From Bacteroidota bacterium (GTDB taxonomy: Bacteria > Bacteroidota > Bacteroidia > JABDFU01), in contig JACPDY010000002.1 in the NCBI GenBank assembly GCA_016183775.1, positions 16,060 through 80,059 of the forward strand: a stretch of DNA of 64,000 nucleotides, written 5' to 3'. Position numbers and translations under genes: made by a program. The notes under the pieces are model-generated. The model ran no database searches, was not told the origin of the DNA, and was given only the letters and a program-made list of their open reading frames with translations. Positions 1-64,000 of the stretch are shown piece after piece (positions within the stretch are counted from its first letter, which is position 1; every line of letters starts with the position of its first letter).

Positions 1-13
1 GGTAGATATAAGT

Positions 14-355
14 ATGGTCAAATACATTTCAGAACAGATGATTGAGCTTGTAGACTCCCTTAACTTCCGACTATTGCCTTCTGATTATCCGCTCGCCAAT
101 TTTATAAAGGAAATGACCGGACGGATTAACAAATATGTCCGCTATCTGGAGGAAGAGGATTTTAAAAAAGTTAAGATCAGAATTGCTGAAGACACATTGG
201 CTGAAATGAAATCCGTTATCGCCCGTATTGGAACCACTGCCCCGGATGTGGAGCATAGCACACCAAAAGCAGGAAATACCACGGGGCGCAAGTATAACTC
301 CTACGAGCGCAGGGCTAAGATGCGGGAATACGGCATAATACCCAAACATAGCTGA
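14..355 (+). CDS. hypothetical protein (cargo of the integrated element next to the recombinase)
   Basis: ORF of 113 aa with no recognisable motifs; lies upstream of the serine recombinase on the same strand. Confidence 0.3.
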   Translation: MVKYISEQMIELVDSLNFRLLPSDYPLANFIKEMTGRINKYVRYLEEEDFKKVKIRIAEDTLAEMKSVIARIGTTAPDVEHSTPKAGNTTGRKYNSYERRAKMREYGIIPKHS

Positions 356-499
356 TATTCAGCTCATAAAAACTTTCAAACAAAGTTGAACATGTCAGGG
401 TAAAGGATTATACTTGTAACACATTGATTATCAATGTAAACTGAGGTTATGGTGATCTGTTTAACACCCTGACCCCAGCATAAAAAATGGCAAAAACAG

Positions 500-811
500 A
501 TGAGACATTTAACCTTAGTTGAACCAGCAAACACCTTTGCCATGAGTAAAGAATTACAAAACATAGTAAATGCAGAGATCAAAAGCATCAATCCGGCAAA
601 AAAGCCGCTGACCATAGAAGTGCTTCGCACCTTTCCGGAATTCAGGAATGTAACTGATGCGGAGGCGGATGAAATTATTTTTTCGCTCCAGATTTTTACC
701 GAGTTATTCCATGAGTTTTATGTAGAACTGGAAAAGATGAAACAGCGCGGAGAAATAAATGACATCATTGAGTATTTAATGAATCAGGAACCTTTAAAAA
801 TAGCAGCATGA
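500..811 (+). CDS. hypothetical small acidic protein, possible recombinase accessory factor
   Basis: ORF of 103 aa; its stop overlaps the recombinase start (ATGA overlap at 808), suggesting translational coupling. Confidence 0.3.
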   Translation: MRHLTLVEPANTFAMSKELQNIVNAEIKSINPAKKPLTIEVLRTFPEFRNVTDAEADEIIFSLQIFTELFHEFYVELEKMKQRGEINDIIEYLMNQEPLKIAA

Positions 812-2499
812 GTACACTTTTAAAAAACACAGACCTCTTTGCACGGTTCGGACGGCAGAGCAAGAACAACATCAAACTCGTTACCACGAACGGGGATATT
901 GTTTACACCCGCGTTTCCAGTAAAGAGCAGGCAGAAAAAAATCTTTCTCTTGAAACTCAAAAGAAGGCAATGGATGAATATGCCCGGAAATACAACCGGA
1001 ATATCCTTGCCTATTTTGGCGGCACATACGAGAGCGCGAAAACAGACGGGCGAAAGGAATTTCAGCGGATGCTTGACTTTATCAAAAAGAACAAAGGTAA
1101 GGTCAGCCAGATTCTTGTTTATAGCATGGACCGCTTCAGCCGTACCGGAGGCGAGGCTATCAAACTGGCGGCTGACCTTCGCAGAAAATACGGTGTTACG
1201 GTTCATGCCGTAACCCAACCCACAGATACTACCAACCCAAGCGGTGTATTACACCAGAATATACAGCTCCTGTTTTCTGAATACGACAATCAATTACGTA
1301 AACAGAAAGCAATGGCCGGCATGAAAGAGAAATTTGAAAAGGGGATTTGGGTTGTAAAGCCACCGCAGGGCTATGATATTATACGTATAAACGGTGATAG
1401 GCGAATTGTCTTGAATGAACAGGGAAAGAAAATCAAAAAGGCATGGGACTGGAAGCTACGCGGCATGAAAAATGACGACATAGTTGCCAAACTCCGCTCA
1501 ATGGGAGTGAATATGTACAAACAGCAGATTCATAAAATCTTTACGAATCCTTTTTACTGCGGCATGATCTCACACGGAATGCTGAACGGAAAAGTAGTGG
1601 AAGGAACCCATGAGCCAATGGTCAGCCGGGATGTTTTTCTGAAAGTGAATGGCTTCATTAGAACTTCTGCGAAATACGGGGTTCCGCATTGCAAGGAGAA
1701 CGAGAATGTGCCCCTGAAGGTTTTCGTAAAGTGCTCGGATTGCGGTGAGCCGTTTACAGGATATATCGTAAAGGCAAAGGGGCTGTATTACTACAAATGC
1801 CGGACCAAGGGCTGCAAATGCAACCGGAGCGCCAAGCAGATGCACGAGCTGTTCCTGAAGCATCTGGCGCAGTATGCCGTAAAAAAGGAAGTAGCCAAAG
1901 CCCCCTTACTTTACCAACTGGAGCACACCTATGAAAAGTTAACCCAGGGCGACACCGACCAGGAACAACTCGTAAAATCCCAGCTTGCTGAGGTGGATAA
2001 GAAAATTGAAAGTATAGAGGAGGCTCACTATGTTCTCAAGCAAATGCCGAAAGATTCCTTCGACCGTTTTTACGTAAAATACGCCACCGAAAAGAAGCGA
2101 ATCATCGAGCAATTGGAGAAGCTCGGCAGCAACATTTCGAACCCGCAGACCTATTTTAAGGCGGCAATTATTGTGAGCCAAAAGCTCGCTTCTCTATGGG
2201 GGAAATCAGGTATTTCCATCAAGGAGCGACTACAAAAGCTGGTATTCCCTGAAGGATTGGCGTATGATCGGGAAAAGGGGGCATTTCGAACCCCAAAAGT
2301 CAACCTGATTTTTGAATTAATCAGCTATTTTTCGAATGGAAATGGGGGCAATAAAAAAGGACTGCCCCCTTTTTTACGAGGGCAGTCCCTTTCAGCGGAG
2401 AGGGTGGGATTCGAACCCACGTTACCTTTCGGTAAACACGCTTTCCAAGCGTGCGCGTTCGGCCACTCTGCCACCTCTCCTGTACTAGTTTTTACCTAG
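808..2499 (+). CDS. large serine recombinase (resolvase-type catalytic domain, recombinase domain and zinc ribbon)
   Basis: N-terminal Y-T-R-V-S-S-K-E-Q catalytic serine motif and DRFSR; central recombinase domain; C-terminal Cys cluster CSDCGEP...YKCRTKGCKC. The last ~45 codons run antisense through the tRNA-Ser and its terminator. Confidence 0.85.
   Translation: MSTLLKNTDLFARFGRQSKNNIKLVTTNGDIVYTRVSSKEQAEKNLSLETQKKAMDEYARKYNRNILAYFGGTYESAKTDGRKEFQRMLDFIKKNKGKVSQILVYSMDRFSRTGGEAIKLAADLRRKYGVTVHAVTQPTDTTNPSGVLHQNIQLLFSEYDNQLRKQKAMAGMKEKFEKGIWVVKPPQGYDIIRINGDRRIVLNEQGKKIKKAWDWKLRGMKNDDIVAKLRSMGVNMYKQQIHKIFTNPFYCGMISHGMLNGKVVEGTHEPMVSRDVFLKVNGFIRTSAKYGVPHCKENENVPLKVFVKCSDCGEPFTGYIVKAKGLYYYKCRTKGCKCNRSAKQMHELFLKHLAQYAVKKEVAKAPLLYQLEHTYEKLTQGDTDQEQLVKSQLAEVDKKIESIEEAHYVLKQMPKDSFDRFYVKYATEKKRIIEQLEKLGSNISNPQTYFKAAIIVSQKLASLWGKSGISIKERLQKLVFPEGLAYDREKGAFRTPKVNLIFELISYFSNGNGGNKKGLPPFLRGQSLSAERVGFEPTLPFGKHAFQACAFGHSATSPVLVFT
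2350..2388 (-). terminator. rho-independent terminator of tRNA-Ser
   Basis: Inverted repeat GGACTGCCC (2359-2367) / GGGCAGTCC (2380-2388), followed on the minus strand by TTTTTTATT. Confidence 0.6.
2396..2480 (-). tRNA. tRNA-Ser (anticodon GGA), type II with long variable arm
   Basis: Reverse complement reads GGAGAGGTGGCAGAGTGGCCGAACGCGCACGCTTGGAAAGCGTG...GGGTTCGAATCCCACCCTCTCC: 7-bp acceptor stem, anticodon loop TTGGAAA, long variable arm, T-loop GGTTCGAATCC. Confidence 0.85.
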
Positions 2500-2768
2500 A
2501 CCACCTTTTTGCATTTGCAAGCAATTTGCAAGCGCTTTGGGTCAGTCCTGGTTAAATTATAATTTAAATTTTTAAGGTTACAAATGTAGGATTTTCAACT
2601 GAACTTCCCCCAATTAATCGTTGCATTCAGGTGTTTTATTATCTGTGAGGCTATTAATATAACGTGCTTATAGGACACCTTCTGTTCTATAAGATCACGT
2701 TATGTTAAGATAGCCTTGGATTTTTAGCTAAGGATTGCTTTTATTACCTTGCATTAGGATTTAACATC

Positions 2769-3512
2769 ATGGAATCATTTGATAAAATATATAAATACTT
2801 GCCATTGTTTACTTTGTGGGCTTTAATCCTATGCTCAGTAAGATTAGTGCTGTATTATATGCAATTTGGAATAAACATTATTCCATTCGTTTCTTTAGGA
2901 GAAATAACTAAAAGCATACTTGATATTCTTGTCCCAATTTTTTTAACATGTTTACTTTTTTTCGGCCATTTATATTTTTACATTATTACCCATAAATCTT
3001 ACAATGAAAAGAAGTCAATAAAAATTCAAACGAGCGCCTCGATTTTTAGAAAATTAAATATTTTCAATTTTGGCAATAAGTATGCAACACTAATTTTCAC
3101 TAACATGATGTTGTTACTGTATTCATTTTCTTCAATTTATATAAGCTATTTCCGTAAATCTGAGTTGTTGAAAATTCTAATTTTCGCAACAGGCATATTA
3201 TGCATTCTTAAACTAATACTTGATTTATTTGCGGTTAATAAAGATGACCTTGATGCATATGTAAAACAAGGCCGAGATCTCAGAACTTTAGTCTTTATAT
3301 CCTTTTTACATATAAGTTTAGCCCTGGTTCTAATCTCTCCTTCCATTGAAAAATGGACGTGCCTTAACTTTCCAGATAAAGTTTCATTTAAGTATGCTTC
3401 TAAAGTAATAAGTAGTGATGTCATAAACTATTACATTGGTTCTACAGAAAATAATTTATTTATGTATGATTTACTTTCAAAAAAACAACCGTATATAAAA
3501 TGGATCACATAG
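2769..3512 (+). CDS. hypothetical polytopic membrane protein (AT-rich islet)
   Basis: 247 aa with several hydrophobic segments; very AT-rich codon usage; no recognisable motif. Confidence 0.35.
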   Translation: MESFDKIYKYLPLFTLWALILCSVRLVLYYMQFGINIIPFVSLGEITKSILDILVPIFLTCLLFFGHLYFYIITHKSYNEKKSIKIQTSASIFRKLNIFNFGNKYATLIFTNMMLLLYSFSSIYISYFRKSELLKILIFATGILCILKLILDLFAVNKDDLDAYVKQGRDLRTLVFISFLHISLALVLISPSIEKWTCLNFPDKVSFKYASKVISSDVINYYIGSTENNLFMYDLLSKKQPYIKWIT

Positions 3513-3547
3513 ACAGTTTAGTCTTTTCAAAAAATACACAATAGCTA

Positions 3548-3994
3548 ATGGACAAGAACATCTACATACAGGCCTTAGAAATTGGAACAAAAAACATGAC
3601 CAATGGGATTTCTTATAATGAATTACTGGAAAAGTTAAATGCATTTGGCCTAAAGCCACATGGCGAATTTCAAAAATATTTTCATTTGTGGTTTTACAAA
3701 AAATTTTATTACCCAGCATTATTCAGATACATAAACTTACCTTCAAATGGAGGTGCTGTTGAAGAAAATGAACTTGAGGGGCATGATAATCAATTCGCAA
3801 TATTAACAGCAGAAGGATATACTGAGTATCTTGATTTTCTAAAGCTGGAACAGGCTAAAATTGATACTCAAAGAGCACATGAATTATCTATGACAGCAAT
3901 TAAATGGTCAAGGATAGCCGTATATATATCCGCAGGAATGGCGTTAATTCAAATTTTACTTCAATTATTTCAATCAAATAATTCCTGTCATTAA
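3548..3994 (+). CDS. hypothetical protein with C-terminal TM segment
   Basis: 148-aa ORF, AT-rich, no known motif. Confidence 0.3.
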   Translation: MDKNIYIQALEIGTKNMTNGISYNELLEKLNAFGLKPHGEFQKYFHLWFYKKFYYPALFRYINLPSNGGAVEENELEGHDNQFAILTAEGYTEYLDFLKLEQAKIDTQRAHELSMTAIKWSRIAVYISAGMALIQILLQLFQSNNSCH

Positions 3995-4014
3995 AAATAT
4001 CTGTCACATAAAAC

Positions 4015-4965
4015 TCAGGTAACATATTGTACCGGCTTCTTTAACCTGTATAATAAAAACATACTCATTAAAACCATTGCCAAACTTGATAATGCCCAGC
4101 TTAATGTTACTTTATCGCTTTCCATTCCCATTTGTTCTACCTCCTTTGGTAAATATCCCGTGTTCACCAGATAAATGAGCACCAAAACCAGCCCGTTGTT
4201 CAAAAAATGAATGATTATACTTGTCCATAACGAACCGCTCCAAACGTAAGTATATCCCAATACAGCCCCCAGCAATACCCTTGGTATAAATCCGTAAAAC
4301 TGCATATGAAAGGCGCTGAATAAAATTGCTGTGATCCAAACCGATAAATGAACATTTTTTGAAAGGTTAAGCATGGATCGCTGAATTAGTCCCCTGAAAA
4401 ATAACTCTTCGCTGAATGCTGCCATAAAGGCAATAACAAAGAGGTTCATTAACAGATCGCCGACAGATTGATCCTTCAAAAATGCTTCCTCAATCTGTTG
4501 TATCTTCAATTCGCTGGCCTTCATCCAGGTCTCAATTTCTGAAAAAACGGCCGGCATGGTCACAGCCTTATTTAGCCCTTCCAGGTACGCAATGAGCGGA
4601 AGGGCTGTAATAATTAAAACACAACTTATAACAACAAAAAGAAATGGAGGAGACCTGTGTAATAAAAAATAGTGCAGTTTATCAGTGGAAAAAAACAGGA
4701 CAAACATGCATGCAGGAAGAATGAACACCATAATAACACTCACAGCTTGCGCAACCTTCATCAGGAACAGGGTTTCCTTGTTATCCATATCCAAAGACAT
4801 ATCGCCGAATGAGCTCCAGATCGTGATCCCAAGCAGCAAAACAAAGTAGATCATAACAACTACAAAAAAACGAAGCGGGCTCAACGCCTTGAACATGCGG
4901 TTAATATTAGATTTTATACCTTTGTTACATAAAAAACAGGTTTCACTGCAATTTTGTGAAGCCAA
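4015..4965 (-). CDS. CPBP family intramembrane metalloprotease (CAAX protease/Abi-like)
   Basis: Three signature motifs in order: FSEELFFRG (EExxxR), FSAFHMQF (FxxxH), IIHFLNN (HxxxN); multiple TM helices. Confidence 0.75.
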   Translation of the reverse strand: MASQNCSETCFLCNKGIKSNINRMFKALSPLRFFVVVMIYFVLLLGITIWSSFGDMSLDMDNKETLFLMKVAQAVSVIMVFILPACMFVLFFSTDKLHYFLLHRSPPFLFVVISCVLIITALPLIAYLEGLNKAVTMPAVFSEIETWMKASELKIQQIEEAFLKDQSVGDLLMNLFVIAFMAAFSEELFFRGLIQRSMLNLSKNVHLSVWITAILFSAFHMQFYGFIPRVLLGAVLGYTYVWSGSLWTSIIIHFLNNGLVLVLIYLVNTGYLPKEVEQMGMESDKVTLSWALSSLAMVLMSMFLLYRLKKPVQYVT

Positions 4966-5005
4966 AGTTAAAAATTAAGGGGCACAAACTATTTAAATTA
5001 CTACG

Positions 5006-5998
5006 TTGATAAAAATAGGTAATATAGAACTTGGTGAATTCCCTCTGCTCCTCGCGCCAATGGAAGATGTGAGTGATCCTCCCTTTCGTTTTGTGTGCAA
5101 ACAGCACGGTGCCGACCTGATGTATACTGAATTTATTTCTTCAGAAGGCCTGATCCGTGACGCGGTTAAAAGTGTACATAAGCTCGATATATTTGAATAC
5201 GAACGCCCCATTGGCATACAACTTTTTGGCAGCGATATCAATTCTATGCGCGAAGCGGGAAGCATTGCCGACAAAGCAAACCCCGACCTGATCGATATTA
5301 ACTACGGTTGTCCTGTTAAAGCGGTGGCCTGTAAAGGTGCAGGTGCCGCATTATTACAGAATGTTCCGAAAATGGTGGAAATGACGAGTGAGATCGTTAA
5401 GATCGCCACCCGACCTGTAACCGTTAAAACCCGATTGGGATGGGATGACAATACAAAAAACGTGGTTGAAGTGGCCGAACGGCTGCAGGATGTGGGAATA
5501 GCCGCTTTAACCGTACACGGACGCACCCGTAAACAAATGTACAAGGGGCAGGCCGACTGGACACTTATAGCGGAAATAAAGAATAACCCGCGCATACGCA
5601 TTCCCATATTCGGCAATGGCGATGCGGATTCTCCTGAAAAGGTGAAGCTGATGAAAGATACCTATGGAATTGATGGAGTAATGATCGGTCGTGGCAGCAT
5701 TGGCCACCCGTGGATATTCAACGAAGTAAAGCACTTTTTAAAAACAGGAACACACCTTACTCCTCCCACCATTGAAGACAGAGTAAGTGTTTGCAAAACT
5801 CACCTTCAAAAATCAATTGAATGGAAAGGTGAAAAGCTTGGCGTAATTGAAATGCGCAGACACTACGCGAATTATTTTAAGGGACTCGATCATTTTAAGG
5901 AATACAGAATGAAACTGGTGACACTGTATGATGCAAATGAAATTTTTGGTATTCTGGAAGAAGTCGTGAATCACTATGGCCAGCTTCAGGCTGTTTGA
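5006..5998 (+). CDS. dusB: tRNA-dihydrouridine synthase
   Basis: LAPMEDVSDPPFR N-terminus, NYGCPVKAV...KGAGAALL active-site region, TIM-barrel Dus family length (330 aa). Confidence 0.85.
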   Translation: MIKIGNIELGEFPLLLAPMEDVSDPPFRFVCKQHGADLMYTEFISSEGLIRDAVKSVHKLDIFEYERPIGIQLFGSDINSMREAGSIADKANPDLIDINYGCPVKAVACKGAGAALLQNVPKMVEMTSEIVKIATRPVTVKTRLGWDDNTKNVVEVAERLQDVGIAALTVHGRTRKQMYKGQADWTLIAEIKNNPRIRIPIFGNGDADSPEKVKLMKDTYGIDGVMIGRGSIGHPWIFNEVKHFLKTGTHLTPPTIEDRVSVCKTHLQKSIEWKGEKLGVIEMRRHYANYFKGLDHFKEYRMKLVTLYDANEIFGILEEVVNHYGQLQAV

Positions 5999-7212
5999 AA
6001 GACAGCGAAATAACGCCTCGTAAATAATTTTACCGGATACCACGCTGCCAAAAGCCCTATAAACAGTACAACAGCGAACACCACTATATAATCGATCGCC
6101 AGCATTTTTACCGGATAAGCCGACACAACAAATGATTCGTTGAATGTTACCCAGGAAAATTGCTGTTGTCCCAAACAAATAAGCGTACCCAGCAGCAAGC
6201 CGCTGAATATTCCGATCAATGTTATAAGCGTACCCTCAATTAAAAATATTTTTTGGATCAGTCCAAGATCGGCACCCATATTCCATAAAATACCAATATC
6301 CTTTTTCTTTTCAATGATGAGCATAGTGAGTGAACCTATCACGTTAAATGTGGCCACAACCATAATAAATACAAGTATGATGAAGGTCCATAGCTTTTCG
6401 GATTTTAATGTTTTAAACAACAGCTCATTTTGTTCGTATTTATTTTTCACCACAAATTTTTTTCCTAACATGTCGCTGATCTGTTGTTTAATTAATTCAG
6501 CATTCACGCCGGAACTGAGCCCCAATTCAACAGCACTTACTTCATTCGTATAATCAAATACCCTGCGGGCGAAATCAATTGGAACAAGTACGTACTTATA
6601 ATCAAAATCATCATTAATGCTAAAAACACCTGAGACATAGATATGCTGTTTGTTAAAACCATCTTCAGGGTTCAAAGAGGTGCTTATTCCGCGTATAGGC
6701 GCGTATACTGAAACGGGAGTGAGCAATTCCCCCGGCCCCACATTGAGCAGGTAGCTGATCCCTTTCCCGATAACAGCCATATTTTGCGGTCCGCTTTTCA
6801 AAATAAAATTACCTTCCTTGACAAGCGTATCAAAACGCGACATTTCCTGATAGTCGTCACTTACACCTCTTATCGATGCCAGGCATTGCTGATCGTTATA
6901 TTTTAACAAAGCATTTTCCTCGAGTACTTCGGTATAAAAACGAACACCTTTCATTTTTTTCAGCCGCCGGATATCAAGATCGTTCAGCTGAAACATCTTC
7001 CCTTGTTTATGCGTGATACGGATATCGGCATTGAAAGAATTATAAAGTGATTTAACAAGGTCAGAAAGCCCATTGAAACCCGAAAGCACAATAATAAGTG
7101 CCATAGTTCCGATACAGATGCCACCTATCGACACAGCCGAAATTATGTTAATGGCATTATGCGATTTTTTGGAAATAAGATATCGCCTGGCTATGAAGAG
7201 AGATAAATTCAA
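5986..7212 (-). CDS. ABC transporter permease, FtsX/LolC/E-like
   Basis: 408 aa; N-terminal TM helix, large periplasmic loop and C-terminal 3-TM FtsX-like domain; start LFIARRYLISKKSHNAINIISAVSIGGI is typical of LolE/MacB-type permeases. Confidence 0.75.
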   Translation of the reverse strand: MNLSLFIARRYLISKKSHNAINIISAVSIGGICIGTMALIIVLSGFNGLSDLVKSLYNSFNADIRITHKQGKMFQLNDLDIRRLKKMKGVRFYTEVLEENALLKYNDQQCLASIRGVSDDYQEMSRFDTLVKEGNFILKSGPQNMAVIGKGISYLLNVGPGELLTPVSVYAPIRGISTSLNPEDGFNKQHIYVSGVFSINDDFDYKYVLVPIDFARRVFDYTNEVSAVELGLSSGVNAELIKQQISDMLGKKFVVKNKYEQNELLFKTLKSEKLWTFIILVFIMVVATFNVIGSLTMLIIEKKKDIGILWNMGADLGLIQKIFLIEGTLITLIGIFSGLLLGTLICLGQQQFSWVTFNESFVVSAYPVKMLAIDYIVVFAVVLFIGLLAAWYPVKLFTRRYFAVFQTA

Positions 7213-7561
7213 AATGCTACAAATTACAGATCAATACAAAACAGCAAACACTCATGAATTCTTATAAAATTAATTAAAAGAATCAGAGATTATATCGAAT
7301 AAGATAATTAAATAGATTTTAAAAACATATTTAGCGGATACTGCCGGCAGGCAGGAACACTAAAGCCCACCAAAAATTCTTAGTCGACATAAAGCTCTAT
7401 TGAGTAATATATGAAATCGATATCTCAGGAAACAGGTAGTCCGCGATAAAGATTATAGTTGAAAAGATCTGATCGAAGATGTGTTGATACTTTATAAAAT
7501 CAACTGTATAAATCTGCGCCTCCTGCTATATCACAATAAAGTGCCGGAAATGAATTGGTCT

Positions 7562-8329
7562 TTAAAAATTGATCGAAATGCCCGCTGTAAAATTAACCAG
7601 GCCAACCACCTGGGCGTATTTTTTTGTATCAATATAAGTGGAGTTGGCAGTAATTCCATTTACGAACTTCACCTCTGTCGACTCCGTTTTGTCGGCATAC
7701 TTTACAACAGTTCCCAGATAATCAACATTTACCAATAAGCCGATCTTGCTTGCCAGCTTGTAATTTATACCCACACCAACATCATATCCAAGCCCCCTGG
7801 AGGAGGGCACTTCAATATTTTTTTCCTGCGTCCACCCTGAAGAAGATGATTCAGAGGTTATGATCGGGAACTTTACAGTTGCAAGACCTGCTAAGATCCT
7901 CACCATAATATCATAGCTTTGACCATCGCTGAAATATACAAATGCACCGCCAAGATAATTGCCAATCAAATACTGCTTTGCACTCCAGCTGGTTTTGATT
8001 GAAGCTGTATCCAAAAATTGCTTTCCATAATCATCGGCATTAAAACTATTCAAAGTCCCGCCTACCATAGCCATTACACCCAAAAAGGGCATTACTTTAT
8101 AGCCGACAGTTCCGTTAAAATGTATACCCATTTTAGCATACCCCGATCCTTCTATTGTATCCGATTTACCATAATCCGACATAGGCAAGCCCCCGCCCAC
8201 AGAAACGCCGATAAATCCATTCGACCATTTTCTATGGCTATGTGAGCCCCTTCTTCCGGGAGGTTCGGCATTTACAATTGAAGCTGCTAAAAAAGCTGTC
8301 AATAATGTAAGCAAGATTTTAGTCTTCAT
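7562..8329 (-). CDS. outer-membrane beta-barrel protein
   Basis: Signal peptide MKTKILLTLLTAFLAASIVNA; alternating amphipathic beta-strand pattern; C-terminal ...GISINF aromatic end. Confidence 0.5.
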   Translation of the reverse strand: MKTKILLTLLTAFLAASIVNAEPPGRRGSHSHRKWSNGFIGVSVGGGLPMSDYGKSDTIEGSGYAKMGIHFNGTVGYKVMPFLGVMAMVGGTLNSFNADDYGKQFLDTASIKTSWSAKQYLIGNYLGGAFVYFSDGQSYDIMVRILAGLATVKFPIITSESSSSGWTQEKNIEVPSSRGLGYDVGVGINYKLASKIGLLVNVDYLGTVVKYADKTESTEVKFVNGITANSTYIDTKKYAQVVGLVNFTAGISINF

Positions 8330-8438
8330 GCCAATTATGATTTTGAAGTTGAACAGATCAAATATAAAGTTAAATTTTTATACCACAGCTAAATGAGTTT
8401 GCGGAAAGAAAATCAGCTAACCCTGCTCGTCTACATCC

Positions 8439-9245
8439 CTATTTCCAGGCCTTTACAATAAGACCGGTACCTGTTTTGTGCTTAAAAACAGTATCCATGA
8501 AATTCAGCACAAAAGCCACAGGATAGGTTACTGCATAGTAAAACGGAAGAATAATAAAAAACAATTTGCTTGTTCCCAGCATTAAAATCGGGTATTTCAT
8601 GGATAAACGCCATGATATTTTTCCCGGTGTGCCATAAGAATAGCGTACCTCCACCTTTGAAAAACCGACAGACCTCAATTTATCCTCAATTTCTTTAATG
8701 TTATAGCCATCCCGCACATGCTCTTCAATAAATGAGGCTTCTCCATCGCCCTGAACATCTGACCCGCCCTGATCGGAAGGTGTAGAAATAAGTAACATTC
8801 CGCCCTGTTTCAATGACGCATAAATGTTCTGAAAAACCAGCACATCCTCCAGTATATGTTCCATCACATCAACCGACAAAACCAGATCGCAGGTATTTTC
8901 CTGCCTGAACTTTGTGAGATCGGCCATTTCAAATTTTACGTTTAACCGACCGATCTGCCTGAAAAAATTATTACAATCCTCCACCTGTTCCTGCTTCACG
9001 TCTATCGCAAGTATTTTCCAATTGGCGTTGATGGTCGATAAGTAATACGAATACTGTCCATAACCCGCGCCCGCATCTAAAACCGATACATTTCCCGGAG
9101 CTGTTCTCAGCCAGACTTTGATCTCTTTGTGAATGTGCCAGGCACGCAGCAGTAATAGGTCGAGCAGGTTGTAAAATACTTTACGCAGAAAAGGTGAACG
9201 GTTAAATACGTTGCCAAGTGTACGTTTTATAGGGTCGTAATGCAT
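8439..9245 (-). CDS. class I SAM-dependent methyltransferase
   Basis: Motif I VLDAGAGYGQYSYYL plus post-I acidic residue (AIDV). Confidence 0.7.
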   Translation of the reverse strand: MHYDPIKRTLGNVFNRSPFLRKVFYNLLDLLLLRAWHIHKEIKVWLRTAPGNVSVLDAGAGYGQYSYYLSTINANWKILAIDVKQEQVEDCNNFFRQIGRLNVKFEMADLTKFRQENTCDLVLSVDVMEHILEDVLVFQNIYASLKQGGMLLISTPSDQGGSDVQGDGEASFIEEHVRDGYNIKEIEDKLRSVGFSKVEVRYSYGTPGKISWRLSMKYPILMLGTSKLFFIILPFYYAVTYPVAFVLNFMDTVFKHKTGTGLIVKAWK

Positions 9246-9374
9246 CTGCTATAATTCTATTTATACAAATCAGTACAAATAATTAGGATTTAGGATTAGG
9301 GATTTAGGATTTTAAAGTTTATTTGCGGGCTTAGCAATGTATTTCATTTTTTGATTCCTTTAATCCTTACAATA

Positions 9375-9788
9375 CTATTTATTCAGCAACTCATTTATTC
9401 GTGCGGCATAATCCATCGAATCGTCAATATAAAAATTAATTTCAGGAATTATCCGTACTTGTTTTCCTATGCGCTGACCCAATTTCTTTCTTATTTCGGG
9501 AACATTTTCTTTTATTAAAGTCAATAAAGCATTCCGGTCCTTAGTACCATATAAACTCAGGTATATCTTCGCAAACGACATATCCGGACTTATACGCACT
9601 CCCGTAACAGTGATCAATGCACTGCCAAAATAATTTTTGCCTTCACGCAGAAAAATATCAGCTACTTCCTTTTGTATAAGGCGAGCTACCTTTAGTTGAC
9701 GGGTTGAATCCATTGCCTCATCCGTTCTCCGGAAACCTTCTCCAGCCGGAGAAGTATGTATTGAAGAATCGGTCTGCAAAGGTATCAA
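9375..9788 (-). CDS. rbfA: ribosome-binding factor A (likely true start at the internal Met, 9713)
   Basis: LKVARLIQKEVADIF...VTGVRISPDMSFAKIYLS...LGQRIGKQVRIIPEINFYIDDSMDYAARINELL matches the RbfA KH-like family; the first 25 codons are probably a 5' over-extension. Confidence 0.75.
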   Translation of the reverse strand: MIPLQTDSSIHTSPAGEGFRRTDEAMDSTRQLKVARLIQKEVADIFLREGKNYFGSALITVTGVRISPDMSFAKIYLSLYGTKDRNALLTLIKENVPEIRKKLGQRIGKQVRIIPEINFYIDDSMDYAARINELLNK

Positions 9789-10002
9789 AATAATGTTTAG
9801 AGGAAACGTTCAATTTACCACATCAGGACTTTCTTATAAAAAACATAAGGTGCGGCGCACCGCAATATATAATGTGTCGGTGCGCCCCAGCTTACATTTA
9901 ATGCTGTAAAATCTAAACCTTGCAAATATTCCGCGACTCTGCCGCTTTTTATAAGAAAGCCACACATACTAAAATCTAAAGTATAGAGTTATATTTGTTC
10001 TG

Positions 10003-11847
10003 ATGAAGAAGTTATTCGGGGTGTTAAAATATGTGAAGGGCTATTGGAATTATGCAATTCTAAATATTGCATTCAATATTCTTTCTGTTATTTTTTCGGT
10101 TTTCTCCATTATTATGCTGTTCCCTTTTTTGCAGATCCTTTTTTCTGATAACAATGAAAAGTTAAACGAGGTCATCAACAAAGGAGAACCAACCCTTCAC
10201 CTTTCCACCGATGCCGTTATTAACAAGGTAAATTACATCCTGGCCAAAGGAGTTGTTGATCACGGAAAAATGCAGGTGTTGGTATGGATATGCGCCTTTA
10301 TAGTAGTCACCATTTTATTGAAAAACATTACACGATACTTTGCCATGTTCTTTCTTTCGCCGATACGGACGGGGGTTATACGCGACATGCGTAATAAAGT
10401 GTTTGAGAAAACCATGGAATTGCCTCTCTCCTATTATTCCGATGAACGCAAGGGTGATATTATGTCGCGCATGACGGCCGACATGCAGGAAATTGAATGG
10501 AGCATCATGCAATCGCTGGAGATGATATTCCGTGAGCCGCTTAACATTATCCTGTTTCTTGTAATGATGATCGCGATGAGCCCAAGCCTTACATTAATAG
10601 CGTTTATAACACTTCCCGTAACCGCCCTGCTGATCGTGTGGATCGGGAAAAGCCTGAAAAAATCGGCGACAAAAGGAAAAGAAAAAATGGGAACGCTGCT
10701 TTCCATAATGGAAGAAACACTGGGCGGACTCCGCATCATTAAAGGATTTAACGCGGAAAGTCAGGTAGCCGGTAAATTTCTTTCCGAGAACAGGCAATAC
10801 ACCAACCTTACCAACCGTGTAAACCGCCAGGTTGACCTGGCATCACCATTAAGCGAGTTCCTGGGAATCTCTGTATTTGTGATCATATTATATTTCGGCG
10901 GGGCAATGGTATTGAATGAAAAAAGTATGGAAGGAGCGGTATTTATTACTTATCTCGCTATGTTTTCGCAGCTTATTACCCCGGCAAAATCCTTTACCAA
11001 CGCTTATTATAATGTACAGAAGGGTCTTGCCTCGGCAGAACGTGTCAATAAAATTATAAATGCCGAAGTGACAATAAAAAACACAAACAACCCAAAACCG
11101 ATCAGAAATTTTGAGAAAGAAATTGAATTTAAAAATGTTTCTTTCGCTTATACGTGCGGTGATAATGGCTGGGCTTTACGCAACATCAATTTAAAAATTG
11201 AAAAAGGAAAAACCATAGCCTTAGTCGGTCAGTCCGGTTCGGGAAAAACAACATTGGCCGATATGTTACCGCGCTTTTACGATGCTACCGAAGGAAATGT
11301 ATTGATCGATGGCTGTGCCATAAAAGAAGTGAACATAGCCGACCTGCGCAAACTGATGGGAATTGTTACACAGGAATCCATCTTATTCAATGATACCGTG
11401 TTCAACAACATCGCATTGGGCCTGGCGCATGCGAAAGAAGAAGATGTGATAGCAGCCGCCAAAGTAGCAAACGCGCATGAGTTCATCATGCAAATGCCGC
11501 AGGGTTATCAGACCAATATCGGCGACCGCGGGGGCAAAATGTCGGGCGGACAGCGCCAGCGACTGAGTATTGCCCGGGCAGTTTTAAAAAATCCTCCGAT
11601 ACTTATTTTAGATGAAGCCACCTCTGCGCTTGACACAGAATCGGAACGACTGGTACAGGATGCCCTTAATAAATTAATGAAGAACCGTACATCAGTTGTT
11701 ATCGCGCACCGTCTTTCAACTATTCAGCATGCGGATGAAATTATTGTACTTCAAAAGGGTGAGCTGGTTGAACGGGGCAGCCACATACAGCTTTTACTCC
11801 AAAATGGAGTGTATAAACGATTGTATGATCTGCAGGCGTTTGTGTAA
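10003..11847 (+). CDS. ABC transporter, fused permease/ATPase (MsbA/lipid exporter-like)
   Basis: Six-TM N-terminal domain; Walker A GQSGSGKTT, signature LSGGQRQR, Walker B ILILDEATSALD, H-loop AHRL. Confidence 0.85.
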   Translation: MKKLFGVLKYVKGYWNYAILNIAFNILSVIFSVFSIIMLFPFLQILFSDNNEKLNEVINKGEPTLHLSTDAVINKVNYILAKGVVDHGKMQVLVWICAFIVVTILLKNITRYFAMFFLSPIRTGVIRDMRNKVFEKTMELPLSYYSDERKGDIMSRMTADMQEIEWSIMQSLEMIFREPLNIILFLVMMIAMSPSLTLIAFITLPVTALLIVWIGKSLKKSATKGKEKMGTLLSIMEETLGGLRIIKGFNAESQVAGKFLSENRQYTNLTNRVNRQVDLASPLSEFLGISVFVIILYFGGAMVLNEKSMEGAVFITYLAMFSQLITPAKSFTNAYYNVQKGLASAERVNKIINAEVTIKNTNNPKPIRNFEKEIEFKNVSFAYTCGDNGWALRNINLKIEKGKTIALVGQSGSGKTTLADMLPRFYDATEGNVLIDGCAIKEVNIADLRKLMGIVTQESILFNDTVFNNIALGLAHAKEEDVIAAAKVANAHEFIMQMPQGYQTNIGDRGGKMSGGQRQRLSIARAVLKNPPILILDEATSALDTESERLVQDALNKLMKNRTSVVIAHRLSTIQHADEIIVLQKGELVERGSHIQLLLQNGVYKRLYDLQAFV

Positions 11848-11882
11848 GGATTTATAACTCTTACCGAATTTCAAACTAATAA

Positions 11883-12263
11883 TTACAATAGAAGTCGAAT
11901 TTCTGCAAGCTCCCTTCCTACTTGTTGAATACCGCTTAAAATTCGTCCTATTTGAGTAGAGGAAGGCGTTTTATTGCCCTTGATGTATTGCGCCAAAAGA
12001 CTTTGGTTCATACCTATGCGTTCTGAAAGTGCCTTAGCATTAATTACCTTATAAAACTCAAAAAACTGAGGCAAATCCAGGGTTATTTTTAAATTCTTTT
12101 CAGTAATTTTTTTACCCTTTTCTACAAAGTTAAGATTTAAGGCCTCAACAATATTTTTCTTAAGTTCCGACAAACTTTTTCCTGTAGTCGCAACAGCGTA
12201 CTTTTTCGCAAACGCCGAATATCCTGTTCTCGTGCGTTCAACAACTATTTCAATTTTCTTCAT
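11883..12263 (-). CDS. hicB: HicB-family antitoxin (N-terminal HicB fold plus C-terminal HTH)
   Basis: Immediately downstream of hicA with a 12-bp gap; C-terminal HTH LLAQYIKGNKTPSSTQIGRILSGI. Confidence 0.6.
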   Translation of the reverse strand: MKKIEIVVERTRTGYSAFAKKYAVATTGKSLSELKKNIVEALNLNFVEKGKKITEKNLKITLDLPQFFEFYKVINAKALSERIGMNQSLLAQYIKGNKTPSSTQIGRILSGIQQVGRELAEIRLLL

Positions 12264-12275
12264 AATCAGTATTTT

Positions 12276-12461
12276 TTATTCCAAGCCCGCGTCTTTCAGA
12301 ATCTTATTTTGTAACCCTTTGCCGACTTCCTGACTACCATGACTCGGCACCACAATTTGCCCGCTTTTTGTAGGATGCCTCATGATCATATGGCTACCCG
12401 CTTGCCGTATTACAAACCAACCATCCTTTTTCAATGTTCTGATAAGCTCACTGCTTTTCAT
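12276..12461 (-). CDS. hicA: HicA mRNA interferase toxin
   Basis: 61 aa; ...LKKDGWFVIRQAGSHMIMRHP...VVPSHGSQEVGKGLQNKILKDAGL matches the YcfA/HicA family. Confidence 0.7.
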   Translation of the reverse strand: MKSSELIRTLKKDGWFVIRQAGSHMIMRHPTKSGQIVVPSHGSQEVGKGLQNKILKDAGLE

Positions 12462-12592
12462 TGATCGAAGGTAATAAATTTATTACCTATATTAAAATAA
12501 AATAATGAAATTCTCAGAGGGGTCTTTCCTTTTACGTTCTAAGCCCGAACCGGTAAAGAGGACGTTTGTGTGAAACTGACATAGGAATTTTT

Positions 12593-13756
12593 TCAGATCT
12601 TTTCCAGGTACTTCTCCAAAAAAGTTCTTAGTGAGCACACCCTGACATTTTCTTTGAGAAAATAATCCTCACTTTCCTTTGTAATTATAAAATTATTTTT
12701 CGCTTTCAAATCATTAATTGAAATTGTATTGCCTCGGGATAATGTTGGCGTTGACGTATGCTTAATTTCGGCTGTTGCAACTACGGTATTCGCTTTAACA
12801 AACACAATATCCAATTCGCTCCCATCACTTGTACGATAGAAAAATAATTTAAAATCATCTGCCAAAAGCTGATACACTTGTTCAATAACATAACCTTCCC
12901 ATGAATTGCCTATTAGTATGTTATTATAGAGATCATCATACGAATAAATTGCATTTTGATAATGCAGCAAACCACTGTCGCGAATATAAAGCTTGGGAGA
13001 TTTCACCAATCGCTTTTTTGTATTCATACTATAGGGTTGCAATCGCCTGATAAGAAAGGCCTGCTCCAAAAAATCAATGTAAGTTTTTACACTTGTAACT
13101 GAAATTTCAAGGGATTTGGCCAAATTTGAATAATTTAATTCCTGGCCATGCAGATGTGAAAGCATTGCCCACAAACGCTGTGTTAGTATAGGTGATGCAG
13201 GCATTCCCAACATAGGAAGATCCCTTTCAATATATGTTTTAACGAAATTACTGACCCACTTTTGCCACAAACTTGCCGTAGGAGCAAGAAGAGCATCGGG
13301 AAAGCCTCCCCTTAACCACAACAAATTTGAATTCGCTTTATTTTTTATTTCTGTTATGTTCAAAGGAGTTAATTCAATATACCCAATCCGTCCCGCAAGT
13401 GATTCCGAACTATCGCGAATTAAATCCGGAGAAGCCGAACCTAATAACAAAAATCTGGCCGGGACCCTGTTCTTATCAATTAATGCACGTAATAATGGGA
13501 ATAACTCCGGCATGCGCTGCACCTCGTCAATAATCACACATTTATCCACATACTGCTCCAAAAACAATTGAGGGTCCTTAAGTTTGTTGTAATCCGAACT
13601 CAACTCCAAATCCAGGTATACGAATGGCTTTTTTATTTTTTTAATGAGCAATTTTGCCAATGTTGTTTTACCCACCTGCCTTGGCCCAACAATAGCTACT
13701 GCGGGGAAGTACCCTATAAGTTCTATTAAATATTTTTCCGCTTTTCGCCTTAGCAT
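12593..13756 (-). CDS. AAA+ ATPase, DUF4143 family
   Basis: P-loop VGPRQVGKTTLAKLL, Walker B IIDEVQ; C-terminal DUF4143-like region; common accessory ATPase of Bacteroidota. Confidence 0.7.
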   Translation of the reverse strand: MLRRKAEKYLIELIGYFPAVAIVGPRQVGKTTLAKLLIKKIKKPFVYLDLELSSDYNKLKDPQLFLEQYVDKCVIIDEVQRMPELFPLLRALIDKNRVPARFLLLGSASPDLIRDSSESLAGRIGYIELTPLNITEIKNKANSNLLWLRGGFPDALLAPTASLWQKWVSNFVKTYIERDLPMLGMPASPILTQRLWAMLSHLHGQELNYSNLAKSLEISVTSVKTYIDFLEQAFLIRRLQPYSMNTKKRLVKSPKLYIRDSGLLHYQNAIYSYDDLYNNILIGNSWEGYVIEQVYQLLADDFKLFFYRTSDGSELDIVFVKANTVVATAEIKHTSTPTLSRGNTISINDLKAKNNFIITKESEDYFLKENVRVCSLRTFLEKYLEKI

Positions 13757-13770
13757 GGTACAAATATACT

Positions 13771-13825
13771 ATAAATTAATGCAGCAAATTTAAAATTAAA
13801 TTTTAAATTTGCTGCATTAATTTAT
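13771..13825. promoter_or_regulatory. 55-bp near-perfect palindrome in the divergent promoter region
   Basis: ataaattaatgcagcaaatttaaaatt-a-aattttaaatttgctgcattaatttat; lies between divergently oriented 12593..13756 (-) and 13915..14853 (+). Confidence 0.5.
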
Positions 13826-13914
13826 AGGCAAATTACGGCCATTACGTATATTAAATCCCGCTTTGAATTCCCACCAATATTTATTACATTTACCTACCAT
13901 AAAAACTCAAACCT

Positions 13915-14853
13915 ATGTTTAAAAAATTACTTTCAACGCTTCTTATAGCTTCAGTTAGTGTAACTATTGGTTTTGCACAACAACCTCCTAACGCCGGGTT
14001 TGAATCTACCTGGGTAGCTCAAAGTGGATACTCCGAGCCTCCGGGATGGGGAACTCCAAATTTATTGAGTAGTAGTACTTCCATTTTTGGCCCTAATGCG
14101 GTATCAGTAACTCAGGCAACATCACCGAATGTGAATGGTGGTACTTATGCTGTAAAAATATCAACAATTAAATATACTCCCGGATTCGTTGATATTAGCA
14201 CCTATCTGCCAAATGATACATTTGGTTTCGTTTTTTCAGGTAAAATAATGCCTTCATCGCCTTATTTATTTCCAGGCTATACACAAACTACGCGCTATGC
14301 ACAACTTGATTTTTACGCTAAATACACACCGGTAGGAAGCGACAATGGAACATGCACTGTGTTTTTTCAAAGGAGAAACGGAAGCAAGGTTGACACTATT
14401 GCTTATGGCGCAACGGTTATTGCAAGTAACGCATCTTTTGCACAACTTTCTGTCCCTCTCATCTACAAATCGGGTTTAGCTCCGGATACGGCAACTATTA
14501 TCTTTAATTCCAGTTATACTAAACCACAGATCGGCAGTGCTCTTTGGATTGATGATCTTTCTTTTTCGGGCTTAGTGGCAGGAATTAACGAGCGCAATAT
14601 GCTTATTAACGCTATTAAAGTATTCCCAAACCCTGCGACCGACAATATTACATTTGCTGCTTCAGTGGCCAACGAAAGTCTTTCAATGGTTGAAGTTTTT
14701 GATGCTACTGGCCGCAGAATTGACGGAGTTGCTATTCAAAACAACCGCCACGAATTGAACGTAAATAAATATGCTGAAGGCTTATATATGTACAATGCCT
14801 ATAATGGTAAGAAGGAACTGATCGGCATTGGTAAATTCAATGTAACAAAGTAA
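13915..14853 (+). CDS. secreted protein with T9SS type-A C-terminal sorting domain
   Basis: Signal peptide MFKKLLSTLLIASVSVTIGFAQ; C-terminus IKVFPNPATDNITF...VEVFDATGRRI...GLYMYNA = Por_Secre_tail pattern. Confidence 0.7.
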   Translation: MFKKLLSTLLIASVSVTIGFAQQPPNAGFESTWVAQSGYSEPPGWGTPNLLSSSTSIFGPNAVSVTQATSPNVNGGTYAVKISTIKYTPGFVDISTYLPNDTFGFVFSGKIMPSSPYLFPGYTQTTRYAQLDFYAKYTPVGSDNGTCTVFFQRRNGSKVDTIAYGATVIASNASFAQLSVPLIYKSGLAPDTATIIFNSSYTKPQIGSALWIDDLSFSGLVAGINERNMLINAIKVFPNPATDNITFAASVANESLSMVEVFDATGRRIDGVAIQNNRHELNVNKYAEGLYMYNAYNGKKELIGIGKFNVTK

Positions 14854-14876
14854 TTTTTTAATCTTAATACTTAAAA

Positions 14877-14910
14877 GCCCCTTCCCAGGTAAATTGGGGA
14901 GGGGTTTTTT
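14877..14910 (+). terminator. rho-independent terminator
   Basis: GCCCCTTCCC-aggtaaatt-GGGGAGGGG followed by TTTTTT, 24 bp after the stop at 14853. Confidence 0.7.
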
Positions 14911-15021
14911 GTTTGCCCGCTTAAATAAAATGGAACGCTGATATCGGGTCATTACGATTGTCATGATTAGATCAGCCTGGATCATAACAATCATAACAAT
15001 CTGCGTTCCATTGTGTACTAA

Positions 15022-16665
15022 ATGAGAAAACATTTTTATATTTTATTTATCGCATGCGCACTTACTTGCTGTAAGCCTGCAACTGAGCAAGTACCCAAAA
15101 CCGAACCCGTAAAAAAAACGGAAAATATAGATGCACACGTTTCGAAACTGTTAAAAAAACACCTGCAAAATATTGATTCGGCTTCAATAATAGTTATTGC
15201 CTCCGATACGCTTGCAGCCCCGGTACAATTGGCCAGACTTTATGCCGGATTTGGATCAAATTCCATCTGGACGAGCAAAGGTTTCCTCAATAAAAATGGA
15301 GATACGCTCCTTAATATACTGAGGAAGACTTATATGTATGGACTTATCCCCGAAAATTATTACACAAACCAGATCGATTCCTTTTTAAAAACGGCTGCTG
15401 ATAAGCCAGGGACAATTGATGCAGTCAAGATCACGAATGCGGAACTGCTTTTATCTGACGGATTATTTAAACTGGCCGTTCACCTGAACAAAGGGCGCCT
15501 GAACCCTGACAGTCTCCGGAGAGAATGGAAAATAAAACAGGTTGATACCGCGATCGTTTCCACGTTCACAAAAGCCATTCATGAAAACACATTACATGCC
15601 GTGATCGATTCACTGGAACCAAAGCACGATCAATATAAAAAATTAAAACTCGCACTAAATGCATTTCGTAAAGAGTTTGCAAACAGTAATTGGGACAGCC
15701 TTCCACCTATTCAAAACGATACGATCGCATTTTATAATCTGCTCAAACAAAGGCTCATTGCAAGTCACCAATATGATTCCACATTAAAGATAAACGATGA
15801 AAAAAAACTGATCAGAGCCTTAAAAAAGTTTCAGTTGCAGCACGCGCTTAACGATGATGGCCGCATCGGTAAATATACCTACGCCGCACTCAACGTATCT
15901 AAAGAAAATAAAATCCGGCAGATCGAGGTGAACATGGAACGCTGGCGCTGGGAAAATAAGCCCGGCAAGCGTTACCTGTGGATAAACATTCCTTCTTACA
16001 TGCTGAAACTGATCGATGCCGACACCATTCATACCGAAGTAAAAGTGATCACGGGCAGCCCTAAACACCCTACTCCGCTTTTAAAAAGCAGCATTACCTG
16101 GTTCATCATTTATCCCTACTGGAGCGTGCCTTACAAAATTGCCTCCGAAGAAATTCTACCCCGTATTAAGTGGGACACGGCTTACCTGCGTAAGAATAAT
16201 TTCGATGTGTTGGATTGGAACTACCAGGTGGTGGATCCCAGATATATAAAATGGAAGAAATACAACAAAACCAATCTGCCATACAAATTCAGGCAGCGCG
16301 AAGGAGAAGACAATTCACTGGGAGTAATTAAATTCATGTTCAAAAACAGGTTCGGGGTATACCTGCACGATACAAATTCAAAACGATTATTCAATAAAGA
16401 GATCAGGGCCTTAAGTCATGGCTGCGTTCGCATGCAAAACCCATGGGTGCTGGCCGAATACCTTATTGAAGACGACAAACGCTACACTACCGATTCGTTG
16501 TTTAACTATTACGAAAAAGAACAAAAAAAGACAATTGCCATAAAAAAGCCTCTGCCCATAAATATTAAATATTTTACCTGTGAAGTGGATACCAATAACA
16601 CCTTGTTTTTTTATACAGATATTTACGAAAAAGACAAAAAAATGTTCAAAACCCTTTATAAATAA
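15022..16665 (+). CDS. L,D-transpeptidase family protein with peptidoglycan-binding domain (YcbB-like)
   Basis: PG_binding-like LKKFQLQHALNDDGRIGKYTYAAL; YkuD catalytic motif GVYLHDTN...LSHGCVRM. Confidence 0.75.
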   Translation: MRKHFYILFIACALTCCKPATEQVPKTEPVKKTENIDAHVSKLLKKHLQNIDSASIIVIASDTLAAPVQLARLYAGFGSNSIWTSKGFLNKNGDTLLNILRKTYMYGLIPENYYTNQIDSFLKTAADKPGTIDAVKITNAELLLSDGLFKLAVHLNKGRLNPDSLRREWKIKQVDTAIVSTFTKAIHENTLHAVIDSLEPKHDQYKKLKLALNAFRKEFANSNWDSLPPIQNDTIAFYNLLKQRLIASHQYDSTLKINDEKKLIRALKKFQLQHALNDDGRIGKYTYAALNVSKENKIRQIEVNMERWRWENKPGKRYLWINIPSYMLKLIDADTIHTEVKVITGSPKHPTPLLKSSITWFIIYPYWSVPYKIASEEILPRIKWDTAYLRKNNFDVLDWNYQVVDPRYIKWKKYNKTNLPYKFRQREGEDNSLGVIKFMFKNRFGVYLHDTNSKRLFNKEIRALSHGCVRMQNPWVLAEYLIEDDKRYTTDSLFNYYEKEQKKTIAIKKPLPINIKYFTCEVDTNNTLFFYTDIYEKDKKMFKTLYK

Positions 16666-16748
16666 TAGTTACCATTCCACCCGTTTAAACTCGCTTTTTT
16701 GCCTAAAAAATTTATCTTTGCTACCTCTCATTTCAGGATAAGATCAGG

Positions 16749-18557
16749 ATGGAAAATTTCGTAGTATCGGCCCGTAAATACAGACCTGCAACCTTTAATA
16801 CAGTTGTAGGCCAGGCCTCTATTACAAATACCCTTAAAAATGCCATTAAAAACCATCACCTGGCACAGGCCTTTTTATTCTGCGGTCCGCGCGGGGTTGG
16901 AAAAACCACCTGCGCCCGCATTCTGGCTAAAACCATCAATTGCCAGAACCTGACTGAGAATACAGAAGCCTGCGACAAATGTGAATCGTGTAAATCATTC
17001 AATAGCGGCCAATCATTAAATGTATATGAGCTGGATGCGGCTTCCAATAACTCGGTCGATGATATTCGTAACCTTGTTGACCAGGTTCGTTTTGCACCGC
17101 AATTAGGAAACTACAAAGTGTATATTATAGATGAGGTGCACATGCTGTCGCAAGCCGCCTTTAACGCCTTTCTTAAAACACTTGAAGAGCCCCCAAAACA
17201 TGCCATTTTTATCCTGGCGACAACCGAAAAGCATAAAATAATCCCGACCATACTTTCACGCTGCCAGATCTTTGATTTCAATCGCATACAGGTTGAAGAT
17301 ATTGCCAGCCACCTGGCATTTATCGCCAAAAGCGAAAATATAACCGCGGACGCGGATGCACTTCACATTATAGCTCAAAAGGCAGATGGAGCGTTGCGCG
17401 ACGCCTGTTCCATATTTGACCAGATCGTAAGCTTTGCGGGAAACAACCTCACATACAAAGCCGTGATCGACAACCTTAATATTCTCGATTACGATTACTA
17501 TTTTAAAGTAACGGATGCGCTTATAACTGAAAATATACCGGCGGCACTGCTGCTCTTCAATGAAATTTTAAACAATGGTTTTGACGGACATAACTTCATA
17601 ACAGGACTTGGCGAACACCTTCGCAACCTGCTGGTATGTAAAGATGCTTCAACATTATCATTATTAGAGGTGAGTGCTAACATAAAAGATAAATACAAAG
17701 AACAAAGCGGGAAATGCCCGCAGCTATTACTGTTGAGGGGCCTCAACATCATTAACCGCTGCGATACGCAATATAAATCCAGCAAAAATCACCGGCTGCA
17801 GGTCGAACTTGCCCTGATGCAACTGTGTTCTATCAATACCCCTGATACTGAAAAAAAAAATGACAGTATTAAGGTAAATACTGCTAATACAGCCATACAG
17901 AGTGATGCGCCTCCGGCAAAAACGACTACAACTGCTTCAACCGGCTCAGATATTCCGGGGAACAATGGCAAATCTGCGTCGGTTAACGCTGCTCCTGCTT
18001 CAACAGCAGTTAAGACTACTCCCACTCCAACCGCAGCCATTACTTCGCCAACTGTTGCAACAATCAAGAAACCGGGGCTAAAAACATCTTCTCCTTCCAT
18101 CAACCAGTTTATCAATCAAACAAAAACTGAGACAAAAAAGATAACCACTGAAGCAAATGAGGCTGCTCCTGATTACGAAAAACCGGCTATGGCTTTCTCC
18201 CAGGAAATCCTGGAGAATACCTGGAATCTTTATGCGAAGAATATCCAACAAAAAGGCAAGATCAATTTATACAGTACACTTTCTTTCCGAAAACCATTAC
18301 TGAAAGAAAATTTCATCATTGAATTTACCATTGAAAACAAAGTGCAGCAGGAAGTACTTGAACAGGAACGATTGGATCTGTTAAGTTTTTTAAGAAAAGA
18401 GCTGAACAACTACAGCATAAACCTTAAAACGATAATAAACACCATTGAAAGCGAACGCAAACCTTATACAACAGGAGATAAATTTAAACGCATGGCCGAA
18501 AAAAATCCGGCTATAAATAAATTAAAACAATTGTTCGATCTTGATATTGACGGCTGA
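16749..18557 (+). CDS. dnaX: DNA polymerase III subunit gamma/tau
   Basis: GPRGVGKTT Walker A, Zn module CQNLTENTEACDKCESC, DEVHML, SRC sensor; Pro/Thr/Ala-rich tau linker. Confidence 0.9.
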   Translation: MENFVVSARKYRPATFNTVVGQASITNTLKNAIKNHHLAQAFLFCGPRGVGKTTCARILAKTINCQNLTENTEACDKCESCKSFNSGQSLNVYELDAASNNSVDDIRNLVDQVRFAPQLGNYKVYIIDEVHMLSQAAFNAFLKTLEEPPKHAIFILATTEKHKIIPTILSRCQIFDFNRIQVEDIASHLAFIAKSENITADADALHIIAQKADGALRDACSIFDQIVSFAGNNLTYKAVIDNLNILDYDYYFKVTDALITENIPAALLLFNEILNNGFDGHNFITGLGEHLRNLLVCKDASTLSLLEVSANIKDKYKEQSGKCPQLLLLRGLNIINRCDTQYKSSKNHRLQVELALMQLCSINTPDTEKKNDSIKVNTANTAIQSDAPPAKTTTTASTGSDIPGNNGKSASVNAAPASTAVKTTPTPTAAITSPTVATIKKPGLKTSSPSINQFINQTKTETKKITTEANEAAPDYEKPAMAFSQEILENTWNLYAKNIQQKGKINLYSTLSFRKPLLKENFIIEFTIENKVQQEVLEQERLDLLSFLRKELNNYSINLKTIINTIESERKPYTTGDKFKRMAEKNPAINKLKQLFDLDIDG

Positions 18558-18595
18558 CAAGCCGCATTTGTAATAATACCTTTCAGACATATAAT

Positions 18596-21500
18596 ATGTA
18601 TAAACATTTTAAGCAGGATTCATCAGCTCAATCCGGCACAAAATATTTTCAAACCAATTTGAGGAACAACTTTGTTTACACCTTCATTGTTTTGGCATTT
18701 GTTTTATTTTCATGTAATCCATCGAAAAAATCAAAAGCCGCGTACGAGGTTGTAGAAAATGACCCCCTTAAAGCACGCATCTATACCCTTGATAATGGTC
18801 TTAAAGTATATATGACCGTTTATAAGAACGCGCCCCGCATTCAAACCTGCATTGCAGTTAAAGCCGGCAGCAAAAATGATCCGGCAGATGCTACAGGCCT
18901 CGCTCATTACCTTGAACACATGTTGTTTAAAGGGACAGACAAGTTCGGATCGAAAGATTTTGCAAAAGAAGAATCCGAAATAAAAAAAATTGAAACCTTG
19001 TATGATGAGTACAGGCAGGTGAAAGATACTGCTTTGCGAAAAGCCATATATCATAAAATAGACAGTGTTTCCGGTGTCGCTTCAAAATATGCTATCGCGA
19101 ATGAATTTGATAAAATGATGGCTTCGATCGGCGCGGTCGGCTCCAACGCGTACACTTCGCACGAACAAACTGTTTACATAGAGGATATTCCCTCCAACCA
19201 GTTTGAAAAATGGGCAACTATTGAGGCGGAGCGCTACAGGAAGCCGGTCATGCGTTTGTTTCATACCGAACTGGAAGCTGTTTACGAGGAGAAGAACCGT
19301 GGATTGGATAACGACAACTCAAAAATATGGGAAACATTGCTTGCCGGACTATTCCAAAAACACACTTACGGTACCCAAACTACGATCGGCACTATTGAGC
19401 ACCTTAAAAATCCATCTATAACCAAGATCAATGAGTACTTCAATACCTATTATGTTCCAAACAATATGGCCATTTGCCTTTCAGGCGATTTTGATCCCGA
19501 CTCGGCTATAAAAGTAATCGAACAAAAATTCTCAGGATTTCAAAGCAAGCCTGTACCTGTTTTTATACCCGCCAAAGAAGATCCCATTTCAAAACCAATC
19601 ATAAAAGAAGTTGTTGGTCCAAACGCGGAAGAGGTGAGCTTCGCCTTCCGTTTCGAGGGCGCAGGATCGAACGATGCGAATATGATCACGCTCATCAGCA
19701 AGATACTTGCAAATGGCAAAGCCGGTCTTATCGATCTTGATCTTATTCAAAAGCAGGAGGTTTTGGCCGCTTACACATTTCCACTTATTCTGAAAGATTA
19801 TTCCGCATTGATCTTCGATGCACAGCCCAAAAAAGAACAATCCCTTGACCAGGTAAGATATCTTTTGCTTCAGCAGATCGAAAAAATAAAACAAGGTAAT
19901 TTCCCTGATTGGCTGCTTCCTGCTATCATCAACAATATGAAACTGGAAGAAATAAAAGCTTACGAAGATAACTCGAGACGCACCGATGCTTTTGTAAAAG
20001 CATTTACCACTGGTATCAATTGGCGCGATCATGTTGAAACCATGAACAAATTATCGCAGGTAACCAAACAACAGGTCATTGACTTTGCTAAGGCAAACTT
20101 CAAAGACAATTATGTGATCGTTTACAAACGAACAGGGGAAGATAAAAATGTGCAAAAGGTTGAAAAACCCGCAATCACACCCGTAGAGGTGAACCGTAAC
20201 GATCAGTCGGAATTCGTTAAAAAGATCATTAACTCTCCCTCCCCGGCTATTGAACCCGTTTTTATTGATTACAGCAAAGACATTAAAAAATTCAATGTAA
20301 AAAATAATATTCCTGTGCTGTATAATGAGAACAGCGAAAACAAAACCTTTGATATGCATTTTGTGGTTGATATGGGAACCAACCAGGATAAAAAATTAAA
20401 GATCGCCACTGACTACCTGAATTACCTGGGCACATCAAAATATTCGCCCGAACAGGTACAGCAGGAGTTCTACAAACTCGCATGTTCATATAATGTGTTC
20501 AGTTCGGAAGACGAAACACGCGTTAGCCTGAGCGGCCTGTCGGAAAATTTCGAGAAGGCCCTGGCACTTTTTGAAGAACTTTTAAGCGACGCTCAGCCAA
20601 ATAAAGAAGCATTGGTTAATTTGGTTTCTGACGTACTTAAAAAACGACAGGATGATATGCTTGACAAGAACACCATCCTGTTTGACGGAATGGTTTACTA
20701 CGGAATGTATGGTCAAACGTCTCCTTTCACTAACATATTAACGGAAGCTGAATTAAAAGTCCTTCAGCCGGAAGAGCTGATCAGCATAATAAAAAAGTTA
20801 AATGCATATGAACATCATATTTTATATTACGGAACGCTCCAGGAAGAAGAGCTTGTCTCGTCAATTAATAAATATCATAAAGTCCCGGCGAAGTTAGATC
20901 CCGTTCCTCCTAACATCCCATTCCCGTTCAAAACAACAGATAATAATGTGTATGTTGTTAATTATGACATGAAACAGGCGGAGATCATTATGATATCGAA
21001 AAGTGAGTTGTACAACAAGGATATTGTTCCGGGCTCAGTATTATTCAACGAATATTTTGGCGGGGGCATGTCATCTGTCGTATTCCAGGAATTACGTGAA
21101 TCCAAAGCCCTTGCATACAGTGTTTTCGCCAACTTCCGCACCGCTAAGCGAAAAGATAAGAACAACTATATTCTTTCATACATTGGCACTCAAAGCGACA
21201 AGCTGCCGGAGGCCATGGCCGGTATGACCGGACTGCTGAACAATATGCCCGAATCGGAAAATGCATTTAAGTCGGCGAAAGAATCTGTTTTACAGGGATT
21301 GCGCACAGAACGCATTACACGATCGGATATCCTGCTTAATTATGAGAAGAACAGGAAATTAGGTGTCGATCATGATATCCGTAAAGATATTTACGCGAAA
21401 GTTCCTGCCATGACAATGGAAAACATTAAAAAGTTTCAACAGCAATATGTAAAAGATAAAAGCTACAATATTCTCGTTTTAGGTAAAAAAGAAAATCTCG

Positions 21501-21601
21501 ACTTCAAAACACTTGAAAAATATGGTAAAATAAACTTTTTACAACTGAAGGATATTTTCGGGTATGATAAAACGCCTTCGGCTGAAAAGGTTTTGAATTA
21601 G
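18596..21601 (+). CDS. M16 family zinc peptidase (tandem insulinase-like halves), probable lipoprotein
   Basis: Inverted zinc motif HYLEHMLFKG...E; ~1000 aa with two M16 units; N-terminal ...VLAFVLFSCN lipobox-like signal. Confidence 0.8.
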   Translation: MYKHFKQDSSAQSGTKYFQTNLRNNFVYTFIVLAFVLFSCNPSKKSKAAYEVVENDPLKARIYTLDNGLKVYMTVYKNAPRIQTCIAVKAGSKNDPADATGLAHYLEHMLFKGTDKFGSKDFAKEESEIKKIETLYDEYRQVKDTALRKAIYHKIDSVSGVASKYAIANEFDKMMASIGAVGSNAYTSHEQTVYIEDIPSNQFEKWATIEAERYRKPVMRLFHTELEAVYEEKNRGLDNDNSKIWETLLAGLFQKHTYGTQTTIGTIEHLKNPSITKINEYFNTYYVPNNMAICLSGDFDPDSAIKVIEQKFSGFQSKPVPVFIPAKEDPISKPIIKEVVGPNAEEVSFAFRFEGAGSNDANMITLISKILANGKAGLIDLDLIQKQEVLAAYTFPLILKDYSALIFDAQPKKEQSLDQVRYLLLQQIEKIKQGNFPDWLLPAIINNMKLEEIKAYEDNSRRTDAFVKAFTTGINWRDHVETMNKLSQVTKQQVIDFAKANFKDNYVIVYKRTGEDKNVQKVEKPAITPVEVNRNDQSEFVKKIINSPSPAIEPVFIDYSKDIKKFNVKNNIPVLYNENSENKTFDMHFVVDMGTNQDKKLKIATDYLNYLGTSKYSPEQVQQEFYKLACSYNVFSSEDETRVSLSGLSENFEKALALFEELLSDAQPNKEALVNLVSDVLKKRQDDMLDKNTILFDGMVYYGMYGQTSPFTNILTEAELKVLQPEELISIIKKLNAYEHHILYYGTLQEEELVSSINKYHKVPAKLDPVPPNIPFPFKTTDNNVYVVNYDMKQAEIIMISKSELYNKDIVPGSVLFNEYFGGGMSSVVFQELRESKALAYSVFANFRTAKRKDKNNYILSYIGTQSDKLPEAMAGMTGLLNNMPESENAFKSAKESVLQGLRTERITRSDILLNYEKNRKLGVDHDIRKDIYAKVPAMTMENIKKFQQQYVKDKSYNILVLGKKENLDFKTLEKYGKINFLQLKDIFGYDKTPSAEKVLN

Positions 21602-21602
21602 T

Positions 21603-21640
21603 CTTGAGCCTGGCCCCTTCGACTCCGCTCAGGGTGCCGC
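21603..21640. repeat. small REP-like intergenic element (copy 1)
   Basis: ccttcgactccgctcag shares a 16-bp core with the 22948..23010 copy; both immediately follow convergent gene ends. Confidence 0.35.
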
Positions 21641-21712
21641 ATAAATCAATACGAACGGAGGCGAATACTACAAAGAAGAAATAAATATTTTTAATTTAAA
21701 TACTTAAACAAT

Positions 21713-22942
21713 ATGCAAAAGATCAAAGTAGCAAATCCTGTTGTGGAACTTGATGGGGATGAAATGACCCGTGTGATATGGAAATATATTAAAGACAAAC
21801 TGATCCTCCCCTACCTGGATCTCGACATTAAATATTACGACCTCGGTGTTGAGTATCGTGATAAAACGGATGATAAAGTAACCGTTGAATCAGCGGAAGC
21901 GATTAAAAAATATAATGTCGGTATTAAATGTGCCACTATTACGCCCGATGAGGCCCGTGTGAAAGAATTTAACCTGAAACAAATGTGGAAATCGCCAAAC
22001 GGCACTATCCGGAATATTCTGGATGGTACCGTTTTTCGCGAACCCATTGTAATGAAAAATGTTCCACGGCTGGTTCCTAACTGGACAGCGCCTATATGTA
22101 TAGGCCGTCACGCTTTTGGAGATCAGTACCGTGCTACAGATTTTCTGACCAAAGGAAAAGGGAAACTGACTATCACCTATTCTCCCGAAGACGGAAGTAC
22201 TCCTCAATCATTCGAAGTATTTAACTATAAGGGAGACGGCGTTGCAATGGCCATGTTCAATACTGATGAGTCGATTCGCGGATTTGCCAATGCGTGTTTC
22301 AATACGGCATTACTTAAAAAATGGCCCTTATACCTTTCAACAAAAAATACGATCTTGAAAAAATATGATGGACGGTTTAAGGATATTTTCGAAGAAATAT
22401 TTGAAAAAGATTTTAAAACCAAATTTGATGCTGCAGGGATTACATATGAACACCGTTTGATTGATGACATGGTGGCAAGTGCATTAAAATGGAATGGAAA
22501 TTTTGTTTGGGCCTGCAAAAATTATGATGGTGATGTACAAAGCGATACTGTTGCACAGGGCTTTGGTTCATTAGGACTTATGACTTCAGTACTTGTTACA
22601 CCCGATGGAAAAACAATGGAAGCGGAAGCCGCACACGGCACAGTAACACGCCACTTCCGCGAACATCAAAAAGGAAAGCCAACCTCAACTAATCCTATAG
22701 CTTCGATCTTTGCATGGACGCGTGGCCTTGCTTTCAGGGGATTGCTCGATAAAAACCAGCAGCTGACCAATTTCTGCACCACACTTGAAAAAGTTTGCGT
22801 TGAAACTGTCGAATCAGGTAAAATGACCAAAGACCTCGCTGTTTGTATTCATGGCAACAAAGTAAATCACGGTGAACATTATTTGTACACTGATGAGTTT
22901 CTTTCGGCTATTGACAGTAATTTGAAAGCAAAGCTTAAGTAG
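21713..22942 (+). CDS. icd: NADP-dependent isocitrate dehydrogenase (eukaryote-like dimeric type)
   Basis: [23 protein letters not shown]... and overall 409-aa length are characteristic of type II NADP-IDH. Confidence 0.9.
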
Positions 22943-22947
22943 CCACC

Positions 22948-23010
22948 CCTGAGTCTTCGATTCCGCTCAGACTCTCACACCCGGGCACACTGAGCGGAGT
23001 CAAAGTCCAC
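22948..23010. repeat. small REP-like intergenic element (copy 2), hairpin
   Basis: gagtcttcgattccgctcagactc ... ctgagcggagtc forms an imperfect inverted repeat; shares core cttcgaYtccgctcag with 21603..21640. Confidence 0.35.
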
Positions 23011-23118
23011 TTCAGATTTACGATTGAATTATACAAATATTTTTATTAAAAAATCCACCAACTATTTTTGGCATCATTACCGTATTTTTATTATCCAAAC
23101 CCTCATTCGTTCCATTAT

Positions 23119-26100
23119 CTAAGGTGTACTTAAGTTAACATTTACACTACACCCATTCTTATCTTTAATATTTATTGTGTATGTACCTGGACAAAGCTGA
23201 TTCTTGTATCTGTTAACATAACCATCGAGCCAGGAATAACTGTAAGGACTTGTACCACCCATAGCATTTACCATTATCCATTGTTTACAACCGCATCCTG
23301 TGCAGCCTGCAGTTCCTTTGACAATTTGTCCAACTACTGCGGAAGGAGAAATTATTGCAGCCATTGACATTGCGCTGCAACCTTTAGAATCAGTAATGGT
23401 TACTGAATAATTACCTGCTATAAGACCCGTTGCTGTTTGTGTTGTTTGTCCGTTACTCCAGCTGTAGGTATATGGAACTGTGCCACTACCCGGACTCGCA
23501 AGTATAGTACCATTGGAACTTCCATTACAGGTTATATTGCCAGATGAAGTGGTTAAAGTAACGGACGGATTGACTGTTACTACAGCTGTTGAAGTTGATG
23601 TATTTCCACCGGCATCTTTTATTGTTACTGTATAAGTTGTGGTTGACGCAGGACAAGGATTTATATTTTGTGTTGTTGCACTATTGCTCCAGGTATAAGT
23701 ATAAGGAGTGGTTCCGCCCGCACCGTTCGAAGTTATTGTTGCGCATGCACCCGGACACACTGAACCACCAACGGCACTTACCGTAGGAGCATTGCAATTA
23801 ACTACCACTATACTTTGGGTTACAGAATTATTACATGTTCCGTCTTTGACTGTATGAACAACACTGTAAGTTCCTGCAGTTAAAAAAGTATAAGAAAAAT
23901 TAGTGGTGGTACCGCTTACGTTTGCAGGGGCTATAGTTGAAATTAGCCAGGTATACGTTATGCCTGAACCGGGAGGAGTACCGGTATTTGTAAAATTCAC
24001 TTTAGTTCCAACACATGCCGTGGACACATTAAATGTTGCCGAAACGGGAGAGCTTCCTGTAATTGTAAAAGTCTTAGTAATGACACAACCCAAATTATCG
24101 GAAATAGTTAATGTATAACTTCCCGCAACCGCGTTTGAAAGTTCGGAACCATCTAAAATACCGATCTTGGTGCCTGTTCCTGTTTGACCTGTATTCCAGG
24201 TATAATAGTAAGGAGCGGTTCCACCGACAATGGTCGCATAAGCCCTTCCGCTTGTGGTACAACTGATATTTGCACTAGCAGTATTTACAGTTGGCGATGA
24301 TTTAGTAACTAAAACAACTGTGGTTCTTATGGTACATCCTGTATTATCTGTCACAGAACACGTATATGTACCAGGAGGAATACCCGTTGCATTTGCACCC
24401 GTCTGACCCGAAGGAGACCACAAATACGTATATGGACCTGTTCCGCCTGTAACTACCACTCCTGCAGTTCCATTTGGCGCCCCCGGACATGCCGGGTTGA
24501 TAGAAGTGGTCGTTAATGTTAGGCCTGTTGAAGTTTCTATAGCAACGGTCGTTACATTAAAACCTCCATTACATCCGTTAACATCAGTCACGGCAACCGT
24601 ATAAATACCCGGAGACAAACCTGTTGCCGTTTGCCCCGTTTGGCCAGATGGATTCCACAGGAAACTGTATGGGCCAGTTCCACCGGCTACCGAAACTGTG
24701 GCAGTTCCATTGTTACCGGCACCACAACTAAGGGGCGTTGGATTAACGCTCAAAGTTAACAGCGGCTGACAATTAACAACATTGAATTGAATTGATGCAA
24801 CAAAGCCATCACCGCAGGCAAGTACCTCGCCCGATATGCCTAATGCCACATCATATACAGTATCAGCGGTTGCGACAGATGCCACATAATTCAATGTTGA
24901 ATCGAATTTGCTCACTCCGTCATGTGTCCCAACATATACATTCCCACATCCATCGATTACTATGCCACTGTTATTACCAACACTTCCATTACTTACAGTT
25001 ACAGAAGAAATTGCAGCACCTGTATTGATGTTTCGTTTATAAATAGTTTTACCATCATAGGTCATGATAAACTTATTGTTTACAGTTATACCATTGAAGC
25101 CCTGGAAAGAGCCTGCAGCTTGTACATAATTCATACCGGCCGATTCCGCGATCAGGTAACCATTACCTACATTATAAATCGGAGCAATGGCAGGAGTTGA
25201 AGCCGCCAGAACATTTCCTGCTGCTGTTGCTACGCCAAGCCAGTCAACATGCAGACTGTAGATCCGGCCCGTAAAAGAAACCGCTAAAGACCTTAATTCA
25301 CGGCCTGTACCCGTACCCCCCACAGGCTGGATGCCTGTCACAGCACCGGTAACCGGGTTTACGCGTCCGATGCCTCCTGTTCCATCAAAATATCCTCCGA
25401 CAATTAAATTATTATAATTGCAATCGAATCCGATCCGCCAAAGTTCAGTACGGTCCCGAACCAATCCTGTGGAAGAAAAATAAACTAAATTCCCGGATGG
25501 ATCTACTTTAACAATTCCTCCCTTCCAGGCCCCGTCACACAGGTAGGTATTTCCATTTAAGTCGAGTGCAAAATCACCATAATATGATGCACCTAATTGA
25601 ACCGGAGTAAAAGTCCACAGAAGAGTGCCAGCAGAAGAATATTTCTTTAATTGATAGGGGCCCTGCCATCCGTCACCACCACCATAAATAAAGACATTCC
25701 CTGCCGCATCACGCGCAATATCATACGCCTGATTTGCAATGGTCATTGCAGGATTGGCTGTCCAGGGGTCAATGACCACTGCTTTTGACCTGTCATAGCC
25801 ATCAAGTCTGAAAGCCACGTTATTGCCATCCAAAACGGAGAATTGTGAATTGATCATCCCGCCATTTTCCGAATAATATGTTTGTGGCGCATGGTCAATT
25901 ATTGTTCCTGCCAAACCATTTATATGTATATTCCCATCTCTATCCAGGGAAACTTCTTTTGCATTACCATAGTGCATTCTGATGTCAGAAGGATCAGCTC
26001 CGGGATGCAGAATAAAAGAATATTTTATTCCTGTTGTTTTATGAAACACATACTCTACATCAATTCCCGGATAAAGATCTTTATAAGTGAGCTTCTTATA

Positions 26101-26586
26101 TCCGAAAGCCTTAACCGTTTTATTATTTTCTTTGAAACCATAAGTAAAATAATCGGCGGAAATATCTTCAGCAACAATTTTTACATCCGGATTTGCATTT
26201 AGCCAGTTCATGTCAAGGCCGTAAACTTTACCTCTTCTCTCTTTCATCTTCCCTCTTTCGGCAGCTTCTTCATTCTGATCTAAAATATTTTCTGTACTAA
26301 TTTTTTCAATACTCTCCGAAGACTCCTTCTCATACAATTTATAGGTCAACCCCTTTGATGTAAAATATGCCTCTATGCCATTACTATTTATGCCATATTT
26401 TATTTCGACTCCTTTCTCTAAACCATTTTCAAAAAACTGTCCGCTGTTCTCAATAAAAACATTGTCTTTAAAAATATCCCTTCTTATCCAATCTGATGAA
26501 TAGCTTCCAGAAACCCGGCTGAACGACTGAGCGCACAAGAATTGACCTGATAGCAAAACCAAAATGGCAAGTGTTCGTATTTTCAT
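23119..26586 (-). CDS. giant secreted SBBP beta-propeller / SprB-repeat surface protein ending in the conserved Cys-rich C-terminal module (paralog 1)
   Basis: Signal peptide MKIRTLAILVLLSGQFLCAQ. N-terminal domain (ENSGQ...HPGADP) shared with the paralogs. SBBP repeats (W-T-YGG...D.G..I..D..GN.Y..G.T.S.(D/N)FP). More than 8 SprB-type ~75-aa repeats (C-G--NG-A-V-V-GGTGPY-Y-W...G-YTV-VTD-NGC). C-terminal module CTGCGCKQWIM...NLSTP-stop. Confidence 0.75.
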   Translation of the reverse strand: MKIRTLAILVLLSGQFLCAQSFSRVSGSYSSDWIRRDIFKDNVFIENSGQFFENGLEKGVEIKYGINSNGIEAYFTSKGLTYKLYEKESSESIEKISTENILDQNEEAAERGKMKERRGKVYGLDMNWLNANPDVKIVAEDISADYFTYGFKENNKTVKAFGYKKLTYKDLYPGIDVEYVFHKTTGIKYSFILHPGADPSDIRMHYGNAKEVSLDRDGNIHINGLAGTIIDHAPQTYYSENGGMINSQFSVLDGNNVAFRLDGYDRSKAVVIDPWTANPAMTIANQAYDIARDAAGNVFIYGGGDGWQGPYQLKKYSSAGTLLWTFTPVQLGASYYGDFALDLNGNTYLCDGAWKGGIVKVDPSGNLVYFSSTGLVRDRTELWRIGFDCNYNNLIVGGYFDGTGGIGRVNPVTGAVTGIQPVGGTGTGRELRSLAVSFTGRIYSLHVDWLGVATAAGNVLAASTPAIAPIYNVGNGYLIAESAGMNYVQAAGSFQGFNGITVNNKFIMTYDGKTIYKRNINTGAAISSVTVSNGSVGNNSGIVIDGCGNVYVGTHDGVSKFDSTLNYVASVATADTVYDVALGISGEVLACGDGFVASIQFNVVNCQPLLTLSVNPTPLSCGAGNNGTATVSVAGGTGPYSFLWNPSGQTGQTATGLSPGIYTVAVTDVNGCNGGFNVTTVAIETSTGLTLTTTSINPACPGAPNGTAGVVVTGGTGPYTYLWSPSGQTGANATGIPPGTYTCSVTDNTGCTIRTTVVLVTKSSPTVNTASANISCTTSGRAYATIVGGTAPYYYTWNTGQTGTGTKIGILDGSELSNAVAGSYTLTISDNLGCVITKTFTITGSSPVSATFNVSTACVGTKVNFTNTGTPPGSGITYTWLISTIAPANVSGTTTNFSYTFLTAGTYSVVHTVKDGTCNNSVTQSIVVVNCNAPTVSAVGGSVCPGACATITSNGAGGTTPYTYTWSNSATTQNINPCPASTTTYTVTIKDAGGNTSTSTAVVTVNPSVTLTTSSGNITCNGSSNGTILASPGSGTVPYTYSWSNGQTTQTATGLIAGNYSVTITDSKGCSAMSMAAIISPSAVVGQIVKGTAGCTGCGCKQWIMVNAMGGTSPYSYSWLDGYVNRYKNQLCPGTYTINIKDKNGCSVNVNLSTP

Positions 26587-26613
26587 TGTCCAAAATCTCT
26601 TTCGTACTAATAT

Positions 26614-29592
26614 CTATGGTGTACTTAAATTAACATTTACACTACACCCGTTCTTATCTTTTATATTTACAGTATAATTACCCGGACAAAGTCGGTTTTT
26701 GTATCTGTTAACATAACCATCAGGCCAGGAATATGAGTATGGGCTCGTCCCACCTGAGGCAGTTACCATTATCCATTGTTTACAGCCGCAACCTGAACAA
26801 ACTGCTGTTCCCTTGGCAAATTGACCGACCATGGGCGGTGATACAATTACAGTGGCTGTAGCGGTAGATGTAGCTCCTCCCGAATCAGTTATTTTAACTG
26901 TATAGGTTGTTGTCACTGTTGGGCAGGGATTTATGTTTTGTGTTGTAGCGCCAGTGCTCCACGAATAAATATAAGGTGCTGTGCCTCCCGTTACATTTGA
27001 CTTTACCATCGCACAAGATCCTGAACAAAGGATTGTATCTGAGGCATATGCTGTAATACCTCCGCAGGATGGACCGGTGATTGTAAATGTTGCTGTTTGT
27101 GTTTGATTACAATTACTGGTTGCTGTTACTGTATAGGTTCCGGCGCATAAACCCGAAATGCTGCTTGTGGCTGACGTAACGCCGGATTGTATTGTTCCAT
27201 TACTCCATTTATAAGTGTAAGGATCAACGCCGCAGCTTAATGAAACAGTAGCCGTGCCATTGCAAACACACGAAGTTGAATTAGCCTGGCTTTTGTTAAT
27301 TGTGGATGGTATCGGGCTGAATTTGTAAATAGCAAATCCGGCATCACCATTTCCTGTGTTATCAAAATAGGCTCCACCGCCCGGGTTTACAAATTGGGTG
27401 TTTACGGTAGTGAGGTCGCTGCTGGAGCCGATAAAGATATTACTTTGATTGTCAATAACAATTGTTGGTACGTGATCGTCCCCATCTCCTTTAATGTAGG
27501 TTGCCCAAAGTATATTATCCATTGGGGTGAATTTGATCAGGAATAAATTACATTGCCAGGATATCCCTTTGGGATTTGAAAATGTTGACTGAAAATATCC
27601 CATATTGCAAGCATCTTGCTTAGTGAAAAGATTAGGAGATCTTGTGGAGAAGCTTAGATAAACGTTTCCGCAAATATCCGTGTTCAGATATGGGGACCAA
27701 TAAGACTGCGTCGCTTCCTGGCCGGATCCGCCAAAAAGAGTTGCCCACAAAAGTGATTCCGAACTACTGAATTTAAGAATGTAAACGTCAGACCTTCCTC
27801 CGGGTGTATTATCATAATATCCGCCCGAATTTAATGTGTTAAAATCTGTCGGTTGAACGACGCCTCCGCTCATTGAAGTGGAACCAGCCACATAAAGATT
27901 CCCATTCGCATGTTTCAATAAATAGCCTCCCATTTCATCTCCCGATCCTCCGTAATAGGTTGACCATAGAAGCAGATAGGAAGCACTAAACTTAAGAATA
28001 AAACAATCTGATGATCCATTCAGCGTATTATCGAAATAACCTCCTGAATTTAACGTAGGCAGATTAGTAGAATATGTCATACCCGATATGTAAATAGTTC
28101 CTGCACCATCACAAATAATGGACCAAGGGTCTTCATATCCCGTCCCACCAAAGTAGGTGGACCACAGAATCGCATTCGCTGCATTAAACTTCACAATGAA
28201 AAGATCATTGCTCCCCGCATTTGCATTATCAAAATATCCTCCCGAATTTACAAGCGGCAAATCAGCCGAATTGGTTAAGCCTGTTACATAAATTTGGCCG
28301 CTGCCATCTGTTGTTATCGATTTGCAGGTTTCCATAACAGTACCTCCATAGTAGGTTCCCCATTGCCTTACCCCTGATAAATTGAATTTAATTATAAAAC
28401 CATCGGAAGATCCGCCAATTGCATTGTCAAAGTAGCCCGTAGAAGCCTGTACGGGAAAATTCGCAGACCGGGTGGTTCCTGCAATGTATAAATTATCAGA
28501 AATATCGCAGACCATGCTGAATGGATAATCATAGGCTGAGCCCCCATAATAAGTTGCCCACAACAAAACACCTGCATTAGTAAACTTAAGTATGGCCAGG
28601 TCAAGATTTCCGCCGTTGACAAGCTGCATATAATATGTTCCGGAATTGAATGTTGGAAATCCTAAAGATTGTGAATATCCGCATGTGTAGAAGTTTCCAA
28701 AACTATCCATTGTTGACGATGCAGCCCACTCCGCAAGCTCACCCCCGTAATATGTAGCCCATACAAGTTGGGGATCTATAATAATAGTTTGCGAGTTGGG
28801 GAATTCAGTATACGGAAGCTGAAAAGTAACCTCTACATTGTAATCATCAATTGGCTTTTTATTGAACCGGCTTTCTATTTTAGTTTTTTCATTTTGAATA
28901 TATGAATATGGCGCGTTTTCAGTTAATGTGCCAAGTTTTGTTTTTATCCGGATATCTCCATCAATTGCAAGCGGTTTTTCGCTTTCGTAAATAAGCTTAA
29001 TTTTATTTGGATCTGCGCCCGGATGAATAATAAAATCGTACTTCATTCCTTTTTTATCCGAACTATAAAACACCCAGTCAATTCCCGGATAAACATCTTT
29101 GATTATAATTTTTTCGTATTGATAAACATCATAAATACCTTGCGGACAATGCCCGTAGAAATAGTTTTGATGTTCTTTACTTTGACCTTCTTTAACAATA
29201 TTTTCACGATTAATGCTTGCGTCCTTTAAAAGAACATTTACCCAAGCCATTTCTGTTTTCGTGTTTTCTCCCGGCAAATGAAATTGCCCTGCTTTATTTA
29301 TTTCGTGTTCTTCCTTTTCATTCCTTTCTGATCTTACAAATACATAGGTGAGGCCCTTTTCGGTAATGTAAACATTCATGCCAGGCGCTTCAGCTTTGAA
29401 AAGCACAAAGGGAACTGCATTAAAATCTGTATTCATTATCTGGCCTTTGTTCTCAATAAATTTTACCGGCATGCTCTGCAATTGCTGCAGGGCAGGATCG
29501 TTAGCCCGAAATTCTCCCACTACATTTTCTGCAAAAAGTGAAATAGATAGTAAGAGTAAAACAGCAATAGTGATTTTAATTTTATCCAACAT
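26614..29592 (-). CDS. giant secreted SBBP beta-propeller surface protein with conserved Cys-rich C-terminal module (paralog 2)
   Basis: Signal peptide MLDKIKITIAVLLLLSISLFA; N-terminal domain ENKGQ...HPGADPNKI; many SBBP repeats; SprB-type repeats; C-terminal ...CSGCGCKQWIM...NLSTP-stop; 27 bp downstream of paralog 3 (tandem). Confidence 0.75.
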   Translation of the reverse strand: MLDKIKITIAVLLLLSISLFAENVVGEFRANDPALQQLQSMPVKFIENKGQIMNTDFNAVPFVLFKAEAPGMNVYITEKGLTYVFVRSERNEKEEHEINKAGQFHLPGENTKTEMAWVNVLLKDASINRENIVKEGQSKEHQNYFYGHCPQGIYDVYQYEKIIIKDVYPGIDWVFYSSDKKGMKYDFIIHPGADPNKIKLIYESEKPLAIDGDIRIKTKLGTLTENAPYSYIQNEKTKIESRFNKKPIDDYNVEVTFQLPYTEFPNSQTIIIDPQLVWATYYGGELAEWAASSTMDSFGNFYTCGYSQSLGFPTFNSGTYYMQLVNGGNLDLAILKFTNAGVLLWATYYGGSAYDYPFSMVCDISDNLYIAGTTRSANFPVQASTGYFDNAIGGSSDGFIIKFNLSGVRQWGTYYGGTVMETCKSITTDGSGQIYVTGLTNSADLPLVNSGGYFDNANAGSNDLFIVKFNAANAILWSTYFGGTGYEDPWSIICDGAGTIYISGMTYSTNLPTLNSGGYFDNTLNGSSDCFILKFSASYLLLWSTYYGGSGDEMGGYLLKHANGNLYVAGSTSMSGGVVQPTDFNTLNSGGYYDNTPGGRSDVYILKFSSSESLLWATLFGGSGQEATQSYWSPYLNTDICGNVYLSFSTRSPNLFTKQDACNMGYFQSTFSNPKGISWQCNLFLIKFTPMDNILWATYIKGDGDDHVPTIVIDNQSNIFIGSSSDLTTVNTQFVNPGGGAYFDNTGNGDAGFAIYKFSPIPSTINKSQANSTSCVCNGTATVSLSCGVDPYTYKWSNGTIQSGVTSATSSISGLCAGTYTVTATSNCNQTQTATFTITGPSCGGITAYASDTILCSGSCAMVKSNVTGGTAPYIYSWSTGATTQNINPCPTVTTTYTVKITDSGGATSTATATVIVSPPMVGQFAKGTAVCSGCGCKQWIMVTASGGTSPYSYSWPDGYVNRYKNRLCPGNYTVNIKDKNGCSVNVNLSTP

Positions 29593-29620
29593 AAATCTAA
29601 AAAATAGTTAGTCTTAAATT

Positions 29621-32440
29621 CTATGGCGTACTCAGGTTAAGATTTACACTACACCCATTCTTATCAGTAATATTTACAATATAATTACCAGGGCAAAGAT
29701 GATTCTTGTATCTGTTAACATAACCATCAGGCCAGGAATATGAGTATGGGCTTGTGCCGCCTATTGCGTTTATCATTATCCATTGTTTGCAGCCGCAACC
29801 CGCACAGTTGGATGTTCCTTTGGTAAATTGTCCGGCCAAATTACACGTAACACAAGAATTAACTGTTATATATGCAATTTTTTTCAACGAATCACAGGAG
29901 GTATATAGTTTGACATCATACGTACCTGGAGTATTGTACACTATTCCTATTGGGTTTTGAGTTGTGGACGTATTAGGTGTGCCACCCGGGAAACTCCAGG
30001 AATATGCACTTCCGGATGAATTACAAACAGGATTTATGGAAGTATAATTAACTGCCTGGCCGGCACAAAAAGATGTTTGGCTGGCATTGAAATCCAAATT
30101 ACCTGCATTACCACCGCAAGTATTGATGTTTAATTTGGCTAAAGCAATATCATAACTTCCATCGCAGGTAGTTTGATATGCTCCGGCCGTTACAGGATAA
30201 CCGCAGGCTGTCATTACCACCATGTAAACAGAACATCCATCTATTGCAATGCTGCCACCTAATACATCACCAAAGACAGATTCATTATTAGCATTATTTG
30301 TACAGGTCAGGCCCATATAACCAGAACATATCAATGTTCCATTCGGATCAAAGGTTGTTATGAATTGATCTTCTGATCCCTTAAATGTTGTTTGATAGGC
30401 ACACGACGTGACCGGAAAATCAATTGAATAGGTATCCCCCGAAACGATCACATTATTATTTGCATCACAGGCAATGCCGGTACAATTTTCGTCATTGATG
30501 GACGTTGCAGTTGCTCCTCCTCCTAAATAGGTTCCCCAAAGCCGTTGTCCAATGCTGTTGAATTTAACAACAAAAATATCGTAATCCCACCCCCCCGGAC
30601 TATTAACAAGTGTAGTTTGAAAAGCTCCCGAAGTAGCAATAGGAGAAGGAGTTCCCCCTGCAGGTGTCGAGGTCAATCCTCCTGCAACTACATTTCCAAG
30701 TCCGTCCGTTGCCACACACTGTATCATCCCGGAATAATATGTAGCCCAAAGTCGGGCACCGGTCGGATTAAATTTAAATAAATAGCCTCTGGATATTGGG
30801 GCAGTTGTAAGAAACGCTCCAGGACTTACCGGAAAATTCACACCATTAGTCCGTCCTCCTATGTATATATCTCCATTCAGATCACAAGTAATGCCACCAC
30901 AGAGTTCTCCGCACGAACTGCCAACATATGTTCCCCAAACACGGGCCCCATTTGACGCGAACTTAACAACAAAAATATCGCTTTGAAGACTGCCGCCACA
31001 AAATCCACTATTAATTGCCGGCTGAAATGAACCGCCGGTTGAAATGGCAGTTGTGGATTTGGTATTCCCGTATAAATAAACATTACTTCCATCCGTTGAA
31101 ACATCATACCCCTTGTCCTCATCAGTGCCCCCATAATAAGTTCCCCAAAGGCGGATTCCTCCGGGATCAAATTTTACAAGAAAAGCGTCATTACCGGCTA
31201 CGGCCGCATAAGTACTTTGATGAACTACATTACCTGCTGTGGCTCCTGCAATGGCATTGGTAGAAAATGTGTATCCGGAAACCAGCACATTATTTAAGTT
31301 ATCGGTAGCAATGCCTGTTCCCCATTCACAACCTGAACCTCCGTAAAAAGTGGCCCATAAACGGACACCACTGCTATTCATTTTTACAACAAACGCATCA
31401 TTCAAACAGGCACCCATTACAGTTTGATGAGCGCCCGGTGATCTGGGAAAATTGGCGGAATATGTTTGTCCTGTAAAAAGCACATTTCCCAAATTATCTG
31501 TTGTTACTGACCCTGTCATTTCAGTGTTATTGCCTCCATAATAAGTTACCCAAGGGTCAACCACTAATGCGAAGGAAGGGTTAAAAGTTGAAAATGAAAA
31601 ATGAACAATCACATCACTATTTGACAATTGTTCGAGTCTATACTCTGATTTTATGTCAATAATTTTTCCGTTTATATTCTGGTAAATTTTGGGCAACTGT
31701 TCTGTTATTTCATGGACTGAATTCTTAATTCTTAATTCTCCTCCCGGACCTGCCGAAGGATTAATTGTCAATCCACCTGTTCCACGGTATTTTAATTTAA
31801 TATCATCAGGATTTCCTCCGGGATTAATAATGATATCGTATTTCAAACCTTTTGCTCTGCTTCCACCTGCATTGAGCGAAGCCGAGCCGTAATATTTCAC
31901 ATCAATATTTTTATAAATATTCTTTACTGTTACTTCATTGTAGGAATTAACACGGGTTATGCCTTGCGGGCATTGACTGAGATAGTAATTTGTATAGCCC
32001 TCAATCCTTTCGGCTGTTTCGGTACGGGCATTTAAATTGGCATTTACAAAGTCAATATCTATACGGTGTAATTTAATAATTTGTTTTTCATACAAGGCTT
32101 GTTTAAACTCCTGCTCTTCCTCTTCAGTAATCAGCCCGGTTTGTTCCTTTGCTTCAGCTTGCTCATCAATTTCATGCATTATTTCATTTGCATTACTTAA
32201 CACAAAGCTGAAGCCTGCTTTTCGTATGTATACATCCGCCCCGGCGGTCTCCCCTCTGAATAAAACATCAGAACAAAAATGTTGTTCCATATCAGCAATC
32301 TGACCTTTGTTCTCTGTAAAAAAAAGATCATTCCCTTTAAGAGATTGCGCATTCGTGTGGCTAACGAAAAAAACAACAGCGGCAAGGGGTATTAAGCAGA
32401 TGCTTCTGTTTATTTGTTTTATGTGGAGTTGTGGTATCAT
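29621..32440 (-). CDS. giant secreted SBBP beta-propeller surface protein with PKD-like domain and conserved Cys-rich C-terminal module (paralog 3)
   Basis: Probable start at Met 32440 (MIPQLHIKQINRSICLIPLAAVVFFVSHTNAQ signal). N-terminal domain ENKGQ...NPGGNPDDI, SBBP repeats, PKD-like segment, C-terminal module ...NLNLSTP-stop. The ORF can be extended to 32539, but that extension is a relic of another C-terminal module. Confidence 0.7.
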   Translation of the reverse strand: MIPQLHIKQINRSICLIPLAAVVFFVSHTNAQSLKGNDLFFTENKGQIADMEQHFCSDVLFRGETAGADVYIRKAGFSFVLSNANEIMHEIDEQAEAKEQTGLITEEEEQEFKQALYEKQIIKLHRIDIDFVNANLNARTETAERIEGYTNYYLSQCPQGITRVNSYNEVTVKNIYKNIDVKYYGSASLNAGGSRAKGLKYDIIINPGGNPDDIKLKYRGTGGLTINPSAGPGGELRIKNSVHEITEQLPKIYQNINGKIIDIKSEYRLEQLSNSDVIVHFSFSTFNPSFALVVDPWVTYYGGNNTEMTGSVTTDNLGNVLFTGQTYSANFPRSPGAHQTVMGACLNDAFVVKMNSSGVRLWATFYGGSGCEWGTGIATDNLNNVLVSGYTFSTNAIAGATAGNVVHQSTYAAVAGNDAFLVKFDPGGIRLWGTYYGGTDEDKGYDVSTDGSNVYLYGNTKSTTAISTGGSFQPAINSGFCGGSLQSDIFVVKFASNGARVWGTYVGSSCGELCGGITCDLNGDIYIGGRTNGVNFPVSPGAFLTTAPISRGYLFKFNPTGARLWATYYSGMIQCVATDGLGNVVAGGLTSTPAGGTPSPIATSGAFQTTLVNSPGGWDYDIFVVKFNSIGQRLWGTYLGGGATATSINDENCTGIACDANNNVIVSGDTYSIDFPVTSCAYQTTFKGSEDQFITTFDPNGTLICSGYMGLTCTNNANNESVFGDVLGGSIAIDGCSVYMVVMTACGYPVTAGAYQTTCDGSYDIALAKLNINTCGGNAGNLDFNASQTSFCAGQAVNYTSINPVCNSSGSAYSWSFPGGTPNTSTTQNPIGIVYNTPGTYDVKLYTSCDSLKKIAYITVNSCVTCNLAGQFTKGTSNCAGCGCKQWIMINAIGGTSPYSYSWPDGYVNRYKNHLCPGNYIVNITDKNGCSVNLNLSTP

Positions 32441-32845
32441 GTAATCAGGCAAAATTTTGCAAATCAAATATTGTGGTATACTCAGGTTCAGATTCACACT
32501 GGTCAGAAAACTTAGGCCCGCCAGCTTTGACGTCACCAATGGCCTGAGAAAAAAGTGTACCTGAAAAAAATATCTGAAAAAAGAGATTTAAACAAAATGC
32601 GCAATGAACAAATCCGTTTTTGAACCTTAATAAATTTTTCACTTTGCCCATTTTTTAAAGGTATTATGATGCGATACGGAATCAAAAACATATATTTACA
32701 AATATAGTTTGTTTGAAAATACAAAAATGCATTTAACATATTAGTTATCAATAACTTAAATAAACATTTAATAATGTTAGTAAATTTAAATTAAGGAAGG
32801 GTTTAAGCCAAATAAATACAGGGTTATTGAATTCTATTTTTTTTT

Positions 32846-32931
32846 GCCACCAAAACACGAAAGCACAAAACCTGCCTGCCTGCCGGCAGGTTTCACCAAA
32901 CGCATTTCGTGGGGTTTAGTGTTTTGGTGGC
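32846..32931. promoter_or_regulatory. nested palindromic element in the divergent intergenic region
   Basis: gccaccaaaacac (32846-32858) ... gtgttttggtggc (32919-32931), a 13-bp perfect IR flanking the inner palindrome cctgcctgccggcagg; additional ttggtggcaaaa half-site; between the divergent starts at 32440 (-) and 33055 (+). Confidence 0.45.
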
Positions 32932-33054
32932 TTGGTGGCAAAATTTATTGCTTTTATAACGTTATACCAATTTGATTTTAATTTAAGCCCAATCAATACT
33001 GGTATAATGCCGATGTGATTAGAATTTAACAACCCTGATAAATACACAAGATTC

Positions 33055-34611
33055 ATGAAAACAAATTCTTCCGAACTATTTGACACGATCAAATCTCTAA
33101 GCACACAGGAGAAAAAACGAATCAGAAAAGAAATGTCTCAAAATAACAAAGACAAAAAAACACTATTATTATATGATCTTATCGACAAACAAAAAAAATT
33201 TGACGATGCCGCTATTCAAAAAAAACTGGGTCATCCTAAATGGTACCCGCAGCTAAAAAAATATTTACTTGAACGTCTTACCGATAAAATATTCAGCGGA
33301 AATCCCGATAAAAAAAACTACACTTATGTGCTCAGGTTAATAACCATTGCCGAACAATTTTACGCGAAAGGATTGTTTAAACAGTCACAAAAGAAATTTG
33401 AACAAGCCGCCGACACCTGCAAAAAAAACGACTGGCTGGAATATATCCCGATCATCAATGCCAGGCTTAGCAATATTATAGGCACTAAACACGAGCAAAG
33501 AAAAAATTACATTTTTTATACAGAAGCCTACCAGGCTTTAAATCAATCCTATTTGGAAAAAAAATACTCGCTCTTGTTTCGCTGTTTGGAATTCTCAAAC
33601 AAAACAATGCAATCAAAACAACTTATAAACAATCTGAATATAAATGAATGCTTATCTGATGAAACGCGCCTGACTACCCTGCTTCAAAAACTGCATTACT
33701 ACCAATTTTTAGCTTCCTATTATAAAAACATTGAAATCAATCATAGCCAAAGCTATTTCTATTGCAAAAAATATCTCGATGTTGTAGTGAAAAAAAATCA
33801 GGAAGATGAAAATAAAAATGCGGCTTCCGAAAGCCAGAAAACTTCGCGCGAAAGAAATAATATTGTAGGCTTGCTTAATGTAATCGTCGCGGCAATTAAT
33901 GCAAATTTATTTGAAGATTTAAATGCCCTGTATCTATCATTCCTTGACCTGAAAAATAAGTTCAACATAAAGGATGATCACAGTCTGGCTCTCCTGTTCG
34001 AGGAAAGCCGTTTAATTCTTTACCTGTTAATTTCCACTTCTAATATCACAAGACGAGGATTGGAACATCCGGATTTCGATTTCTATCTCAGGCAATTTTA
34101 TCATAATGAAAATAAACTACCCCGGCCAACATCAACATCCTGCAATGAACTCATCGCTTTCACCTTCTTTATGAAAAAAAAATGGGCCGATTGCACCGCT
34201 TCAATTAATAAAATAGTAAATGACAACGAGATCTACAAAATTTATTCAGAAACATACGCTAACATACTTCTTCTCCGGCTATTCGTGAATTACGAAACAG
34301 GGGATCTTGATATCCTGGATTTCAACCTGAAGAAAACGGAACGATATTTCGGGAAGCGCTATTGGGCTTTGCCATACGAAAATCTGATATTGTCATTTTT
34401 CAACGAAATAACAATCAACGGTCAGGCTGCTCACTTCAACATATTGAAGAAATACAAGAGCCATCTGGATCACTTACTATTAACTGACAGATCATTCGCA
34501 GCAACGTATTTAGCTGAAAGAATATTTATTGATTTCGGCTGTTGGCTCGATTCCAGGATCACCAATAAGCCACTTAGAGATGTGTTAAAAGAAAAATGGA
34601 ATAAGAATTGA
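33055..34611 (+). CDS. ~517-aa family protein A (AT-rich, Lys-rich, predicted cytoplasmic alpha-helical); function unknown
   Basis: No signal peptide; MKTNSSELFDTIKSLSTQEKKRIRKEMS N-terminus shared with paralogs at 46514 and 53230; stop is 6 bp from the stop of the convergent giant gene 34618..37404. Confidence 0.6.
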   Translation: MKTNSSELFDTIKSLSTQEKKRIRKEMSQNNKDKKTLLLYDLIDKQKKFDDAAIQKKLGHPKWYPQLKKYLLERLTDKIFSGNPDKKNYTYVLRLITIAEQFYAKGLFKQSQKKFEQAADTCKKNDWLEYIPIINARLSNIIGTKHEQRKNYIFYTEAYQALNQSYLEKKYSLLFRCLEFSNKTMQSKQLINNLNINECLSDETRLTTLLQKLHYYQFLASYYKNIEINHSQSYFYCKKYLDVVVKKNQEDENKNAASESQKTSRERNNIVGLLNVIVAAINANLFEDLNALYLSFLDLKNKFNIKDDHSLALLFEESRLILYLLISTSNITRRGLEHPDFDFYLRQFYHNENKLPRPTSTSCNELIAFTFFMKKKWADCTASINKIVNDNEIYKIYSETYANILLLRLFVNYETGDLDILDFNLKKTERYFGKRYWALPYENLILSFFNEITINGQAAHFNILKKYKSHLDHLLLTDRSFAATYLAERIFIDFGCWLDSRITNKPLRDVLKEKWNKN

Positions 34612-34617
34612 ATTGCA

Positions 34618-37404
34618 TCAAGGCACGGCAAGATCAATATTTATGCTGCAGCCGTTTTTATCTTTTATATTTATAGTATAAGCACCCGGGCACAGCTGAT
34701 TTTTATATCTCCTGGCAGATCCATCGGGCCACAAATAAGTGTACGGGCCGGTGCCGCCTGTGGCAGTTACAAGTATCCATTCTTTGCATCCGCATGCTGT
34801 ACAACCAGCGGCACCTTTGGCAAACTGACCAATTAAATTACATACAGTGCAAGGGCTAATAGTTATGTTTATGCTTTTGCTGCTGCTATCGCAGGTGGTT
34901 TTTGCTTTAAGCTGCACAGTGTAATTGCCTGGTGTTGTATATACTATACCTGTTGGGTTTTGGTTAACTGAGGCAGCGGGGGTACCGCCCGGAAAACTCC
35001 AGGTATAGCTTACAACGCTATTATCGCAACTAATGGAAAAATTGCCTGTGAAATTTATTGGTGTGTTGTTGCATAAAGGGTTAGTGCTTGTTGAAGCGAC
35101 GAGTGCGGTTGTTTTATCAAAGCCACAACTGTTTTTGTACAATTGGGCTACAAAGGCATCACTGGTTCCGCCCCCATAAACCGTTTGATGTGCTGCGGGA
35201 GTAACGGGATAGCTACCCCCGACATACCCCGTCATATATACAAAGCAGCCATAAAGGGTTATAACACATTCTTCATCATGAGGTATTGCCGGACTGCCTA
35301 CGTAGGAGGAACAAATGAGCTGTCCAGCCTGACTAAAGTGAGTAACAAAGCCATCTTCTTCACCTCCTAATGTTTGCTGCCACGCGCAGGAACTTACGGG
35401 AAAGTTTAAGCTATAGGTATCTCCCGATACATAAACGTCATTTGTAAGTTGATCCACCGCGACAGACAGCGCATAATCACGATCCGATCCTCCCAGGTAA
35501 GTTGCCCAGATACGACTTGCAGCGCCTCCGGCACTGTCAAATTTCACAAGAAAGGCATCATAAAAAACACTGCCACCAAAAACATTTTGAAATCCACCGG
35601 CAGCGATACCAATAGCGCTGGTGGTCTGGCCAGCCATATACACATTTCCTGCTACATCGGTGGCCACGCTGTTACCCCCATCATAAGCCGTTCCTCCATA
35701 GTAAGTGGCCCAGAGGCGTCCGCCTGAGGTGGAGTTAAATTTCACAAGAAAAGCATCAGTACCACCGCCCAAAACATTTTGAAACCCACCTGAAGCGATG
35801 CCTGCAGTACTGGGAGTATTTCCGGCAAGATATACATTTCCTGATGCATCGGTGGCTACGCTTTTACCCATATCATCACCTGTTCCTCCGTAGTAAGTGC
35901 CCCAGACACGGGATCCAGCCCCGCTAAATTTCACAAGAAAGGCGTCAAAAGTTCCGCCTCCAAAAATATTTTGAAATCCAGTGGAAGCGATACCGGCAGT
36001 GCTGACTGTATATCCGGCCAGATACACATTTCCCAATGCATCCGTGGCTATGCTTTGACCATAATCACCACTCATTCCTCCATAATAAGTAGCCCAAAGG
36101 CGGGTTCCTGACACAGAATTAAATTTTACAAGAAAGGCATCAAAAGTACCCCCAAAAATATTTTGAAATCCGGCGGAGGCTATACCTGTAGTGCTGGTGG
36201 TTTGGCCGGCAAGATAGATATTTCCTAATGCATCGGCAGCTACACTTTTACCCTGATCACTACCAGTCCCTCCATAGTAAGTGGCCCAGAGACGGGCTCC
36301 GGCCCCGTTAAATTTCACAAGAAAAGCATCCGCGCCTCCGCTCTTAACATTCTGAAATCCAGCGGAGGAAATGCTTGCAACGCTGCTGGTCCAACCGCCT
36401 AAATATACATTTCCCGATGCATCGGTTGCTATGCTGGTCCCAGCATCACCACCTGTTCCCCCATAGTATGTTACCCAGGGGTCTACCACTAAAGCATGTT
36501 CCGGGTTCCAGGTTCCAAGTTCAAATGTTACAAGCCCCTCTCCGGCTCTCCCCGGGAGGGAGAGAGTTAAATTGTAGTTAGCTTTTACATCAACAATTTT
36601 CCCGTTTATGTTTTGGTAAACTCTGGGTATTGATTCGGTAAATTCGTTTACACTTGTTTTAATTACCAAACTGCCTTCGCGATTAATGTGTATGCTTTCG
36701 GCTCCGCTCCAGCGAAGTTTAATTTGATTGGGGTTGGCATGGGGTTGTACTACCAGATCATACTTTATCCCCTGCCTGTCCGTCAGGCAAGCATTTTGCT
36801 TGTTACCATAATAGGTTATGTCAATACCATCATAAATATTTTTGTACGTTACTTTGTTGTATTGCTTTACGTTTAATACTCCATTGGGGCAATGCGCGTA
36901 GTAGTAATTGTTGTAGCCCTCTATTTCATCTTCATTAACAAACCTGCAGTTAGCATTGGCTCCGGCAAAATCCATATCAACCCTATTTACTTTAATTTTT
37001 TCATCACGCATTAATTCATCTTGTTTCGTATCCTCATCGGCTTCGGTTAATGTTCCGGCATTAATTAATGCTTCCACCTTTTCGTGAACTTTGTATTGGA
37101 CTTCGCCCATATTGTTGTACACATAACTAATGCCGCTTTTGCGTAAATAAATATCAGCACCCCTGCTTTCACCTTTATATAAAATATCGGGACAAAGATT
37201 ACCATTCATATCAGCTACCTGACCTTTATTAGGGATAAAACATAATCCGTTGCTACCCAATAGTTTCCCGGTTTGGGCATTTCCCAAAGCATATGTTTGT
37301 TGAGCATGGCTATGACTCACCATTAACCCAATCCCAACAAAAAATAAAATATTTTTTATCCCCGACGAGAGGCCAAGTCGTTTATTTTTGCTTTTTGATT
37401 CCAT
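34618..37404 (-). CDS. giant secreted SBBP beta-propeller surface protein with PKD-like domain and conserved Cys-rich C-terminal module (paralog 4)
   Basis: Signal peptide ...ILFFVGIGLMVSHSHAQQ; ENKGQ-type N-terminal domain (PNKGQ...QPHANPNQI); ~9 SBBP repeats (ATYYGGTG.D.G.SVATDA.GN.YLAG.T.ST.GIAS.GFQN..GG..DAFLVKF); PKD-like segment; C-terminus ...CTACGCKEWIL...DLAVP-stop. Confidence 0.75.
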   Translation of the reverse strand: MESKSKNKRLGLSSGIKNILFFVGIGLMVSHSHAQQTYALGNAQTGKLLGSNGLCFIPNKGQVADMNGNLCPDILYKGESRGADIYLRKSGISYVYNNMGEVQYKVHEKVEALINAGTLTEADEDTKQDELMRDEKIKVNRVDMDFAGANANCRFVNEDEIEGYNNYYYAHCPNGVLNVKQYNKVTYKNIYDGIDITYYGNKQNACLTDRQGIKYDLVVQPHANPNQIKLRWSGAESIHINREGSLVIKTSVNEFTESIPRVYQNINGKIVDVKANYNLTLSLPGRAGEGLVTFELGTWNPEHALVVDPWVTYYGGTGGDAGTSIATDASGNVYLGGWTSSVASISSAGFQNVKSGGADAFLVKFNGAGARLWATYYGGTGSDQGKSVAADALGNIYLAGQTTSTTGIASAGFQNIFGGTFDAFLVKFNSVSGTRLWATYYGGMSGDYGQSIATDALGNVYLAGYTVSTAGIASTGFQNIFGGGTFDAFLVKFSGAGSRVWGTYYGGTGDDMGKSVATDASGNVYLAGNTPSTAGIASGGFQNVLGGGTDAFLVKFNSTSGGRLWATYYGGTAYDGGNSVATDVAGNVYMAGQTTSAIGIAAGGFQNVFGGSVFYDAFLVKFDSAGGAASRIWATYLGGSDRDYALSVAVDQLTNDVYVSGDTYSLNFPVSSCAWQQTLGGEEDGFVTHFSQAGQLICSSYVGSPAIPHDEECVITLYGCFVYMTGYVGGSYPVTPAAHQTVYGGGTSDAFVAQLYKNSCGFDKTTALVASTSTNPLCNNTPINFTGNFSISCDNSVVSYTWSFPGGTPAASVNQNPTGIVYTTPGNYTVQLKAKTTCDSSSKSINITISPCTVCNLIGQFAKGAAGCTACGCKEWILVTATGGTGPYTYLWPDGSARRYKNQLCPGAYTINIKDKNGCSINIDLAVP

Positions 37405-37409
37405 AATAC

Positions 37410-39071
37410 TTATGGTGTTGTAAGGTTAACATTTACACTACAGCCATTTTTATCTTTAATGTTTATAGTGTAAGCGCCGGGACACAGATCATTTTTGTAC
37501 CTGTTAGTATATCCATCCGGCCATAAATAAGAATAAGGGCTTGTTCCTCCTGTTGCAGTTATCATTATCCATTGTTTGCAGCCGCAACCGGCACAACTGG
37601 AAGTTCCTTTAGTGAATTGCCCGGCAAGCAAACATCCACATGAACTTACTGTTATATTTTGTTTCAATGTATCAGTGCCACAAGCATAACTGAGCACCAG
37701 CTTAACAGTATACGTTCCGGCACCACTAAATGTATGATTTGCACTATTAACAGTGGAAGTATTGTTTATACCAGAGGCCGGGTCGCCAAAATTCCACAAA
37801 ACAGAACTAATAGCATTTGAAGATCCGGAACAGTTCGTAACATTAACTTGTGGCGCCGTAAAAATTCCATTCAGACAATTGACAGATGCCGTAAATGGTG
37901 GCGGTGGTGGCTTAAAATAATAGTTTACAAAATTCGGGAACCCATTCCTGATTATCCTTCCTGATAAAGCAACTCCATTTACTACAAAATTACATCCAAC
38001 ACCAAGCGTGTTCGGATTATTAATAACTCCTGCCCAGCTTCCTTGCAATAAGGCAACGTATATTTTTTTATCCGGACCTAACTGAAGAGCACCCCTGAAA
38101 GCAGCTGGTGTGTTGATCAGAATTCCGGAATTAGCTACGGCTGCGTTAGAGCCTGCGCAAAGGTTAAACTGGTAAATATGACCGGAGACACAAGCCCCAT
38201 ACATTTTTGTACCATCAGGTGAGAATTCTACACCATATAGAATACTGCCGCCGGCAGATAACGGCAACACGATACCGTTGGAAACCACTCCTGTTGAATT
38301 ATTAAAATCAAATAACTCAAAACTCATACCCTGTACCGCGGAACCAAGCTTTTTTCCGTTCGGAGATGCTTTTAATTGTCCGTGTGTATTCAGAACAGAG
38401 CCATTAACCACAAGACCGGCGTTGCTCACAACCGGCACTGTGTTAACACCTGCAGATGTAACGAGATAAGTACGGAAAGCGTTTGAATTCCAGTCATGTG
38501 TTACCACCCATACATCTTTGTTATTGCAATGTCTTACTCCCGCTATTTTTTCACAAGAGGGCGTGTTAAGCAGAATGTTTTTGTTGGCTGTTACATTACC
38601 AAGCCCCGCGTTCAGGGTCATATCAACTTCTGAATATCTTATCCCTCTTAGTTGTGCTTCATAGTCTGCTGTAAATATATAATAGATTGTGGTACTTCCC
38701 GGTTTTTGGATAATTACAGACGATTGTGTTGAGGAATTATGACCCATCAAACCAAATCCATTGGGCATCTGGATGTGATTTTTGTTCCAGACAAATGTTC
38801 CATCGGTATAAAAGAGCAGGTTTCCAGCCACGTCAGATATGGAGGCACACCCTTCTGATGCAAACATTTGACCATCAGTAACTGCAACGGGAGGCCCAAA
38901 ATTAAAATGCAAACCCGCATTCTGCCCAAAATACCACCAGTTTGCTTCACCCTGTGCATATACTTCATCATTAATTCTCAGAAAAAAAGGAGAAAAGTAA
39001 AGGAAGACAATTGCCAAATGAATTTTAAAAAATTTCTTATGGTAAAGGCATCTTTCTATCTTCATGGTCAT
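37410..39071 (-). CDS. secreted protein with a distinct non-SBBP N-terminal domain, PKD domain and the same conserved Cys-rich C-terminal module
   Basis: PKD motif WNFGDPASG...HTFSGAGTYTVKLV; C-terminus GQFTKGTSSCAGCGCKQWIM...NLTTP-stop; 5 bp downstream of 34618..37404. Confidence 0.65.
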   Translation of the reverse strand: MTMKIERCLYHKKFFKIHLAIVFLYFSPFFLRINDEVYAQGEANWWYFGQNAGLHFNFGPPVAVTDGQMFASEGCASISDVAGNLLFYTDGTFVWNKNHIQMPNGFGLMGHNSSTQSSVIIQKPGSTTIYYIFTADYEAQLRGIRYSEVDMTLNAGLGNVTANKNILLNTPSCEKIAGVRHCNNKDVWVVTHDWNSNAFRTYLVTSAGVNTVPVVSNAGLVVNGSVLNTHGQLKASPNGKKLGSAVQGMSFELFDFNNSTGVVSNGIVLPLSAGGSILYGVEFSPDGTKMYGACVSGHIYQFNLCAGSNAAVANSGILINTPAAFRGALQLGPDKKIYVALLQGSWAGVINNPNTLGVGCNFVVNGVALSGRIIRNGFPNFVNYYFKPPPPPFTASVNCLNGIFTAPQVNVTNCSGSSNAISSVLWNFGDPASGINNTSTVNSANHTFSGAGTYTVKLVLSYACGTDTLKQNITVSSCGCLLAGQFTKGTSSCAGCGCKQWIMITATGGTSPYSYLWPDGYTNRYKNDLCPGAYTINIKDKNGCSVNVNLTTP

Positions 39072-39166
39072 AAATAATTTTCATTTTCATAAAAACTTAT
39101 CGGTGTGCTTTCTTTTACATTGCCATGTTGTATGATCCAGATTGTTACATGTTCCTTATGAAATAA

Positions 39167-40321
39167 CTATTTCAATTTAACATTTTTTATTGTGTGAATA
39201 TGATCCGGCTGTTTTTTTACATGATAAAAATCAAGCACATTTCCCAAATAAGTATCCGCCTTAGGCAACGGAACCCCGACAATATCTAATATACGTCTCG
39301 TTTTTTTATTTTCAAAAACCTGTTTATCTGCTATAAACTCTAAAAACATAGACAGATTTTGTAACTTTTTTTTATTCTTTATGTTAGAAAATATACTAAA
39401 AATGAACAGCAGAAATTTAAAAAGCCTTAATGGAACCAACCTGGTAGTTGGGATAGCGTAGTTCTTGCTTTTGTAAAACTCCTGAACTTTTTTTGCAAGT
39501 TCCTGAATTTCGATGGATTGCCCGGGCCCCGAAGTAAGGTGAAGTATTTTTCCAATCGTGGACGTTTGCTGCGTTGACCAGACAATAACTTTAGCCACAT
39601 AATCAGAAGGCACAGTATCCAGTTTTACATTTTTTATTTGGGGAAGAAAGCCTGCGGTATATTTCCCTGTTAAAAAATCTGTTAAGTGATAAAAAATCTG
39701 GAAATGAATAGTTTTTCCTGTAATAGAATCGCCAACCACCATGCTCGGCCTGTGAATAGTTATCGGCCAGCCTATATTTATTTTTTGTAAAACCAGTTCT
39801 TCCGCTTTTGTTTTTGACGACTCATAAGTATTATGAAAGGCTCTTGGCGTAATAAGCGGCGTTTCAGGGATGCTGCCCGGCATTTTACCGGCAATACCTA
39901 CCGTGCTTATATATTCGATTTTTTCAAGTGTGCCATTTTGTAAACATAAATCAGCCAGCTGCAATAAATTTTCTGTGGAACGTACGCTTGAGCGGTGCGC
40001 CTGCTCCTCCGTCATATTCATTTTAACAGTGGCCGCACAATGAATAATATGTGTTATAGAATGAATGATCTCTTTAAATATAGTTGGATTTATGCCAAAC
40101 CCATCTTCAGTAATATCGCCACGGACCGGAATTAGTGTTGGTACATCTGCATTGAAATCCCAATACGCTAACAGGTCATTGAAACGTTCTGCCAACTTTT
40201 CGTCAGATTCAGCACGCAGCAAAAGATAAACCCTGGATGGATTAAGTTCCATCAGGAAAGGCACTATGCTGCTGCCCAGGGCTCCAGAGGCCCCTGTAAG
40301 AAATATAGTTTTTAGTGACAT
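39167..40321 (-). CDS. NAD(P)-dependent thioester/fatty-acyl reductase (NAD_binding_4, male-sterility-type SDR)
   Basis: Rossmann motif LTGASGALGSSI; catalytic YESSKTKAE; 384-aa length typical of the thioester-reductase family; overlaps the upstream ligase stop. Confidence 0.6.
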   Translation of the reverse strand: MSLKTIFLTGASGALGSSIVPFLMELNPSRVYLLLRAESDEKLAERFNDLLAYWDFNADVPTLIPVRGDITEDGFGINPTIFKEIIHSITHIIHCAATVKMNMTEEQAHRSSVRSTENLLQLADLCLQNGTLEKIEYISTVGIAGKMPGSIPETPLITPRAFHNTYESSKTKAEELVLQKINIGWPITIHRPSMVVGDSITGKTIHFQIFYHLTDFLTGKYTAGFLPQIKNVKLDTVPSDYVAKVIVWSTQQTSTIGKILHLTSGPGQSIEIQELAKKVQEFYKSKNYAIPTTRLVPLRLFKFLLFIFSIFSNIKNKKKLQNLSMFLEFIADKQVFENKKTRRILDIVGVPLPKADTYLGNVLDFYHVKKQPDHIHTIKNVKLK

Positions 40322-42027
40322 AAAAAATAGTATCCCTTTTTGTTTTTAAGTTCTTCGAAAAAGTAATCAAAGCTCCCGCGCGACAGTTCTATTTTTTTGT
40401 ATAACTCCTCGATTTCGCTTTGATAATTTTCCTCAATTGCTTTTCTTCTTATTTTTAAGCCGGCTGTAAGTTCTGCTTTTTCAATGGAAAAGCTATTTTC
40501 TAAAATAATTCCGCCTCTTATTTTTTCGTAAGAGCTGCGGTTTAAATTAGTTTTTTGAATTGAATGAACGGTATCATCTACAATGGTACGAATATTTTTA
40601 TCCTTACTGCTTTCTTTGTTAATTGTAACCAGGCAAGCCAGGCAGGGCCTGTTTGCGCCAACCAGTACTACCTGGTTTAAAAACGGACTGGCCATTAACT
40701 GCTCACCAATTGCTCCGATTGAGATCTTGCGTCCTGTGGACATTTTGATCAGATCATTTTTTCTTCCGGTAAGAAATAAAAAACCTTGTTTATCAAAATA
40801 ACCAAGGTCTCCTGTAGGGAAAAATCCATCATCACTAAAATGGGTTTTTGTGTCTTTGTCAATATACCCATTAAAGAGTCCAGGGCCTTTTATGAAAATT
40901 TCTCCGTCAGCTGCAATTTTTACCTGGTTAGGAAGCAATGGTTTTCCAACACTCCCCAATTTATATTCTTTGGGTCGATTTAATGCAATTGGAAGCACAT
41001 TCTCACTCATCCCGTAAGCTTCTATAAGAGGGATGCCAATGGATTCAAAAAAAGTTAATACCTCTAATCGGCATGGGGCGGAGCCTGTAAGCATATACTG
41101 CATCTTTCCACCGAAAATAGCGGCTATTTTTTTTAACAATAAGGTATAAACAGGTTTGTAAAAAACATTGCTTTTTTTAATCCTTAAAAGCCGGTTAAGC
41201 AAAAGCCTGATTGAGAACGGTTGGGAATTCATTTTCTGTTTTACCGAGGCGTACACCTTTTCATACAATAATGGTACACCAATTAATACGGTAGGTTGAA
41301 TTGTTGGTAAAACATTAATTATGTCCTTTGGATTAGTAACAAAGTAAATGGAAGCATTCGTGATAAGCGCACAAAGATTAACCATTCGTTGAAAAAGACT
41401 TGCCAATGGCAGCCAGCAAATTGTTCGTCCATTTTCCTGGGCAAATGCGATAGAAAGCGTTTGAGCCGCCTGTATAAGTTGCCTGTGTGTGTATGCAATT
41501 CCCTTTTGTTTGCCTGTACTCCCGGAGGTGAAAATGATGGTAGCCACTGTATCTGCTGATACAATGGGCCAAACAGTTCTTTGGGTAACAGGCAAATCCA
41601 CCCAGGTATTTTGATCTATATTGTAAAAAACATCTTTTGATATATTAAATTGTTCCTGAAGCGTTACAGCTGTTTTTTTGTCCTCAATAATAACTAATTG
41701 AGGGGATACCTGTTTAATTATTTCATTCATGGAATCGGGCCGGGCATGCGTTTCAATACCGACAATGGTTGCGCCAATCAGTAAACAGGCTTTTTCAAAT
41801 AAATCCCATTGAATGGAAGTCGGTAAAATAATTACTACCCGATCTTCAGTTTTAATGTTTAACGCTAATAAAAGTTCCGCCGCGCTTTTTATTTTTTCAT
41901 AATAGGCAGTCCAGTTAAGATCCGACCAAACCCCTACTTCCGCGTTTTTATACATTGCAACTTTCTTTGCTGGAAAGCGCTGCACCTGTTCAGTTAAAAA
42001 CTCCGGAATAGTTAATATGCTTTCCAT
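40312..42027 (-). CDS. acyl-AMP/acyl-CoA ligase (AMP-dependent synthetase family)
   Basis: AMP-binding motif IIFTSGSTGKQKGIAY and GDLGYFDKQGFLFLTGRKNDLIK (A8-like). Start chosen at MESILTIPEF (42027) because that Met and 21 bp upstream are what was duplicated at 44371..44562; the ORF extends to 42111. Confidence 0.7.
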   Translation of the reverse strand: MESILTIPEFLTEQVQRFPAKKVAMYKNAEVGVWSDLNWTAYYEKIKSAAELLLALNIKTEDRVVIILPTSIQWDLFEKACLLIGATIVGIETHARPDSMNEIIKQVSPQLVIIEDKKTAVTLQEQFNISKDVFYNIDQNTWVDLPVTQRTVWPIVSADTVATIIFTSGSTGKQKGIAYTHRQLIQAAQTLSIAFAQENGRTICWLPLASLFQRMVNLCALITNASIYFVTNPKDIINVLPTIQPTVLIGVPLLYEKVYASVKQKMNSQPFSIRLLLNRLLRIKKSNVFYKPVYTLLLKKIAAIFGGKMQYMLTGSAPCRLEVLTFFESIGIPLIEAYGMSENVLPIALNRPKEYKLGSVGKPLLPNQVKIAADGEIFIKGPGLFNGYIDKDTKTHFSDDGFFPTGDLGYFDKQGFLFLTGRKNDLIKMSTGRKISIGAIGEQLMASPFLNQVVLVGANRPCLACLVTINKESSKDKNIRTIVDDTVHSIQKTNLNRSSYEKIRGGIILENSFSIEKAELTAGLKIRRKAIEENYQSEIEELYKKIELSRGSFDYFFEELKNKKGYYFLCH

Positions 42028-42048
42028 GATGTTGAAATTTTTATTTAG
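41857..42048. repeat. 192-bp direct repeat, copy A (5' end plus RBS of the acyl-AMP ligase gene)
   Basis: About 93% identical to 44371..44562. Confidence 0.8.
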
Positions 42049-42079
42049 AATTAGTTTCCTGTTGTTTTTTATTAAAAAT

Positions 42080-42751
42080 TTATTTGTTGATGATAATTTT
42101 TTTTGCCTCAAGTATGTATTCGGGACAGATAGATAGCGGGATTAATTGAATAAAATAAATTCCGGTTTGTTGGTTGCTTAAATCAAGCCCTGTTTTTTCT
42201 CCGATAATTTTAGTTTTAAAAATAATTTGTCCCAGAACATCCGTAATAATCACATTACTATTTTGTTCTGCTCCCTCAATAATGAATGTTCCTGTGCCTG
42301 GGGTGGGGTAAATAGTAAATTCTGTAATTCTATTGCAACTAACCGCCACTAAATTAAAATAGTTATACTGCCCGTTAAAGTCGGTTTGTTTTAAACGGTA
42401 GTACGAAGTTCCATTCAATGGTTCATTATGGGCAAAAGTATAAGACATGGTTTGGCTGCTGTTGCCAGTACCATCAATGATGCCAATAATTTCAAAGTTA
42501 ACACCATCTATAGTTCGTTCAATGGTAAAATAATCGTTATTTATTTCTGATGCCGTTGCCCACATTAAATTTACTTTTCGGTTATTGCATTTCGCTTCAA
42601 ACGAAAGTAACCCAATTGGTAAAGGCACTTCACTACCCACAGAGCCAACACAACTAAACGAAAAGCCATCATCGTTTCCTACCGAATAAATTTGGGAAAA
42701 GGTATTTGAAAAACATCCCATTAATACAAAAAACAATAGATTTACTCTCAT
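42080..42751 (-). CDS. small secreted protein with fn3-like domain and T9SS type-A C-terminal sorting domain
   Basis: Signal peptide MRVNLLFFVLMGCFSNTFSQ (start 42751); C-terminus ...TEFTIYPTPGTGTFIIE...ITDVLGQII...GIYFIQL = Por_Secre_tail; internal LPIGLLSFEAK...NNDYFTIERT...YYRLKQTD domain shared with 51139..53045. Confidence 0.65.
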   Translation of the reverse strand: MRVNLLFFVLMGCFSNTFSQIYSVGNDDGFSFSCVGSVGSEVPLPIGLLSFEAKCNNRKVNLMWATASEINNDYFTIERTIDGVNFEIIGIIDGTGNSSQTMSYTFAHNEPLNGTSYYRLKQTDFNGQYNYFNLVAVSCNRITEFTIYPTPGTGTFIIEGAEQNSNVIITDVLGQIIFKTKIIGEKTGLDLSNQQTGIYFIQLIPLSICPEYILEAKKIIINK

Positions 42752-42789
42752 GATTTTAATTGGTTGATAAATAATAAAAACAACCCCGG

Positions 42790-44541
42790 CTAAGGCGCCA
42801 CACGAACACCACGACAACCGAAAACGTTGGAACGACTGAGGTTTGTGAGAGCTCCGAAGTAGCGGTCGGACACACGCAGGTAACTTGTAGCAGTGCTATA
42901 ATTACCGCCACGCATGTCAGTGCCTATGGCATCGGTACCTGGCCAGTTACTTGCATCGGCATTGCCCGATGCGCTTATTATACCATTGCCATGGATGCCT
43001 GTAAAAGCCCTGCCTGTGGCATTGCCAACCGTTACACAGCGTTTCCACAAGTTGCCGCTGAGTTCCATAATGCCGTAATAACTTGCTCCTACACCTACTC
43101 GTGTATTTACTCCTTGCCCGAAATTGCCTACCCGCATAGGTCCTTGTACACTTGCATGAAAGCCATAATCACAGTTGGCAGCTCCATTACTGGAAGTTTC
43201 GTTGGTTAAGCCGGCATTGCTAATGCCTGTTGCTTGTGTAACAGATGCGCTGCCCCATGCGTATTCATTTGCAACAGTGGCAAGTGTGCCTCTGGCGGCT
43301 TTTTCGTATTCCAATTCGGTCATAGGGCGCAGAGCTGTCCAGTCCAAATAAGCGGCAAGGTCTGCCCAACTTAAATAATTGCAGGCAATGCTTTGCCCGT
43401 CATTAGTTTCATCGCCAGTGCCATCACCATCAAGATCGCAATAAAAGGTAATAGGATCAGATGTATGTATTGTTGCATCACAACGAATTCCATTACGATA
43501 TTGCAAAGTCGAATTATTGGACATAACATACCTGTTTGTAACAGCGGTAGTTCCGGGGGCAAGGCCAGTAGCTGTCCTGGTATTTTGTTGGTCGCGTGTT
43601 AATTTGTTTAAAAATGCCACATATTGTGCTTGTGTAATTTCGTATTTCATACAGTAAAAGGCGTTATAACCCTTGGGGAATGCTGCAGGGATAGGTCCTG
43701 TTTGGTCGCCAGAGGAAGTAGATGGATTTGGGTAGTAGAGGTTGCCTGCGGTAGTACCTACGGTAATGGCTCCCTCGCTAGTTATTTGGTAAGGATTGGT
43801 AGTAGTGGGGTAAGTATAAAATGCTCCGCTTTCTGTACCGCCACTACCTACATAAAAACTTGCTTGCGGCACATATACCATTTCTATGGCAAATACGCAT
43901 AGTTCTACTTTATCGACGTCTATTAATCCATCTACACCGTAATTCCAACGAAGTTGTGTTCCGGTATAACTTACACTACCCTGTGCCATATCGGCATTAC
44001 GATATATAAAAATGCCATACGCACCATTGGCACCATTGTCGTTACTGGTGGTTATATTGCTGTTGGGGGGGGGGGTATGTCCATCTCCGCTGCCTGTGCC
44101 ATCCGCCCAATTTAAGGTAGCGTGGTTCCAGGTGGTTTCTCCTTCTAAACGGTATTTTACAAATACCCAGGCGGCATCCCAATTAGAGGTACCTGAAGAG
44201 GTGCGCCAAGAGTTGTCCCAACTGATATCAAACTGCACGTGGGTATAATCCGAAATGGTATTTTGACCGGTTAAGCGTACATTAGCCACATTGATATTGT
44301 TGGAAAAGCAATATTGAGGCACCGAAACTATAAGTATTACAGTTATACCAAACCAAAATGATAATAAAATGTTTAACGATAATAAAAGCTCCGCCGCGCT
44401 TTTTAGTTTTTCATAATAGGCAGTCCAATTAAGATCCCACCAAACCGCTACTTCCGCGTTTTTATACATCGCAACTTTCTTTGCTGGAAAGCGCTGCACC
44501 TGTTCAGTTAAAAACTCCGGAATAGTTAATATGCTTTCCAT
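42790..44541 (-). CDS. FGE-sulfatase (SUMF1/GldJ/GldK/PorK-like) domain protein with chimeric N-terminus copied from the acyl-AMP ligase
   Basis: FGE-domain motifs EMVYVPQASFYVGS, YCMKYEITQAQYVAFL, SWADLAAYLDWTALRPMTELEYEKAARG, GNLWKRCV, RGGNYSTATSYLRVSDR; first 57 aa (MESILTIPEF...AELLLSLNI) are ~95% identical to the ligase N-terminus because of the 192-bp duplication. Confidence 0.65.
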   Translation of the reverse strand: MESILTIPEFLTEQVQRFPAKKVAMYKNAEVAVWWDLNWTAYYEKLKSAAELLLSLNILLSFWFGITVILIVSVPQYCFSNNINVANVRLTGQNTISDYTHVQFDISWDNSWRTSSGTSNWDAAWVFVKYRLEGETTWNHATLNWADGTGSGDGHTPPPNSNITTSNDNGANGAYGIFIYRNADMAQGSVSYTGTQLRWNYGVDGLIDVDKVELCVFAIEMVYVPQASFYVGSGGTESGAFYTYPTTTNPYQITSEGAITVGTTAGNLYYPNPSTSSGDQTGPIPAAFPKGYNAFYCMKYEITQAQYVAFLNKLTRDQQNTRTATGLAPGTTAVTNRYVMSNNSTLQYRNGIRCDATIHTSDPITFYCDLDGDGTGDETNDGQSIACNYLSWADLAAYLDWTALRPMTELEYEKAARGTLATVANEYAWGSASVTQATGISNAGLTNETSSNGAANCDYGFHASVQGPMRVGNFGQGVNTRVGVGASYYGIMELSGNLWKRCVTVGNATGRAFTGIHGNGIISASGNADASNWPGTDAIGTDMRGGNYSTATSYLRVSDRYFGALTNLSRSNVFGCRGVRVAP

Positions 44542-44562
44542 GATGTTAGGATTTTTATTTAG
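44371..44562. repeat. 192-bp direct repeat, copy B (provides start codon and RBS for the FGE-like gene)
   Basis: About 93% identical to 41857..42048. Confidence 0.8.
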
Positions 44563-45661
44563 TACTAACCATACTGGTGTGACTATTGACTACAGAAACA
44601 GGTGGATCATAAGCCCCTTTTGGCAAAGTGATCTTTAGTTGATCAGGTTTAAGGGTAAGCCACTCCATAGATTTAGTGACAAACTGTCCCATAAAAATTT
44701 TATTTTTTATCATAAAATCAACAAACGGCGCCATAAACTTCCAATAAGTAAGGCTTGCTTTTCCTTCACGTATAAGCGCTGAAAATTCAGGGATATAGGG
44801 ATTATACCCGAAATGCGCGAGGTCTGAATACATCAGGAGCCATTGAATCGGATAGTTGCTGAAAATCGGACTCGCGTGTTTTGAATTTTTAACAAGGCCG
44901 AGCTCAACAACCTTTTTCATTACTTCCTCCTGATTATAGTTCCATGCATGGAAGGGCGCAATGTATCTTGGAAATATGGTACCCTCTGGATAGCGATGGG
45001 GGTTCCAAAAGCGGGAAAGTTCCTGCTCAGTAAATTCTCCGCATGCTTTTAAATGTGGAGGTGTCCAATCTGTATCAGCGATAAGCTCTTTGGAAAATTC
45101 ATAGATCATACGTTCAGGTTCAGGTTGGCCCGGAGAATAGCCTGCAAAAACCAAAGGAATTTTTTTATCCGTTGCTAATTGAAGCGCATCACCTTCAAAG
45201 AGTGGAGCATAAACATACGACAGTGAATATACGGCCCCCCTTTGTTCCTGGTGCCGCAAAATGTAACTGAACAGCTTTCTGTAGAATGCGTCGCTAGGAC
45301 GGTAAACCAGATGATCGATTTCAAGTTTAGCTATTGTTCGTTTTATATTATCCCATGCAATAGCAGGTATATTTATATCCGTTGTGAAGGCTAAAATTTT
45401 CAGCCCATACTCCACCTTTAAACGATAAAGCAGGTAAAGACTGTCTTTCCCTCCGCTAAGACAAACAACAGCATCATACTCCGCTTTACCTTTGCTGTTT
45501 CGGATGGTTTCTTCCAGATCATTTTCAAATTGAGCCCTGTTTTTATCCCAGGGAGCCAGGTGTGATTGCTTAGGGGCAAAACAATATTCACACACATTAT
45601 CAGCGTTTATGTTGGACCCTGGAACGGATTCCGGCAGCAGACATTTTTTACAGTGGCGCAT
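44555..45661 (-). CDS. PP-loop ATP-pyrophosphatase family protein with N-terminal zinc ribbon (N-acetyl sugar amidotransferase/WbuX-like)
   Basis: CKKCLLPESVPG...CEYC zinc ribbon, then PP-loop VVCLSGGKDSLYLL; ~370 aa as in that family. Confidence 0.5.
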   Translation of the reverse strand: MRHCKKCLLPESVPGSNINADNVCEYCFAPKQSHLAPWDKNRAQFENDLEETIRNSKGKAEYDAVVCLSGGKDSLYLLYRLKVEYGLKILAFTTDINIPAIAWDNIKRTIAKLEIDHLVYRPSDAFYRKLFSYILRHQEQRGAVYSLSYVYAPLFEGDALQLATDKKIPLVFAGYSPGQPEPERMIYEFSKELIADTDWTPPHLKACGEFTEQELSRFWNPHRYPEGTIFPRYIAPFHAWNYNQEEVMKKVVELGLVKNSKHASPIFSNYPIQWLLMYSDLAHFGYNPYIPEFSALIREGKASLTYWKFMAPFVDFMIKNKIFMGQFVTKSMEWLTLKPDQLKITLPKGAYDPPVSVVNSHTSMVSTK

Positions 45662-45702
45662 AAAATTGTTTCGTTAAGATTGTGAGATGAATTGATTTCG
45701 CA

Positions 45703-46323
45703 TTACTCATAATACCCTTTAATACCAAATCGCCGGGCCATTTTTTTCACCTCTAACATCATCGGCGCGATGTAATTTCCTATATGCTCATTGTATTTTA
45801 TTTCGCCTACCAGTATCGCTCCCAAGCGTTCCATTGTTGGCTGCAGTTTATAATTTACCGGAAAAAACGCGTAATCTACCTTGCGATCATTACCTACTTT
45901 AAGCGCTTCTTTTATCAGGGAATATAAAAGTTTTACGCTGCAATTTGGCTTATTTATGGCCAACATACCTACACCCGCAAATCTGCCCTGAAGCTTGGAA
46001 CGTAATTTTTTATACTCTTCATGATACTGATCGCAGGGCAATTCCTGTCCGGGATTTTCAATGATTGTTGTACGTATTGTTCCGATGTATTTTTCACCAT
46101 TACTTGCCAGCAAGTTCACTGTTCCTTTATGTGTATCGAACTTGTCGTTTAACTTTTCATCCGAAAAATTTGCCTTATTAAATTTTTTATCATCCTCAAC
46201 AAATACTTTATACCGTAACCGATAAACTACATCTAACTGATGTGTTGTTACCGCCTCCTGAACTCTGTAGTTTGGCACATTAGGGTTTGCGGCTATTAGT
46301 GCTTCTTGTTCTTCTGTTTTCAT
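45703..46323 (-). CDS. GNAT-fold acyltransferase, N-acyl amino acid synthase / autoinducer-synthase-like
   Basis: YRLRYKVFVEDD motif typical of LuxI/FeeM/exosortase-associated NAS families; ~200 aa; first gene of the co-directional operon. Confidence 0.4.
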   Translation of the reverse strand: MKTEEQEALIAANPNVPNYRVQEAVTTHQLDVVYRLRYKVFVEDDKKFNKANFSDEKLNDKFDTHKGTVNLLASNGEKYIGTIRTTIIENPGQELPCDQYHEEYKKLRSKLQGRFAGVGMLAINKPNCSVKLLYSLIKEALKVGNDRKVDYAFFPVNYKLQPTMERLGAILVGEIKYNEHIGNYIAPMMLEVKKMARRFGIKGYYE

Positions 46324-46513
46324 GTGTCTGATGATTAGGTTTCTGTCTGTTTGCTTTATTTAAAAGTATTTCAATAGAATCCGGATTCATAAACATATAT
46401 TTGTATTAATTTTGTTAGTAAAAGCATAATAATTTTTCAATTGACTGATTATCAAATATTTAATAATATATTAATGCTGTTAGTAAAGAGGTAAAAATTT
46501 AAATATTACACCT

Positions 46514-48070
46514 GTGAAAACCTACTCTTCCGAATTGCACGATCTTGTAAAATCTCTTAGCACGCAGGAGAAAAAGCGTATCAGGAAAGAAATGTCCCTT
46601 ACTAACAAGAATAAAAAAATAGTACTGCTATATGATATTATTGATAAACAAAATTTTTTTGATGAAGCTTTAATTCAAAAAAAATTAGGAAACCCCAAAT
46701 GGTATCCGGGTCTCAAAAAATACTTGCTCGAATACCTCACGGATAAAATATATTGCGGTAATTCCGATAAGAAAAGCAAAACCTATTTACTTAAATTAAT
46801 AACCATCGCAGAACAGTTTCACACAAAAGGATTAATTAAAGCGACCAAAAAAAAATTGATCCAGGCATTGGATCTATGCAAAGAAAATAGTTGGATAGAA
46901 TATGCGCCCATTATTAATTCTAAACTGGATAATATTATCGGAGAAAAAGCAGAGCAAAGGAAAAGTTACACTTTTTATACGGAGTCTTACCGGGCGTTAA
47001 ATCAGGCGTATTTAGAAAAAAAATATTCCATTTTATTCCGTTGCTTGGAGCATTCGGATAAGACAATACAGGCACCGGAATTTATGGCCGGCTTAAGCAT
47101 CGATGAATGTTTATCCGACGAAAAGCACCTGACAACTTTTCATCAGAAATTACACTATTATCAATTTTTAAGTGCATATTATAGACACATCGAACTAAAT
47201 TATTCTCAAAGTTATTTTTACGCTAAAAAAAGCATGGAAGTAATTCTTAAAAAAAATAAGGAAGAGGAAAATATGGAACCCTTCTCTCAGACACAACAAA
47301 ATGCCAGGGAAAGAAGTAATATGGTACAAATCTATAACCTGATCGCAGGTGCAATAAACGCAAATTTTCTTGATGATCTTTATACCCTCTTTAAATCTTA
47401 CGTTTTACTTCGAAGAAAGTTTAATATACGAAAGGGCCATATTCTTCATAAACTATACAATGAACTTTATCAATCTCTTTGTTTCCTTATTTCAGCTGTA
47501 AATATTACAAGGAGAGGGGTTGAGTCCCCGGATTTTCATTCCCACCTTCATCAATTTTATCTGATCGAAAAAAAATTACCTTACAACATATTAGTTGTTT
47601 GCAATGAAATGATATCCTTTTATTTTTTTATGAAAAGAGACTGGAATAATTGCACTTCCACCATTAACAAAATATTAAATGACAATGAGTTATACAAAAT
47701 TTATCCTGAAACATATGCCAATATGCTGCTTCTCCGGTTATTTGTAAATTATGAAACGGATGATCTGGATGTTCTAGATTATAACTTAAAAAGAACAGAG
47801 CGATATTTCGAAAAACATTATTCCGCACTGGGGTATGAAAAAATAGTCATAGCATTCTTTAATGAAATCGTCAATGATTTTTCAGGCAGAATAAAAACGA
47901 TGCAAAAATACATGGACAAAATAAATGAACTACTTTTAAATGATAGAAATTTTTCTTTTACCTATTTAACTGAAAAAATATTTATTGATTTTAAATGCTG
48001 GCTGGATTCAAAAATCACCAACAGGATGTTCACAGAGATTTTAAAAGAAAAAAAAAGAAATAAGAATTGA
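46514..48070 (+). CDS. ~517-aa family protein B (paralog of 33055..34611)
   Basis: MKTYSSELHDLVKSLSTQEKKRIRKEMS...; collinear similarity over the full length; stop is 8 bp from the stop of the convergent giant gene 48079..51138. Confidence 0.6.
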   Translation: MKTYSSELHDLVKSLSTQEKKRIRKEMSLTNKNKKIVLLYDIIDKQNFFDEALIQKKLGNPKWYPGLKKYLLEYLTDKIYCGNSDKKSKTYLLKLITIAEQFHTKGLIKATKKKLIQALDLCKENSWIEYAPIINSKLDNIIGEKAEQRKSYTFYTESYRALNQAYLEKKYSILFRCLEHSDKTIQAPEFMAGLSIDECLSDEKHLTTFHQKLHYYQFLSAYYRHIELNYSQSYFYAKKSMEVILKKNKEEENMEPFSQTQQNARERSNMVQIYNLIAGAINANFLDDLYTLFKSYVLLRRKFNIRKGHILHKLYNELYQSLCFLISAVNITRRGVESPDFHSHLHQFYLIEKKLPYNILVVCNEMISFYFFMKRDWNNCTSTINKILNDNELYKIYPETYANMLLLRLFVNYETDDLDVLDYNLKRTERYFEKHYSALGYEKIVIAFFNEIVNDFSGRIKTMQKYMDKINELLLNDRNFSFTYLTEKIFIDFKCWLDSKITNRMFTEILKEKKRNKN

Positions 48071-48078
48071 AAATTGCA

Positions 48079-51000
48079 TCAGGGTACTGCAAGATCAATA
48101 TTTATGTTACAGCCGGTTTTATCTTTAATATTTATAGTATAAGCACCCGGGCACAGCTGATTTTTGTATCTCCTGGCAGATCCATCCGGCCATAAATAAG
48201 TGTATGGGCTTGTGCCGCCTGCGGCAGTTACCATTATCCACTCTTTACAGCCGCAGGTGGTGCAACTGGCGGTGCCTTTGGTAAATTGGCCTGTTAAAGC
48301 AGGTAGTGAAATTATTGCAGCGGTAGAACTTGCGGTGCAGCCTTTTGAATCAGTTACGGTTACTGTATAGTTGCCCGTAGTAAGCCCAGTGGCTGTTTGC
48401 GCGGTTTGTCCGTTATTCCAGAAATAGGTATAAGCTGCAGTACCATTTGTGGCTGTTATAGTGGCGCTACCCAATCCAGAACAGTTGGCATTTTGATTAC
48501 TTATTAAGTTTAAACTTCCGGCACTTCCTGTGAGACTATAATAAATGGTATCTCTGTTGCATGTCGCATCAGTTACTTCTACCCAATAAGGGCCAGGACA
48601 CAGGTTTGTTATAGTATTTGCAGCACTTGAACTGTTGATCGTATTATTACCATTACTCCATATGTAATTTAATGGCAGAGCTCCACAATTTGTTACGGTT
48701 ACTGTTGCGGTGCCATCACAGGCACAGGACGATATATTAACCTGCGTAGATGTATAAGTAGGTAAAACGGGGGTAAATTTCAAAATGAAAGAATCGTCAA
48801 GTCCATTCGGTGTGTTATCGAAATACGCCGATCCTCCGGGATTAAACAATGGTAACGCTGTACCTGAAGTATAATTCAAAAATTCCCCAGCCAGAAATAA
48901 ATTTCGATCATTATCAATTGTAAGAGAATAACGCAAATCTTCACCATTGCTTCCGATGTATGATGCCCATAATAGCTGCCCATTACTTGTAAATTTTGTA
49001 ATGAATATATCGAATGGAGGAGGAGACCCTGTTCCTGCTCCAAAAATGCCATCAAAATAAGTTCCGCAACCAGGATTTAGTGTAGTAATGTCTGTAGATC
49101 TGGTGTCAAATGAAACATATAAATTACCACAATTATCCGTTTGAATATTGTCGAATGTTTCATAAAAGGCTCGGATTTCATCGTTGCTCCCTCCATAATA
49201 GGTGGCCCATTGACGAATGCCGGCATTATCGAATTTTAAAATAAAAACATCTTGTGTACCACCTAATGCACCATCAAAATAAGTTCCTGCATTTTGAGTT
49301 GGAAAATCCGAAGATTTTGTAACTCCCATTAAAAACATATTACCGGATACATCTATGGTAATGGAATGACCTTCATCACTATTACTTCCTCCATAGAAAG
49401 TCGCCCATTCCCTAATTCCGGCATTTGAAAACCTAAGAATAAATGCATCTCCAAATCCTCCTCCTCCAAATACAGCATCCAAATAGGCGCCAAGGAATGG
49501 TCCTGTTCCGGCCTGGATAGGAAAATCGGTTGAACTTGTAATTCCCGTTATATAAATATTTCCTGAAGCATTGGTTTTTATTGAATAGCCATTGTCAGCA
49601 CCACTTCCTCCATAATAGGTAGCCCAATCGCAGTTACCGGTAGCTGAAAAACGAAGAACAAATCCATCCTGTGCTCCTCCTAATGCCGAATTAAAATAAG
49701 CGCCTCCCCATGACTGTACAGGAAAATCAATTGATCGGGTGCTCCCGGTAATATATATGTTCCCTAAAACATCACTATCTATTGAGTATCCATTATCAAA
49801 ATTATTTCCACCGTATAAAGTGGCCCAATCCCTGGCTCCTGTATTGGAAAACCTAAGAATAAACACATCACTTCCTGATGAGCCTAAAACATTATCAAAA
49901 TAAGCAGAACCCCATGCCTGGGCAGGAAAATCGAATGAAGCGCTATATCCGGCAACATAGATATTTCCTGAAATATCAATTTCTATAGATATTGCATAAT
50001 CAGAGTTACTCCCTCCGTAATAAGTTGCCCAATTTAAAATTCCCGAATTCGAAAAGTTGACAATAAAAGCATCAGTTGGCGATCCTGATACTCCTTGGAA
50101 ATATGCACTACCCGATGATTGTGTTGGAAAGTTTGTTGAAGTCGTGTACCCAGCAACATATATGTTTCCACTTGCATCACAATCCATACTCATTATACCA
50201 TCTGCTGAGTTTCCACCAATAAGTGTACCCCAGGTTAATTGCGGATCAATTATTAATGTAGAAAGATGATTTAATGATGAAGTAATAAAGGAAAAGGTAA
50301 TAGTAGTTTGGTAATAATCATCGCACTGTTTGGTACTTGTTAATTGAAACTTGCTTGCTACTTCCTGATCGGTTTCCTGGATATAACTATAAGGGGCATT
50401 TTCAGTTAGTGTACCTCTATCGGTTTTAAGTTTTATTTCACCATGGTTGTTTAATTTCAATTGGTTTAGTGATGAGTAAACAAGTTGTATCTGGTTAGGA
50501 TCGGCCCCGGGATGAACAATAAAATCGTACTTAAATCCTTTATCACTGGAATTATATAATACCCAGTCTATTCCCGGATAAATTTTCCGGATGACAATTT
50601 TGTCAAATTGCTTTACTCCGTAAATACCTTCGGGACAATGCCCGTAGAAATAATTATAGTCGCTTGTAGAAGGATTTTCTTTACAGACATTTTCCTTTTT
50701 TATACTTGCGTCTTTCAGTTCCATATCCACCCGCTCCCATTTGAAAATGATATTTTCATCACTCTCCGTAAACATCTTTACTTTGTTTTCCCTTTCAGTT
50801 TGTTCGTCTTCCTTTTCTTCTGCCTGAAGAAAAGTATAGGTGATTCCCCTTTCGGTTATATACATATCCAGACCAGGTACTTCTGCTTTAAACAATACAA
50901 AAGGCACAGGATTCCCTTCCATGTCTGTCATTTGGCCTTTGTTTTCCAAAAATTTAACCGATTGATTCTGCATCCAATGCCGGATTTGTTCTTTAGAATC

Positions 51001-51138
51001 GGGCGTACCGGTTTTATTATTATTGGCGGCAAAAGCAAGCAAATTGCTTACAATAAAAAATATTGTATTAAAGAAATATGTTTTTACCCTAACGGGATGT
51101 GGCATATTTATTTTATTAAATTGCGCTATAATTTCCAT
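48079..51138 (-). CDS. giant secreted SBBP beta-propeller / SprB-repeat surface protein with conserved Cys-rich C-terminal module (paralog 5)
   Basis: ENKGQ...HPGADPNQI N-terminal domain; ~8 SBBP repeats (W.T.YGG.N.D...SI..D.SGN.Y.(A/T)G.T.S.DFP.Q); SprB-type repeats; C-terminus ...CTTCGCKEWIM...DLAVP-stop. Confidence 0.75.
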   Translation of the reverse strand: MEIIAQFNKINMPHPVRVKTYFFNTIFFIVSNLLAFAANNNKTGTPDSKEQIRHWMQNQSVKFLENKGQMTDMEGNPVPFVLFKAEVPGLDMYITERGITYTFLQAEEKEDEQTERENKVKMFTESDENIIFKWERVDMELKDASIKKENVCKENPSTSDYNYFYGHCPEGIYGVKQFDKIVIRKIYPGIDWVLYNSSDKGFKYDFIVHPGADPNQIQLVYSSLNQLKLNNHGEIKLKTDRGTLTENAPYSYIQETDQEVASKFQLTSTKQCDDYYQTTITFSFITSSLNHLSTLIIDPQLTWGTLIGGNSADGIMSMDCDASGNIYVAGYTTSTNFPTQSSGSAYFQGVSGSPTDAFIVNFSNSGILNWATYYGGSNSDYAISIEIDISGNIYVAGYSASFDFPAQAWGSAYFDNVLGSSGSDVFILRFSNTGARDWATLYGGNNFDNGYSIDSDVLGNIYITGSTRSIDFPVQSWGGAYFNSALGGAQDGFVLRFSATGNCDWATYYGGSGADNGYSIKTNASGNIYITGITSSTDFPIQAGTGPFLGAYLDAVFGGGGFGDAFILRFSNAGIREWATFYGGSNSDEGHSITIDVSGNMFLMGVTKSSDFPTQNAGTYFDGALGGTQDVFILKFDNAGIRQWATYYGGSNDEIRAFYETFDNIQTDNCGNLYVSFDTRSTDITTLNPGCGTYFDGIFGAGTGSPPPFDIFITKFTSNGQLLWASYIGSNGEDLRYSLTIDNDRNLFLAGEFLNYTSGTALPLFNPGGSAYFDNTPNGLDDSFILKFTPVLPTYTSTQVNISSCACDGTATVTVTNCGALPLNYIWSNGNNTINSSSAANTITNLCPGPYWVEVTDATCNRDTIYYSLTGSAGSLNLISNQNANCSGLGSATITATNGTAAYTYFWNNGQTAQTATGLTTGNYTVTVTDSKGCTASSTAAIISLPALTGQFTKGTASCTTCGCKEWIMVTAAGGTSPYTYLWPDGSARRYKNQLCPGAYTINIKDKTGCNINIDLAVP

Positions 51139-53045
51139 GCATTATTTATTGACGATCAATTTTTGTTTATAAATAGAGTTATCGGATGTTGCGGAAATAA
51201 TATAAACACCGGGTGAAAGTGTATTGGAAGGATCAATCGCTACAATATTTTCACTATGTTTCTCTAATACAATTATTTTTGATAAAATCTCCGCTAATTA
51301 TGTTTTCCATCATAGTCAGTTTGCTTCAGCCGGTAGTAATTTATTCCTTTTAGCGGCTTCGAATCAATTAATTCATATTCCAATTTTGTTGTATTGTTAC
51401 CGGCGCCCTTTATTGTTTGCACTAAGTCGTAATTTGAACCATTCCCCGAACGCTCAACGGTAAAATAATCATTATTAGTTTCTGTGGCTGTTGACCAGTT
51501 GAGTTTTACAAATGACTTTTCAGATACCGCGGTAAATCCAAGTAATTCAATTGGAAGCCAATTTACCTGTGAGATTGAAGCAAGGGCAAATGGACTAAAA
51601 CTTGTAACCGCGGCACTTGAAACAACTGTACCGGAAGTGGTGCTGCCGGTTGTGCCGCCATTACCATAATCCTGCCACTTTGTTCCGTCCCACTTTGCAA
51701 CAGTAAGGTCAGTCAATGAAGCTACATTACATAACGGCAGCGCTATTGTGTTCCAGGATAAAGTAACCGTCGCATCGCCAGACCCGGACGCTTGATCTCG
51801 GTTTAAAATCCAATATTCACACTGACTTATGTTATCTATTGTACTCACTTTAGAATAATGTGAGTACATAGGGTGAGAATCTGCATTATAGTATTCAGTC
51901 ATAAACTCAAGACCATTTCCACAACACGTGTTAGAAATAGAAATAGCGATTGGACGATAATAACTTCCCTTTCCAACCGGAAATGTAAATGGATCGGTTC
52001 CTATTTTAGAACAAGCTCCGGAAATAAAACTGTTATTGTTTGCCCCTGATACCATCACGCCACTACCAAACTTAAGAATATTGACAGGACTGGTTATAGG
52101 ATCGGTTATAAGAATACCTTTAACAAACGTAAGTGTTTGACCAAAATAATTTAACAAACAACCGGATAACAAAGTGATGTTGTTTCCCGTCTTATTGATC
52201 GTTATATTTCCATCAAAAAGACCGGCAGCACCGGTCAGATCAAAATTTTGATTATTACCGCCTGCAAAAATTAACTCCCCTGTACCCCCATCAAAACCGG
52301 AGCCGACTGTTACAGTGCCCCTTGCTTCAATCTTAGCATTAGATACTCCATTCGTGTAAGAAAGATCATTGGAAACATCAATAGTATCACCTACAGCAGT
52401 AGCTATTATGGTGAAAGCGCCGCAGGTTCCTGTAGCATTAATGGTAAAGTTATAAAAGCTTGTAGATGTTAACAGGTCAATAGTAAATGTACGGGTCGCG
52501 CAGGGAGAGCTTCCGGGATTAAGGGTAAGTGTACCATTGTTATGATTAAATGTGCCGGCACTATGAGTAAATAACGTTGGGCTGGTGGTCCATGTTCCAC
52601 CAATAGAAAAAATTCCGGATGTACCAGTAAAATTCCCCCCTGACAAAGTAAACGTCCCTACATTAATAGTAATGGCAGAAGAGCCTCCTGTAAACGCACC
52701 ACTTGATACACTAAAATTCGAACTTCCAACGGTAATGGTATTCGTGCCTTGTGAAACAGTGCCGGTATATCCGGCTATTGAAAAGCCCGCTACATTAACC
52801 GCAGCATCAATACTACAATTGCCATTTTTGGTTCCTGCGCCGCCATCAAAAATAGCAATATCACCCGACCCCGGAACCGATGCACCTCCCGCTCCATTTG
52901 AACTGGCAGACCAGTTAGCTGTATTGTTCCAGCTGGAGGCTCCCACTGATACCCAGTATCGGTTAGCGGAAAAACAACAGGAAAGTAACAGAAAAGAAAG
53001 AAACATAATTAAAAGTAACGTCAAATGTGATTTTTGGGATGTCAT
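51139..53045 (-). pseudogene. T9SS type-A cargo protein, apparently frameshifted between passenger and C-terminal sorting domain
   Basis: Main ORF 51294..53045 ends ...YRLKQTDYDGKHN-stop. A -1 frame continues AEILSKIIVLEKHSENIVAIDPSNTLSPGVYIISATSDNSIYKQKLIVNK-stop, a classic T9SS C-terminal domain, ending at 51139. One extra A in the AA run at ~51296-51298 would fuse them. The intact paralog 42080..42751 has the same fn3-like domain in frame with its C-terminal domain. Confidence 0.55.
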
Positions 53046-53229
53046 TATATTTTAAAATTCAATAATGTGAATCAAAGGATTCACTGAAATGATATAACAT
53101 GCAATATATCCCTACATATAATATTCTACAAAACATCTTTCTATGAATTATTAATTTTCTGATTTTAACATTATATGCATTTTCAATCAATAAAAGCATT
53201 AATTTTAATAAAAATATTAATTCTCTGTT

Positions 53230-54780
53230 TTGAAAAAAAATTATCTGTTTACATTAATAAAATCTCTAAATATGTCGGAAAAGAGATATATAAAACTGTC
53301 ATTAAGGAAAAATGCAATTGGGGATAGCAGCAATTATCTTACACTCTTTGATATGATCGCTGCTCAAATAGAATATGATGAAAAAGCCATCAAAAGAGAT
53401 TTGGTAAATTATTCTTTGAAGAAGAATTTTGCCGTGACTAAGCTTTATCTATATCATTTGATTTTACGCACACTCAAAAATTTTCACTTTGAAACCTCTA
53501 CAGACATGTTGTTGGCAGATAAAATACAACAGGCTAATCTTTTACTTGATAAAGAATTATTCGATCAATGTGAAAATATTACTCTTAAAGCCTTATCAAT
53601 TGCTAACAAACACGAACTTAAGCTTAAGACCATTGAACTTTTGGATATTGAATTACGAGCACTTCAAGGACAACTGCAAATCAAAAAAATAAAAGAAAAG
53701 GCAGAGAAGTACTATAGAATGAAGCAAAAATTATGGGAACAGCAAGAACAGATATTTTACCTGCAAAAAATTGCGTATAATAATTTCGTCCAATTGAAAA
53801 CAGAATGGGTGACAGAACTAGAACAAAAAACCATTTTCAAGTCACCGAGTCAAATAAAAGAAGGAGATTTACTTTCCATACATGCTAAAATATTATATCA
53901 CCACGTCTGGAGCGGCTATTTATTCTCCGTAAATAAATCTGAAAAAACTTTCAAACATTTGATGAAGCTGGATATGTTATTTGACAAAAACCCGCATCTG
54001 ATCGGAGATTATTGTAATTTATACATTTCTATGCTAAACAATCTTAATGTTGTTTTATTGGGGCGTAATGATTTCAAGAGAGTTCTTCTTAACATAGAGA
54101 AAATGAAACTATTGAAAATGCGCTCTGTAGAAGGTCGAATACGTGTGCGCGAACGCCTGGTTAGTGCTGAAATGAGTTTGCATAAGCATACCGGAGAATT
54201 TGAGAATTCCCTGCCATTAGTGAATGAGGCAAACAAGTTGCTTGAAAACAAAAAACTGAGTGAGGTATATCGGATGGTATTTAATTTACACTTGTTTATT
54301 TACTATTTTGCGTTTGAGGAATACAAAACAGCACTTAGGTTTTTGAATCATTTCCTATCCGGATCAAGAAAAAATATTCGTAAAGATTTACATAAAACGG
54401 CACGCTTACTTTATATGATTACGCATTACAAACTTCGTAATTTTGATTATCTTGAATCATTCTTAAAAAACGCAGTACGATCTTTCAACAGCAATGAGGG
54501 CATGGATAAAATGGAAAGACTATTCCTTTCATTCTTCACTAATATTATTTTGATTACTAAAGAGGATGAAAGGCGATCACATTTTTTGACATTTAAATTA
54601 GCCCTCGAAAAACTTGAAAAGCAAAAAATAATGCTTGCAACGTATTTTTATAATTTCAATTTTTCTGATTGGGCAGAGGCAGAAATGACTAATAGAAAAT
54701 ACAAAGAATTTGTTTATGAAAAATTTCATCCGGACGCGTTGGCAAAATATACAAAACAGTTTAAAGCCCGAATAAATTAA
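53230..54780 (+). CDS. ~517-aa family protein C (divergent paralog of 33055 and 46514)
   Basis: LFTLIKSLNMSEKRYIKLSL... aligns with LFDTIKSLSTQEKKRIRKEMS; same length (516 aa), same AT-rich composition, convergent with giant gene 54844..57864 (63 bp apart). Confidence 0.5.
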   Translation: MKKNYLFTLIKSLNMSEKRYIKLSLRKNAIGDSSNYLTLFDMIAAQIEYDEKAIKRDLVNYSLKKNFAVTKLYLYHLILRTLKNFHFETSTDMLLADKIQQANLLLDKELFDQCENITLKALSIANKHELKLKTIELLDIELRALQGQLQIKKIKEKAEKYYRMKQKLWEQQEQIFYLQKIAYNNFVQLKTEWVTELEQKTIFKSPSQIKEGDLLSIHAKILYHHVWSGYLFSVNKSEKTFKHLMKLDMLFDKNPHLIGDYCNLYISMLNNLNVVLLGRNDFKRVLLNIEKMKLLKMRSVEGRIRVRERLVSAEMSLHKHTGEFENSLPLVNEANKLLENKKLSEVYRMVFNLHLFIYYFAFEEYKTALRFLNHFLSGSRKNIRKDLHKTARLLYMITHYKLRNFDYLESFLKNAVRSFNSNEGMDKMERLFLSFFTNIILITKEDERRSHFLTFKLALEKLEKQKIMLATYFYNFNFSDWAEAEMTNRKYKEFVYEKFHPDALAKYTKQFKARIN

Positions 54781-54843
54781 CTTGATTTTTGTTTTTACTA
54801 ATTTATTTTTCATCAAAATGTATCACTATTATTCACTAAAAAC

Positions 54844-57800
54844 TCATGGAACCGTTAGATTAACATTAATACCACACCCATTTTTGTCTTTAATATTTAT
54901 AGTGTAATTGCCCGGACAAAGTTGATTTTTATACCGGTTTATATATCCATCCGACCATGTATAAGTATACGGAGTTGTTCCTCCCGTAGCCGTGGTCATT
55001 ATCCACTCCTTGCAGCCACAACCTGCACAGTTGGCTGTACCTTTTACAAATTGTCCAGCCAAAGCGGAAGGCGAAATTATTACAGCTGTTACAGTTGAGA
55101 TACAGCTGCCTGCATCGGTAACTGTAATTGTATAAGAACCGGCAGTTATACCATTGAATTGATATGTGGCGAAAGTGCTTATGGCACTCACTCCTGTACT
55201 CCAGCTATAAGTATAAGGTCCGCTGCCATTACTTATTGTTACTGATACAGAACCTGTTCCGACACTGCATGCCGGGTTACTTAAAACAGTGCTTTGAGCT
55301 GATAAAGAACACGCGCAGCTGTTAACAACAATATTTTCAGTTAACGAATCTTTATTACACCCGTCATCAACAACCAGTTTTACAGCATAGGTTCCGGCAA
55401 CAGCATATATAATACCTGAAGGATTTTGTTGGGCGGAAAAATTGGGTGTGCCACCTGCGAATGTCCAGCTATAAACAGGAACAGCACCGGAGCAGCTTGT
55501 GGTATAGCTTCCATTAAAATTTTGCGCTGAATTGGGACAAAAGCCGTTGTTGTTTGTAAATGCTATGGTGCCAACTGTTGGTGATCCGCACATGGAAGCA
55601 CATAGCGATGCGATCACAAGATCATAACTTCCGGCATTTGTCGTTTGAAATGCGCCCGGAGTTACAGGAAAAACGGGAAATGCATATCCCAATAAGAAAA
55701 CAGTGTTCTTATATATGGCTATACAATTACCGGGTAATGTTTCATCATCCTGCACAGAATTTCCCCCGACATAGGTTGAACAAATAAATTGCCCGTTAGG
55801 GTCGAAATGAGCAAAGAACAGATCTTCCTTCCCGCCGAAAACAGACTGGAATGCACAGGTGCCGATTGGCATATCAGATGAATATGTATCTCCTCCCAGA
55901 TAAATGTCATTATTGCCATCCGTAATTACGCCATTACCCTCTTCCCTGCCGGCAGTACCTCCATAATAAGTCGACCATAAACGATTCCCGGCCGGATCAA
56001 ATTTTATTATAAAGGCATCTGACGCTCCTTTCCGAATGATTTGAAACGCACCTGCCGTTACAGGAAGATCAGGAGAATAGGTCAATCCGGAAACTATAAC
56101 ATTCCCGATATTGTCAGTTGTTACACTTTGACCAAAGTCAAAATCGCTGCCTCCATAATAAGTGGCCCATAAGCGTCCGCCTGCCGGATTAAATTTGACT
56201 ATATACGCATCTTCCTTTATTCCGTTAAGCGCTAACTGAAACGCCCCTGCTGATACAGGAAAATTTGCCGACTTTGTTTGTCCCGTTATTATGAAATTCC
56301 CACTGCTATCTGTGCTTATCGCATTATACATATATTCATCGGCAGTTCCTCCATAATAGGTGGCCCATAAGCGGTTGCCGGCAGAATTAAATTTCACAAC
56401 AAAAGCATCCCACAGTCCGGCCTTTGTCAGCTGAAATGCTCCTCCCGTAACAGGAAAATTTGTCGATTCTGTACAGCCTGTTATAGCTATATTTCCACCT
56501 ATATCAGCAACTACCCCAACCCCATAATCTCCTGAACTACCTCCATAAAAAGTCGCCCATAAACGGGCTCCTGCAGGGTTAAATTTTACCACAAATGCAT
56601 CCGAAGTACCACCACCGGAAACACCCTGGAACGCCCCGGCCGTTACCGGAAAATCAGTCGAGTAAGTAATACCTGTAATGGATATTTCATTGCTCCCGCT
56701 TTTATCAACACAAATACCTCTGCCTTCTTCACCAAATGTTCCTCCATAATAGGTGGCCCATAAACGGTTACCTGCATTATTAAACTTTACCACAAAGGCA
56801 TTAGAAAATGACTTTTGAACTACTTGAAACGCCCCGGCAGTTACGGGAAAATCGAATGAAGACGTTGCCCCCGTAATCACTATATTCCCATTATTATCCG
56901 TGTCTATGCCCTGCCCTTGCTCAACATCACTGCCACCGTAATAAGTGATCCAGGGGTCAACCACCAAAGGAAATGAAGAATTAAAAATTGAAAATAAAAA
57001 ATGAACGATCACCTCATTGTTTGATAAATACTCAAGCCTGTATTCCGTTTTTACATCAATAATTTTCCCATTTATATTTTGATAAACCTTTGGCAATACT
57101 TCCGTCATTTCTGCAATGGAGTTTTTAATTCTTAATTCTCCATCTTTTATTTCCACCTCATCCGCTCCGCTATACTTTAACTTTATCTGATCCGGATTTC
57201 CTCCCGGTTTTACTATTATATCATATTTTAACCCCTGCCTGCGAGCCGGGGTGCCCTCCGGCTGGCAAGCCTGCCCTTTTGCCCCGTAATATTTCAAATC
57301 TATATTGTTATAAATATTCTTTATAATCACTTCATTATATGAATTCACTTTCAGTATTCCCTGCGGACAATGTGGATAATAATAATTAGAATAACCCTCC
57401 AACTGATCTCTCTCATATATCTCCGGGTCCCGGTTACAGTTTATAAAGTCAACATCCACACGATGGAAGTTCAGCTTTTGGTTTGCTATACGTTCTTGTT
57501 TTACATTCCTGACGGCAGCCTGGTTATTTTGCTCATCATTTCTATTGTTTCTTTCTATCTCTTCCTCCCGTTCGTCAGCTTCATGCATTATCTCTCCCAA
57601 ATCACCCAGCACATAACTGAGACCGGTTTTACGCAGATATATCTGTGCTTCGCCTGCATTCCCTTTGTACAGCACTTCGGGGCAAAGATTACCACCCATA
57701 TCAATTATCTGTCCATTATTTTTTGTAAAGCACAACCCATTTCCCCGCTCAGCCTCATGACCGCCCGGATGAGCAGTAGTAGTTCGCGCAGACTTCTCAA

Positions 57801-57864
57801 AATTACCTGCGGCAAATAAATTTCCCGATATAAAAACGACTGTAATGATAAAACTTTGCCTCAT
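54844..57864 (-). CDS. giant secreted SBBP beta-propeller / SprB-repeat surface protein with conserved Cys-rich C-terminal module (paralog 6)
   Basis: Signal peptide MRQSFIITVVFISGNLFAAG; N-terminal domain KNNGQ...KPGGNPDQI; ~8 SBBP repeats; SprB-type repeat; C-terminus ...CAGCGCKEWIM...NLTVP-stop. Confidence 0.75.
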   Translation of the reverse strand: MRQSFIITVVFISGNLFAAGNFEKSARTTTAHPGGHEAERGNGLCFTKNNGQIIDMGGNLCPEVLYKGNAGEAQIYLRKTGLSYVLGDLGEIMHEADEREEEIERNNRNDEQNNQAAVRNVKQERIANQKLNFHRVDVDFINCNRDPEIYERDQLEGYSNYYYPHCPQGILKVNSYNEVIIKNIYNNIDLKYYGAKGQACQPEGTPARRQGLKYDIIVKPGGNPDQIKLKYSGADEVEIKDGELRIKNSIAEMTEVLPKVYQNINGKIIDVKTEYRLEYLSNNEVIVHFLFSIFNSSFPLVVDPWITYYGGSDVEQGQGIDTDNNGNIVITGATSSFDFPVTAGAFQVVQKSFSNAFVVKFNNAGNRLWATYYGGTFGEEGRGICVDKSGSNEISITGITYSTDFPVTAGAFQGVSGGGTSDAFVVKFNPAGARLWATFYGGSSGDYGVGVVADIGGNIAITGCTESTNFPVTGGAFQLTKAGLWDAFVVKFNSAGNRLWATYYGGTADEYMYNAISTDSSGNFIITGQTKSANFPVSAGAFQLALNGIKEDAYIVKFNPAGGRLWATYYGGSDFDFGQSVTTDNIGNVIVSGLTYSPDLPVTAGAFQIIRKGASDAFIIKFDPAGNRLWSTYYGGTAGREEGNGVITDGNNDIYLGGDTYSSDMPIGTCAFQSVFGGKEDLFFAHFDPNGQFICSTYVGGNSVQDDETLPGNCIAIYKNTVFLLGYAFPVFPVTPGAFQTTNAGSYDLVIASLCASMCGSPTVGTIAFTNNNGFCPNSAQNFNGSYTTSCSGAVPVYSWTFAGGTPNFSAQQNPSGIIYAVAGTYAVKLVVDDGCNKDSLTENIVVNSCACSLSAQSTVLSNPACSVGTGSVSVTISNGSGPYTYSWSTGVSAISTFATYQFNGITAGSYTITVTDAGSCISTVTAVIISPSALAGQFVKGTANCAGCGCKEWIMTTATGGTTPYTYTWSDGYINRYKNQLCPGNYTINIKDKNGCGINVNLTVP

Positions 57865-58024
57865 TTAAGACCGCTGATGATGCTATATTGCTTAGCAAAT
57901 TAACTTAAAAATACACATAAAATCTCCACATTATATGGACATACATTTGCCCTTGACTTCTAGGTAATCAATTTCATAACTATTTTATCAACAAAACTGA
58001 CAACAATGAACAAAAGAGTTATTT

Positions 58025-60435
58025 TTGAAAACTATTAATGATTGCTACGCATCGCACTATTTTTGCATGACAAAAAAAAACTACCTCGATGAATTAAACC
58101 CGGTGCAGCGGCAAGCTGTTGAATGCACTGAAGGCCCCGTTATGATCATTGCAGGAGCAGGTTCAGGGAAAACACGTGTTCTTACCTATCGTGTGGCACA
58201 CCTCATAGAGAAAGGAATTGACCCTTTCAACATACTTGCTCTCACATTCACTAACAAGGCCGCGCGTGAAATGAAGGAGCGAATTGCAAAGATTACCGGT
58301 AACAATGCCCGTAATTTATGGATGGGCACCTTCCATTCGGTTTTCGCGAAAATATTACGCGTTGAAGCGGACAAAATAGGATACCCCAAAAATTTCACCA
58401 TCTACGACACAGAGGATTCCAAAGGTCTGCTGAAGGATATTACCAAAGAACTCGGACTGGATGAAAAGATCTATAAACCCTCCCTGGTATACAATCGTAT
58501 TTCGGCGGCTAAAAACATGCTGATATCGGCCCAGGCATATAACCTCAACGACCGCATTACTGAAGAAGACAGGATGAGCGCCAAGCCACGGATAGGAGAG
58601 ATATACAGCAAATACAGCAACCGTTGCTTTAAAGCAGGGGCTATGGATTTTGACGATCTTCTTTTTAAAACAAACGTACTGCTGCGTGACTTTCCTGATG
58701 TACTTCACAAATACCAGGAAAAGTTCAAATATATTTTAGTTGACGAGTACCAGGATACTAACTTTTCTCAATACGTTATTGTTAAACAGCTGGCCGCACG
58801 TTTTGAAAATATTTGTGTGGTTGGTGACGACGCGCAAAGCATTTACGCGTTCCGCGGCGCGAACATTCAGAATATTCTGAATTTTGAAAAAGATTACCCT
58901 GACCTGAAGACATTTAAACTGGAACAAAACTACCGTTCAACAAAAACCATTGTCGGTGCGGCAAACAGTGTTATCGCGAACAATAAGGAACAGCTGGATA
59001 AAAAAGTATGGACAGAAAACGATCCCGGTGAAAAGATAAAAGTTACACGCGCACTGACTGACAACGAAGAGGGCATAAATGTGGCCTCTTCGATTTTTGA
59101 AACACGGGCGAATAAACAGGCCAGAAACGACGCGTTTGCCATACTGTACCGCACCAACGCACAATCGCGTGCTATGGAAGAAGCTTTACGCAAACTGAAT
59201 ATCCCCTATCGCATTTACGGAGGCTTATCATTTTATCATCGCAAAGAAATCAAGGATCTGCTGGCATACTTCCGTTTAGCGATCAACCCGCACGATGAAG
59301 AATCACTCAAGCGAATTATCAACTTCCCTGCACGTGGCATCGGACAAACAACCATAGATAAACTGATAGTCGCCGCTTCAGATAATGATGTAAGTATCTG
59401 GACAGCCATTGACAATATTATTGATTTCAAGTTGGACATTAATGCCGGAACAGCAAGTAAAATCAGCGACTTTGCCGCCATGATAAAAAGTTTTGGCGTT
59501 ATGGTTATGAAAATATACAGGAACTGCTCAATGGGTTGAAGGAGTTTGTTGAAGAAAGTGGCGAGGGACAAGAGGCGGGGGACGAGGAAGGGGATAAGTC
59601 CGAAGTCCGAAGTCCGAAGTTCGAAGAAAAAGATGAGACAGGAGACAGGAGACAGGAGTTAGAAGAAGTGGCAGGAAGCAGGAAGCAGGAAGCAGAAAAC
59701 ACAACCGATGAAAATACTGGTCTCAAATCTCAAATCTCAAATCTCAAATCTCTTGACCTATTCATGCAGGACATCGCGTTACTTACCGATGCGGATAAAA
59801 AAACAGAAGGAGAAGAAGACCGTAACCGGGTTTCGCTGATGACCATACATGCGGCCAAAGGCCTTGAATTCCCTTATGTTTATATTGTGGGCCTGGAAGA
59901 GAATTTATTTCCCTCACAAATGGCTCTTAACTCGCGCGAGGAGTTGGAAGAAGAGAGACGGCTATTTTATGTAGCCTTAACCCGCGCCGAAAAACAGGTT
60001 ACTTTAAGTTATGCTGTTACACGCTATCGCTGGGGTAATTTAATAAATTGTGAACCAAGCCGTTTTATTGATGAACTCGCAGAAGAACACCGTGAAATGC
60101 CTGCCCCACAAAGCAGGGAACATGAAGAAACCTGGGGCATTCAGACTAAACCATTTGTCAGAAAACAAAAAACACAGCAGGTTACAACAACAAAAGCATC
60201 CCCACCTAAAAATCTTGTTAAACTAAATGCTGCTTCACGATCAACCGGCAGCAATAACGATCCCGAAAATTTAAAAGACCTGCAAGCCGGCATGGAAGTG
60301 CATCACGAACGCTTTGGAACAGGAAAAGTAATAAGTATGGAAGGAGTGTTTCCGAATAACAAGGCAACGGTTTTGTTCCCTGTTGTCGGACAAAAACAAT
60401 TGTTGCTAAGGTTTGCGAAGTTGAAAATTGTGTAA
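58025..60435 (+). CDS. uvrD: ATP-dependent DNA helicase UvrD/PcrA, interrupted by an apparent 1-nt frameshift (two ORFs 58025..59539 and 59536..60435)
   Basis: Motif I AGAGSGKTRVL, II VDEYQDTN, downstream motif VI TIHAAKGLEFPYV; frames join as ...FGVMVMKNIQELLNGLKEFVEE if one A is added to the A4 run at 59510-59513; contains a low-complexity insert built from 7-bp tandem repeats. Confidence 0.8.
59598..59750 (+). repeat. four adjacent tandem heptanucleotide repeat tracts inside uvrD
   Basis: (GTCCGAA)x3 plus imperfect copy at 59598-59625; (GAGACAG)x3 at 59635-59655; (GCAGGAA)x3 at 59671-59694; (TCTCAAA)x4 at 59721-59748; encode an acidic low-complexity linker. Confidence 0.85.
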
Positions 60436-60604
60436 GCGTCAGGCTACCCTTGTCTCATCCCAGCCTGCCGGCAGCTATCGTGTGGACACAAATATGTGTG
60501 ATTTTCAATCGAATATATTGATTTCGATCAAAAACACCGAAGGTGTAAAATTATTGTAGAATAAATTTGAAAGGAAATAAATTAAGGGAGGTTTTTCTGA
60601 AAGT

Positions 60605-62155
60605 GTGGGATTACTTAAGAATAAAATGATACAATTAAAACAACTTTGGGAAGAAAAACCGCTGAAACTTATCATTTTTGCCGGACTTTTCTTCAGGGCA
60701 TTAGCCGTTATCTTCTCAAAAGGATTCGGCATGCACGACGATCATTTCCTGATCATTGAAGCCGCTCAATCCTGGGCCGATGGTTCCGACTACAATTATT
60801 GGCTCCCCGGCTCCGGCGCCACTCAGCCAAGCGGTCATAGTTTTTTTTATGTAGGATTACATTATTTTCTATTCCGCTTATTTAACCTTATCGGCTTTAC
60901 TGATCCTGACGCTAAAATGTATGTTATACGTTTTCTGCATGCCGTATTTTCGGTGATCACTATCATACTTGGTTATAAAATAACCGAACATTATTCCGAC
61001 AAAAAAAATGCGCGCACTGCGGGCTTGTTACTTGCCATTTATTGGTTCATGCCGATGCTTAGTGTACGCAACCTCGTGGAAGTGGTTTGTGTTCCCTTTT
61101 TATTATACGCAACCTGGCTCATCATTATAGCTGAATCAAACAACAAACAAACCACTTTTTTATATGCCGGATTAATTGCGGGCCTTGCTTTTTCAATTCG
61201 TTTTCAATCCCTGTTTTTTGTCGGCGGATTCGGATTATACCTGTTGATAAAAAAACAATTTAAACCAGCTATTCTGTTTGGGCTGGGCGCTTTTTCCTGT
61301 ATGGCATTGATACAGGGCCTTATTGACTACAATACCTGGGGACGACCCTTCGCTGAGTTTTTTGAGTACGTTAATTACAATATGCACAGCCCTTATGCAT
61401 ACAGTACGCAGCCCTGGTACAATTACTTCCTTACATTAGGAGGGATCCTAATTCCGCCGGTAAGCCTGTTTCTGCTAATTGGTTATTTCAAACTCTGGAG
61501 AAAAAATTTACTGCTCTTTCTGCCTGCATTCCTTTTCCTCGCCTTTCATTCCTACTTTCCCAATAAACAAGAGCGCTTTATATTTCCGATCGTCCCGTTC
61601 ATCATTATGCTTGGCATTATCGGATGGAATGAATTTATTGATAAGTCAGGCTTTTGGCAAAAGCGGCAAAAATTATTGCGAGGCTGTTGGATATTTTTTT
61701 GGGCATTGAACATATTATCCCTGTTATTCATTACCTGCTCTTACTCCAAGCGCAATCGCGTAGAGGCGATGTTATACCTGCAAACAAAGGGCGATGTAAA
61801 GAACCTGATCATTGAGGACAGTAATCGTAATGACTGGATGATGCCTCCTTTGTTTTATCTGAAAAAATGGATATCTCCTTATGGAGTAACGCAAATATTA
61901 ACACATGACACACTTAAATTTAATTTGCGCACCGTGCCTGTTCCTAAACGGCCCAATTATGTGATTTTTATGCAGGCCGAGAACCTTGATAAACGTGTGG
62001 CTGATTTCCGGAAAAATTATGCAACGCTTAAATACGAAACTACTGTAGAACCGGGTTCAATGGACAGATTGCTTCATTGGTTAAACCCAAACAATGAAAA
62101 CAATACCAGCACCATATATAAAATAGAAAAAGTGCTGCCCGATACAATTCGTTGA
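60605..62155 (+). CDS. polytopic membrane glycosyltransferase-like protein (GT-C fold; GT22/PMT/ArnT-like)
   Basis: ~12 predicted TM segments; N-terminal loop motif GMHDDHFLIIEAAQSWADG resembles the HPDExFQ..E loop of GT-C mannosyltransferases. Confidence 0.4.
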   Translation: MGLLKNKMIQLKQLWEEKPLKLIIFAGLFFRALAVIFSKGFGMHDDHFLIIEAAQSWADGSDYNYWLPGSGATQPSGHSFFYVGLHYFLFRLFNLIGFTDPDAKMYVIRFLHAVFSVITIILGYKITEHYSDKKNARTAGLLLAIYWFMPMLSVRNLVEVVCVPFLLYATWLIIIAESNNKQTTFLYAGLIAGLAFSIRFQSLFFVGGFGLYLLIKKQFKPAILFGLGAFSCMALIQGLIDYNTWGRPFAEFFEYVNYNMHSPYAYSTQPWYNYFLTLGGILIPPVSLFLLIGYFKLWRKNLLLFLPAFLFLAFHSYFPNKQERFIFPIVPFIIMLGIIGWNEFIDKSGFWQKRQKLLRGCWIFFWALNILSLLFITCSYSKRNRVEAMLYLQTKGDVKNLIIEDSNRNDWMMPPLFYLKKWISPYGVTQILTHDTLKFNLRTVPVPKRPNYVIFMQAENLDKRVADFRKNYATLKYETTVEPGSMDRLLHWLNPNNENNTSTIYKIEKVLPDTIR

Positions 62156-62928
62156 TAATGGACCTCATTTTCTTAACCATTTTCGCTTTCATCGCGGGCT
62201 TTATTGACTCAGTAGTCGGAGGCGGCGGACTCATACAAATGCCCGCGTTTTTTATTTTCTTTCCCCAGCTGTCTGTTGCAACTGTATATGGAAGCAATAA
62301 ATTTGCAGCCTTTTCAGGCACATCTGTTGCCGCGTTCCGTTATGCAAAAAACACACGCATCCCATGGGATGCGGTGATGCCGGCACTTATAACGGCTTTT
62401 ATTTTTTCCATCCTGGGGGCAAGCGTTGTAAGCCTGATCAACAAAGAAGTTATCAAACCCATAGTGCTGAGCCTGCTTATTGCAGTCGCCATTTATACAT
62501 TTACCAAAAAAGAGTTCGGCCTGCATCACGTTCCAAAGCTGGACAAAAACAAAACACTTCTGTATTCATTACTCACCGGTGCGGCACTTGGTTTTTACGA
62601 CGGGTTCTTTGGCCCTGGTACAGGCAGTTTCCTGATCATGATATTCATTAGTGTGTTCGGATTTAATTTTCTTATTGGATCCGCTTCTGCCAAGCTGGTG
62701 AATTGCGCCACCAACATTTCAGCGCTTGTCTTTTTTATATATATGGGGCAGGTCCGTTATGATATTGCTATTCCAATAGCCTTAAGCAACATGGCCGGAT
62801 CGTGGATCGGTGCACGCATGGCCCTTAAAAAAGGGAGCGGGTTTGTACGTGTTCTTTTCCTGGTAATTGTTACAGGAATGATAATCAAATTCGGGTATGA
62901 TATTTTCTTCGGGGAAACACAACGATAA
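62152..62928 (+). CDS. sulfite exporter TauE/SafE family membrane protein
   Basis: FAFIAGFIDSVVGGGGLIQMPAFFIFF motif and a second half-repeat (GFYDGFFGPGTGSFLI); 258 aa with ~8 TM helices. Confidence 0.75.
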   Translation: MIMDLIFLTIFAFIAGFIDSVVGGGGLIQMPAFFIFFPQLSVATVYGSNKFAAFSGTSVAAFRYAKNTRIPWDAVMPALITAFIFSILGASVVSLINKEVIKPIVLSLLIAVAIYTFTKKEFGLHHVPKLDKNKTLLYSLLTGAALGFYDGFFGPGTGSFLIMIFISVFGFNFLIGSASAKLVNCATNISALVFFIYMGQVRYDIAIPIALSNMAGSWIGARMALKKGSGFVRVLFLVIVTGMIIKFGYDIFFGETQR

Positions 62929-63030
62929 ACAAATAAAAATCACTACAATCTTAAAAAAGGAAAACCTTTATGGAACGGAACTAAGTCCATTTATACCATC
63001 GGTATTACTTTCTCCTTTGCCATCTAATGA

Positions 63031-64000
63031 TCACGGTACACTCAAATTAACATTTATATTACACCCGTTTTTATCTTTAATATTTACGCTATAATTACCC
63101 GGGCAAAGCTGGTTTTTATACCTGTTGCTGTAACCGCCCGGCCAGGTATAACTATATGGGCTGGTGCCGCCTGTTGCAGTTACCATTACCCATTCCTTGC
63201 AACCACAGCCGGTACAGTTGGCTGTTCCCTTAGTAAATTGCCCGACTAATGCACATCCACATGGGTTAACAGTAATATAATTGGCTTTTGTAACACTATC
63301 TTTTTTACAAATTGTGGTAACTACTAATTTAACATCGTGTGTACCGATACCGGAAAATGTTACGGTAGGCTTTACCGAGTCTGAACTTGCAGGATTGCCT
63401 CCGGCAAATTCCCAATGAAATTTATAGTCAGTGGTATCGCAGGAGTTATTTATTGCCGGAGTAAATTTAACGGGTGTATTTATACATGTATTGGTAGTGC
63501 CGGAAGTGTAGGTTAAATCGAGGACTTTACCTTCACAAATATTAGCGCATAATGAGGCTACAAAGGCATCGCTACCTCCGGAATAATACGGAACAAAAGG
63601 GCCGGCATAAGTTGTTTGGAAAGCACCTGTTGTTACAGGGTATCCGCCATCTGTAGCACCAGTGATATATATTGAATTACCATATACAGTTATTCCTCCT
63701 CCTGGTTCCAGATCATCCTCCCCTGTACCACCCATATATGTTGCACATAATTTTTTACCGGCCGGGGTAAATTTCACTATTAGCTGGTCTTCGATAAAGG
63801 GCGATCCGCTGGGATTTGTACTTGAGCCTCCGTTAAATACCGGTTGATAGCTGCAAACATCAACAAGCGAAGCGGTAGCAACATCTTCTCCCTCCATCAG
63901 TAAATAAATGTTATTATTTATATCCGTTGTAACGCTATTTCCAGTTTCATCAACACTTGTTCCATAAAAAGTCGCCCACAAACGGGTACCTGATGGATCG
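63031..64000 (-). CDS. C-terminal part of another SBBP-repeat secreted protein with PKD-like domain and the conserved Cys-rich C-terminal module (paralog 7; continues beyond the window)
   Basis: ...WATFYGTSVDETGNSVTTD (SBBP), PKD-like segment, C-terminus GQFTKGTANCTGCGCKEWVM...NLSVP-stop. Confidence 0.7.
   Translation of the reverse strand, partial: DPSGTRLWATFYGTSVDETGNSVTTDINNNIYLLMEGEDVATASLVDVCSYQPVFNGGSSTNPSGSPFIEDQLIVKFTPAGKKLCATYMGGTGEDDLEPGGGITVYGNSIYITGATDGGYPVTTGAFQTTYAGPFVPYYSGGSDAFVASLCANICEGKVLDLTYTSGTTNTCINTPVKFTPAINNSCDTTDYKFHWEFAGGNPASSDSVKPTVTFSGIGTHDVKLVVTTICKKDSVTKANYITVNPCGCALVGQFTKGTANCTGCGCKEWVMVTATGGTSPYSYTWPGGYSNRYKNQLCPGNYSVNIKDKNGCNINVNLSVP

Follow-up and report, generated by a model that had tools for sequence, protein, structure and literature searches.

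PorV recognises the type A C-terminal domains (CTDs) of the T9SS, the SprB repeat (PF13573) is an Ig-like repeat of Bacteroidota gliding adhesins, and RusR (BT2802) regulators control ribose-utilisation loci of Bacteroides. To our knowledge, three classes of T9SS CTD are known, which are unrelated in sequence; cargo recognition by the T9SS is unsettled, and what turns a C-terminal Ig domain into a signal is undefined. Beyond types A and B, a type C CTD (ChiA) is on record, CTD presence tracks the T9SS core genes, and every T9SS signal described so far lies at the C-terminus (PMC10202324). A PorP/SprF-like gene is often genetically linked to type B substrates (PMC12618676; PMC9143113), and RusR is required to activate its adjacent locus (bioRxiv 10.1101/574913).

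The window analysed here is a stretch of 64,000 nucleotides from a Bacteroidota bacterium (GenBank assembly GCA_016183775.1, contig JACPDY010000002.1). Eight minus-strand genes encode a common C-terminal 73-aa module that is followed at once by the stop codon, and the 3' ends that a first-pass annotation had given for them (the first coordinate of each line below) were all verified.

23119..23340, minus strand: module (73 aa plus stop) of a 1155-aa protein (23119-26586) with DUF7948, SprB repeats and PKD; 151 bits with the module HMM
26614..26835, minus strand: module of a 992-aa protein (26614-29592) with DUF7948, SBBP and SprB
29621..29842, minus strand: module of the protein at 29621-32539 (probable ATG start 32440) with DUF7948, SBBP and PKD
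34618..34839, minus strand: module of a 928-aa protein (34618-37404) with DUF7948, 6 SBBP and PKD
37410..37631, minus strand: module of a 553-aa protein (37410-39071) with an unassigned N-terminal region and PKD, and neither DUF7948 nor SBBP
48079..48300, minus strand: module of a 1019-aa protein (48079-51138) with DUF7948, SBBP and SprB
54844..55065, minus strand: module of a 1006-aa protein (54844-57864) with DUF7948, SBBP, PKD and SprB
63031..63252, minus strand: module of a protein at 63031 to >64000, its 5' part past the window end, with SBBP and PKD

An alignment of the eight modules has 37 invariant columns out of 73, among them C13, C16, C18, C50, C64 and the terminal Pro, with column identity averaging 83%. 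By Pfam, the passengers are those first described, DUF7948 and SBBP propellers with one PKD-only protein (37410-39071). The module ends in a polar beta-strand (...N[LV]x[AT]P), and inspection of the C-terminal sequences bears out the claim that it has no hydrophobic tail. A TM-anchored sorting signal (LPXTG, PEP-CTERM, GlyGly-CTERM and similar) was considered and rejected, given that the motif, hydrophobic helix and basic tail are absent from the module.

The 3' ends of the eight genes are conserved as DNA as well. Binned by 30 nt, pairwise nucleotide identity averages 0.66-0.83 over the last 210 nt (seven bins), as against 0.25-0.41 upstream and 0.26-0.33 past the stop codon. This leap from ~0.3 exactly across the last ~210 nt, together with the tandem arrays in which the module genes stand, could reflect paralogs that recently recombined or underwent gene conversion, or a DNA or RNA element such as an antigenic-variation recombination cassette, rather than a selected protein feature. 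However, synonymous sites are nearly saturated across the window modules, with a mean pS of 0.68 (minimum 0.44) versus a pN of 0.14, background identity resumes directly past the stop codon, and the module is kept as protein, with 55-80% amino-acid identity, both in other MAGs and among metagenome proteins. Gene conversion or a DNA element is therefore highly improbable, being largely refuted by the pS and pN values, and the conservation of the module DNA is accounted for by amino-acid constraint. The extra DNA conservation pointed out in the first-pass annotation is real and sharply bounded, but it has no separate meaning at the DNA level.

Judged from profile comparisons, the module is a derived SprB-type Ig-like repeat and a sharply separated offshoot of that family. 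Alignment with the internal repeats of the same proteins by hhalign gives 99.1% probability (E 5.5e-19), and PF13573 matches the modules over model positions 17-37 with 17-28.6 bits, one copy attaining the 28-bit cut-off; the proposed derivation is upheld by both. The module shares the GGTxPYxYxW and DxNGC motifs of the ordinary repeat and its first and last Cys as a pair. It differs in that it is never internal or tandem and lies only at the exact C-terminus, adds three invariant Cys (CxxCGCKxW, LCPG), has a shortened and basic RYKN loop, and begins with an invariant GQFxKG and finishes with Pro. Its net charge averages +3, whereas that of the internal repeats is close to zero (-0.2). In the window proteins, the module HMM gives 149-155 bits to terminal copies and no more than 32 bits to internal SprB-like repeats, which fits the claim that the derived motifs are limited to the terminal copy. 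An exhaustive search with the module profile reaches 48,707 SprB-type proteins. With the module HMM, all 117 modules reach 90 bits or more, ~6,700 ordinary SprB-like repeats stay below 50 and none falls between, such that a 40-bit empty gap divides the two. Two internal repeats bear part of the extra-Cys pattern, as SCxC and LC[AP]G.

The 117 copies (102 unique) were found across all sequences retrieved, ~100 of them outside the window in a few related genomes, and the family is known only from a few uncultured genomes. Every copy is single and sits at the exact C-terminus (117/117), as had been claimed, and the search of related genomes with the HMM built from the module revealed no internal copies. 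The terminal Pro is present in all copies and the five Cys in 102/102 unique ones. The numbers per genome, ~37 in MAG-335 and ~20 in SJ452, are those usual for a sorting tag. Conservation in these proteins peaks in the module, which has 67-84% identity to the first window copy versus 24-65% for DUF7948 and 28-52% for the SBBP regions, and it is portable over unrelated passengers, which comprise DUF7948/SBBP propellers, Kelch propellers and the PKD-only protein. NCBI names these proteins only 'SBBP repeat-containing protein'. Sec-type signal peptides are predicted in 33 of the 35 full-length module proteins, with no general lipobox.

Homology to an ordinary stalk repeat might mean that the module is a mere structural cap, the stabilised last Ig repeat that ends a PKD/SprB stalk after loss of a CTD, with the proteins periplasmic or non-specifically released, for instance in vesicles. 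Extra disulfides would suit such a stabilising role, and the partial Cys pattern of the two internal repeats is in keeping with it. This explanation is nevertheless improbable, given that a cap has no need for 30 columns of at least 90% identity among 102 copies from three or more genomes, including the surface-type residues K8, K19, R44, N47 and D60 as well as the terminal Pro. Moreover, the module can follow a PKD domain with no SprB stalk, paralogs with type A or B CTDs do without such a cap, and it would be unusual for dozens of adhesin-like propeller-PKD proteins of 1000-1500 aa to be kept periplasmic.

Two other proteins in the window carry a canonical T9SS CTD.

13915..14853, plus strand: secreted protein with a type A CTD (PF18962)
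42080..42817, minus strand: small secreted protein with a type A CTD (PF18962 / TIGR04183)

The first of these is an indication that the organism uses the T9SS. Three type A proteins had been counted in the window; these two were confirmed, but the third (51294-53045) has no CTD match. The module resembles the type A CTD in being strictly C-terminal, in its size (both ~70-80 aa), in its predicted Ig-like beta-sandwich on Sec-exported proteins, in being attached to diverse passengers tens of times per genome, and in its occurrence on homologous DUF7948/SBBP passengers; neither has a linked cognate shuttle gene. Unlike type A tails, it is Cys-rich, ends in Pro, and has none of their PxP(N)P, GxY or K/R-rich terminal motifs. 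No T9SS CTD model in Pfam or NCBIfam matches the module, even at E<=10 for the isolated module, and in hhalign comparisons the probability is 7.3% for 36 type A tails and 0.6% for the type B CTD. By sequence, a type A or type B CTD is excluded, in agreement with the first description, and the HMM check yielded no full-length match to a C-terminal sorting-domain model of Pfam or NCBIfam. As regards the type C CTD, these libraries gave no module match beyond SprB, in so far as they include such a model.

The relationship to known CTDs is clearest from the passengers. For a passenger with DUF7948, SBBP and PKD, the C-terminus of the 120 best homologs is PF18962 (type A) in 62 cases, PF13585 (type B) in 15 and the module in ~33; the three are never combined. 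Similarity to the query passenger is comparable for type B-bearing paralogs (47-49%) and most module-bearing ones (44-55%). All three kinds of C-terminus coexist in one MAG, and P0217 and P0224 carry the type B CTD on homologous passengers in the same MAG as the module. The module occupies the place of the type A or B CTD on homologous passengers, to their mutual exclusion, a pattern likewise expected if the module proteins merely stay in another compartment.

Because the module is placed exactly where related proteins bear a known T9SS signal, it is a candidate for an undescribed class of that signal. With roughly even confidence, it may be regarded as a lineage-restricted, derived SprB-type Ig-like domain recruited as a T9SS C-terminal secretion and/or surface-anchoring signal, a CTD class beside A, B and C. 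The type C CTD (ChiA-like, cl41395) provides a precedent for a family-restricted T9SS signal outside types A and B. In short, a Sec signal peptide, consistent with the signal-peptide-like N-termini, would bring the protein to the periplasm; the passenger and module would fold, and the five invariant Cys may form disulfides. Two of them match the pair typical of SprB repeats; with three additional Cys, either one residue may remain without a disulfide partner or the group as a whole may coordinate a metal. As positional equivalence suggests, the T9SS translocon or a shared shuttle would recognise the folded basic Ig module, much as PorV recognises type A, and the protein would be displayed with the propeller head distal, the PKD/SprB stalk proximal and the module as the holding point.

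A basic module with an odd number of invariant Cys, extremely conserved on diverse passengers and unlike known CTD motifs, would also suit a terminal binding or docking domain for a common partner, whether dockerin-like, surface-glycan- or LPS-binding, or an odd-Cys intermolecular disulfide anchor, with export by another, unrecognised signal or route. Such a domain is rather unlikely as the explanation, since the domains that Pfam recognises in the module proteins are all propeller, PKD or SprB domains, with no other candidate secretion signal, and since the module lies exactly at the signal site of its paralogs in a system whose described signals are all C-terminal (PMC10202324). Nor was a recurrent partner gene found nearby: no secreted or outer-membrane neighbour of the module genes recurs among the window and neighbouring ORFs, and the cohesin/dockerin-like partner suggested earlier did not emerge. 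Any receptor or shuttle for the proposed T9SS signal would be shared and encoded elsewhere. PorP/SprF-like genes are absent from the window ORFs and from the 25 commonest families listed among 96 ORFs that neighbour the module genes at 56 loci, and no FxPNGDGxND-type (type B) motif occurs in ~450 kb of module loci. The type B CTD (PF13585 / TIGR04131, CHU_C) also follows SprB/PKD stalks on homologous passengers, but the module genes differ in having no adjoining PorP/SprF-like gene.

The sole recurrent neighbour of the module genes is a cytoplasmic family, F515, with three copies in the window.

33055..34611, plus strand: F515 copy 1, 518 aa, cytoplasmic, all-helical TPR protein, distant RusR/BT2802 relative
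46514..48070, plus strand: F515 copy 2, which shares 62% identity with copy 1; convergent with module gene 48079-51138
53230..54780, plus strand: F515 copy 3, convergent with module gene 54844-57864, full-length NF058569 match

Copy 1 is convergent with module gene 34618-37404 and divergent from 29621-32539. Copy 3 aligns over 2-493 with positions 2-500 of the 502 in NF058569 (BT2802 family; E 4e-35), although its 121.8 bits against a cut-off of 550 make F515 a distant RusR relative and not an equivalog. Like RusR, F515 matches this model over its full length and lies directly upstream of, and divergent from, the genes it putatively controls. It differs in being paired with adhesin-like genes rather than PULs, in its expansion to dozens of copies, and in a predicted fold nearest to the RRNPP TPR regulators. 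About 28 RusR-like TPR regulator genes stand in divergent pairs with module genes. A fuller model can be offered tentatively, with slightly less than even confidence: the module would be a fourth T9SS signal class that arose from a SprB stalk repeat and is read by a shared receptor or shuttle, possibly with attachment through disulfides or charge (CxxCxC...C...C, basic face), and each of the dozens of cargo genes would be switched by its own RusR-like TPR regulator.

Even if its role is merely docking or capping, the module represents an undescribed and definable domain family, although of narrower interest. If it is a T9SS signal, ordinary Ig repeats can turn into such signals de novo, and the SprB repeat with a small, fully conserved set of changes would provide a minimal contrast between 'stalk repeat' and 'signal'. 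In some Bacteroidota lineages, current CTD-based predictors would then overlook dozens of surface proteins in each genome, and the paired RusR-like regulators suggest a large repertoire of individually regulated adhesins.

Eight minus-strand proteins of the window end in the same module, a 73-aa C-terminal domain with five cysteines. The ORFs, their 73-codon ends and their alignment show that the first-pass annotation described the eight shared 3' ends correctly. The module is encoded by the last 73 codons of each ORF.

23119-26586, minus strand, module-bearing ORF
26614-29592, minus strand, module-bearing ORF
29621-32539, minus strand, module-bearing ORF
34618-37404, minus strand, module-bearing ORF
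37410-39071, minus strand, module-bearing ORF
48079-51138, minus strand, module-bearing ORF
54844-57864, minus strand, module-bearing ORF
63031 to beyond the window end, minus strand, module-bearing ORF

The eight copies share the same residue in 37 of 73 aligned columns, among them those of C13, C16, C18, C50 and C64 as well as the terminal proline, so that the five invariant cysteines, the position at the very C-terminus and the final proline are as first described, as is the lack of a hydrophobic tail. In many loci, the linker between a PKD domain and the module holds one or two extra cysteines (...C[GTV]xCNLxGQF, GCTLxAQY), with examples in the window at 34840-34860 and 63253-63270; the linker after an SprB repeat reads PP[AP]LxGQF and has no cysteine.

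The last ~200 nt of these genes had also been noted to be better conserved than the gene bodies. With the eight copies lined up from the stop codon, mean pairwise nucleotide identity reaches 0.66-0.83 in the final ~210 nt, versus 0.25-0.41 upstream of the module and 0.26-0.33 downstream of the stop, and the module is conserved far better than the passengers, the remainder of the proteins that bear it. It is extremely improbable that this 3' conservation stems from gene conversion or from an element at the DNA level, given that such an origin is contradicted by a mean pS among the copies of 0.68 versus a pN of 0.14; the return of identity to background directly past the stop also argues against it. 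Because pS is close to saturation and pN is so low, the DNA conservation carries no separate meaning. The copies are old paralogs, and purifying selection on the protein rather than recent gene conversion keeps them alike.

The module is homologous to the SprB repeat, the Ig-like stalk repeat of Bacteroidota adhesins, which also occurs internally in the module proteins. Its earlier description as a derived SprB-type repeat is upheld by hhalign, which matches it to the internal repeats of the same proteins with 99.1% probability (E 5.5e-19), by Pfam, which finds on it solely a partial SprB-repeat match (model positions 17-37, 17-29 bits), and by an exhaustive search of 1.8 billion representatives with the module profile. 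The last retrieved 48,707 proteins and is dominated by giant multi-repeat SprB proteins, such that it shows homology and does not enumerate the variant; the proteins at the top of the list have 30-87 matched stretches, some of which span most of the module. Aligned with the internal repeats, the module has the canonical cysteines of the repeat at C13 and C64 and three added ones at C16, C18 and C50, and its loop preceding LCPG is shortened to RYKN. A fold search with the module gave generic Ig-like matches alone, which do not distinguish a C-terminal domain from a stalk repeat. No solved structure is related in sequence, as a PDB sequence search matched only the GGTxPYxYxW motif of phage decoration proteins.

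The module is a discrete class, and strictly terminal. The module HMM scores the eight terminal copies of the window at 149-155 bits and each internal repeat at 32 bits or less. When all proteins retrieved were pooled and their roughly 6,800 SprB-like domains scored, no domain fell between 50 and 90 bits. At 90 bits or above there were 117 domains, with zero residues past the domain in 117/117; none lies at an internal position, the placement that the first-pass annotation had named as evidence against its proposal. Terminal proline and all five cysteines are present in each of the 102 unique full-length copies, which end in AP (60), TP (28), VP (9) or SP (5). Across these unique copies, 30 columns are at least 90% conserved, and the mean net charge of the module is +3, versus -0.2 for the internal repeats of the same proteins. 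A role as a mere structural cap is unlikely, since it is hard to square with about 30 near-invariant positions and an invariant terminal proline.

The HMM scores support the claim that the derived motifs are unique to the terminal copy, but two internal SprB-like repeats do share SCxC and LC[AP]G (residues 761-833 of 26614-29592 and 791-867 of 48079-51138). The other module motifs are absent from both, which score 13-18 bits with the module HMM and may be evolutionary intermediates. Separately, a degenerate module fragment, WYKNNLCPGSYIVNIKDKNGCSINVNETAL followed by a stop, lies within a 53-aa ORF at 534-608 of L056, one of 56 module-bearing loci from related genomes. It is the sole copy without the terminal proline and is probably a pseudogene remnant.

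The module was also compared with the known C-terminal domains (CTDs) of the T9SS. Searches with Pfam and NCBIfam models, as the first-pass annotation had proposed, gave no C-terminal sorting-domain match on the module, and the isolated module has no NCBIfam match even at E<=10. By hhalign, the probability is 7.3% for the module versus type A and 0.6% versus type B, with type A versus type B (42.7%) as the yardstick. A divergent type A or B CTD is ruled out by Pfam, NCBIfam and hhalign, in line with the first statement that the module lacks the motifs of both. The type B motif is absent from about 450 kb of related loci, and the searchable literature yielded no account of any CTD class other than A, B and C.

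The protein of 34618-37404, with its module removed, was used as query, and the best 120 passenger homologs were classified by their endings. A type A CTD (PF18962) ends 62 of them, a type B CTD (PF13585) 15 and the module about 33, and about 10 are truncated or unclear; no two of these endings occur in one protein among the 120. Homologs with a type B CTD share 47-49% identity with the query passenger, within the range of most module-bearing paralogs. In short, the module and the known CTDs are mutually exclusive at the same position on homologous passengers. Less probably, the module only docks or anchors its proteins and is no translocation signal, which would leave them without a known secretion signal.

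The three endings coexist within one genome: the type B proteins P0217 and P0224 share an NCBI accession block with the window proteins, and two other proteins of the window, 13915-14853 and 42080-42817, have type A CTDs. Given that CTD presence correlates with T9SS core genes (PMC10202324), all three endings in one genome would imply that the organism has a T9SS. Three type A proteins had been claimed for the window; these two stand, and no third was found. The protein meant may be the 583-aa secreted protein of 51294-53045 (minus strand), which has no family match and in whose C-terminus (...FTVERSGNGSNYDLVQTIKGAGNNTTKLEYELIDSKPLKGINYYRLKQTDYDGKHN) no type A CTD can be detected.

In NCBI, the window proteins are named merely 'SBBP repeat-containing protein'. 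The variant is present in only two species representatives in a one-genome-per-GTDB-species scan, JAEUTS01 (Bacteroidia MAG-335) with about 37 module loci and JADLGT01 (SJ452) with about 20, and a stop directly follows the module in 55/55 intact copies from these two. A JGI metagenome scan with exact peptide patterns gave one true further module. Therefore, the family is narrow in lineage and highly expanded per genome. JGI and Logan proteins include more diverged copies, and a word-indexed search with the module gave 11 proteins, short or partial.

Pfam finds DUF7948, SBBP, PKD and SprB domains on the window passengers. The passengers as a whole include DUF7948+SBBP propellers, DUF7948 proteins that lack SBBP, Kelch propellers that also bear PKD and SprB, and a protein with PKD only. 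This bears out the variety of passengers first noted, including SBBP propellers and a PKD protein, and adds the Kelch propellers. Of the full-length proteins, 33/35 have a Sec-type signal peptide at the N-terminus, in many cases with an A|Q site, and the two exceptions resemble mis-called starts. When 252 ORFs of the window and the 56 loci were clustered all against all, only two non-module families recurred, cut passengers in tandem arrays and F515, a ~515-aa family encoded beside module genes. No PorP/SprF or other recurrent outer-membrane family was among the 25 most frequent Pfam families of the remaining 96 ORFs, and a linked shuttle or partner gene was rejected on these two negative results. 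Four of the 96 ORFs have a thioredoxin fold by Pfam; one alone has a WCxxC motif, and it is not adjacent. P0224 has no informative neighbour on the 6.7-kb Logan contig that encodes it.

Taken together, the window and the 56 loci encode 28 copies of F515, of which 25 lie beyond the window, in L002-L051.

33055-34611, plus strand, F515 copy 1
46514-48070, plus strand, F515 copy 2
53230-54780, plus strand, F515 copy 3

F515 has no signal peptide and no Pfam or PDB sequence relative. It is all-helical, with a predicted TPR fold nearest the RRNPP regulators (Rap, NprR, PlcR), and it has a full-length, sub-threshold match to NCBIfam NF058569 'BT2802 family' (E 4e-35). BT2802 is RusR, a candidate positive regulator needed to activate the adjacent ribose PUL in B. 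thetaiotaomicron (bioRxiv 10.1101/574913). The missing signal peptide, the all-helical TPR architecture and the likeness to RusR and RRNPP proteins rule F515 out as a partner in secretion; by predicted fold and family match it is a probable cytoplasmic regulator. Among the 25 F515 copies with an upstream neighbour, 19 and a module or passenger gene are arranged divergently, 116-614 bp apart, and among the 22 with a downstream neighbour, 18 are convergent with a module gene. This gives the repeating unit [<- F515][module gene ->], suggesting that each adhesin gene or array probably has one dedicated transcription regulator. The pairing bears on expression, not on sorting.

Other genes of the window were annotated as well. 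The 583-aa protein of 51294-53045 is divergent from F515 copy 3, and a minus-strand cluster at 39167-46323 from copy 2. The cluster encodes an NAD_binding_4 reductase, an AMP-binding enzyme, a small type A CTD protein, an FGE-sulfatase-domain protein, a WbuX-like N-acetyl-sugar amidotransferase and a FeeM-type N-acyl amino acid synthase, and resembles a locus for lipid or N-acyl amino acid biosynthesis. Two plus-strand ORFs with a 4-nt overlap, 58025-59539 (N-terminal domain and start of UvrD_C) and 59536-60435 (end of UvrD_C and the tudor domain), make up a split UvrD/PcrA-type helicase; the split reflects either a frameshift in the gene or an error in the MAG assembly. Near the window start, a large serine recombinase (808-2499, plus strand; Resolvase, Recombinase and Zn_ribbon_recom) may mark a mobile element boundary.

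The fold and the parent family of the module are already known; the derived terminal class has no Pfam or NCBIfam model. The most economical reading, given about an even chance on the sequence comparisons, makes the module a C-terminal secretion or anchoring signal of the T9SS, of a new and lineage-restricted class. Such a signal would have evolved out of an SprB stalk repeat, would carry a disulfide pattern of its own, would be recognized by the T9SS and would anchor its passengers at the cell surface. Confined to uncultured genomes, the module makes a clean, sharply bounded candidate for a T9SS signal of a new class, with an origin that can be traced.

Follow-up and report, generated by a model that had tools for sequence, protein, structure and literature searches.

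Gene content of the locus

The window analysed here, a stretch of 64,000 nucleotides from a Bacteroidota metagenome-assembled genome (MAG), contains seven large ORFs of 553-1155 aa (the giants, G1-G7), all on the minus strand and at exactly the coordinates originally predicted. Major features are summarized in Table 1. The flanking genes are icd and uvrD, as had been proposed (PF00180; PF00580/PF13361); a frameshift near 59490-59540, where a three-frame translation switches frame, divides uvrD into two ORFs. The original prediction was also right about the spacers between giants (27, 28 and 5 bp), the Sec-type signal peptides (present by eye in 7/7), the N-terminal domain common to six of the seven, which is Pfam DUF7948 (PF25778; E 1e-48 to 5e-55), and the C-terminal module common to all seven. 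SBBP repeats are present in five of the seven (G2, G3, G4, G6 and G7) with about 6-8 blades, not the 8-10 claimed; the motif occurs in 5-7 copies per gene with a period of about 65 aa. No SBBP repeats were found in G1 and G5, and the N-terminal domain of G5 has no Pfam match.

Table 1. Coordinates of the genes and elements in the window.
Feature	Position	Strand	Assignment and evidence
icd	21713..22942	+	NADP isocitrate dehydrogenase, left flank; PF00180, E 1e-69; best relatives 90% identical
G1, 1155 aa	23119..26586	-	signal peptide, DUF7948, non-SBBP propeller-like region, SprB repeats (5 Pfam stretches), PKD, terminal module 23122-23331
G2, 992 aa	26614..29592	-	signal peptide, DUF7948, ~7 SBBP blades, 2 SprB repeats, terminal module 26617-26826
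G3	29621..32440	-	signal peptide, DUF7948, SBBP, PKD, terminal module 29624-29833
Palindromic element, 102 nt	32842..32943		strongly structured; in G3/R1 divergent intergenic region
R1	33055..34611	+	RusR/BT2802-like all-helical TPR protein; NF058569 E 4.6e-17, below curated cut-off; divergent from G3-G2-G1
G4, 928 aa	34618..37404	-	signal peptide, DUF7948, ~7 SBBP blades, PKD, terminal module 34621-34830
G5, 553 aa	37410..39071	-	signal peptide, unrelated N-terminal domain, PKD, terminal module 37413-37622
Thioester-reductase-domain SDR protein	39167..40321	-	PF07993 E 6e-46; TIGR01746 E 4e-37
Fatty-acid AMP/CoA ligase, FadD11-like	40312..42111	-	PF00501 E 1e-55; NF038343 E 7e-62; probable start 42027
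Small protein with T9SS type A CTD	42080..42817	-	PF18962 E 9e-9; TIGR04183 E 7e-10, above curated cut-off
FGE-sulfatase-like protein	42790..44541	-	PF03781 E 6e-11
WbuX-like PP-loop amidotransferase	44555..45661	-	TIGR03573 E 1e-28, below curated cut-off
FeeM-like N-acyl amino acid synthase	45703..46323	-	PF21926 E 2e-16
R2	46514..48070	+	RusR/BT2802-like TPR protein; NF058569 E 6.5e-17; divergent from FeeM...G5-G4 string
G6, 1019 aa	48079..51138	-	signal peptide, DUF7948, ~8 SBBP blades, SprB repeat, terminal module 48082-48291
X583	51143..53045	-	secreted protein with T9SS type A CTD, which continues in other frame past stop at 51294
R3 (HYU69_00525)	53230..54780	+	RusR/BT2802-like TPR protein; NF058569 E 4e-35, full length, below curated cut-off; divergent from X583-G6
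G7 (HYU69_00530), 1006 aa	54844..57864	-	signal peptide, DUF7948, SBBP, PKD, SprB, terminal module 54847-55056
uvrD	58025..60435	+	right flank; PF00580/PF13361 on both ORFs
G8, cut by window end	63031..64000	-	terminal module 63034-63243

The description of the locus as a 35-kb array holds for the seven paralogous giants, but about 13.7 of the 34.7 kb (~40%) belongs to other genes: three paralogous plus-strand genes for ~517-aa proteins (R1-R3), a six-gene block (39167-46323) and a 583-aa gene (51294-53045). Nor is the locus bounded by uvrD, since an eighth family member with the same terminal module, G8, lies beyond uvrD/GT22/TauE. Nine family members that were checked carry accessions of one block (MBI22688xx-MBI22717xx) and are each on a different contig of the MAG, a lower bound that places the family on at least nine contigs. 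These data support a paralogous expansion of Sec-exported multidomain proteins.

Most of the giants follow a common plan, in the order signal peptide, DUF7948, a beta-propeller that is usually of the SBBP type, a stalk of Ig-like PKD and/or SprB repeats, and the invariant module. G4 is identical to NCBI MBI2268809.1. The start of G3 is probably at 32440, from which NCBI calls a protein of 939 aa; the mechanical ORF extends to 32539 (972 aa). The C-terminus of G3 is the same as that of P0226 (939 aa), and the homologous locus L081 encodes proteins of 1152 and 1300 aa with the architecture of G1. The propellers are homologous to those of the SBBP proteins CylK (PDB 7FH6; E 1e-31 with G4) and Leptospira LipL53 (NF047494; E 1e-22 to 3e-32), and may bind ligands. 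However, CylK is cytoplasmic, acts as a biosynthetic enzyme and has another N-domain, the LipL53 proteins are lipoproteins, and both are devoid of DUF7948 and the terminal module.

The genes within 39167-46323 are predicted to include a small block for the biosynthesis of acyl lipids. The 5' end of the ligase gene is duplicated as the first ~57 codons of the FGE-sulfatase-like gene, and a direct repeat of 195 bp (41854-42048 and 44368-44562) is 95% identical. The frame-0 tail of X583 (...SPGVYIISATSDNSIYKQKLIVNK) gives a partial PF18962 match (E 0.0027), and X583 is 47% identical over 87 aa to the small 245-aa type A protein of the window; the break in its CTD is a frameshift or an assembly error.

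The terminal module and type IX secretion signals

The terminal module consists of 70 residues, is Cys-rich with five invariant cysteines (CxxCGCKxW...LCPG...GC) and ends in an invariant proline. All copies, 8/8 in the window and 69/69 in homologs, sit at the extreme C-terminus, at most 3 residues from the stop. The module is a diverged, specialised SprB repeat: it is homologous to internal SprB repeats (hhalign probability 98.9%, E 2.7e-17), and its profile finds 48,831 SprB-repeat proteins. AF2 models it as a beta-sandwich of the Ig-like kind (pLDDT 86.5). It is nonetheless a sharply distinct subtype: the module HMM gives terminal modules 98-151 bits versus at most 41 bits for 239 internal SprB repeats, among which no internal module was found. 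The SprB (PF13573) gliding-motility adhesins of Flavobacterium johnsoniae are likewise Bacteroidota surface proteins with SprB repeats, which the giants have in the module and in several internal copies. [quoted passage not shown]

Between paralogs the module is 61-87% identical, compared with 22-44% for whole proteins (BLASTP) and 26-56% for the DUF7948 and body regions (global alignment). Identical module residues use the same codon at only 40-71% of positions, so the conservation is due to purifying selection and not to recent gene conversion.

[quoted passage not shown] Like the giants, cargo of type A (PF18962/TIGR04183), B (PF13585/TIGR04131) and C (ChiA-like) has a Sec signal peptide, a large passenger of several domains that include propeller and Ig-like repeats, and a beta-sandwich domain of about 70-100 residues at the extreme C-terminus. 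Homologs with the passenger architecture of the giants carry a type A or B CTD exactly at the position of the module. Among the 120 best homologs of G4, the C-terminal end is the module in 69, type A in 38, type B in 7 and none or partial in 6, and none of the 120 carries two of these ends. The unrelated passenger of G5 shows the same alternation, with the module in the window, a type A Por_Secre_tail in L003 and a type B CHU_C in L009. Two unrelated passenger families thus show mutual exclusivity of the module and the type A/B CTDs. Type A CTDs are present in two proteins of the window, besides the frameshifted one in X583, directly upstream of G6; P0204, a type B paralog, shares its NCBI label with the proteins of the window.

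Because it occupies the position of the T9SS signal in related proteins, the module may be a new export or anchoring signal. We regard it as a candidate sorting or anchoring domain of the T9SS type, with the T9SS as the putative route. A specialised SprB repeat would have taken over the position and role of the T9SS CTD, and would be the tag by which an outer-membrane export or anchoring machinery recognises the whole protein family. Such a role would explain why the module barely changes whereas the passenger parts diverge and are exchanged. The reading as a whole, repeated cassettes of a TPR regulator and surface giants tagged by the module for export or anchoring, has in our estimate a probability of about 0.5.

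Since the module is derived from a passenger repeat, another reading is a conserved end domain that serves the passenger itself: it could form an adhesive tip, mediate oligomerisation or disulfide cross-linking, or cap an Ig-like stalk, in a protein that is exported by another signal or is periplasmic. The odd number of invariant cysteines would allow a disulfide between molecules or the binding of a metal. None of the T9SS CTD models of types A, B and C matches the module; a fold search with its AF2 model returned generic Ig-like matches only, all weaker than E 1e-3, and the 50 matches listed include no T9SS CTD. Type B cargo typically has an adjacent PorP/SprF, but none adjoins the giants, and neither a PorP/SprF-like gene nor any other dedicated partner is a regular neighbour of the cassettes in the window and homologous loci. 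An end domain would not, however, be expected to exclude type A/B CTDs strictly in 114 homologs and a second passenger family, and the module is never internal. It would also leave the module proteins without an export signal, although the same architecture otherwise ends in a T9SS CTD (none or partial in only 6/120). We consider this explanation possible but the less probable of the two.

The TPR proteins and the repeated cassette

R1-R3 score 62-122 bits against NF058569, far below the family cut-off of 550, and are therefore distant relatives of the RusR/BT2802 family. R1 and R2 are 62% identical and their upstream regions about 61% identical. The AF2 model of R3 is a TPR superhelix (pLDDT 85.8), in agreement with TPR profile matches (E 3e-6). 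Among the folds that match it best are those of RapI, NprR, the pLS20 Rap regulator and MalT domain III (E 5.6e-4 to 1e-2, TM 0.36-0.57). The superhelix is shared with RRNPP-type regulators (Rap, NprR) and the MalT sensor domain, but these matches are weak and sequence profiles detected no HTH or other DNA-binding domain in the 517-aa proteins, R3 included, so that this is a resemblance and not membership.

RusR (BT2802), a candidate activator of the ribose utilisation locus of Bacteroides thetaiotaomicron, is similar to R1-R3 in having about 500 residues, an all-helical structure and no Pfam family, and in the position of its gene at the edge of a locus, which for RusR is the locus it controls. 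Upon deletion of rusR, about 10% of the induction of the adjacent locus remains (bioRxiv 10.1101/574913). We found no demonstrated DNA binding for members of the RusR/BT2802 family in the literature. The target of RusR is a sugar utilisation locus, whereas R1-R3 adjoin surface proteins and a lipid-type biosynthetic block. Members of the R family elsewhere adjoin unrelated operons, as local regulators do. The RusR/BT2802-like TPR protein is probably a ligand-sensing positive regulator, and the 517-aa proteins would be transcription activators of their adjacent genes.

Each cassette pairs a gene for a RusR/BT2802-like TPR protein with one or several divergently transcribed genes whose products are Sec-exported, multidomain surface proteins. 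It is conserved in other metagenomes: the divergent layout of R gene and giants recurs in L081, L098/L099 (twice), L100/L101 and L102/L103. The locus in the window would be one of many such cassette loci in the MAG.

Base composition and history of the region

The original prediction attributed the contrast between GC-balanced giants and AT-rich 517-aa genes and spacers to a mosaic origin. The raw values stand (0.39-0.45 in giants, 0.31-0.35 in 517-aa genes, 0.14-0.30 in spacers), but a mosaic origin does not follow from them. At four-fold degenerate sites the contrast is reversed, with a GC of 0.36 in the giants and 0.41 in the 517-aa genes. The difference sits in codon positions 1 and 2, where it reflects the contrast between Gly/Ala/Thr-rich giants and Lys/Leu/Asn/Ile-rich helical proteins.

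A horizontally acquired, compositionally mosaic island inserted between adjacent icd and uvrD would account for housekeeping genes on both sides, and there is a serine recombinase as well as a tRNA 20 kb left of the region. Four-fold-site GC, at 0.36-0.41 throughout the region, is also below that of the housekeeping flanks (0.46-0.48), which we take as a mild signature of accessory or low-expression genes. However, besides the reversal at synonymous sites, uvrD lies within 10 kb of icd in 0/80 nearest genomes (closest icd 90% identical), leaving an insertion of mosaic origin unsupported. The region is not bordered by an integrase, a transposase or terminal repeats, and the eighth member beyond uvrD and the spread over at least nine contigs also argue against an island, which is very improbable. 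Of the proposed accessory insertion or expansion, what remains is expansion with domain shuffling.

The suspected shuffling was confirmed by comparing N-terminal domains with C-terminal modules: DUF7948 identity tracks body identity (r = 0.87) and not module identity (r = -0.34). A 710-bp DNA similarity (34141-34837 versus 47600-48298) indicates that the 3' end of a regulator gene and the module of the convergent giant were duplicated as one unit, and an orphan 30-residue module fragment is found in an intergenic region of L098. The locus thus has a recombinational history. Together with the many divergent paralogs per genome, this could suggest a surface-variation system, in which modules and regulator genes supply the homology for recombination events that change the displayed propeller variant by reshuffling or switching. 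We consider such a system unlikely, if somewhat less so than the island. DNA identity between modules is only 68-86% and synonymous sites have diverged, so any module exchange is old and not ongoing; neither invertible-promoter repeats nor a site-specific recombinase were found in the region; and a regulator for each cassette points to regulated rather than stochastic expression.

The palindromic element, for which no Rfam family was found, is absent from the homologous R2 intergenic region and has been inserted into that between G3 and R1. It contains an inverted repeat of 31 nt (84% complementary), with a folding energy of -53 kcal/mol (z = -6.6).

The giant genes

The interval between icd and uvrD contains seven large ORFs (G1-G7), all on the minus strand, and an ORF check recovers both this arrangement and the spacers of 27, 28 and 5 bp that the original prediction had described. 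The flanking genes are likewise as described. The interval is not an array of giant genes alone, since about 40% of it is taken up by other genes. G8, an eighth member that shares the C-terminus, is clipped by the window end and is separated from the other giants by uvrD, the gene of a GT22-family membrane glycosyltransferase and that of a TauE permease. Positions of these and other features are listed in the table.

Positions of features in the window and, for L098, in a metagenomic comparison locus
Feature	Position	Strand	Description
Serine recombinase gene	808-2499		Large; 3' end overlaps tRNA gene
tRNA gene	2396-2480		On the strand opposite to the recombinase gene
Type A CTD protein	13915-14853		Left flank
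Interval of G1-G7	23119-57864	-	Seven giant genes
Palindrome	32842-32943		102 nt, imperfect; upstream of R1
R1	33055-34611	+	~517-aa RusR-like TPR gene; divergent from G3-G2-G1
G4	34618-37404	-	Giant gene
Biosynthetic block	39167-46323		Inside the array
Direct repeat, two copies	41854-42048 / 44368-44562		195 bp, 95% identical
R2	46514-48070	+	~517-aa RusR-like TPR gene; divergent from biosynthetic block, then G5-G4
X583/G6 spacer	51143-51293		Apparent 155-bp spacer
R3	53230-54780	+	~517-aa RusR-like TPR gene; divergent from X583-G6
uvrD	58025-60435		Two ORFs, overlapping near 59490-59540
G8	63031-64000		Eighth giant gene
Orphan module fragment	L098 8032-8121		Intergenic, beside a RusR-like gene
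Second RusR-like gene	L098 14611-16153		Two ORFs (307 + 197 aa)

All seven giants begin with a hydrophobic Sec-type leader with AQ/AE/AA-type sites at its end, as judged by eye, in agreement with the predicted Sec secretion. The N-terminal domain reported to be common to six of them is DUF7948 (PF25778), which Pfam matches over its full length in G1-G4, G6 and G7 at 165-187 bits (gathering cut-off 27) and does not find in G5. The SBBP repeats (PF06739) stood in five of the seven giants, with repeated Pfam matches of 45-120 bits in G2, G3, G4, G6 and G7 (cut-off 20.5) and none in G1 or G5. The blade number of 8-10 did not stand: motif counting finds 5-7 WxTYYGG units per SBBP giant with a period of ~65 residues, which corresponds to roughly 6-8 blades. 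SprB and/or PKD repeats were detected by Pfam in all seven, as expected. Among solved structures, only that of CylK, a Friedel-Crafts alkylating enzyme (PDB 7FH6/7RON), is homologous to the SBBP propeller; it matches residues 358-605 of G4 at an E value of 1e-31. Because of this homology, the propellers may have a catalytic instead of a purely adhesive role. A polymorphic-toxin architecture was rejected, since such toxins vary at the C-terminus and keep the body constant, the opposite of what the giants show. Sorting of the lipoprotein or exosortase type was rejected as well, there being neither a lipobox nor a C-terminal transmembrane helix by eye.

The terminal module and the T9SS signals

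The last 70 residues form a terminal module that aligns without gaps across all eight giants, with the consensus GQFxKGTxxCxxCGCKxWIM...GGTxPYxYxWPDGYxxRYKNxLCPGxYxINIKDKNGCSxNVNLxxP. Within the window 37 of its columns are invariant, and over 53 sequences 14 are, including five cysteines and the final proline. Paralogs are 61-87% identical in the module, compared with 22-44% over whole proteins (BLASTP) and 26-56% in the DUF7948 and body regions (global alignment). This similarity is kept by selection on the protein, as the same codon is used at only 40-71% of the identical module residues; recent gene conversion was rejected because synonymous codons differ.

Comparison with internal SprB repeats (hhalign probability 98.9%, E 2.7e-17), together with partial PF13573 matches on the module, identifies it as a diverged SprB repeat. 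It forms a sharply separate and strictly terminal subtype: a module HMM scores terminal modules at 98-151 bits and 239 internal repeats at no more than 41 bits, and no internal module copy was found among the scored repeats and homologs. An AF2 model of the module is an Ig-like beta-sandwich (pLDDT 86.5) with generic fold matches only. An exhaustive search with the module HMM returned 48,831 SprB-repeat proteins. SprB giants with many repeats dominate this outcome, as the score of a protein adds up over its repeats, so that the search confirms the SprB homology and is uninformative on the distribution of the subtype. A word-indexed search with the module consensus returned three fragments only and missed the module-bearing giants of locus L081, and so undercounts. 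When metagenomes were scanned with two module peptide patterns, one true module was recovered (L082), the other 15 loci being ordinary SprB repeats.

[quoted passage not shown] The type A CTD (PF18962/TIGR04183) has no match in the seven giants at E <= 0.01 in Pfam or E <= 0.1 in NCBIfam, and hhalign of the module against type A tails is negative (probability 9.9%); the same models match two other proteins of the window, so the test works here. The type B CTD (PF13585/TIGR04131) is also without a match in the seven giants in Pfam and NCBIfam (hhalign probability 0.2%). The NCBIfam scan gave no T9SS sorting-domain match to the giants, in a library copy whose content of the ChiA-like type C model (cl41395) is unconfirmed. 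A cognate gene of the PorP/SprF family usually clusters with a type B cargo gene (PMC10202324). This family has no match among the ORFs of at least 150 aa scanned in 23-58 kb and is absent from the gene tables of the comparison loci L081, L098 and L100-L103.

The module and the T9SS signals alternate at the C-terminus. Among the 120 best homologs of G4, all of which are DUF7948/SBBP proteins, 69 end in the terminal module, 38 in a Por_Secre_tail (type A) and 7 in CHU_C (type B), while the remaining 6 have no ending or are partial; none carries two endings together. The type A homologs cover only ~75-80% of G4, the CTD replacing its PKD/module end. G5, whose N-terminal domain is unrelated to that of the other giants, has homologs that end in type A (L003) or type B (L009). 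By this alternation, the module takes the place of a T9SS signal in each of two passenger families that are independent of one another. Signals from more than one unrelated family, namely types A, B and C, are known to be accepted by the T9SS (PMC10202324). Of the traits expected of T9SS cargo in general, the giants show Sec signal peptides and a strictly terminal conserved domain; a T9SS in the same genome is inferred only from cargo of types A and B in the window and in the metagenome-assembled genome (MAG).

From its position, conservation and exclusivity, we propose that the module may be a tag for export or anchoring that is specific to this protein family, with the T9SS as the likeliest route. 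In its fullest form this reading, to which we give a probability of roughly 0.4, holds that the module would be a fourth, new class of C-terminal signal by which the T9SS sorts or anchors its cargo. Such a signal would descend from a passenger repeat of SprB type, an uncultured clade of Bacteroidota would use it for dozens of surface proteins in each genome, and every set of these would be activated by its own RusR-like TPR regulator. If the module is truly an export or anchoring signal, it would add a new signal class, demonstrate the recruitment of a passenger repeat to signalling duty, and predict a matching lineage-specific shuttle or anchor protein. Should it be no more than an end domain, the locus is a surface-protein expansion that is large but otherwise ordinary for the Bacteroidota. 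A strictly terminal, highly conserved SprB-derived module in place of a T9SS CTD is unusual and apparently undescribed; no publication on a terminal signal derived from SprB, or on DUF7948, came up in our literature search. Genome-wide prediction of T9SS cargo relies on CTD models, to which module-tagged proteins are currently invisible, and in NCBI such proteins are named only "SBBP repeat-containing", "PKD domain-containing" or "hypothetical".

RusR-like TPR genes and their cassettes

The three ~517-aa genes R1-R3 are paralogous (R1 and R2 are 62% identical, R3 is distant) and belong to no Pfam family. Against NF058569, the BT2802 family, R3 scores 121.8 bits over its full length (E 4e-35), R1 62.2 and R2 61.7, where the curated cut-off is 550; by these scores they are homologous to BT2802, yet fall short of membership in the curated family. 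BT2802, also named RusR, is a candidate activator for the ribose locus of Bacteroides thetaiotaomicron, and its deletion abolishes growth on ribose and leaves ~10% of the induction (bioRxiv 10.1101/574913; PMC8121099). The AF2 model of R3 (pLDDT 85.8) is an all-helical TPR superhelix, with TPR motifs confirmed by sequence profiles, and its best PDB fold matches, all weak, include RapI, NprR, the pLS20 Rap regulator and domain III of MalT. RRNPP regulators combine an N-terminal HTH with a TPR peptide-binding domain, whereas the R proteins have the TPR part and no match to an HTH family, nor was any other DNA-binding domain identified in them. The most conserved part of the R family is the four-helix region in its N-terminal ~60 residues.

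The layout in which an R gene is divergent from giant genes is seen in 8 cassettes in total, including four independent metagenomic places (L081; L098/L099, with two cassettes; L100/L101; L102/L103), where the giants carry DUF7948 and the same terminal module. G7 is without an R gene of its own, and the DNA upstream of G8 falls beyond the window. Distant members of the R family adjoin unrelated operons, for instance one with acetyl-CoA synthetases in Crocinitomix and, in a MAG of the Cyclobacteriaceae, one with genes for branched-chain amino acids, so the family would behave like local regulators, unlike a secretion accessory. That cargo genes are systematically paired with RusR-like TPR proteins is unusual and apparently undescribed. 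The cassette layout would also place the RusR family, itself poorly understood, in a second regulatory setting, one that is not tied to carbohydrates and recurs many times in each genome. In L098, a second RusR-like gene, divergent from two giants, is split into two ORFs.

A sigma-70 promoter scan of the R1 intergenic region gave sites no more often than chance, with a consensus that is unsuited to Bacteroidota, and a search for a shared operator revealed only that the upstream regions of R1 and R2 are paralogous. Upstream of R1 lies an imperfect palindrome that is unique in the window and folds at -53 kcal/mol (z = -6.6). It matches no Rfam family, is absent from the paralogous R2 upstream region, and could be a small inserted element, a structured RNA or a terminator.

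The genes divergent from R2 are, in order, those for an FeeM-like acyltransferase (N-acyl amino acid synthase), a WbuX-like amidotransferase, an FGE-like protein, a small type A CTD protein, a FadD11-like fatty-acid ligase and a thioester reductase, followed by G5-G4. This biosynthetic block is grouped with G5 and G4 under R2, and its product may be an acylated amino acid or lipid. Inside it, the FGE-like gene and the gene of the type A CTD protein (245 aa) lie between the two copies of a direct repeat that duplicates the 5' end of the ligase gene. This arrangement suggests that a ~2.5-kb segment was inserted into the block or duplicated within it. X583, a 583-aa gene, is apparently a frameshifted type A cargo gene abutting G6, because the other frame of the spacer between the two encodes a type A CTD tail (...SPGVYIISATSDNSIYKQKLIVNK) up to the G6 start.

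Origin of the array

Across the paralogs, identity in DUF7948 tracks identity in the body (r = 0.87), not in the module (r = -0.34). Modules resemble those of neighbours, G1-G2-G3 being 80-86% identical and G4-G6 87%. The likeness of G4 to G6 is accounted for by a 710-bp DNA similarity in which the R1 3' end and the G4 module match the R2 3' end and the G6 module; the upstream regions of R1 and R2 are ~61% identical. From these two similarities, the duplicated unit comprised the promoter region, the R gene and the neighbouring gene's module, with one breakpoint inside the giant gene. The decoupled identities and the duplicated unit bear out the domain shuffling that was to be sought by comparing the N-terminal domain with the module, and its mechanism was old segmental duplication, not foreign DNA. 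The expansion foreseen for the locus is thus upheld, with shuffling; as such, the array is a surface-protein expansion of a sort that is ordinary among Bacteroidota. In L098, an orphan fragment with only the last 30 module residues (87% identical) looks like the remnant of a rearrangement at the module boundary.

The original prediction had also read GC-balanced giants among strongly AT-rich ~517-aa genes and spacers as suggesting a mosaic origin, and the housekeeping flanks icd and uvrD as pointing to an accessory insertion or expansion. The raw contrast is real, with a GC content of 0.39-0.45 in the giants and 0.31-0.35 in the 517-aa genes; at four-fold degenerate sites it is reversed. It reflects amino-acid content, as the difference sits in codon position 2 (0.45-0.51 versus 0.23-0.27). 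Pooled four-fold-site GC is 0.36 in the giants, 0.41 in the 517-aa genes, 0.40 in the biosynthetic block and 0.46-0.48 in the housekeeping flanks; the giants are therefore the most AT-rich gene set at neutral sites, and GC throughout the region is slightly below that of the core flanks. Among the flank genes, GC at four-fold sites is lowest (0.28) in the one for the type A CTD protein on the left side, and low synonymous GC may be a general trait of secreted accessory genes in this genome, not of the array locus.

The window is one of many such loci instead of a single island. G4 is identical to NCBI MBI2268809.1 from a Bacteroidetes/Bacteroidota bacterium MAG with HYU69 locus tags, on a contig of 90,049 nt; nine family members checked lie on nine different contigs within one accession block (MBI22688xx-MBI22717xx), and ~25 of the 120 best G4 homologs carry the label of this MAG. 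In the nearest genomes of the species-level collection, which are 84-90% identical in icd, some keep the upstream pair of M16 peptidase and icd, uvrD never lies within 10 kb of icd, and what follows icd downstream varies with the genome. With relatives at this distance the comparison is low-powered and cannot show an insertion, and nothing supports icd-uvrD adjacency as an ancestral junction. The mosaic insertion is thus not borne out, given the amino-acid effect on composition, the many contigs and the lack of such a junction in relatives. The description of the array given by the original prediction is for the most part correct.

The split of uvrD, where the conserved ...ENIQELLNG... continues in another frame and the second ORF has a Glu/Lys/Arg-rich low-complexity stretch, marks a true pseudogene or else stems from an error in the assembly of the MAG. 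For X583 as for uvrD, the frameshift may be such an assembly error and should not be over-read. About 20 kb to the left of the array, the overlap of the serine recombinase gene with the tRNA gene may mark the edge of an integrated element.

Follow-up and report, generated by a model that had tools for sequence, protein, structure and literature searches.

The stretch of DNA that we analysed (hereafter the window; 64,000 nt) contains six minus-strand ORFs at 39167-46323. The ORF listing of the window confirmed the coordinates of these genes and the three motifs (YRLRYKVFVED, SGGKDS, and TSGSTGKQKG) that had been quoted in an earlier, sequence-only reading of this DNA. The source sequence is a short-read MAG contig. 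The six genes and the intergenic region that precedes them are as follows:

46324..46513, no strand: divergent intergenic region adjoining a BT2802-like 518-aa gene, with two copies of a 32-nt motif
45703..46323, minus strand: FeeM-type GNAT, N-acyl amino acid synthase-like, 206 aa; first gene of the cassette
44555..45661, minus strand: NASAT-like PP-loop ATP pyrophosphatase with N-terminal Zn ribbon, 368 aa; SGGKDS and CKKC...NVCEYC
42790..44541, minus strand: ORF of an FGE/SUMF1-domain secreted protein, 583 aa; residues 1-58 ligase-derived, native from residue 59 onward
42080..42751, minus strand: small T9SS type A cargo protein, 223 aa; PF18962 36.2 bits, TIGR04183 39.1 bits
40312..42027, minus strand: AMP-forming acid-activating ligase, ACSL/FadD11-like, 571 aa; PF00501 189.7 bits, PF23562 56.2 bits
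39167..40321, minus strand: stand-alone NAD(P)-dependent thioester/acyl reductase, 384 aa; PF07993 157 bits

The start codons of the small T9SS gene and the ligase gene are the ATGs at 42751 (ORF 42080-42817) and 42027 (ORF 40312-42111). From the GNAT to the ligase, the intergenic gaps are 41, 13, 38, and 52 nt, and the ligase and reductase genes then share a 10-nt overlap, ATGTCACTAA. The two copies of the 32-nt motif upstream of the GNAT lie at 46404-46435 and 46469-46500 (repeat search, family D3); the motif core, TATTAATNNTGTTAGTAAA, matches 6 times in the window, where 0.93 matches would be expected, and one of the six is upstream of the paralogue at 33055.

Although the six genes had been taken for a single operon, the run is a composite, in which a 200-nt direct repeat brackets the FGE and small T9SS genes. 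The repeat and the segment that it encloses are:

44368..44567, minus strand: repeat copy A, comprising the end of the PP-loop gene, the spacer, and the first 58 ligase codons, in frame with the FGE gene
42054..44367, minus strand: inserted segment of 2,314 nt, with the FGE-domain gene (lacking its native start) and the small T9SS-cargo gene
41854..42053, minus strand: repeat copy B, comprising the native translation-start region and first 58 codons of the intact ligase

The two copies (repeat search, family D1) are 94% identical and carry the sequence of the 5' end of the ligase gene. We aligned copy A against the uninterrupted PP-loop/ligase junction of the closest relative of the locus (L083); copy B runs on into sequence that is collinear with the ligase of L083. 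Codons 1-58 of the FGE ORF (44368-44541) duplicate codons 1-58 of the ligase, and the six genes therefore do not represent one ancestral unit; the hydrophobic signal segment of the FGE protein starts, in the alignment, immediately past the repeat boundary. In L083, whose PP-loop and ligase proteins are 82% and 64% identical to those of the window, the two genes are 26 nt apart, and the 2,314-nt insert is absent both there and from 78 other loci. In insert-free loci, the ligase start follows the PP-loop stop codon after 25 nt (median) and at most 436 nt, compared to 2,527 nt in the window. The region consequently comprises two units of different origin, namely a four-gene cassette, which reads GNAT, PP-loop, ligase, reductase once the insert is set aside, and an inserted two-gene secreted-protein module. 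The repeat and the insertion show that the FGE/T9SS pair is secondary to the cassette. The module would have entered between the PP-loop and ligase genes after the cassette existed, bringing with it the 200-nt duplication of the ligase 5' end, which would have kept the ligase whole and placed 58 of its codons at the front of the FGE ORF.

Given that the source is a short-read MAG contig, and that a paralogous GNAT/FGE locus is probably present in the same genome, one might suspect that the insertion is an assembly artefact joining the native PP-loop/ligase locus to a second locus with a ligase-5' fragment. We consider this extremely improbable. It requires two independent chimeric joins, and the 12 differences between the 200-nt copies (3 synonymous, 4 non-synonymous, and 5 non-coding) do not easily allow for a collapse or mis-join. 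Moreover, copy A reads in frame into the FGE ORF, copy B gives a full-length ligase, and GC3 is uniform across the region.

The FGE protein matches PF03781 at 42.9 bits in a profile search and belongs to a large Bacteroidota family (6,599 matches), the members of which are 490-560 aa long and paired with a small Por_Secre_tail gene. The small T9SS protein of the window, in which the PF18962/TIGR04183 tail bears out its earlier assignment as a type A cargo, is 48% identical to the product of the gene next after the FGE homologue of L090. Such pairs are present without the cassette in L090, L107, and L108/L109, and the FGE and small T9SS genes make up an independent two-gene module. On a second contig, probably of the same MAG, a GNAT paralogue lies four genes from an FGE paralogue, which hints that the association with the FGE gene is perhaps not a pure accident. 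We also considered the FGE protein as a GldJ, GldK, or PorK homologue, as had been proposed, and rejected the assignment; the GldK model TIGR03525 scored 16.4 bits against a cut-off of 350, there was no match to GldJ, and the protein has no lipobox.

The PP-loop, ligase, and reductase genes were found in the same order in ~80 species genomes that were fetched, mostly of Nitrosomonas, Accumulibacter, Thiobacillus, and Methylomonas, and lie on one strand in 71-78 of the 82 loci. No homologue of the FGE, small T9SS, C-terminal-module, or 518-aa gene was present in these 82 loci. When we counted XrtA/PEP-CTERM markers (PrsK/R/T, EPS export genes, and PEP-CTERM proteins), at least one was present in 43 of the 54 loci of 12 kb or more. 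All of the marker scores in trio loci exceeded their NCBIfam cut-offs (PrsR 641, PrsT 631, PrsK 667, chain-length determinant 572, tyrosine kinase 278, exporter 234, EpsB_2 566, TIGR03694 240, and PepA 126 bits). Other neighbours are of lipid type, among them MacB/DevA-like ABC components, LolA-like proteins, DUF1302, MMPL, and FAD_binding_4, GMC oxidase, GT1, and methyltransferase proteins; lipid-type exporters are common in these neighbourhoods. The closest relative, L083, sits among housekeeping genes.

These neighbourhoods bear on the parallel that had been drawn with the accessory genes of the PEP-CTERM/exosortase system (Haft 2006, PMC1569441), among which are the exosortase-associated N-acyl amino acid synthases of TIGR03694 (Craig, Cherry and Brady 2011, as cited in PMC4897644 and PMC11072679). 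The parallel stands with respect to the order of the trio and its XrtA neighbourhood, but not with respect to the named families, since the window proteins score below the cut-offs of TIGR03694 (35.9 vs 112 bits) and TIGR03573 (100.6 vs 203), and TIGR03098 is not among the best 25 profile matches of the ligase. For the PP-loop/ligase/reductase trio, the sequence comparisons support shared ancestry as the source of the likeness.

The GNAT that heads the cassette matches PF21926 (FeeM) at 60.5 bits (cut-off 27), TIGR03694 at 35.9 bits (cut-off 111.95), and an HMM made from the TIGR03694-type proteins of XrtA loci at 40 bits, and we classify it from these profiles as a divergent FeeM member. Its close relatives are few (6 found, at 61-82% identity, the window's own protein excluded). 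In 11 proteobacterial loci, the PP-loop gene is immediately preceded by a same-strand GNAT gene, and in a Verrucomicrobia locus (L002) a GNAT gene lies inside the cluster; the directly upstream, same-strand position is seen with two GNAT subfamilies in three phyla. L083, although the closest PP-loop relative, has no adjacent GNAT. Elsewhere, relatives of the window GNAT are followed by a ThiF-type adenylating enzyme, which replaces the PP-loop enzyme and is 41-46% identical to ThiF genes of XrtA loci. This replacement fits with adenylation of the GNAT product.

The PP-loop protein had no Pfam match in the profile search, and its score against TIGR03573 (100.6 bits) is under the cut-off of 203.2. 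Its family was found in 188 species genomes, with homologues in several phyla that are 60-69% identical to the window protein and all annotated as "hypothetical", and clustering at 50% yields essentially one full-length representative of the orthologue group. We found no NCBIfam or Pfam model for the family or the trio, nor a paper describing either; the family is highly conserved, and still without a name. In an AlphaFold model (pLDDT 84), the best PDB match is LpNASAT (8wex; TM 0.6 over the full length), and the NASAT signature motifs are described in PMC10607449. Could the protein then be a true sugar amidotransferase that makes an acetamidino N-acetyl sugar, with the cassette decorating a polysaccharide rather than serving a lipid pathway? 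Its only named relatives, WbuX, PseA, and NASAT, point that way, as does the Methylomonas trio, which directly follows the XrtA-type priming glycosyltransferase EpsB_2. Nevertheless, we regard this as rather unlikely given the sub-threshold TIGR03573 score, an identity to 8wex of 19%, the absence of a HisH/HisF-type ammonia-supplying partner from the operon and the scanned ORFs, and the absence of sugar-pathway genes near the window operon. In one locus (L088), the PP-loop gene is paired with a PLP enzyme in place of the ligase.

The proposal that the ligase and reductase form a carboxylate-reducing pair is consistent with our results. The window ligase scores 250-420 bits against the trio ligases and 209.6 bits, below the cut-off, against FadD11, and its best PDB match is the adenylation domain of a CAR (5msc, E 2.5e-26). 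The reductase carries TGxxGxxG and YxxxK motifs, scores 142.6 bits against PRK07201 and 128 bits, below the cut-off, against TIGR01746, and is closest among PDB entries to the MxaA reductase domain (4u7w, E 1e-25). The overlap between the two genes is conserved, being exactly 10 nt, as in the window, in 45 of 70 loci, and thereby suggests a ligase/reductase complex. The window operon contains no carrier protein, so the pair might act through either CoA or AMP chemistry. The pair could conceivably make a fatty aldehyde or alcohol for a wax, ether lipid, or alkyl-glycoside independently of the GNAT, whose adjacency would then be incidental. The C-terminal domain of the ligase is of the ACSL/FadD11 type, the reductase is "male sterility"/FAR-like (PF07993, PRK07201), FAD_binding_4, GMC oxidase, GT1 glycosyltransferase, and DevA-like exporters are common neighbours, and many loci have no GNAT within 10 kb. 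Such a route would, however, leave no substrate for the strictly co-conserved PP-loop enzyme, and the same-strand GNAT recurs directly upstream in the two subfamilies and three phyla mentioned above; we hold it to be fairly improbable.

The sequence-only reading had further joined all six genes into a system dedicated to the C-terminal-module proteins encoded nearby, which it would acylate, anchor by a lipid, or export, with the FGE protein as a GldJ/K/PorK-like T9SS component. The eight consecutive minus-strand genes at 34618-46323, which start with the GNAT and take in two C-module genes at short distances (95 and 5 nt), would accord with such a system, as would the 190-nt divergent region that the cassette shares with one of the BT2802-like genes accompanying the module genes, and the fact that the orthologous proteobacterial trio accompanies another C-terminal sorting system. 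We find the proposal very unlikely. Wide occurrence of the operon without C-terminal-module genes had itself been named as evidence against the link, and the co-occurrence check found just that, with the cassette in ~80 fetched loci and zero C-module genes (nor FGE or small T9SS homologues), the closest relative lying in its housekeeping context. Conversely, a complete C-module is seen very seldom: the metagenome scan gave one full-length match, and the cassette is missing from every locus that has a complete C-module or SprB repeats. The C-module also lacks a transmembrane tail and matches neither T9SS type A nor type B, the GldK score is 16.4 bits against 350, and the FGE pair was inserted secondarily. 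All that ties the cassette to the module genes is that they are adjacent and co-directional in this one window.

On balance, we lean toward the view that the four-gene cassette is the Bacteroidota copy of an uncharacterised trio-core cassette into which an FGE/T9SS module was inserted, and that its product is a tailored lipid. We directly observed which genes are present, the repeat with its insertion, the trio's conservation, and its proteobacterial XrtA neighbourhood; for the substrates, step order, product, and cellular role of the cassette, we infer the following. The GNAT would N-acylate an amino acid, using acyl-ACP or acyl-CoA as donor. The translationally coupled ligase and reductase, which resemble a carboxylic acid reductase minus its carrier domain, would activate a carboxylate, belonging either to the N-acyl amino acid or to a fatty acid, and convert it to an aldehyde or alcohol. 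The PP-loop enzyme may work as N-acetyl sugar amidotransferases do, O-adenylating an amide or carboxyl carbonyl and swapping the oxygen for nitrogen, so that an amidine or amide is formed. As the end product, we would expect a tailored lipid of the N-acyl amino acid or fatty-acid-derived kind, probably directed to the envelope.

How does this locus compare with known systems? Like GldJ, GldK, and PorK, the FGE protein has a PF03781 fold in a Bacteroidota secreted protein and adjoins a T9SS cargo gene, but it belongs to a separate large family whose window member is without a lipobox. Compared to the XrtA system, the 60-69% identical PP-loop counterparts occur among PrsK/R/T, EPS genes, PEP-CTERM proteins, and TIGR03694/FeeM acyltransferases, and a GNAT of the same superfamily heads both the window operon and the 11 proteobacterial loci. 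The differences are that the window GNAT is under the TIGR03694 cut-off, and that the ligase is FadD11/ACSL-like, with TIGR03098 not demonstrable. As no exosortase, PEP-CTERM tail, or EPS genes were found in the window, the role here may differ from that in Proteobacteria. With the NASATs (WbuX, WbpG, PseA, and LpNASAT 8wex; PMC10607449), the PP-loop protein shares SGGKDS, the CXXC...[GN]XCXXC zinc motif, the overall fold of its AlphaFold model (TM 0.6 across ~370 columns), and likely a chemistry in which ATP serves to activate a carbonyl oxygen before nitrogen attacks. It is unlike them in that identity is only 18-19%, TIGR03573 is below cut-off, profile similarity to 8wex is limited to residues 14-133, and its partners are a CAR-like pair and a GNAT rather than sugar-nucleotide enzymes or HisH/HisF-like subunits. 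Unlike CAR (A-PCP-R), the ligase and reductase are separate polypeptides, with no PCP domain or phosphopantetheinyl transferase gene in the window operon, and their NF041592 scores (141 and 37 bits) are far under the cut-off of 1300. The adenylation domain of CAR is nonetheless the nearest solved relative of the window ligase, as the MxaA/PKS R domains of the NRPS/PKS terminal reductases are of the window reductase.

Six open reading frames on the minus strand were found at the positions assigned to them in the sequence-only reading, together with every motif it had quoted. We refer to the first, second, fifth and sixth of them as the cassette, and to the last three of these four as the trio:

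45703-46323, minus strand: GNAT gene
44555-45661, minus strand: PP-loop gene
42790-44541, minus strand: FGE-domain gene
42080-42751, minus strand: small T9SS-cargo gene
40312-42027, minus strand: ligase gene
39167-40321, minus strand: reductase gene

From the GNAT gene to the ligase gene, successive gaps measure 41, 13, 38 and 52 nt; the last two genes, ligase and reductase, share 10 nt. The spacing had suggested a single six-gene operon. A repeat search of the window showed that the arrangement is composite, as a 200-nt direct repeat (41854-42053 and 44368-44567; 94% identical, 2,514 nt apart) brackets the FGE and T9SS genes. The repeated sequence includes the extreme 3' end of the PP-loop gene with its stop codon, crosses a short spacer, and takes in 58 codons from the beginning of the ligase. 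The upstream copy directly adjoins the rest of the PP-loop gene and, on its other side, leads in frame into the FGE protein at the hydrophobic signal segment, and the downstream copy is continuous with the remainder of the ligase; the duplication therefore kept the ligase intact. Of the 12 mismatches between the copies, three are synonymous, four non-synonymous and five non-coding. At the corresponding junction of the closest relative fetched, whose PP-loop and ligase proteins are 82% and 64% identical to those of the window, these genes are separated by 26 nt and nothing else. In 78 other loci, the distance from the PP-loop stop codon to the ligase start has a median of 25 nt and a maximum of 436 nt, compared with 2,527 nt in the window. 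Based on the repeat, the uninterrupted junction in the closest relative, and the existence of stand-alone FGE/T9SS modules (see below), we conclude that the ancestral unit is GNAT, PP-loop, ligase and reductase, and that the FGE/T9SS pair arrived later.

Recent horizontal transfer of the cassette itself found no support, since the GC3 of its genes (0.34-0.38) is that of their neighbours. A scan for sigma-70 promoters and terminators, which is ill-suited to Bacteroidota, returned background levels. At the left end of the window (808-2499, plus strand) there is a large serine recombinase with Resolvase, Recombinase and Zn_ribbon_recom domains, a possible sign of a mobile element close by. In two proteobacterial loci, a YhgA-like transposase (PF04754) lies between the ligase and reductase genes (L064, 12960-13874; L081, 8078-8926), so the trio takes insertions elsewhere too, though not between the PP-loop and ligase genes.

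The inserted pair forms a module of its own. The 583-aa FGE protein matches PF03781 at 42.9 bits. It had been likened to the GldJ/GldK/PorK components, an identity that its scores and signal type contradict: GldK (TIGR03525) gives 16.4 bits against a cut-off of 350, there is no GldJ match, and the protein has no lipobox. Its hydrophobic segment ends ...VPQYCFS/NN, and its homologues have signal peptidase I sites of the A-N-N type. The family is large in Bacteroidota (6,599 matches), with N-termini of the signal-peptidase-I type. The assignment of the 223-aa protein as T9SS type A cargo was borne out (TIGR04183, 39.1 against 23; PF18962, 36.2 against 27), the sorting domain occupying residues 147-203. 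FGE homologues 61-72% identical to that of the window occur in three unrelated contexts (L090, L107 and L108/L109), each followed by a small Por_Secre_tail gene, the L090 copy of which is 48% identical to the window's; no PP-loop or reductase gene is present in these contexts. One loose end points the opposite way for the FGE gene, toward an association that may not be accidental. On a 127,634-bp contig, a GNAT paralogue (MBI2271008; 70%) lies four genes from an FGE paralogue (MBI2271004; 67%). Judged by the close accession numbering, this contig probably comes from the same MAG as the window genes (MBI2268814-16), which would probably make it a second, paralogous GNAT...FGE locus in that MAG. 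Elsewhere in the window, a 583-aa secreted-type protein (51294-53045, minus strand) without a family match has at its C-terminus the 'NNDYFxIERS...YYRLKQxDxDG' domain that it has in common with the small T9SS protein; it ends before any sorting tail and may be truncated.

A scan of one genome per species yielded 188 relatives of the PP-loop protein, and the best 80 plus two others were analysed (82 loci). The PP-loop, ligase and reductase genes follow one another in that order on one strand in 71-78 of the 82, and homologues of the FGE gene, the small T9SS gene, the 72-aa C-terminal module described below and the 518-aa neighbour were found in none. An exception is L088 (6403-8576): downstream of its PP-loop relative (69% identical), the place of the ligase and reductase is taken by a PLP-dependent PALP enzyme and a 917-aa protein of no known family. 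Among the clusters of flanking ORFs, representatives exceeded the NCBIfam cut-offs for PrsR, PrsK, PrsT, the XrtA chain-length determinant, the XrtA tyrosine autokinase, the XrtA/PEP-CTERM exporter, EpsB_2 glycosyltransferase, TIGR03694 acyltransferases and PepA/THxN PEP-CTERM proteins. At least one XrtA/PEP-CTERM marker or PEP-CTERM tail is present in 43 of the 54 loci that are at least 12 kb long. The neighbourhoods also repeatedly contain FAD_binding_4 and GMC oxidases, a methyltransferase, a GT1 glycosyltransferase, MacB/DevA-like ABC components, LolA-like proteins, DUF1302 and MMPL, a set whose predicted functions have a lipid-making, lipid-exporting flavour.

The parallel drawn earlier with the accessory genes of exosortase systems thus holds in part: the trio does reside in XrtA loci, but the window proteins fail the TIGR03694 and TIGR03573 cut-offs. 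In addition, none of the 251 stop-to-stop segments of at least 60 aa in the window has a PEP-CTERM-like tail, and none of the ~30 window ORFs scanned belongs to an exosortase, PEP-CTERM or PrsK/R/T family. The window cassette is a rare Bacteroidota variant of the trio-type unit, located outside a recognisable exosortase context and interrupted by a repeat-flanked insertion. We regard this anatomy and distribution as solid. A genetic link of N-acyl amino acid synthases to PEP-CTERM/exosortase systems was already known (Craig et al., 2011, as cited in PMC4897644 and PMC11072679), and a Methylomonas mutant in such a synthase does not form the wild-type polysaccharide band (PMC11072679). A search of Pfam, NCBIfam and the literature found no family model or paper on the trio, and neither Haft (2006) nor the Aquincola floc paper mentions its genes.

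The sequence-only reading had offered the hypothesis that the six genes together serve the module-bearing proteins encoded around them, or a surface lipid that those proteins bind. A Cys-rich module of 72 aa (83% mean column identity), with the consensus GQFxKGTxxCxxCGCKxWIM...NLSxP, forms the C-terminal end of the products of eight minus-strand genes in the window:

23119-26586, minus strand: C-module gene 1
26614-29592, minus strand: C-module gene 2
29621-32539, minus strand: C-module gene 3
34618-37404, minus strand: C-module gene 4
37410-39071, minus strand: C-module gene 5
48079-51138, minus strand: C-module gene 6
54844-57864, minus strand: C-module gene 7
63031-63981, minus strand: C-module gene 8

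Most encode DUF7948+SBBP+PKD/SprB proteins. The module lacks a transmembrane tail and matches neither T9SS type A nor type B, and its second half resembles a SprB repeat. A metagenome scan gave one full-length match (L091; 57%, on a 1.7-kb contig), and the others were SprB repeats, so the scan informs on rarity and little else. The cassette is co-directional with two C-module genes and divergent from one of three BT2802-like paralogues of 516-518 aa, which have no Pfam family and match BT_2802_fam weakly (62 bits against a cut-off of 550):

33055-34611, plus strand: BT2802-like paralogue
46514-48070, plus strand: BT2802-like paralogue
53230-54780, plus strand: BT2802-like paralogue

Each is convergent with a minus-strand C-module gene, the ends being 7-64 nt apart. 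The motif TATTAATNNTGTTAGTAAA lies upstream of these paralogues (exact at 46404 and 46469; near-matches at 32766 and 53204), with 6 matches in the window against 0.93 expected. The paralogues may be regulators of the C-module array. A service role of the cassette for the array is unsupported, adjacency being all that links the two, and the trio proved to be widespread in loci that lack module genes, a distribution that the sequence-only reading had itself named as one that would refute it. Also in this part of the window, a UvrD/PcrA-type helicase appears to be split between two overlapping plus-strand ORFs (58025-59539 and 59536-60435) that meet in an acidic stretch of low complexity; a frameshift, a pseudogene or a fault in the assembly could account for this.

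The GNAT protein exceeds the gathering threshold of PF21926 FeeM (60.5 bits against 27) in an alignment that spans profile positions 2-157 of 158. Membership of TIGR03694 was rejected (35.9 bits against a cut-off of 111.95, over the N-terminal half only), and an HMM built from true TIGR03694 proteins of XrtA loci scored it at 40 bits. In 11 loci, the gene immediately before the PP-loop gene, on the same strand, encodes a FeeM-type or TIGR03694-type GNAT, and a Verrucomicrobia contig has a GNAT within its trio cluster; the gene order of the window is therefore recurrent. On two other contigs, the gene after a close relative of the window GNAT encodes a ThiF-family adenylating enzyme rather than a PP-loop enzyme (L106, 835-1596; L110, 1002-1901). 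These ThiF proteins are 41-46% identical to those encoded beside the trio in Methylomonas and Thiobacillus XrtA loci:

L008, 14311-15258: trio-adjacent ThiF gene
L015, 7266-8150: trio-adjacent ThiF gene
L041, 14758-15753: trio-adjacent ThiF gene

The GNAT-ThiF pair seems to be an alternative to GNAT-PP-loop, and the occurrence of two different adenylating enzymes after the same GNAT points to the GNAT product as the molecule being adenylated.

The PP-loop protein belongs to no Pfam family. Its SGGKDS motif (residues 69-74) and tetracysteine C4-K-K-C7 ... N-V-C24-E-Y-C27 fit the signature motifs of NASATs, SGGXDS and CXXCXn[GN]XCXXC (PMC10607449), and an alignment of 24 sequences shows no variation at any of these positions. 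Its AlphaFold model (pLDDT 84) matches LpNASAT (8wex) in Foldseek over the whole length (E 1e-12, TM 0.57-0.60, 364-375 columns). The next matches, TtuA and NcsA, reach a TM of only 0.33-0.35; they raised the possibility of a TtuA/NcsA/LarE-like role in sulfur transfer, which we rejected, as no cysteine outside the four of the Zn ribbon is invariant. NASATs are thought to adenylate the N-acetyl carbonyl, with ammonia displacing the oxygen (PMC10607449). The protein is 60-69% identical to proteins of Methylomonas, Nitrosomonas, Accumulibacter, Thiobacillus, Propionivibrio, Desulfobacterales, Verrucomicrobia and Omnitrophota. Every one of these is annotated as hypothetical and lacks a Pfam domain. 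The alignment has ~120 invariant columns, and in a protein library clustered at 50% identity the orthologues collapse to essentially one full-length representative, distinct from ~2,500 remoter PP-loop relatives. The family is unnamed and strikingly conserved.

The ligase matches PF00501 and PF23562. TIGR03098 is absent from the best 25 of its 104 listed matches, and its best NCBIfam match is FadD11 (NF038343; 209.6 bits against 950). The reductase exceeds the threshold of PF07993 (157.1 bits against 20.1), falls below the TIGR01746 cut-off (128.4 against 213.35), and has the Rossmann motif TGxxGxxG as LTGASGALG and YxxxK as YESSK. We considered a single A-PCP-R carboxylic acid reductase (CAR; NF041592, cut-off 1300). 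Since the ligase and reductase score 141.3 and 37.4 bits, respectively, and neither has a PP-binding domain, they would be a split CAR at most. An overlap of exactly 10 nt between the end of the ligase gene and the beginning of the reductase gene occurs in 45 of 70 loci, which come from several phyla. The window has this overlap too (40312-40321; ATGTCACTAA), and we interpret it as an unusually fixed junction for translational coupling.

The chemistry of the four-gene pathway is conjecture. On the reading we favour, the GNAT would N-acylate an amino acid, the PP-loop enzyme would then exchange O for N at a carbonyl, and the ligase and reductase would convert a carboxylate to an aldehyde or alcohol, the product being a tailored envelope lipid. 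The attachment target of exosortase-sorted PEP-CTERM proteins, and the reason why N-acyl amino acid synthases accompany them, are questions dating from 2006-2011, and the physiological role of these synthases has been described as unclear (PMC4897644). [quoted passage not shown] In the XrtA loci of Nitrosomonas, Accumulibacter, Methylomonas, Thiobacillus and others, the trio is a tightly conserved three-enzyme core. With a PP-loop protein at least 60% identical across phyla and the 10-nt overlap, this core offers a testable unit for asking which lipid these systems make, and its hosts include culturable, genetically tractable organisms.

Compared with known systems, the ligase is nearest to the adenylation domain of carboxylic acid reductases and the reductase to terminal reductase domains, such as that of MxaA. 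Together they look like a CAR split in two, although, unlike a CAR, they are two proteins from overlapping genes, minus the carrier domain. WbuX-type NASAT loci contain a sugar-nucleotide pathway with a HisH/HisF-like ammonia donor of the WbuY/WbuZ type. The PP-loop protein differs from NASAT/WbuX in falling below the TIGR03573 cut-off (100.6 bits against 203.2) and in its context, as a search of the six ORFs, the scanned flanking ORFs and the recurrent neighbour families of the 82 loci revealed no HisH/HisF-like domain. In both of its signature motifs and in its overall fold, however, it is like a NASAT.

Follow-up and report, generated by a model that had tools for sequence, protein, structure and literature searches.

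Chimeric genes produced by an insertion with flanking target duplication are a known kind of rearrangement, explained by FoSTeS/MMBIR template switching or by illegitimate recombination, and direct repeats of a homologous segment flanking an insert are the classic signature of Campbell integration. A literature search on bacterial template-switch insertions returned mostly papers on eukaryotic retroelements. The protein family concerned here, the FGE-sulfatase fold family (PF03781; SUMF1/EgtB/PvdO), includes the repurposed fold of T9SS PorK/GldK/GldJ (PMC12421860). In the stretch of DNA analysed here (the window, 64,000 nt of the Bacteroidota genome GCA_016183775.1), an FGE-like gene begins with the start of a neighbouring acyl-AMP ligase gene. 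The rearrangement is real but ordinary, a well-documented case of a known event type.

The two direct repeats lie on the minus strand at 41854-42048 (R1) and 44368-44562 (R2), and are 195 nt long with 10 mismatches (94.9% identity). The repeat search itself reported them as 200 nt at 94% with a start-to-start spacing of 2514, and the chance expectation for such a pair in 64 kb is about 1e-84. No other repeat in the window exceeds 90% identity. The window is also rich in paralogous duplications. An earlier note had placed the copies at 41857-42048 and 44371-44562 with about 93% identity; these positions align without gaps over 192 columns and 10 mismatches, but the identity is 94.8%, and the 192 bp given as the repeat length can be extended by 3 nt into codon 58 (ATT). 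Its description of the content of each copy (21 bp of upstream sequence, the ATG and 57 codons) is correct for both, on the minus strand and with 57-58 codons, as is their derivation from the ligase: the Pfam AMP-binding match (PF00501) of this protein begins at residue 12, and the nearest ligase orthologue (locus L003) is 54% identical over residues 1-56. R1, with its 21 upstream nt, its ATG at 42027 and codons 1-58 of the ligase, continues into the intact ligase, while R2 begins in the last codons and stop of the WbuX-like gene (ACT AAA TAA) and has its ATG at 44541. The copies share a perfect block of 77 nt (41957-42033 in R1, 44471-44547 in R2, minus strand). De Bruijn-graph contigs break at this block, which would also offer homologous recombination its longest substrate. 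The encoded peptides differ at 4 of 57 residues (G32A, S35W, I46L and A55S) and there are 3 synonymous differences, so few changes of either kind that dN/dS between the copies is uninformative. An Rfam scan of 39-47 kb gave a single match, and since this was at chance level we dropped an RNA element as the explanation of the repeat.

The repeat arrangement is not an assembly artefact. The source is a metagenome-assembled genome (MAG) and short-read graphs break at the repeat, as would suit a repeat that had been collapsed or misjoined, but such an error would not generate the 10 positions at which R1 and R2 differ, and copy-private SNPs are found 11-15 nt from the borders of each copy. Moreover, three Logan contigs, derived from the SRA runs SRR12113422 and SRR12113421, were 100% identical to the window: L001 (45785->44518), L087 (43897->42004) and L088 (43586->41957). 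L001 and L087 end exactly 30 nt beyond the last copy-specific mismatch, matching the branch predicted for a k=31 graph, and L088 runs through the 77-nt shared core to its far edge. The junction between the inserted cargo gene and R1 is reproduced by two independent runs and that between the WbuX-like gene and R2 by one, which speaks against the misassembly for which the earlier note had proposed a check. The sole ambiguity is the 77-nt core, and both copies survive either resolution of it; we thus find the artefact scarcely credible. Support for the junction between R2 and the FGE-like gene (J1) comes from the deposited MAG assembly only, because exact-sequence look-ups with the chimeric protein, the ligase and homologue P0004 returned zero contigs to confirm it independently.

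The genes involved form an apparent operon on the minus strand, in which the first gene encodes a FeeM-like N-acyl amino acid synthase (45703-46323) and is followed by that of a WbuX-like PP-loop amidotransferase (44555-45661, 368 aa, MBI2268815.1). Downstream of the insert lie the acyl-AMP/CoA ligase (40312-42027, 571 aa, MBI2268812.1) and its conserved downstream partner, a thioester-reductase-type SDR (39167-40321), both of which remain intact. Comparison with orthologous loci, as the earlier note had suggested, showed that the ligase ancestrally had the WbuX-like gene as its neighbour on the upstream side, the two being adjacent and uninterrupted in four relatives. L003/L004 carry the WbuX-like gene (82% amino acid identity), the ligase (64%) and the reductase (67%) in this order, the three are also found together in L005, at 60/35/41%, and L006 and L007 have the WbuX-like gene and then the ligase, the reductase being seen where the contig reaches far enough (L003, L005). 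None of these four distinct loci has an FGE-like or cargo gene. In them, the ligase starts between -14 and +26 nt from the WbuX-like stop, and the ATG of R2 (44541), 13 nt past that stop, occupies the ancestral position. A genome-contig scan with the WbuX-like protein found no relatives, the protein database contained no relative above 72% identity, and the window has no further paralogue of the FGE or ligase gene. The cargo-ligase spacer has no terminator-like site, terminator counts being at chance level regionwide; sigma-70 promoter and terminator scans likewise did not rise above chance, and they carry no information for Bacteroidota.

On the basis of this synteny, with R2 in the ancestral position beside the WbuX-like gene, it is the FGE-like and cargo genes that were inserted, and the event is better called an insertion with target duplication than the copying of a start onto a resident gene. 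The inserted segment (42049-44367, minus strand, 2,319 nt) consists of a 5'-truncated FGE-like gene, a complete T9SS type A CTD cargo gene (42080-42751, minus strand, 223 aa counted from its ATG) with some 31 nt of its 3' flank. The C-terminal sorting domain of the cargo was recognized by TIGR04183 (38.8 bits vs a threshold of 23) and PF18962 (36 bits vs 27). The two genes form a module that is conserved across many other MAGs of Bacteroidota and Ignavibacteria: an FGE-like gene with a homologous Por_Secre_tail gene immediately downstream was present at no fewer than 12 unrelated loci (among L002, L008-L010, L012, L013, L020, L034, L041, L042, L049, L085 and L086), and the gap from the FGE stop to the cargo is 38 nt here vs 34 nt in the related locus L002. 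The GC/GC3 values of the FGE body (0.46/0.38) and the cargo (0.34/0.30) fall within the range of the flanking genes and give no compositional sign of foreign origin. We rejected a transposon, an IS element or an integron cassette, as there were no transposase or integrase domains in the insert or the scanned neighbours, no inverted repeats bracket the insert and the duplication is about 195 bp. Repeats flanking FGE-family genes at 79 other loci showed no general pattern, being only paralogue-to-paralogue matches and one pair of about 55 nt (L078).

The chimeric ORF (42790-44541, minus strand, 583 aa) begins at the ATG of R2, so that the second copy does supply the start of the FGE-like protein, and the NCBI annotation MBI2268814.1 corresponds to exactly this ORF. 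Residues 1-58 are ligase-derived and residues 59-80 contain the hydrophobic core of the native signal peptide and the cleavage-site region (..CFS/NN, the slash marking the cleavage site); the hydrophobic stretch seen beyond the second copy in the earlier note is this family core. Residues 81-583 form a beta-rich N-domain and then an FGE-fold domain. Kyte-Doolittle hydropathy averaged over 19 residues rises to 2.3 in the segment 52-75, and the AlphaFold2 model, which is confident (pLDDT 90.9) and has the FGE fold, shows a single long helix at residues 39-76 and disorder at residues 1-35. The Pfam FGE-sulfatase model PF03781 scored 42.9 bits vs a threshold of 23.3, and the best Foldseek matches were formylglycine-generating enzymes (E 3.5e-7, TM about 0.58 on target), with PorK absent from the top structural matches. 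The label "FGE/GldJ-like" of the earlier note therefore stands at the level of the fold but not beyond it: the GldK/PorK model TIGR03525 gave 16.4 bits vs a cut-off of 350, and the FGE homologues lack a lipobox Cys, their signal peptides ending in ..FA/NN. True formylglycine-generating enzymes have a catalytic, copper-binding cysteine pair, whereas the family consensus close to the C-terminus (FRGGxW......LRVSDR), as read here, has no conserved Cys pair. These homologues have signal peptides of their own and align only to residues 58-583 or so, and a ligase-like N-terminus, which the earlier note had named as counter-evidence if native to the family, was present in none of 119 FGE-family homologues and at none of 79 genome loci. 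A tblastn search with the 57-aa borrowed peptide matched ligase genes only.

We consider it probable that the 5'-truncated FGE/cargo module was inserted after ligase codon 58 with duplication of the target. The starting locus would have been a tight cassette of WbuX-like amidotransferase, acyl-AMP ligase and thioester reductase, which the 2.3-kb segment (the 5'-truncated FGE-fold gene plus the T9SS cargo gene) would have entered after codon 58 of the ligase. The same or a tightly linked event would have duplicated about 195 bp, reaching from the stop of the WbuX-like gene to codon 58 of the ligase, so that R2 remained beside the WbuX-like gene, fused in frame to the FGE-like gene, and R1 made the ligase whole again downstream of the insert. 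The upstream junction probably lies within an 11-nt microhomology, CGTTAAACATT (44368-44378, minus strand; codons ..S/A-L-N-I), as judged from homologues at 48-66% identity. This motif would be common, in register, to the ligase (ALNI/KT) and to the pre-signal motif of the FGE family (SLNIKK or SLNVKL): L002 reads TCT TTA AAT GTC AAA TTA TCT (SLNVKLS), the window junction TCG TTA AAC ATT TTA TTA TCA (SLNILLS) and the ligase GCG TTA AAC ATT AAA (ALNIK). The distance from SLNI to NN is 22 residues, the same as in homologues P0008, P0017 and P0060. That the 11 nt were probably shared by both parents points to microhomology-mediated illegitimate recombination or template switching as the route, with no transposase or integrase, and insertion and duplication may have occurred in a single step. 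The TCG codon (Ser55) of R2 was considered as a mark of FGE origin and discarded, as Ser is also the outgroup state, found in the L003 ligase; it is therefore not diagnostic, and it does not prove that the last 12 nt are FGE-derived. The recombination had been called recent, which holds in a relative sense only: the copies are 5% apart and changes derived with respect to the outgroup are present in both, and hence either the event is of some age or the copies derive from two alleles.

Multi-step histories are possible, although we think them unlikely. An intact FGE/cargo pair may have settled between the WbuX-like gene and the ligase, and a later duplication of about 195 bp or a gene conversion may have replaced the FGE 5' end, or else a whole second ligase copy may have been present, of which a deletion left the first 58 codons fused to the FGE-like gene. 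All of these routes would lead to the same end structure, a divergence of 5% with both copies carrying derived changes leaves time for several events, and paralogous duplications are abundant in the window. However, two or three independent in-frame events would be required, no relative shows the intermediate arrangement (the protein database offering none above 72% identity), the window has no second FGE or ligase paralogue, and R2 stands at the ancestral spacing (13 nt vs -14 to +26) as if it had never moved. More improbable is a single homologous crossover of the Campbell type with a circle carrying FGE/cargo and a captured ligase fragment of about 195 bp, the 5% divergence then reflecting a donor from a related strain. 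The assembly graph can indeed be resolved alternatively into a 2,514-bp circle and an uninterrupted WbuX-ligase locus, but neither a circle nor an empty-site contig was seen, other FGE-family loci do not as a rule have comparable flanking repeats, and an earlier in-frame joining of the ligase fragment to the FGE-like gene would still be needed, which merely moves the problem. Least probable among these histories, and in our opinion very doubtful, is that the FGE/cargo pair with its captured ligase fragment is an integrase-free, homology-borne cassette that switches reversibly. If that were true, RecA recombination over the 77-nt core would excise a 2,514-bp circle bearing a start-equipped FGE gene, the cargo and one hybrid repeat, which could re-integrate into any genome with this ligase operon; the locus would alternate between module-bearing and module-free, with a fragment of a host gene as its portable attachment site.

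Under the insertion with target duplication that we favour, the FGE-like gene would now be translated from the ligase initiation site, 13 nt past the WbuX-like stop. The mature exported protein is probably unchanged, because the borrowed residues precede the retained signal core and cleavage site (..VPQYCFS/NN..), and the chimerism would be limited to the leader. The chimeric precursor would be exported and cleaved, export being uncertain. There is some chance, though we lean against it, that the ORF is a non-functional by-product, export-defective and intact only for lack of time. The charged n-region of the homologues (KK/KR) is absent from the chimera (LNILLSF), which unlike them has no K or R after SLNI and a net charge of about -1 over residues 1-57; the hydrophobic core begins some 52 residues from the N-terminus, behind the residues modelled as disordered, and no in-frame ATG, GTG or TTG immediately precedes it. 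On the other hand, very hydrophobic internal segments can be co-translationally targeted, and the cleavage region is kept in register with that of the family. In addition, the FGE body has 0 deviations (family median, 1) over the 84 positions with a conservation of 95% or more among 117 homologues, and it is free of stops and frameshifts over 1,581 nt despite the 5% divergence of the flanking repeats.

This locus is a clean natural example of how a bacterial gene can lose its own start and gain that of a neighbour, probably in one rearrangement, in which the interrupted host gene is saved by the target duplication and the borrowed residues fall within a probably cleavable leader. In practical terms, residues 1-58 of MBI2268814.1 come from the ligase and are unfit for homology or localization inference, and the repeats break short-read assembly graphs here and render the insert potentially unstable: homologous recombination between them would make the insertion precisely reversible, and since a perfect block of 77 nt is present, deletion is plausible. 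It opens no new class of system and resolves no long-standing question.

With FoSTeS/MMBIR-type chimeras the locus shares an insert flanked by direct target copies, each contiguous with one ancestral neighbour, the lack of a transposase and a new ORF with a borrowed start, and its upstream junction would probably lie in a short microhomology too; it differs from them in that here the host gene, though interrupted, is restored by the duplication. At about 195 bp, the duplicated segment greatly exceeds the target duplications made by transposons. As in Campbell products, direct copies of a homologous segment stand on either side of the insert and excision would restore the original locus, but there is no circular form, integrase or plasmid backbone here, and the homology is a host coding fragment fused in frame to the cargo. 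The encoded protein resembles the FGE family in its above-threshold Pfam match and in its top Foldseek structures, here paired with a T9SS cargo gene, whereas it is only 14-18% identical to FGEs and has a beta-rich domain of about 200 residues before the FGE fold. From PorK/GldK/GldJ it is set apart by a GldK score far under the cut-off and by the ordinary, non-lipoprotein signals of its homologues.

All genes at the locus lie on the minus strand and are, in transcription order, a FeeM-like N-acyl amino acid synthase (46323-45703), a WbuX-like PP-loop amidotransferase (45661-44555), a 583-aa ORF with an FGE-sulfatase domain (FGE-like gene, 44541-42790), a Por_Secre_tail (T9SS type A CTD) protein (cargo, 42751-42080), an AMP-binding ligase (42027-40312) and a thioester-reductase-type SDR (40321-39167), with PKD/SprB-type secreted proteins (37410-39071 and 34618-37404) downstream of the reductase. 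NCBI lists identical proteins (MBI2268814.1, MBI2268812.1 and MBI2268815.1) on a 90,049-nt contig of a Bacteroidota MAG. The cargo-ligase spacer displayed no terminator-like site in a scan at chance level and not tuned to Bacteroidota, and an Rfam search of the region yielded no family match.

The earlier note had described ~93% identical direct repeats at the ligase start, the second of which would supply the start of the FGE-like gene. This observation is confirmed here: the two stretches align without gaps over 192 columns with 10 mismatches, and the 583-aa ORF begins at the ATG of the second copy. The strict repeat measures 195 nt on the minus strand (42048-41854 for R1, continuous with the intact ligase, and 44562-44368 for R2, adjoining the WbuX-like gene), with 94.9% identity and perfect blocks of 12, 77, 22, 8, 9, 21, 16, 9 and 11 nt. 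A repeat search scored the pair as 200 nt at 94%, and it is the sole repeat above 90% identity across the 64-kb window; the chance expectation is ~1e-84. Each copy comprises 21 nt of upstream sequence, the ATG (42027 or 44541) and 58 codons; seven coding differences separate them, three synonymous and four residue-changing (G32A, S35W, I46L and A55S).

An assembly artefact was considered as a source of the structure. A copy-specific base lies within 11-15 nt of every border in both copies, short k-mer ambiguity is confined to the 77-nt core, and three contigs assembled independently from SRA runs (Logan) match the window at 100%: L001 (45785-44518) and L087 (43897-42004) from SRR12113422, and L088 (43586-41957) from SRR12113421. 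L001 and L087 end exactly 30 nt beyond the last copy-specific mismatch, as a k=31 graph entering a shared segment does, and L088 ends at the final base of the shared core. Raw data from two runs thus contain both upstream contexts, WbuX-R2 and cargo-R1. The R2-FGE junction comes from the deposited MAG assembly alone, exact look-ups having given no independent contig, but it lies just 11 nt from an R2-private base, and we consider a misassembly extremely improbable.

The derivation of the repeats from the ligase start was borne out. The repeated codons are those of the ligase: its Pfam AMP-binding match begins at residue 12, and its nearest orthologue (L003) is 64% identical overall and 54% over residues 1-56. 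To the FGE family the segment is foreign: 119 FGE homologues (53-72% identity) have N-termini of their own, with alignments that start only at about residue 58, the ligase type being native in none. The 57-residue peptide gave no tblastn match in 79 FGE-family genome loci and occurs in the window only as the two copies. Most family members start with an ordinary signal peptide ending in ..FA/NN(I/V)xVSNV. The closest sub-clade (P0003, P0008, P0010, P0017, P0020, P0060, P0082 and others; ~7977 in locus L009) carries upstream of the signal-peptide core an extra conserved stretch, M..T.VVVERESNSLNIKK, with no Met closer to the core; this could be either a genuine extension ahead of the signal peptide or a conserved element of the leader.

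Gene order in relatives refines the earlier account, of which the ligase-start duplication and the chimeric FGE-like gene stand. In four distinct relatives (L003/L004, L005, L006 and L007) the ligase directly follows the WbuX-like gene, starting -14 to +26 nt from its stop, and the reductase comes next wherever the contig reaches. WbuX-like, ligase and reductase identities are 82/64/67% in L003/L004 and 60/35/41% in L005, the ligase being partial in L006 and L007; none carries an FGE-like or cargo gene. In the window the R2 ATG lies 13 nt past the WbuX-like stop, the ancestral WbuX-to-ligase position. On the other hand, the pairing of an FGE-like gene with a homologous Por_Secre_tail gene within ~30-130 nt downstream is found again in L002, L008, L009, L010, L012, L013, L020, L034, L041, L042, L049, L085 and L086, loci where tandem FGE arrays are frequent. 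Since the pair is absent between the WbuX-like gene and the ligase in relatives and recurs elsewhere, the inserted unit is the FGE/cargo pair (2,319 nt, 44367-42049) and the target the ligase 5' region. The earlier interpretation is supported, refined in that the FGE and cargo genes are the insert and R2 the copy standing in the ancestral position.

Some of the compared loci showed further arrangements. In L002 (4807-10472), which carries the closest FGE homologue, the pair likewise has an AMP-binding ligase upstream, together with a methyltransferase; this ligase shares only 27% identity with the one in the window, so the proximity is probably coincidental. Tandem FGE paralogues in L009 (5695-6666 and 8367-9338) and L066 (6024-9321) share long stretches 88-93% identical (975 nt in L009), which suggests ongoing duplication or gene conversion inside these arrays. 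In L078 (Verrucomicrobiota MAG CAZVVD010000097.1), a direct repeat of ~55-60 nt with 88% identity (5489-5548 and 8802-8862) surrounds an FGE-family gene and the next downstream gene, and may represent another insertion or an intergenic repeat element.

At the R2-FGE junction the window reads TCG TTA AAC ATT / TTA TTA TCA TTT (SLNI/LLSF), the ligase GCG TTA AAC ATT AAA ACT (ALNIKT) and L002 TCT TTA AAT GTC AAA TTA TCT ATA (SLNVKLSI), while other FGE homologues have SLNIKK. In the window SLNI stands 22 residues from the NN motif, with the same spacing in P0008, P0017 and P0060. From this motif and the matching distance, ~11 nt (CGTTAAACATT) were probably common to both parents at the crossover, in register. 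Ser55 by itself is no proof of FGE origin, being also the state of the ligase outgroup. No transposase, integrase or terminal inverted repeat was found in the insert and scanned neighbours. The simplest account is a single event mediated by microhomology, in which two template switches, or two illegitimate joins, would have brought in a copy of the truncated module and copied ~195 bp of the target a second time. An insertion at codon 58 by itself would disrupt the AMP-binding domain beyond function, so survival would be expected only for events that restored the ligase. A multi-step history and a Campbell-type integration are possible alternatives. Recombination within the operon, as proposed earlier, is retained, but the single event we favour does not appear very recent, given the 5% divergence and the outgroup polarisation, by which R1 (G32 and A55) and R2 (W35 and L46) each carry derived residues.

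The chimeric ORF might be a dead by-product, as the basic n-region is absent from its leader, which also makes export of the precursor uncertain. Against this, the FGE body is free of stops, shows no deviation at 84 positions whose conservation across 117 homologues is 95% or more (family median, 1) and looks fully constrained, and the cleavage-site region ..VPQYCFS/NN.. is kept in register with the family; we therefore regard a dead ORF as rather unlikely. The confident AlphaFold2 model (pLDDT 90.9; residues 81-583 above 90) presents a beta-rich N-domain and then the FGE fold; residues 1-35 are disordered in it, and a single long helix over 39-76 takes in the hydrophobic core (Kyte-Doolittle up to 2.3). 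Provided that the precursor undergoes targeting and cleavage, the mature product would equal the ancestral protein, and the portion derived from the ligase would be discarded. The 77-nt perfect block exceeds the minimal length that RecA-dependent recombination generally requires, so that a precise loss of the insert, restoring WbuX-ligase, is plausible as a prediction from the repeat.

Elsewhere in the window, an array of genes for large secreted proteins (23112-63250) shares a ~230-300-nt 3'-terminal segment (60-86% identity) at eight sites (23112, 26607, 29614, 34611, 37403, 48072, 54837 and 63024), encoding a Cys-rich C-terminal domain (..GQFTKG..CGCK.WI..TA.GGT.PY.YLWPDG..RYKN.LCPGAYTINIKDK.GC..); one member has a partial SprB-repeat Pfam match. 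Interleaved with these genes are three that encode paralogous 516-518-aa proteins (33055-34611, 46514-48070 and 53230-54780, plus strand); no Pfam domain was found in them, and their C-termini weakly match the BT_2802 family (ribose-utilisation protein). Two plus-strand ORFs overlapping by 4 nt, 58025-59539 (504 aa, with the N-terminal UvrD domain and some of UvrD_C) and 59536-60435 (299 aa, remaining UvrD_C and the tudor domain), are the parts of a split UvrD/PcrA-type helicase; the split could come from a frameshift or a sequencing error, or mark a pseudogene.

The label "FGE/GldJ-like" given earlier holds in its first half, the protein being a PF03781 member at the domain and fold level. 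Membership of GldK/PorK/GldJ was rejected (16 bits with TIGR03525, whose cut-off is 350) and is also contradicted by the lack of a lipoprotein signal and by PorK falling outside the top structural matches. Since PorK itself uses a repurposed FGE fold (PMC12421860), its likeness to the FGE-like protein is at the fold level only. Overall, the locus is a well-documented example of a rearrangement type that is already known.
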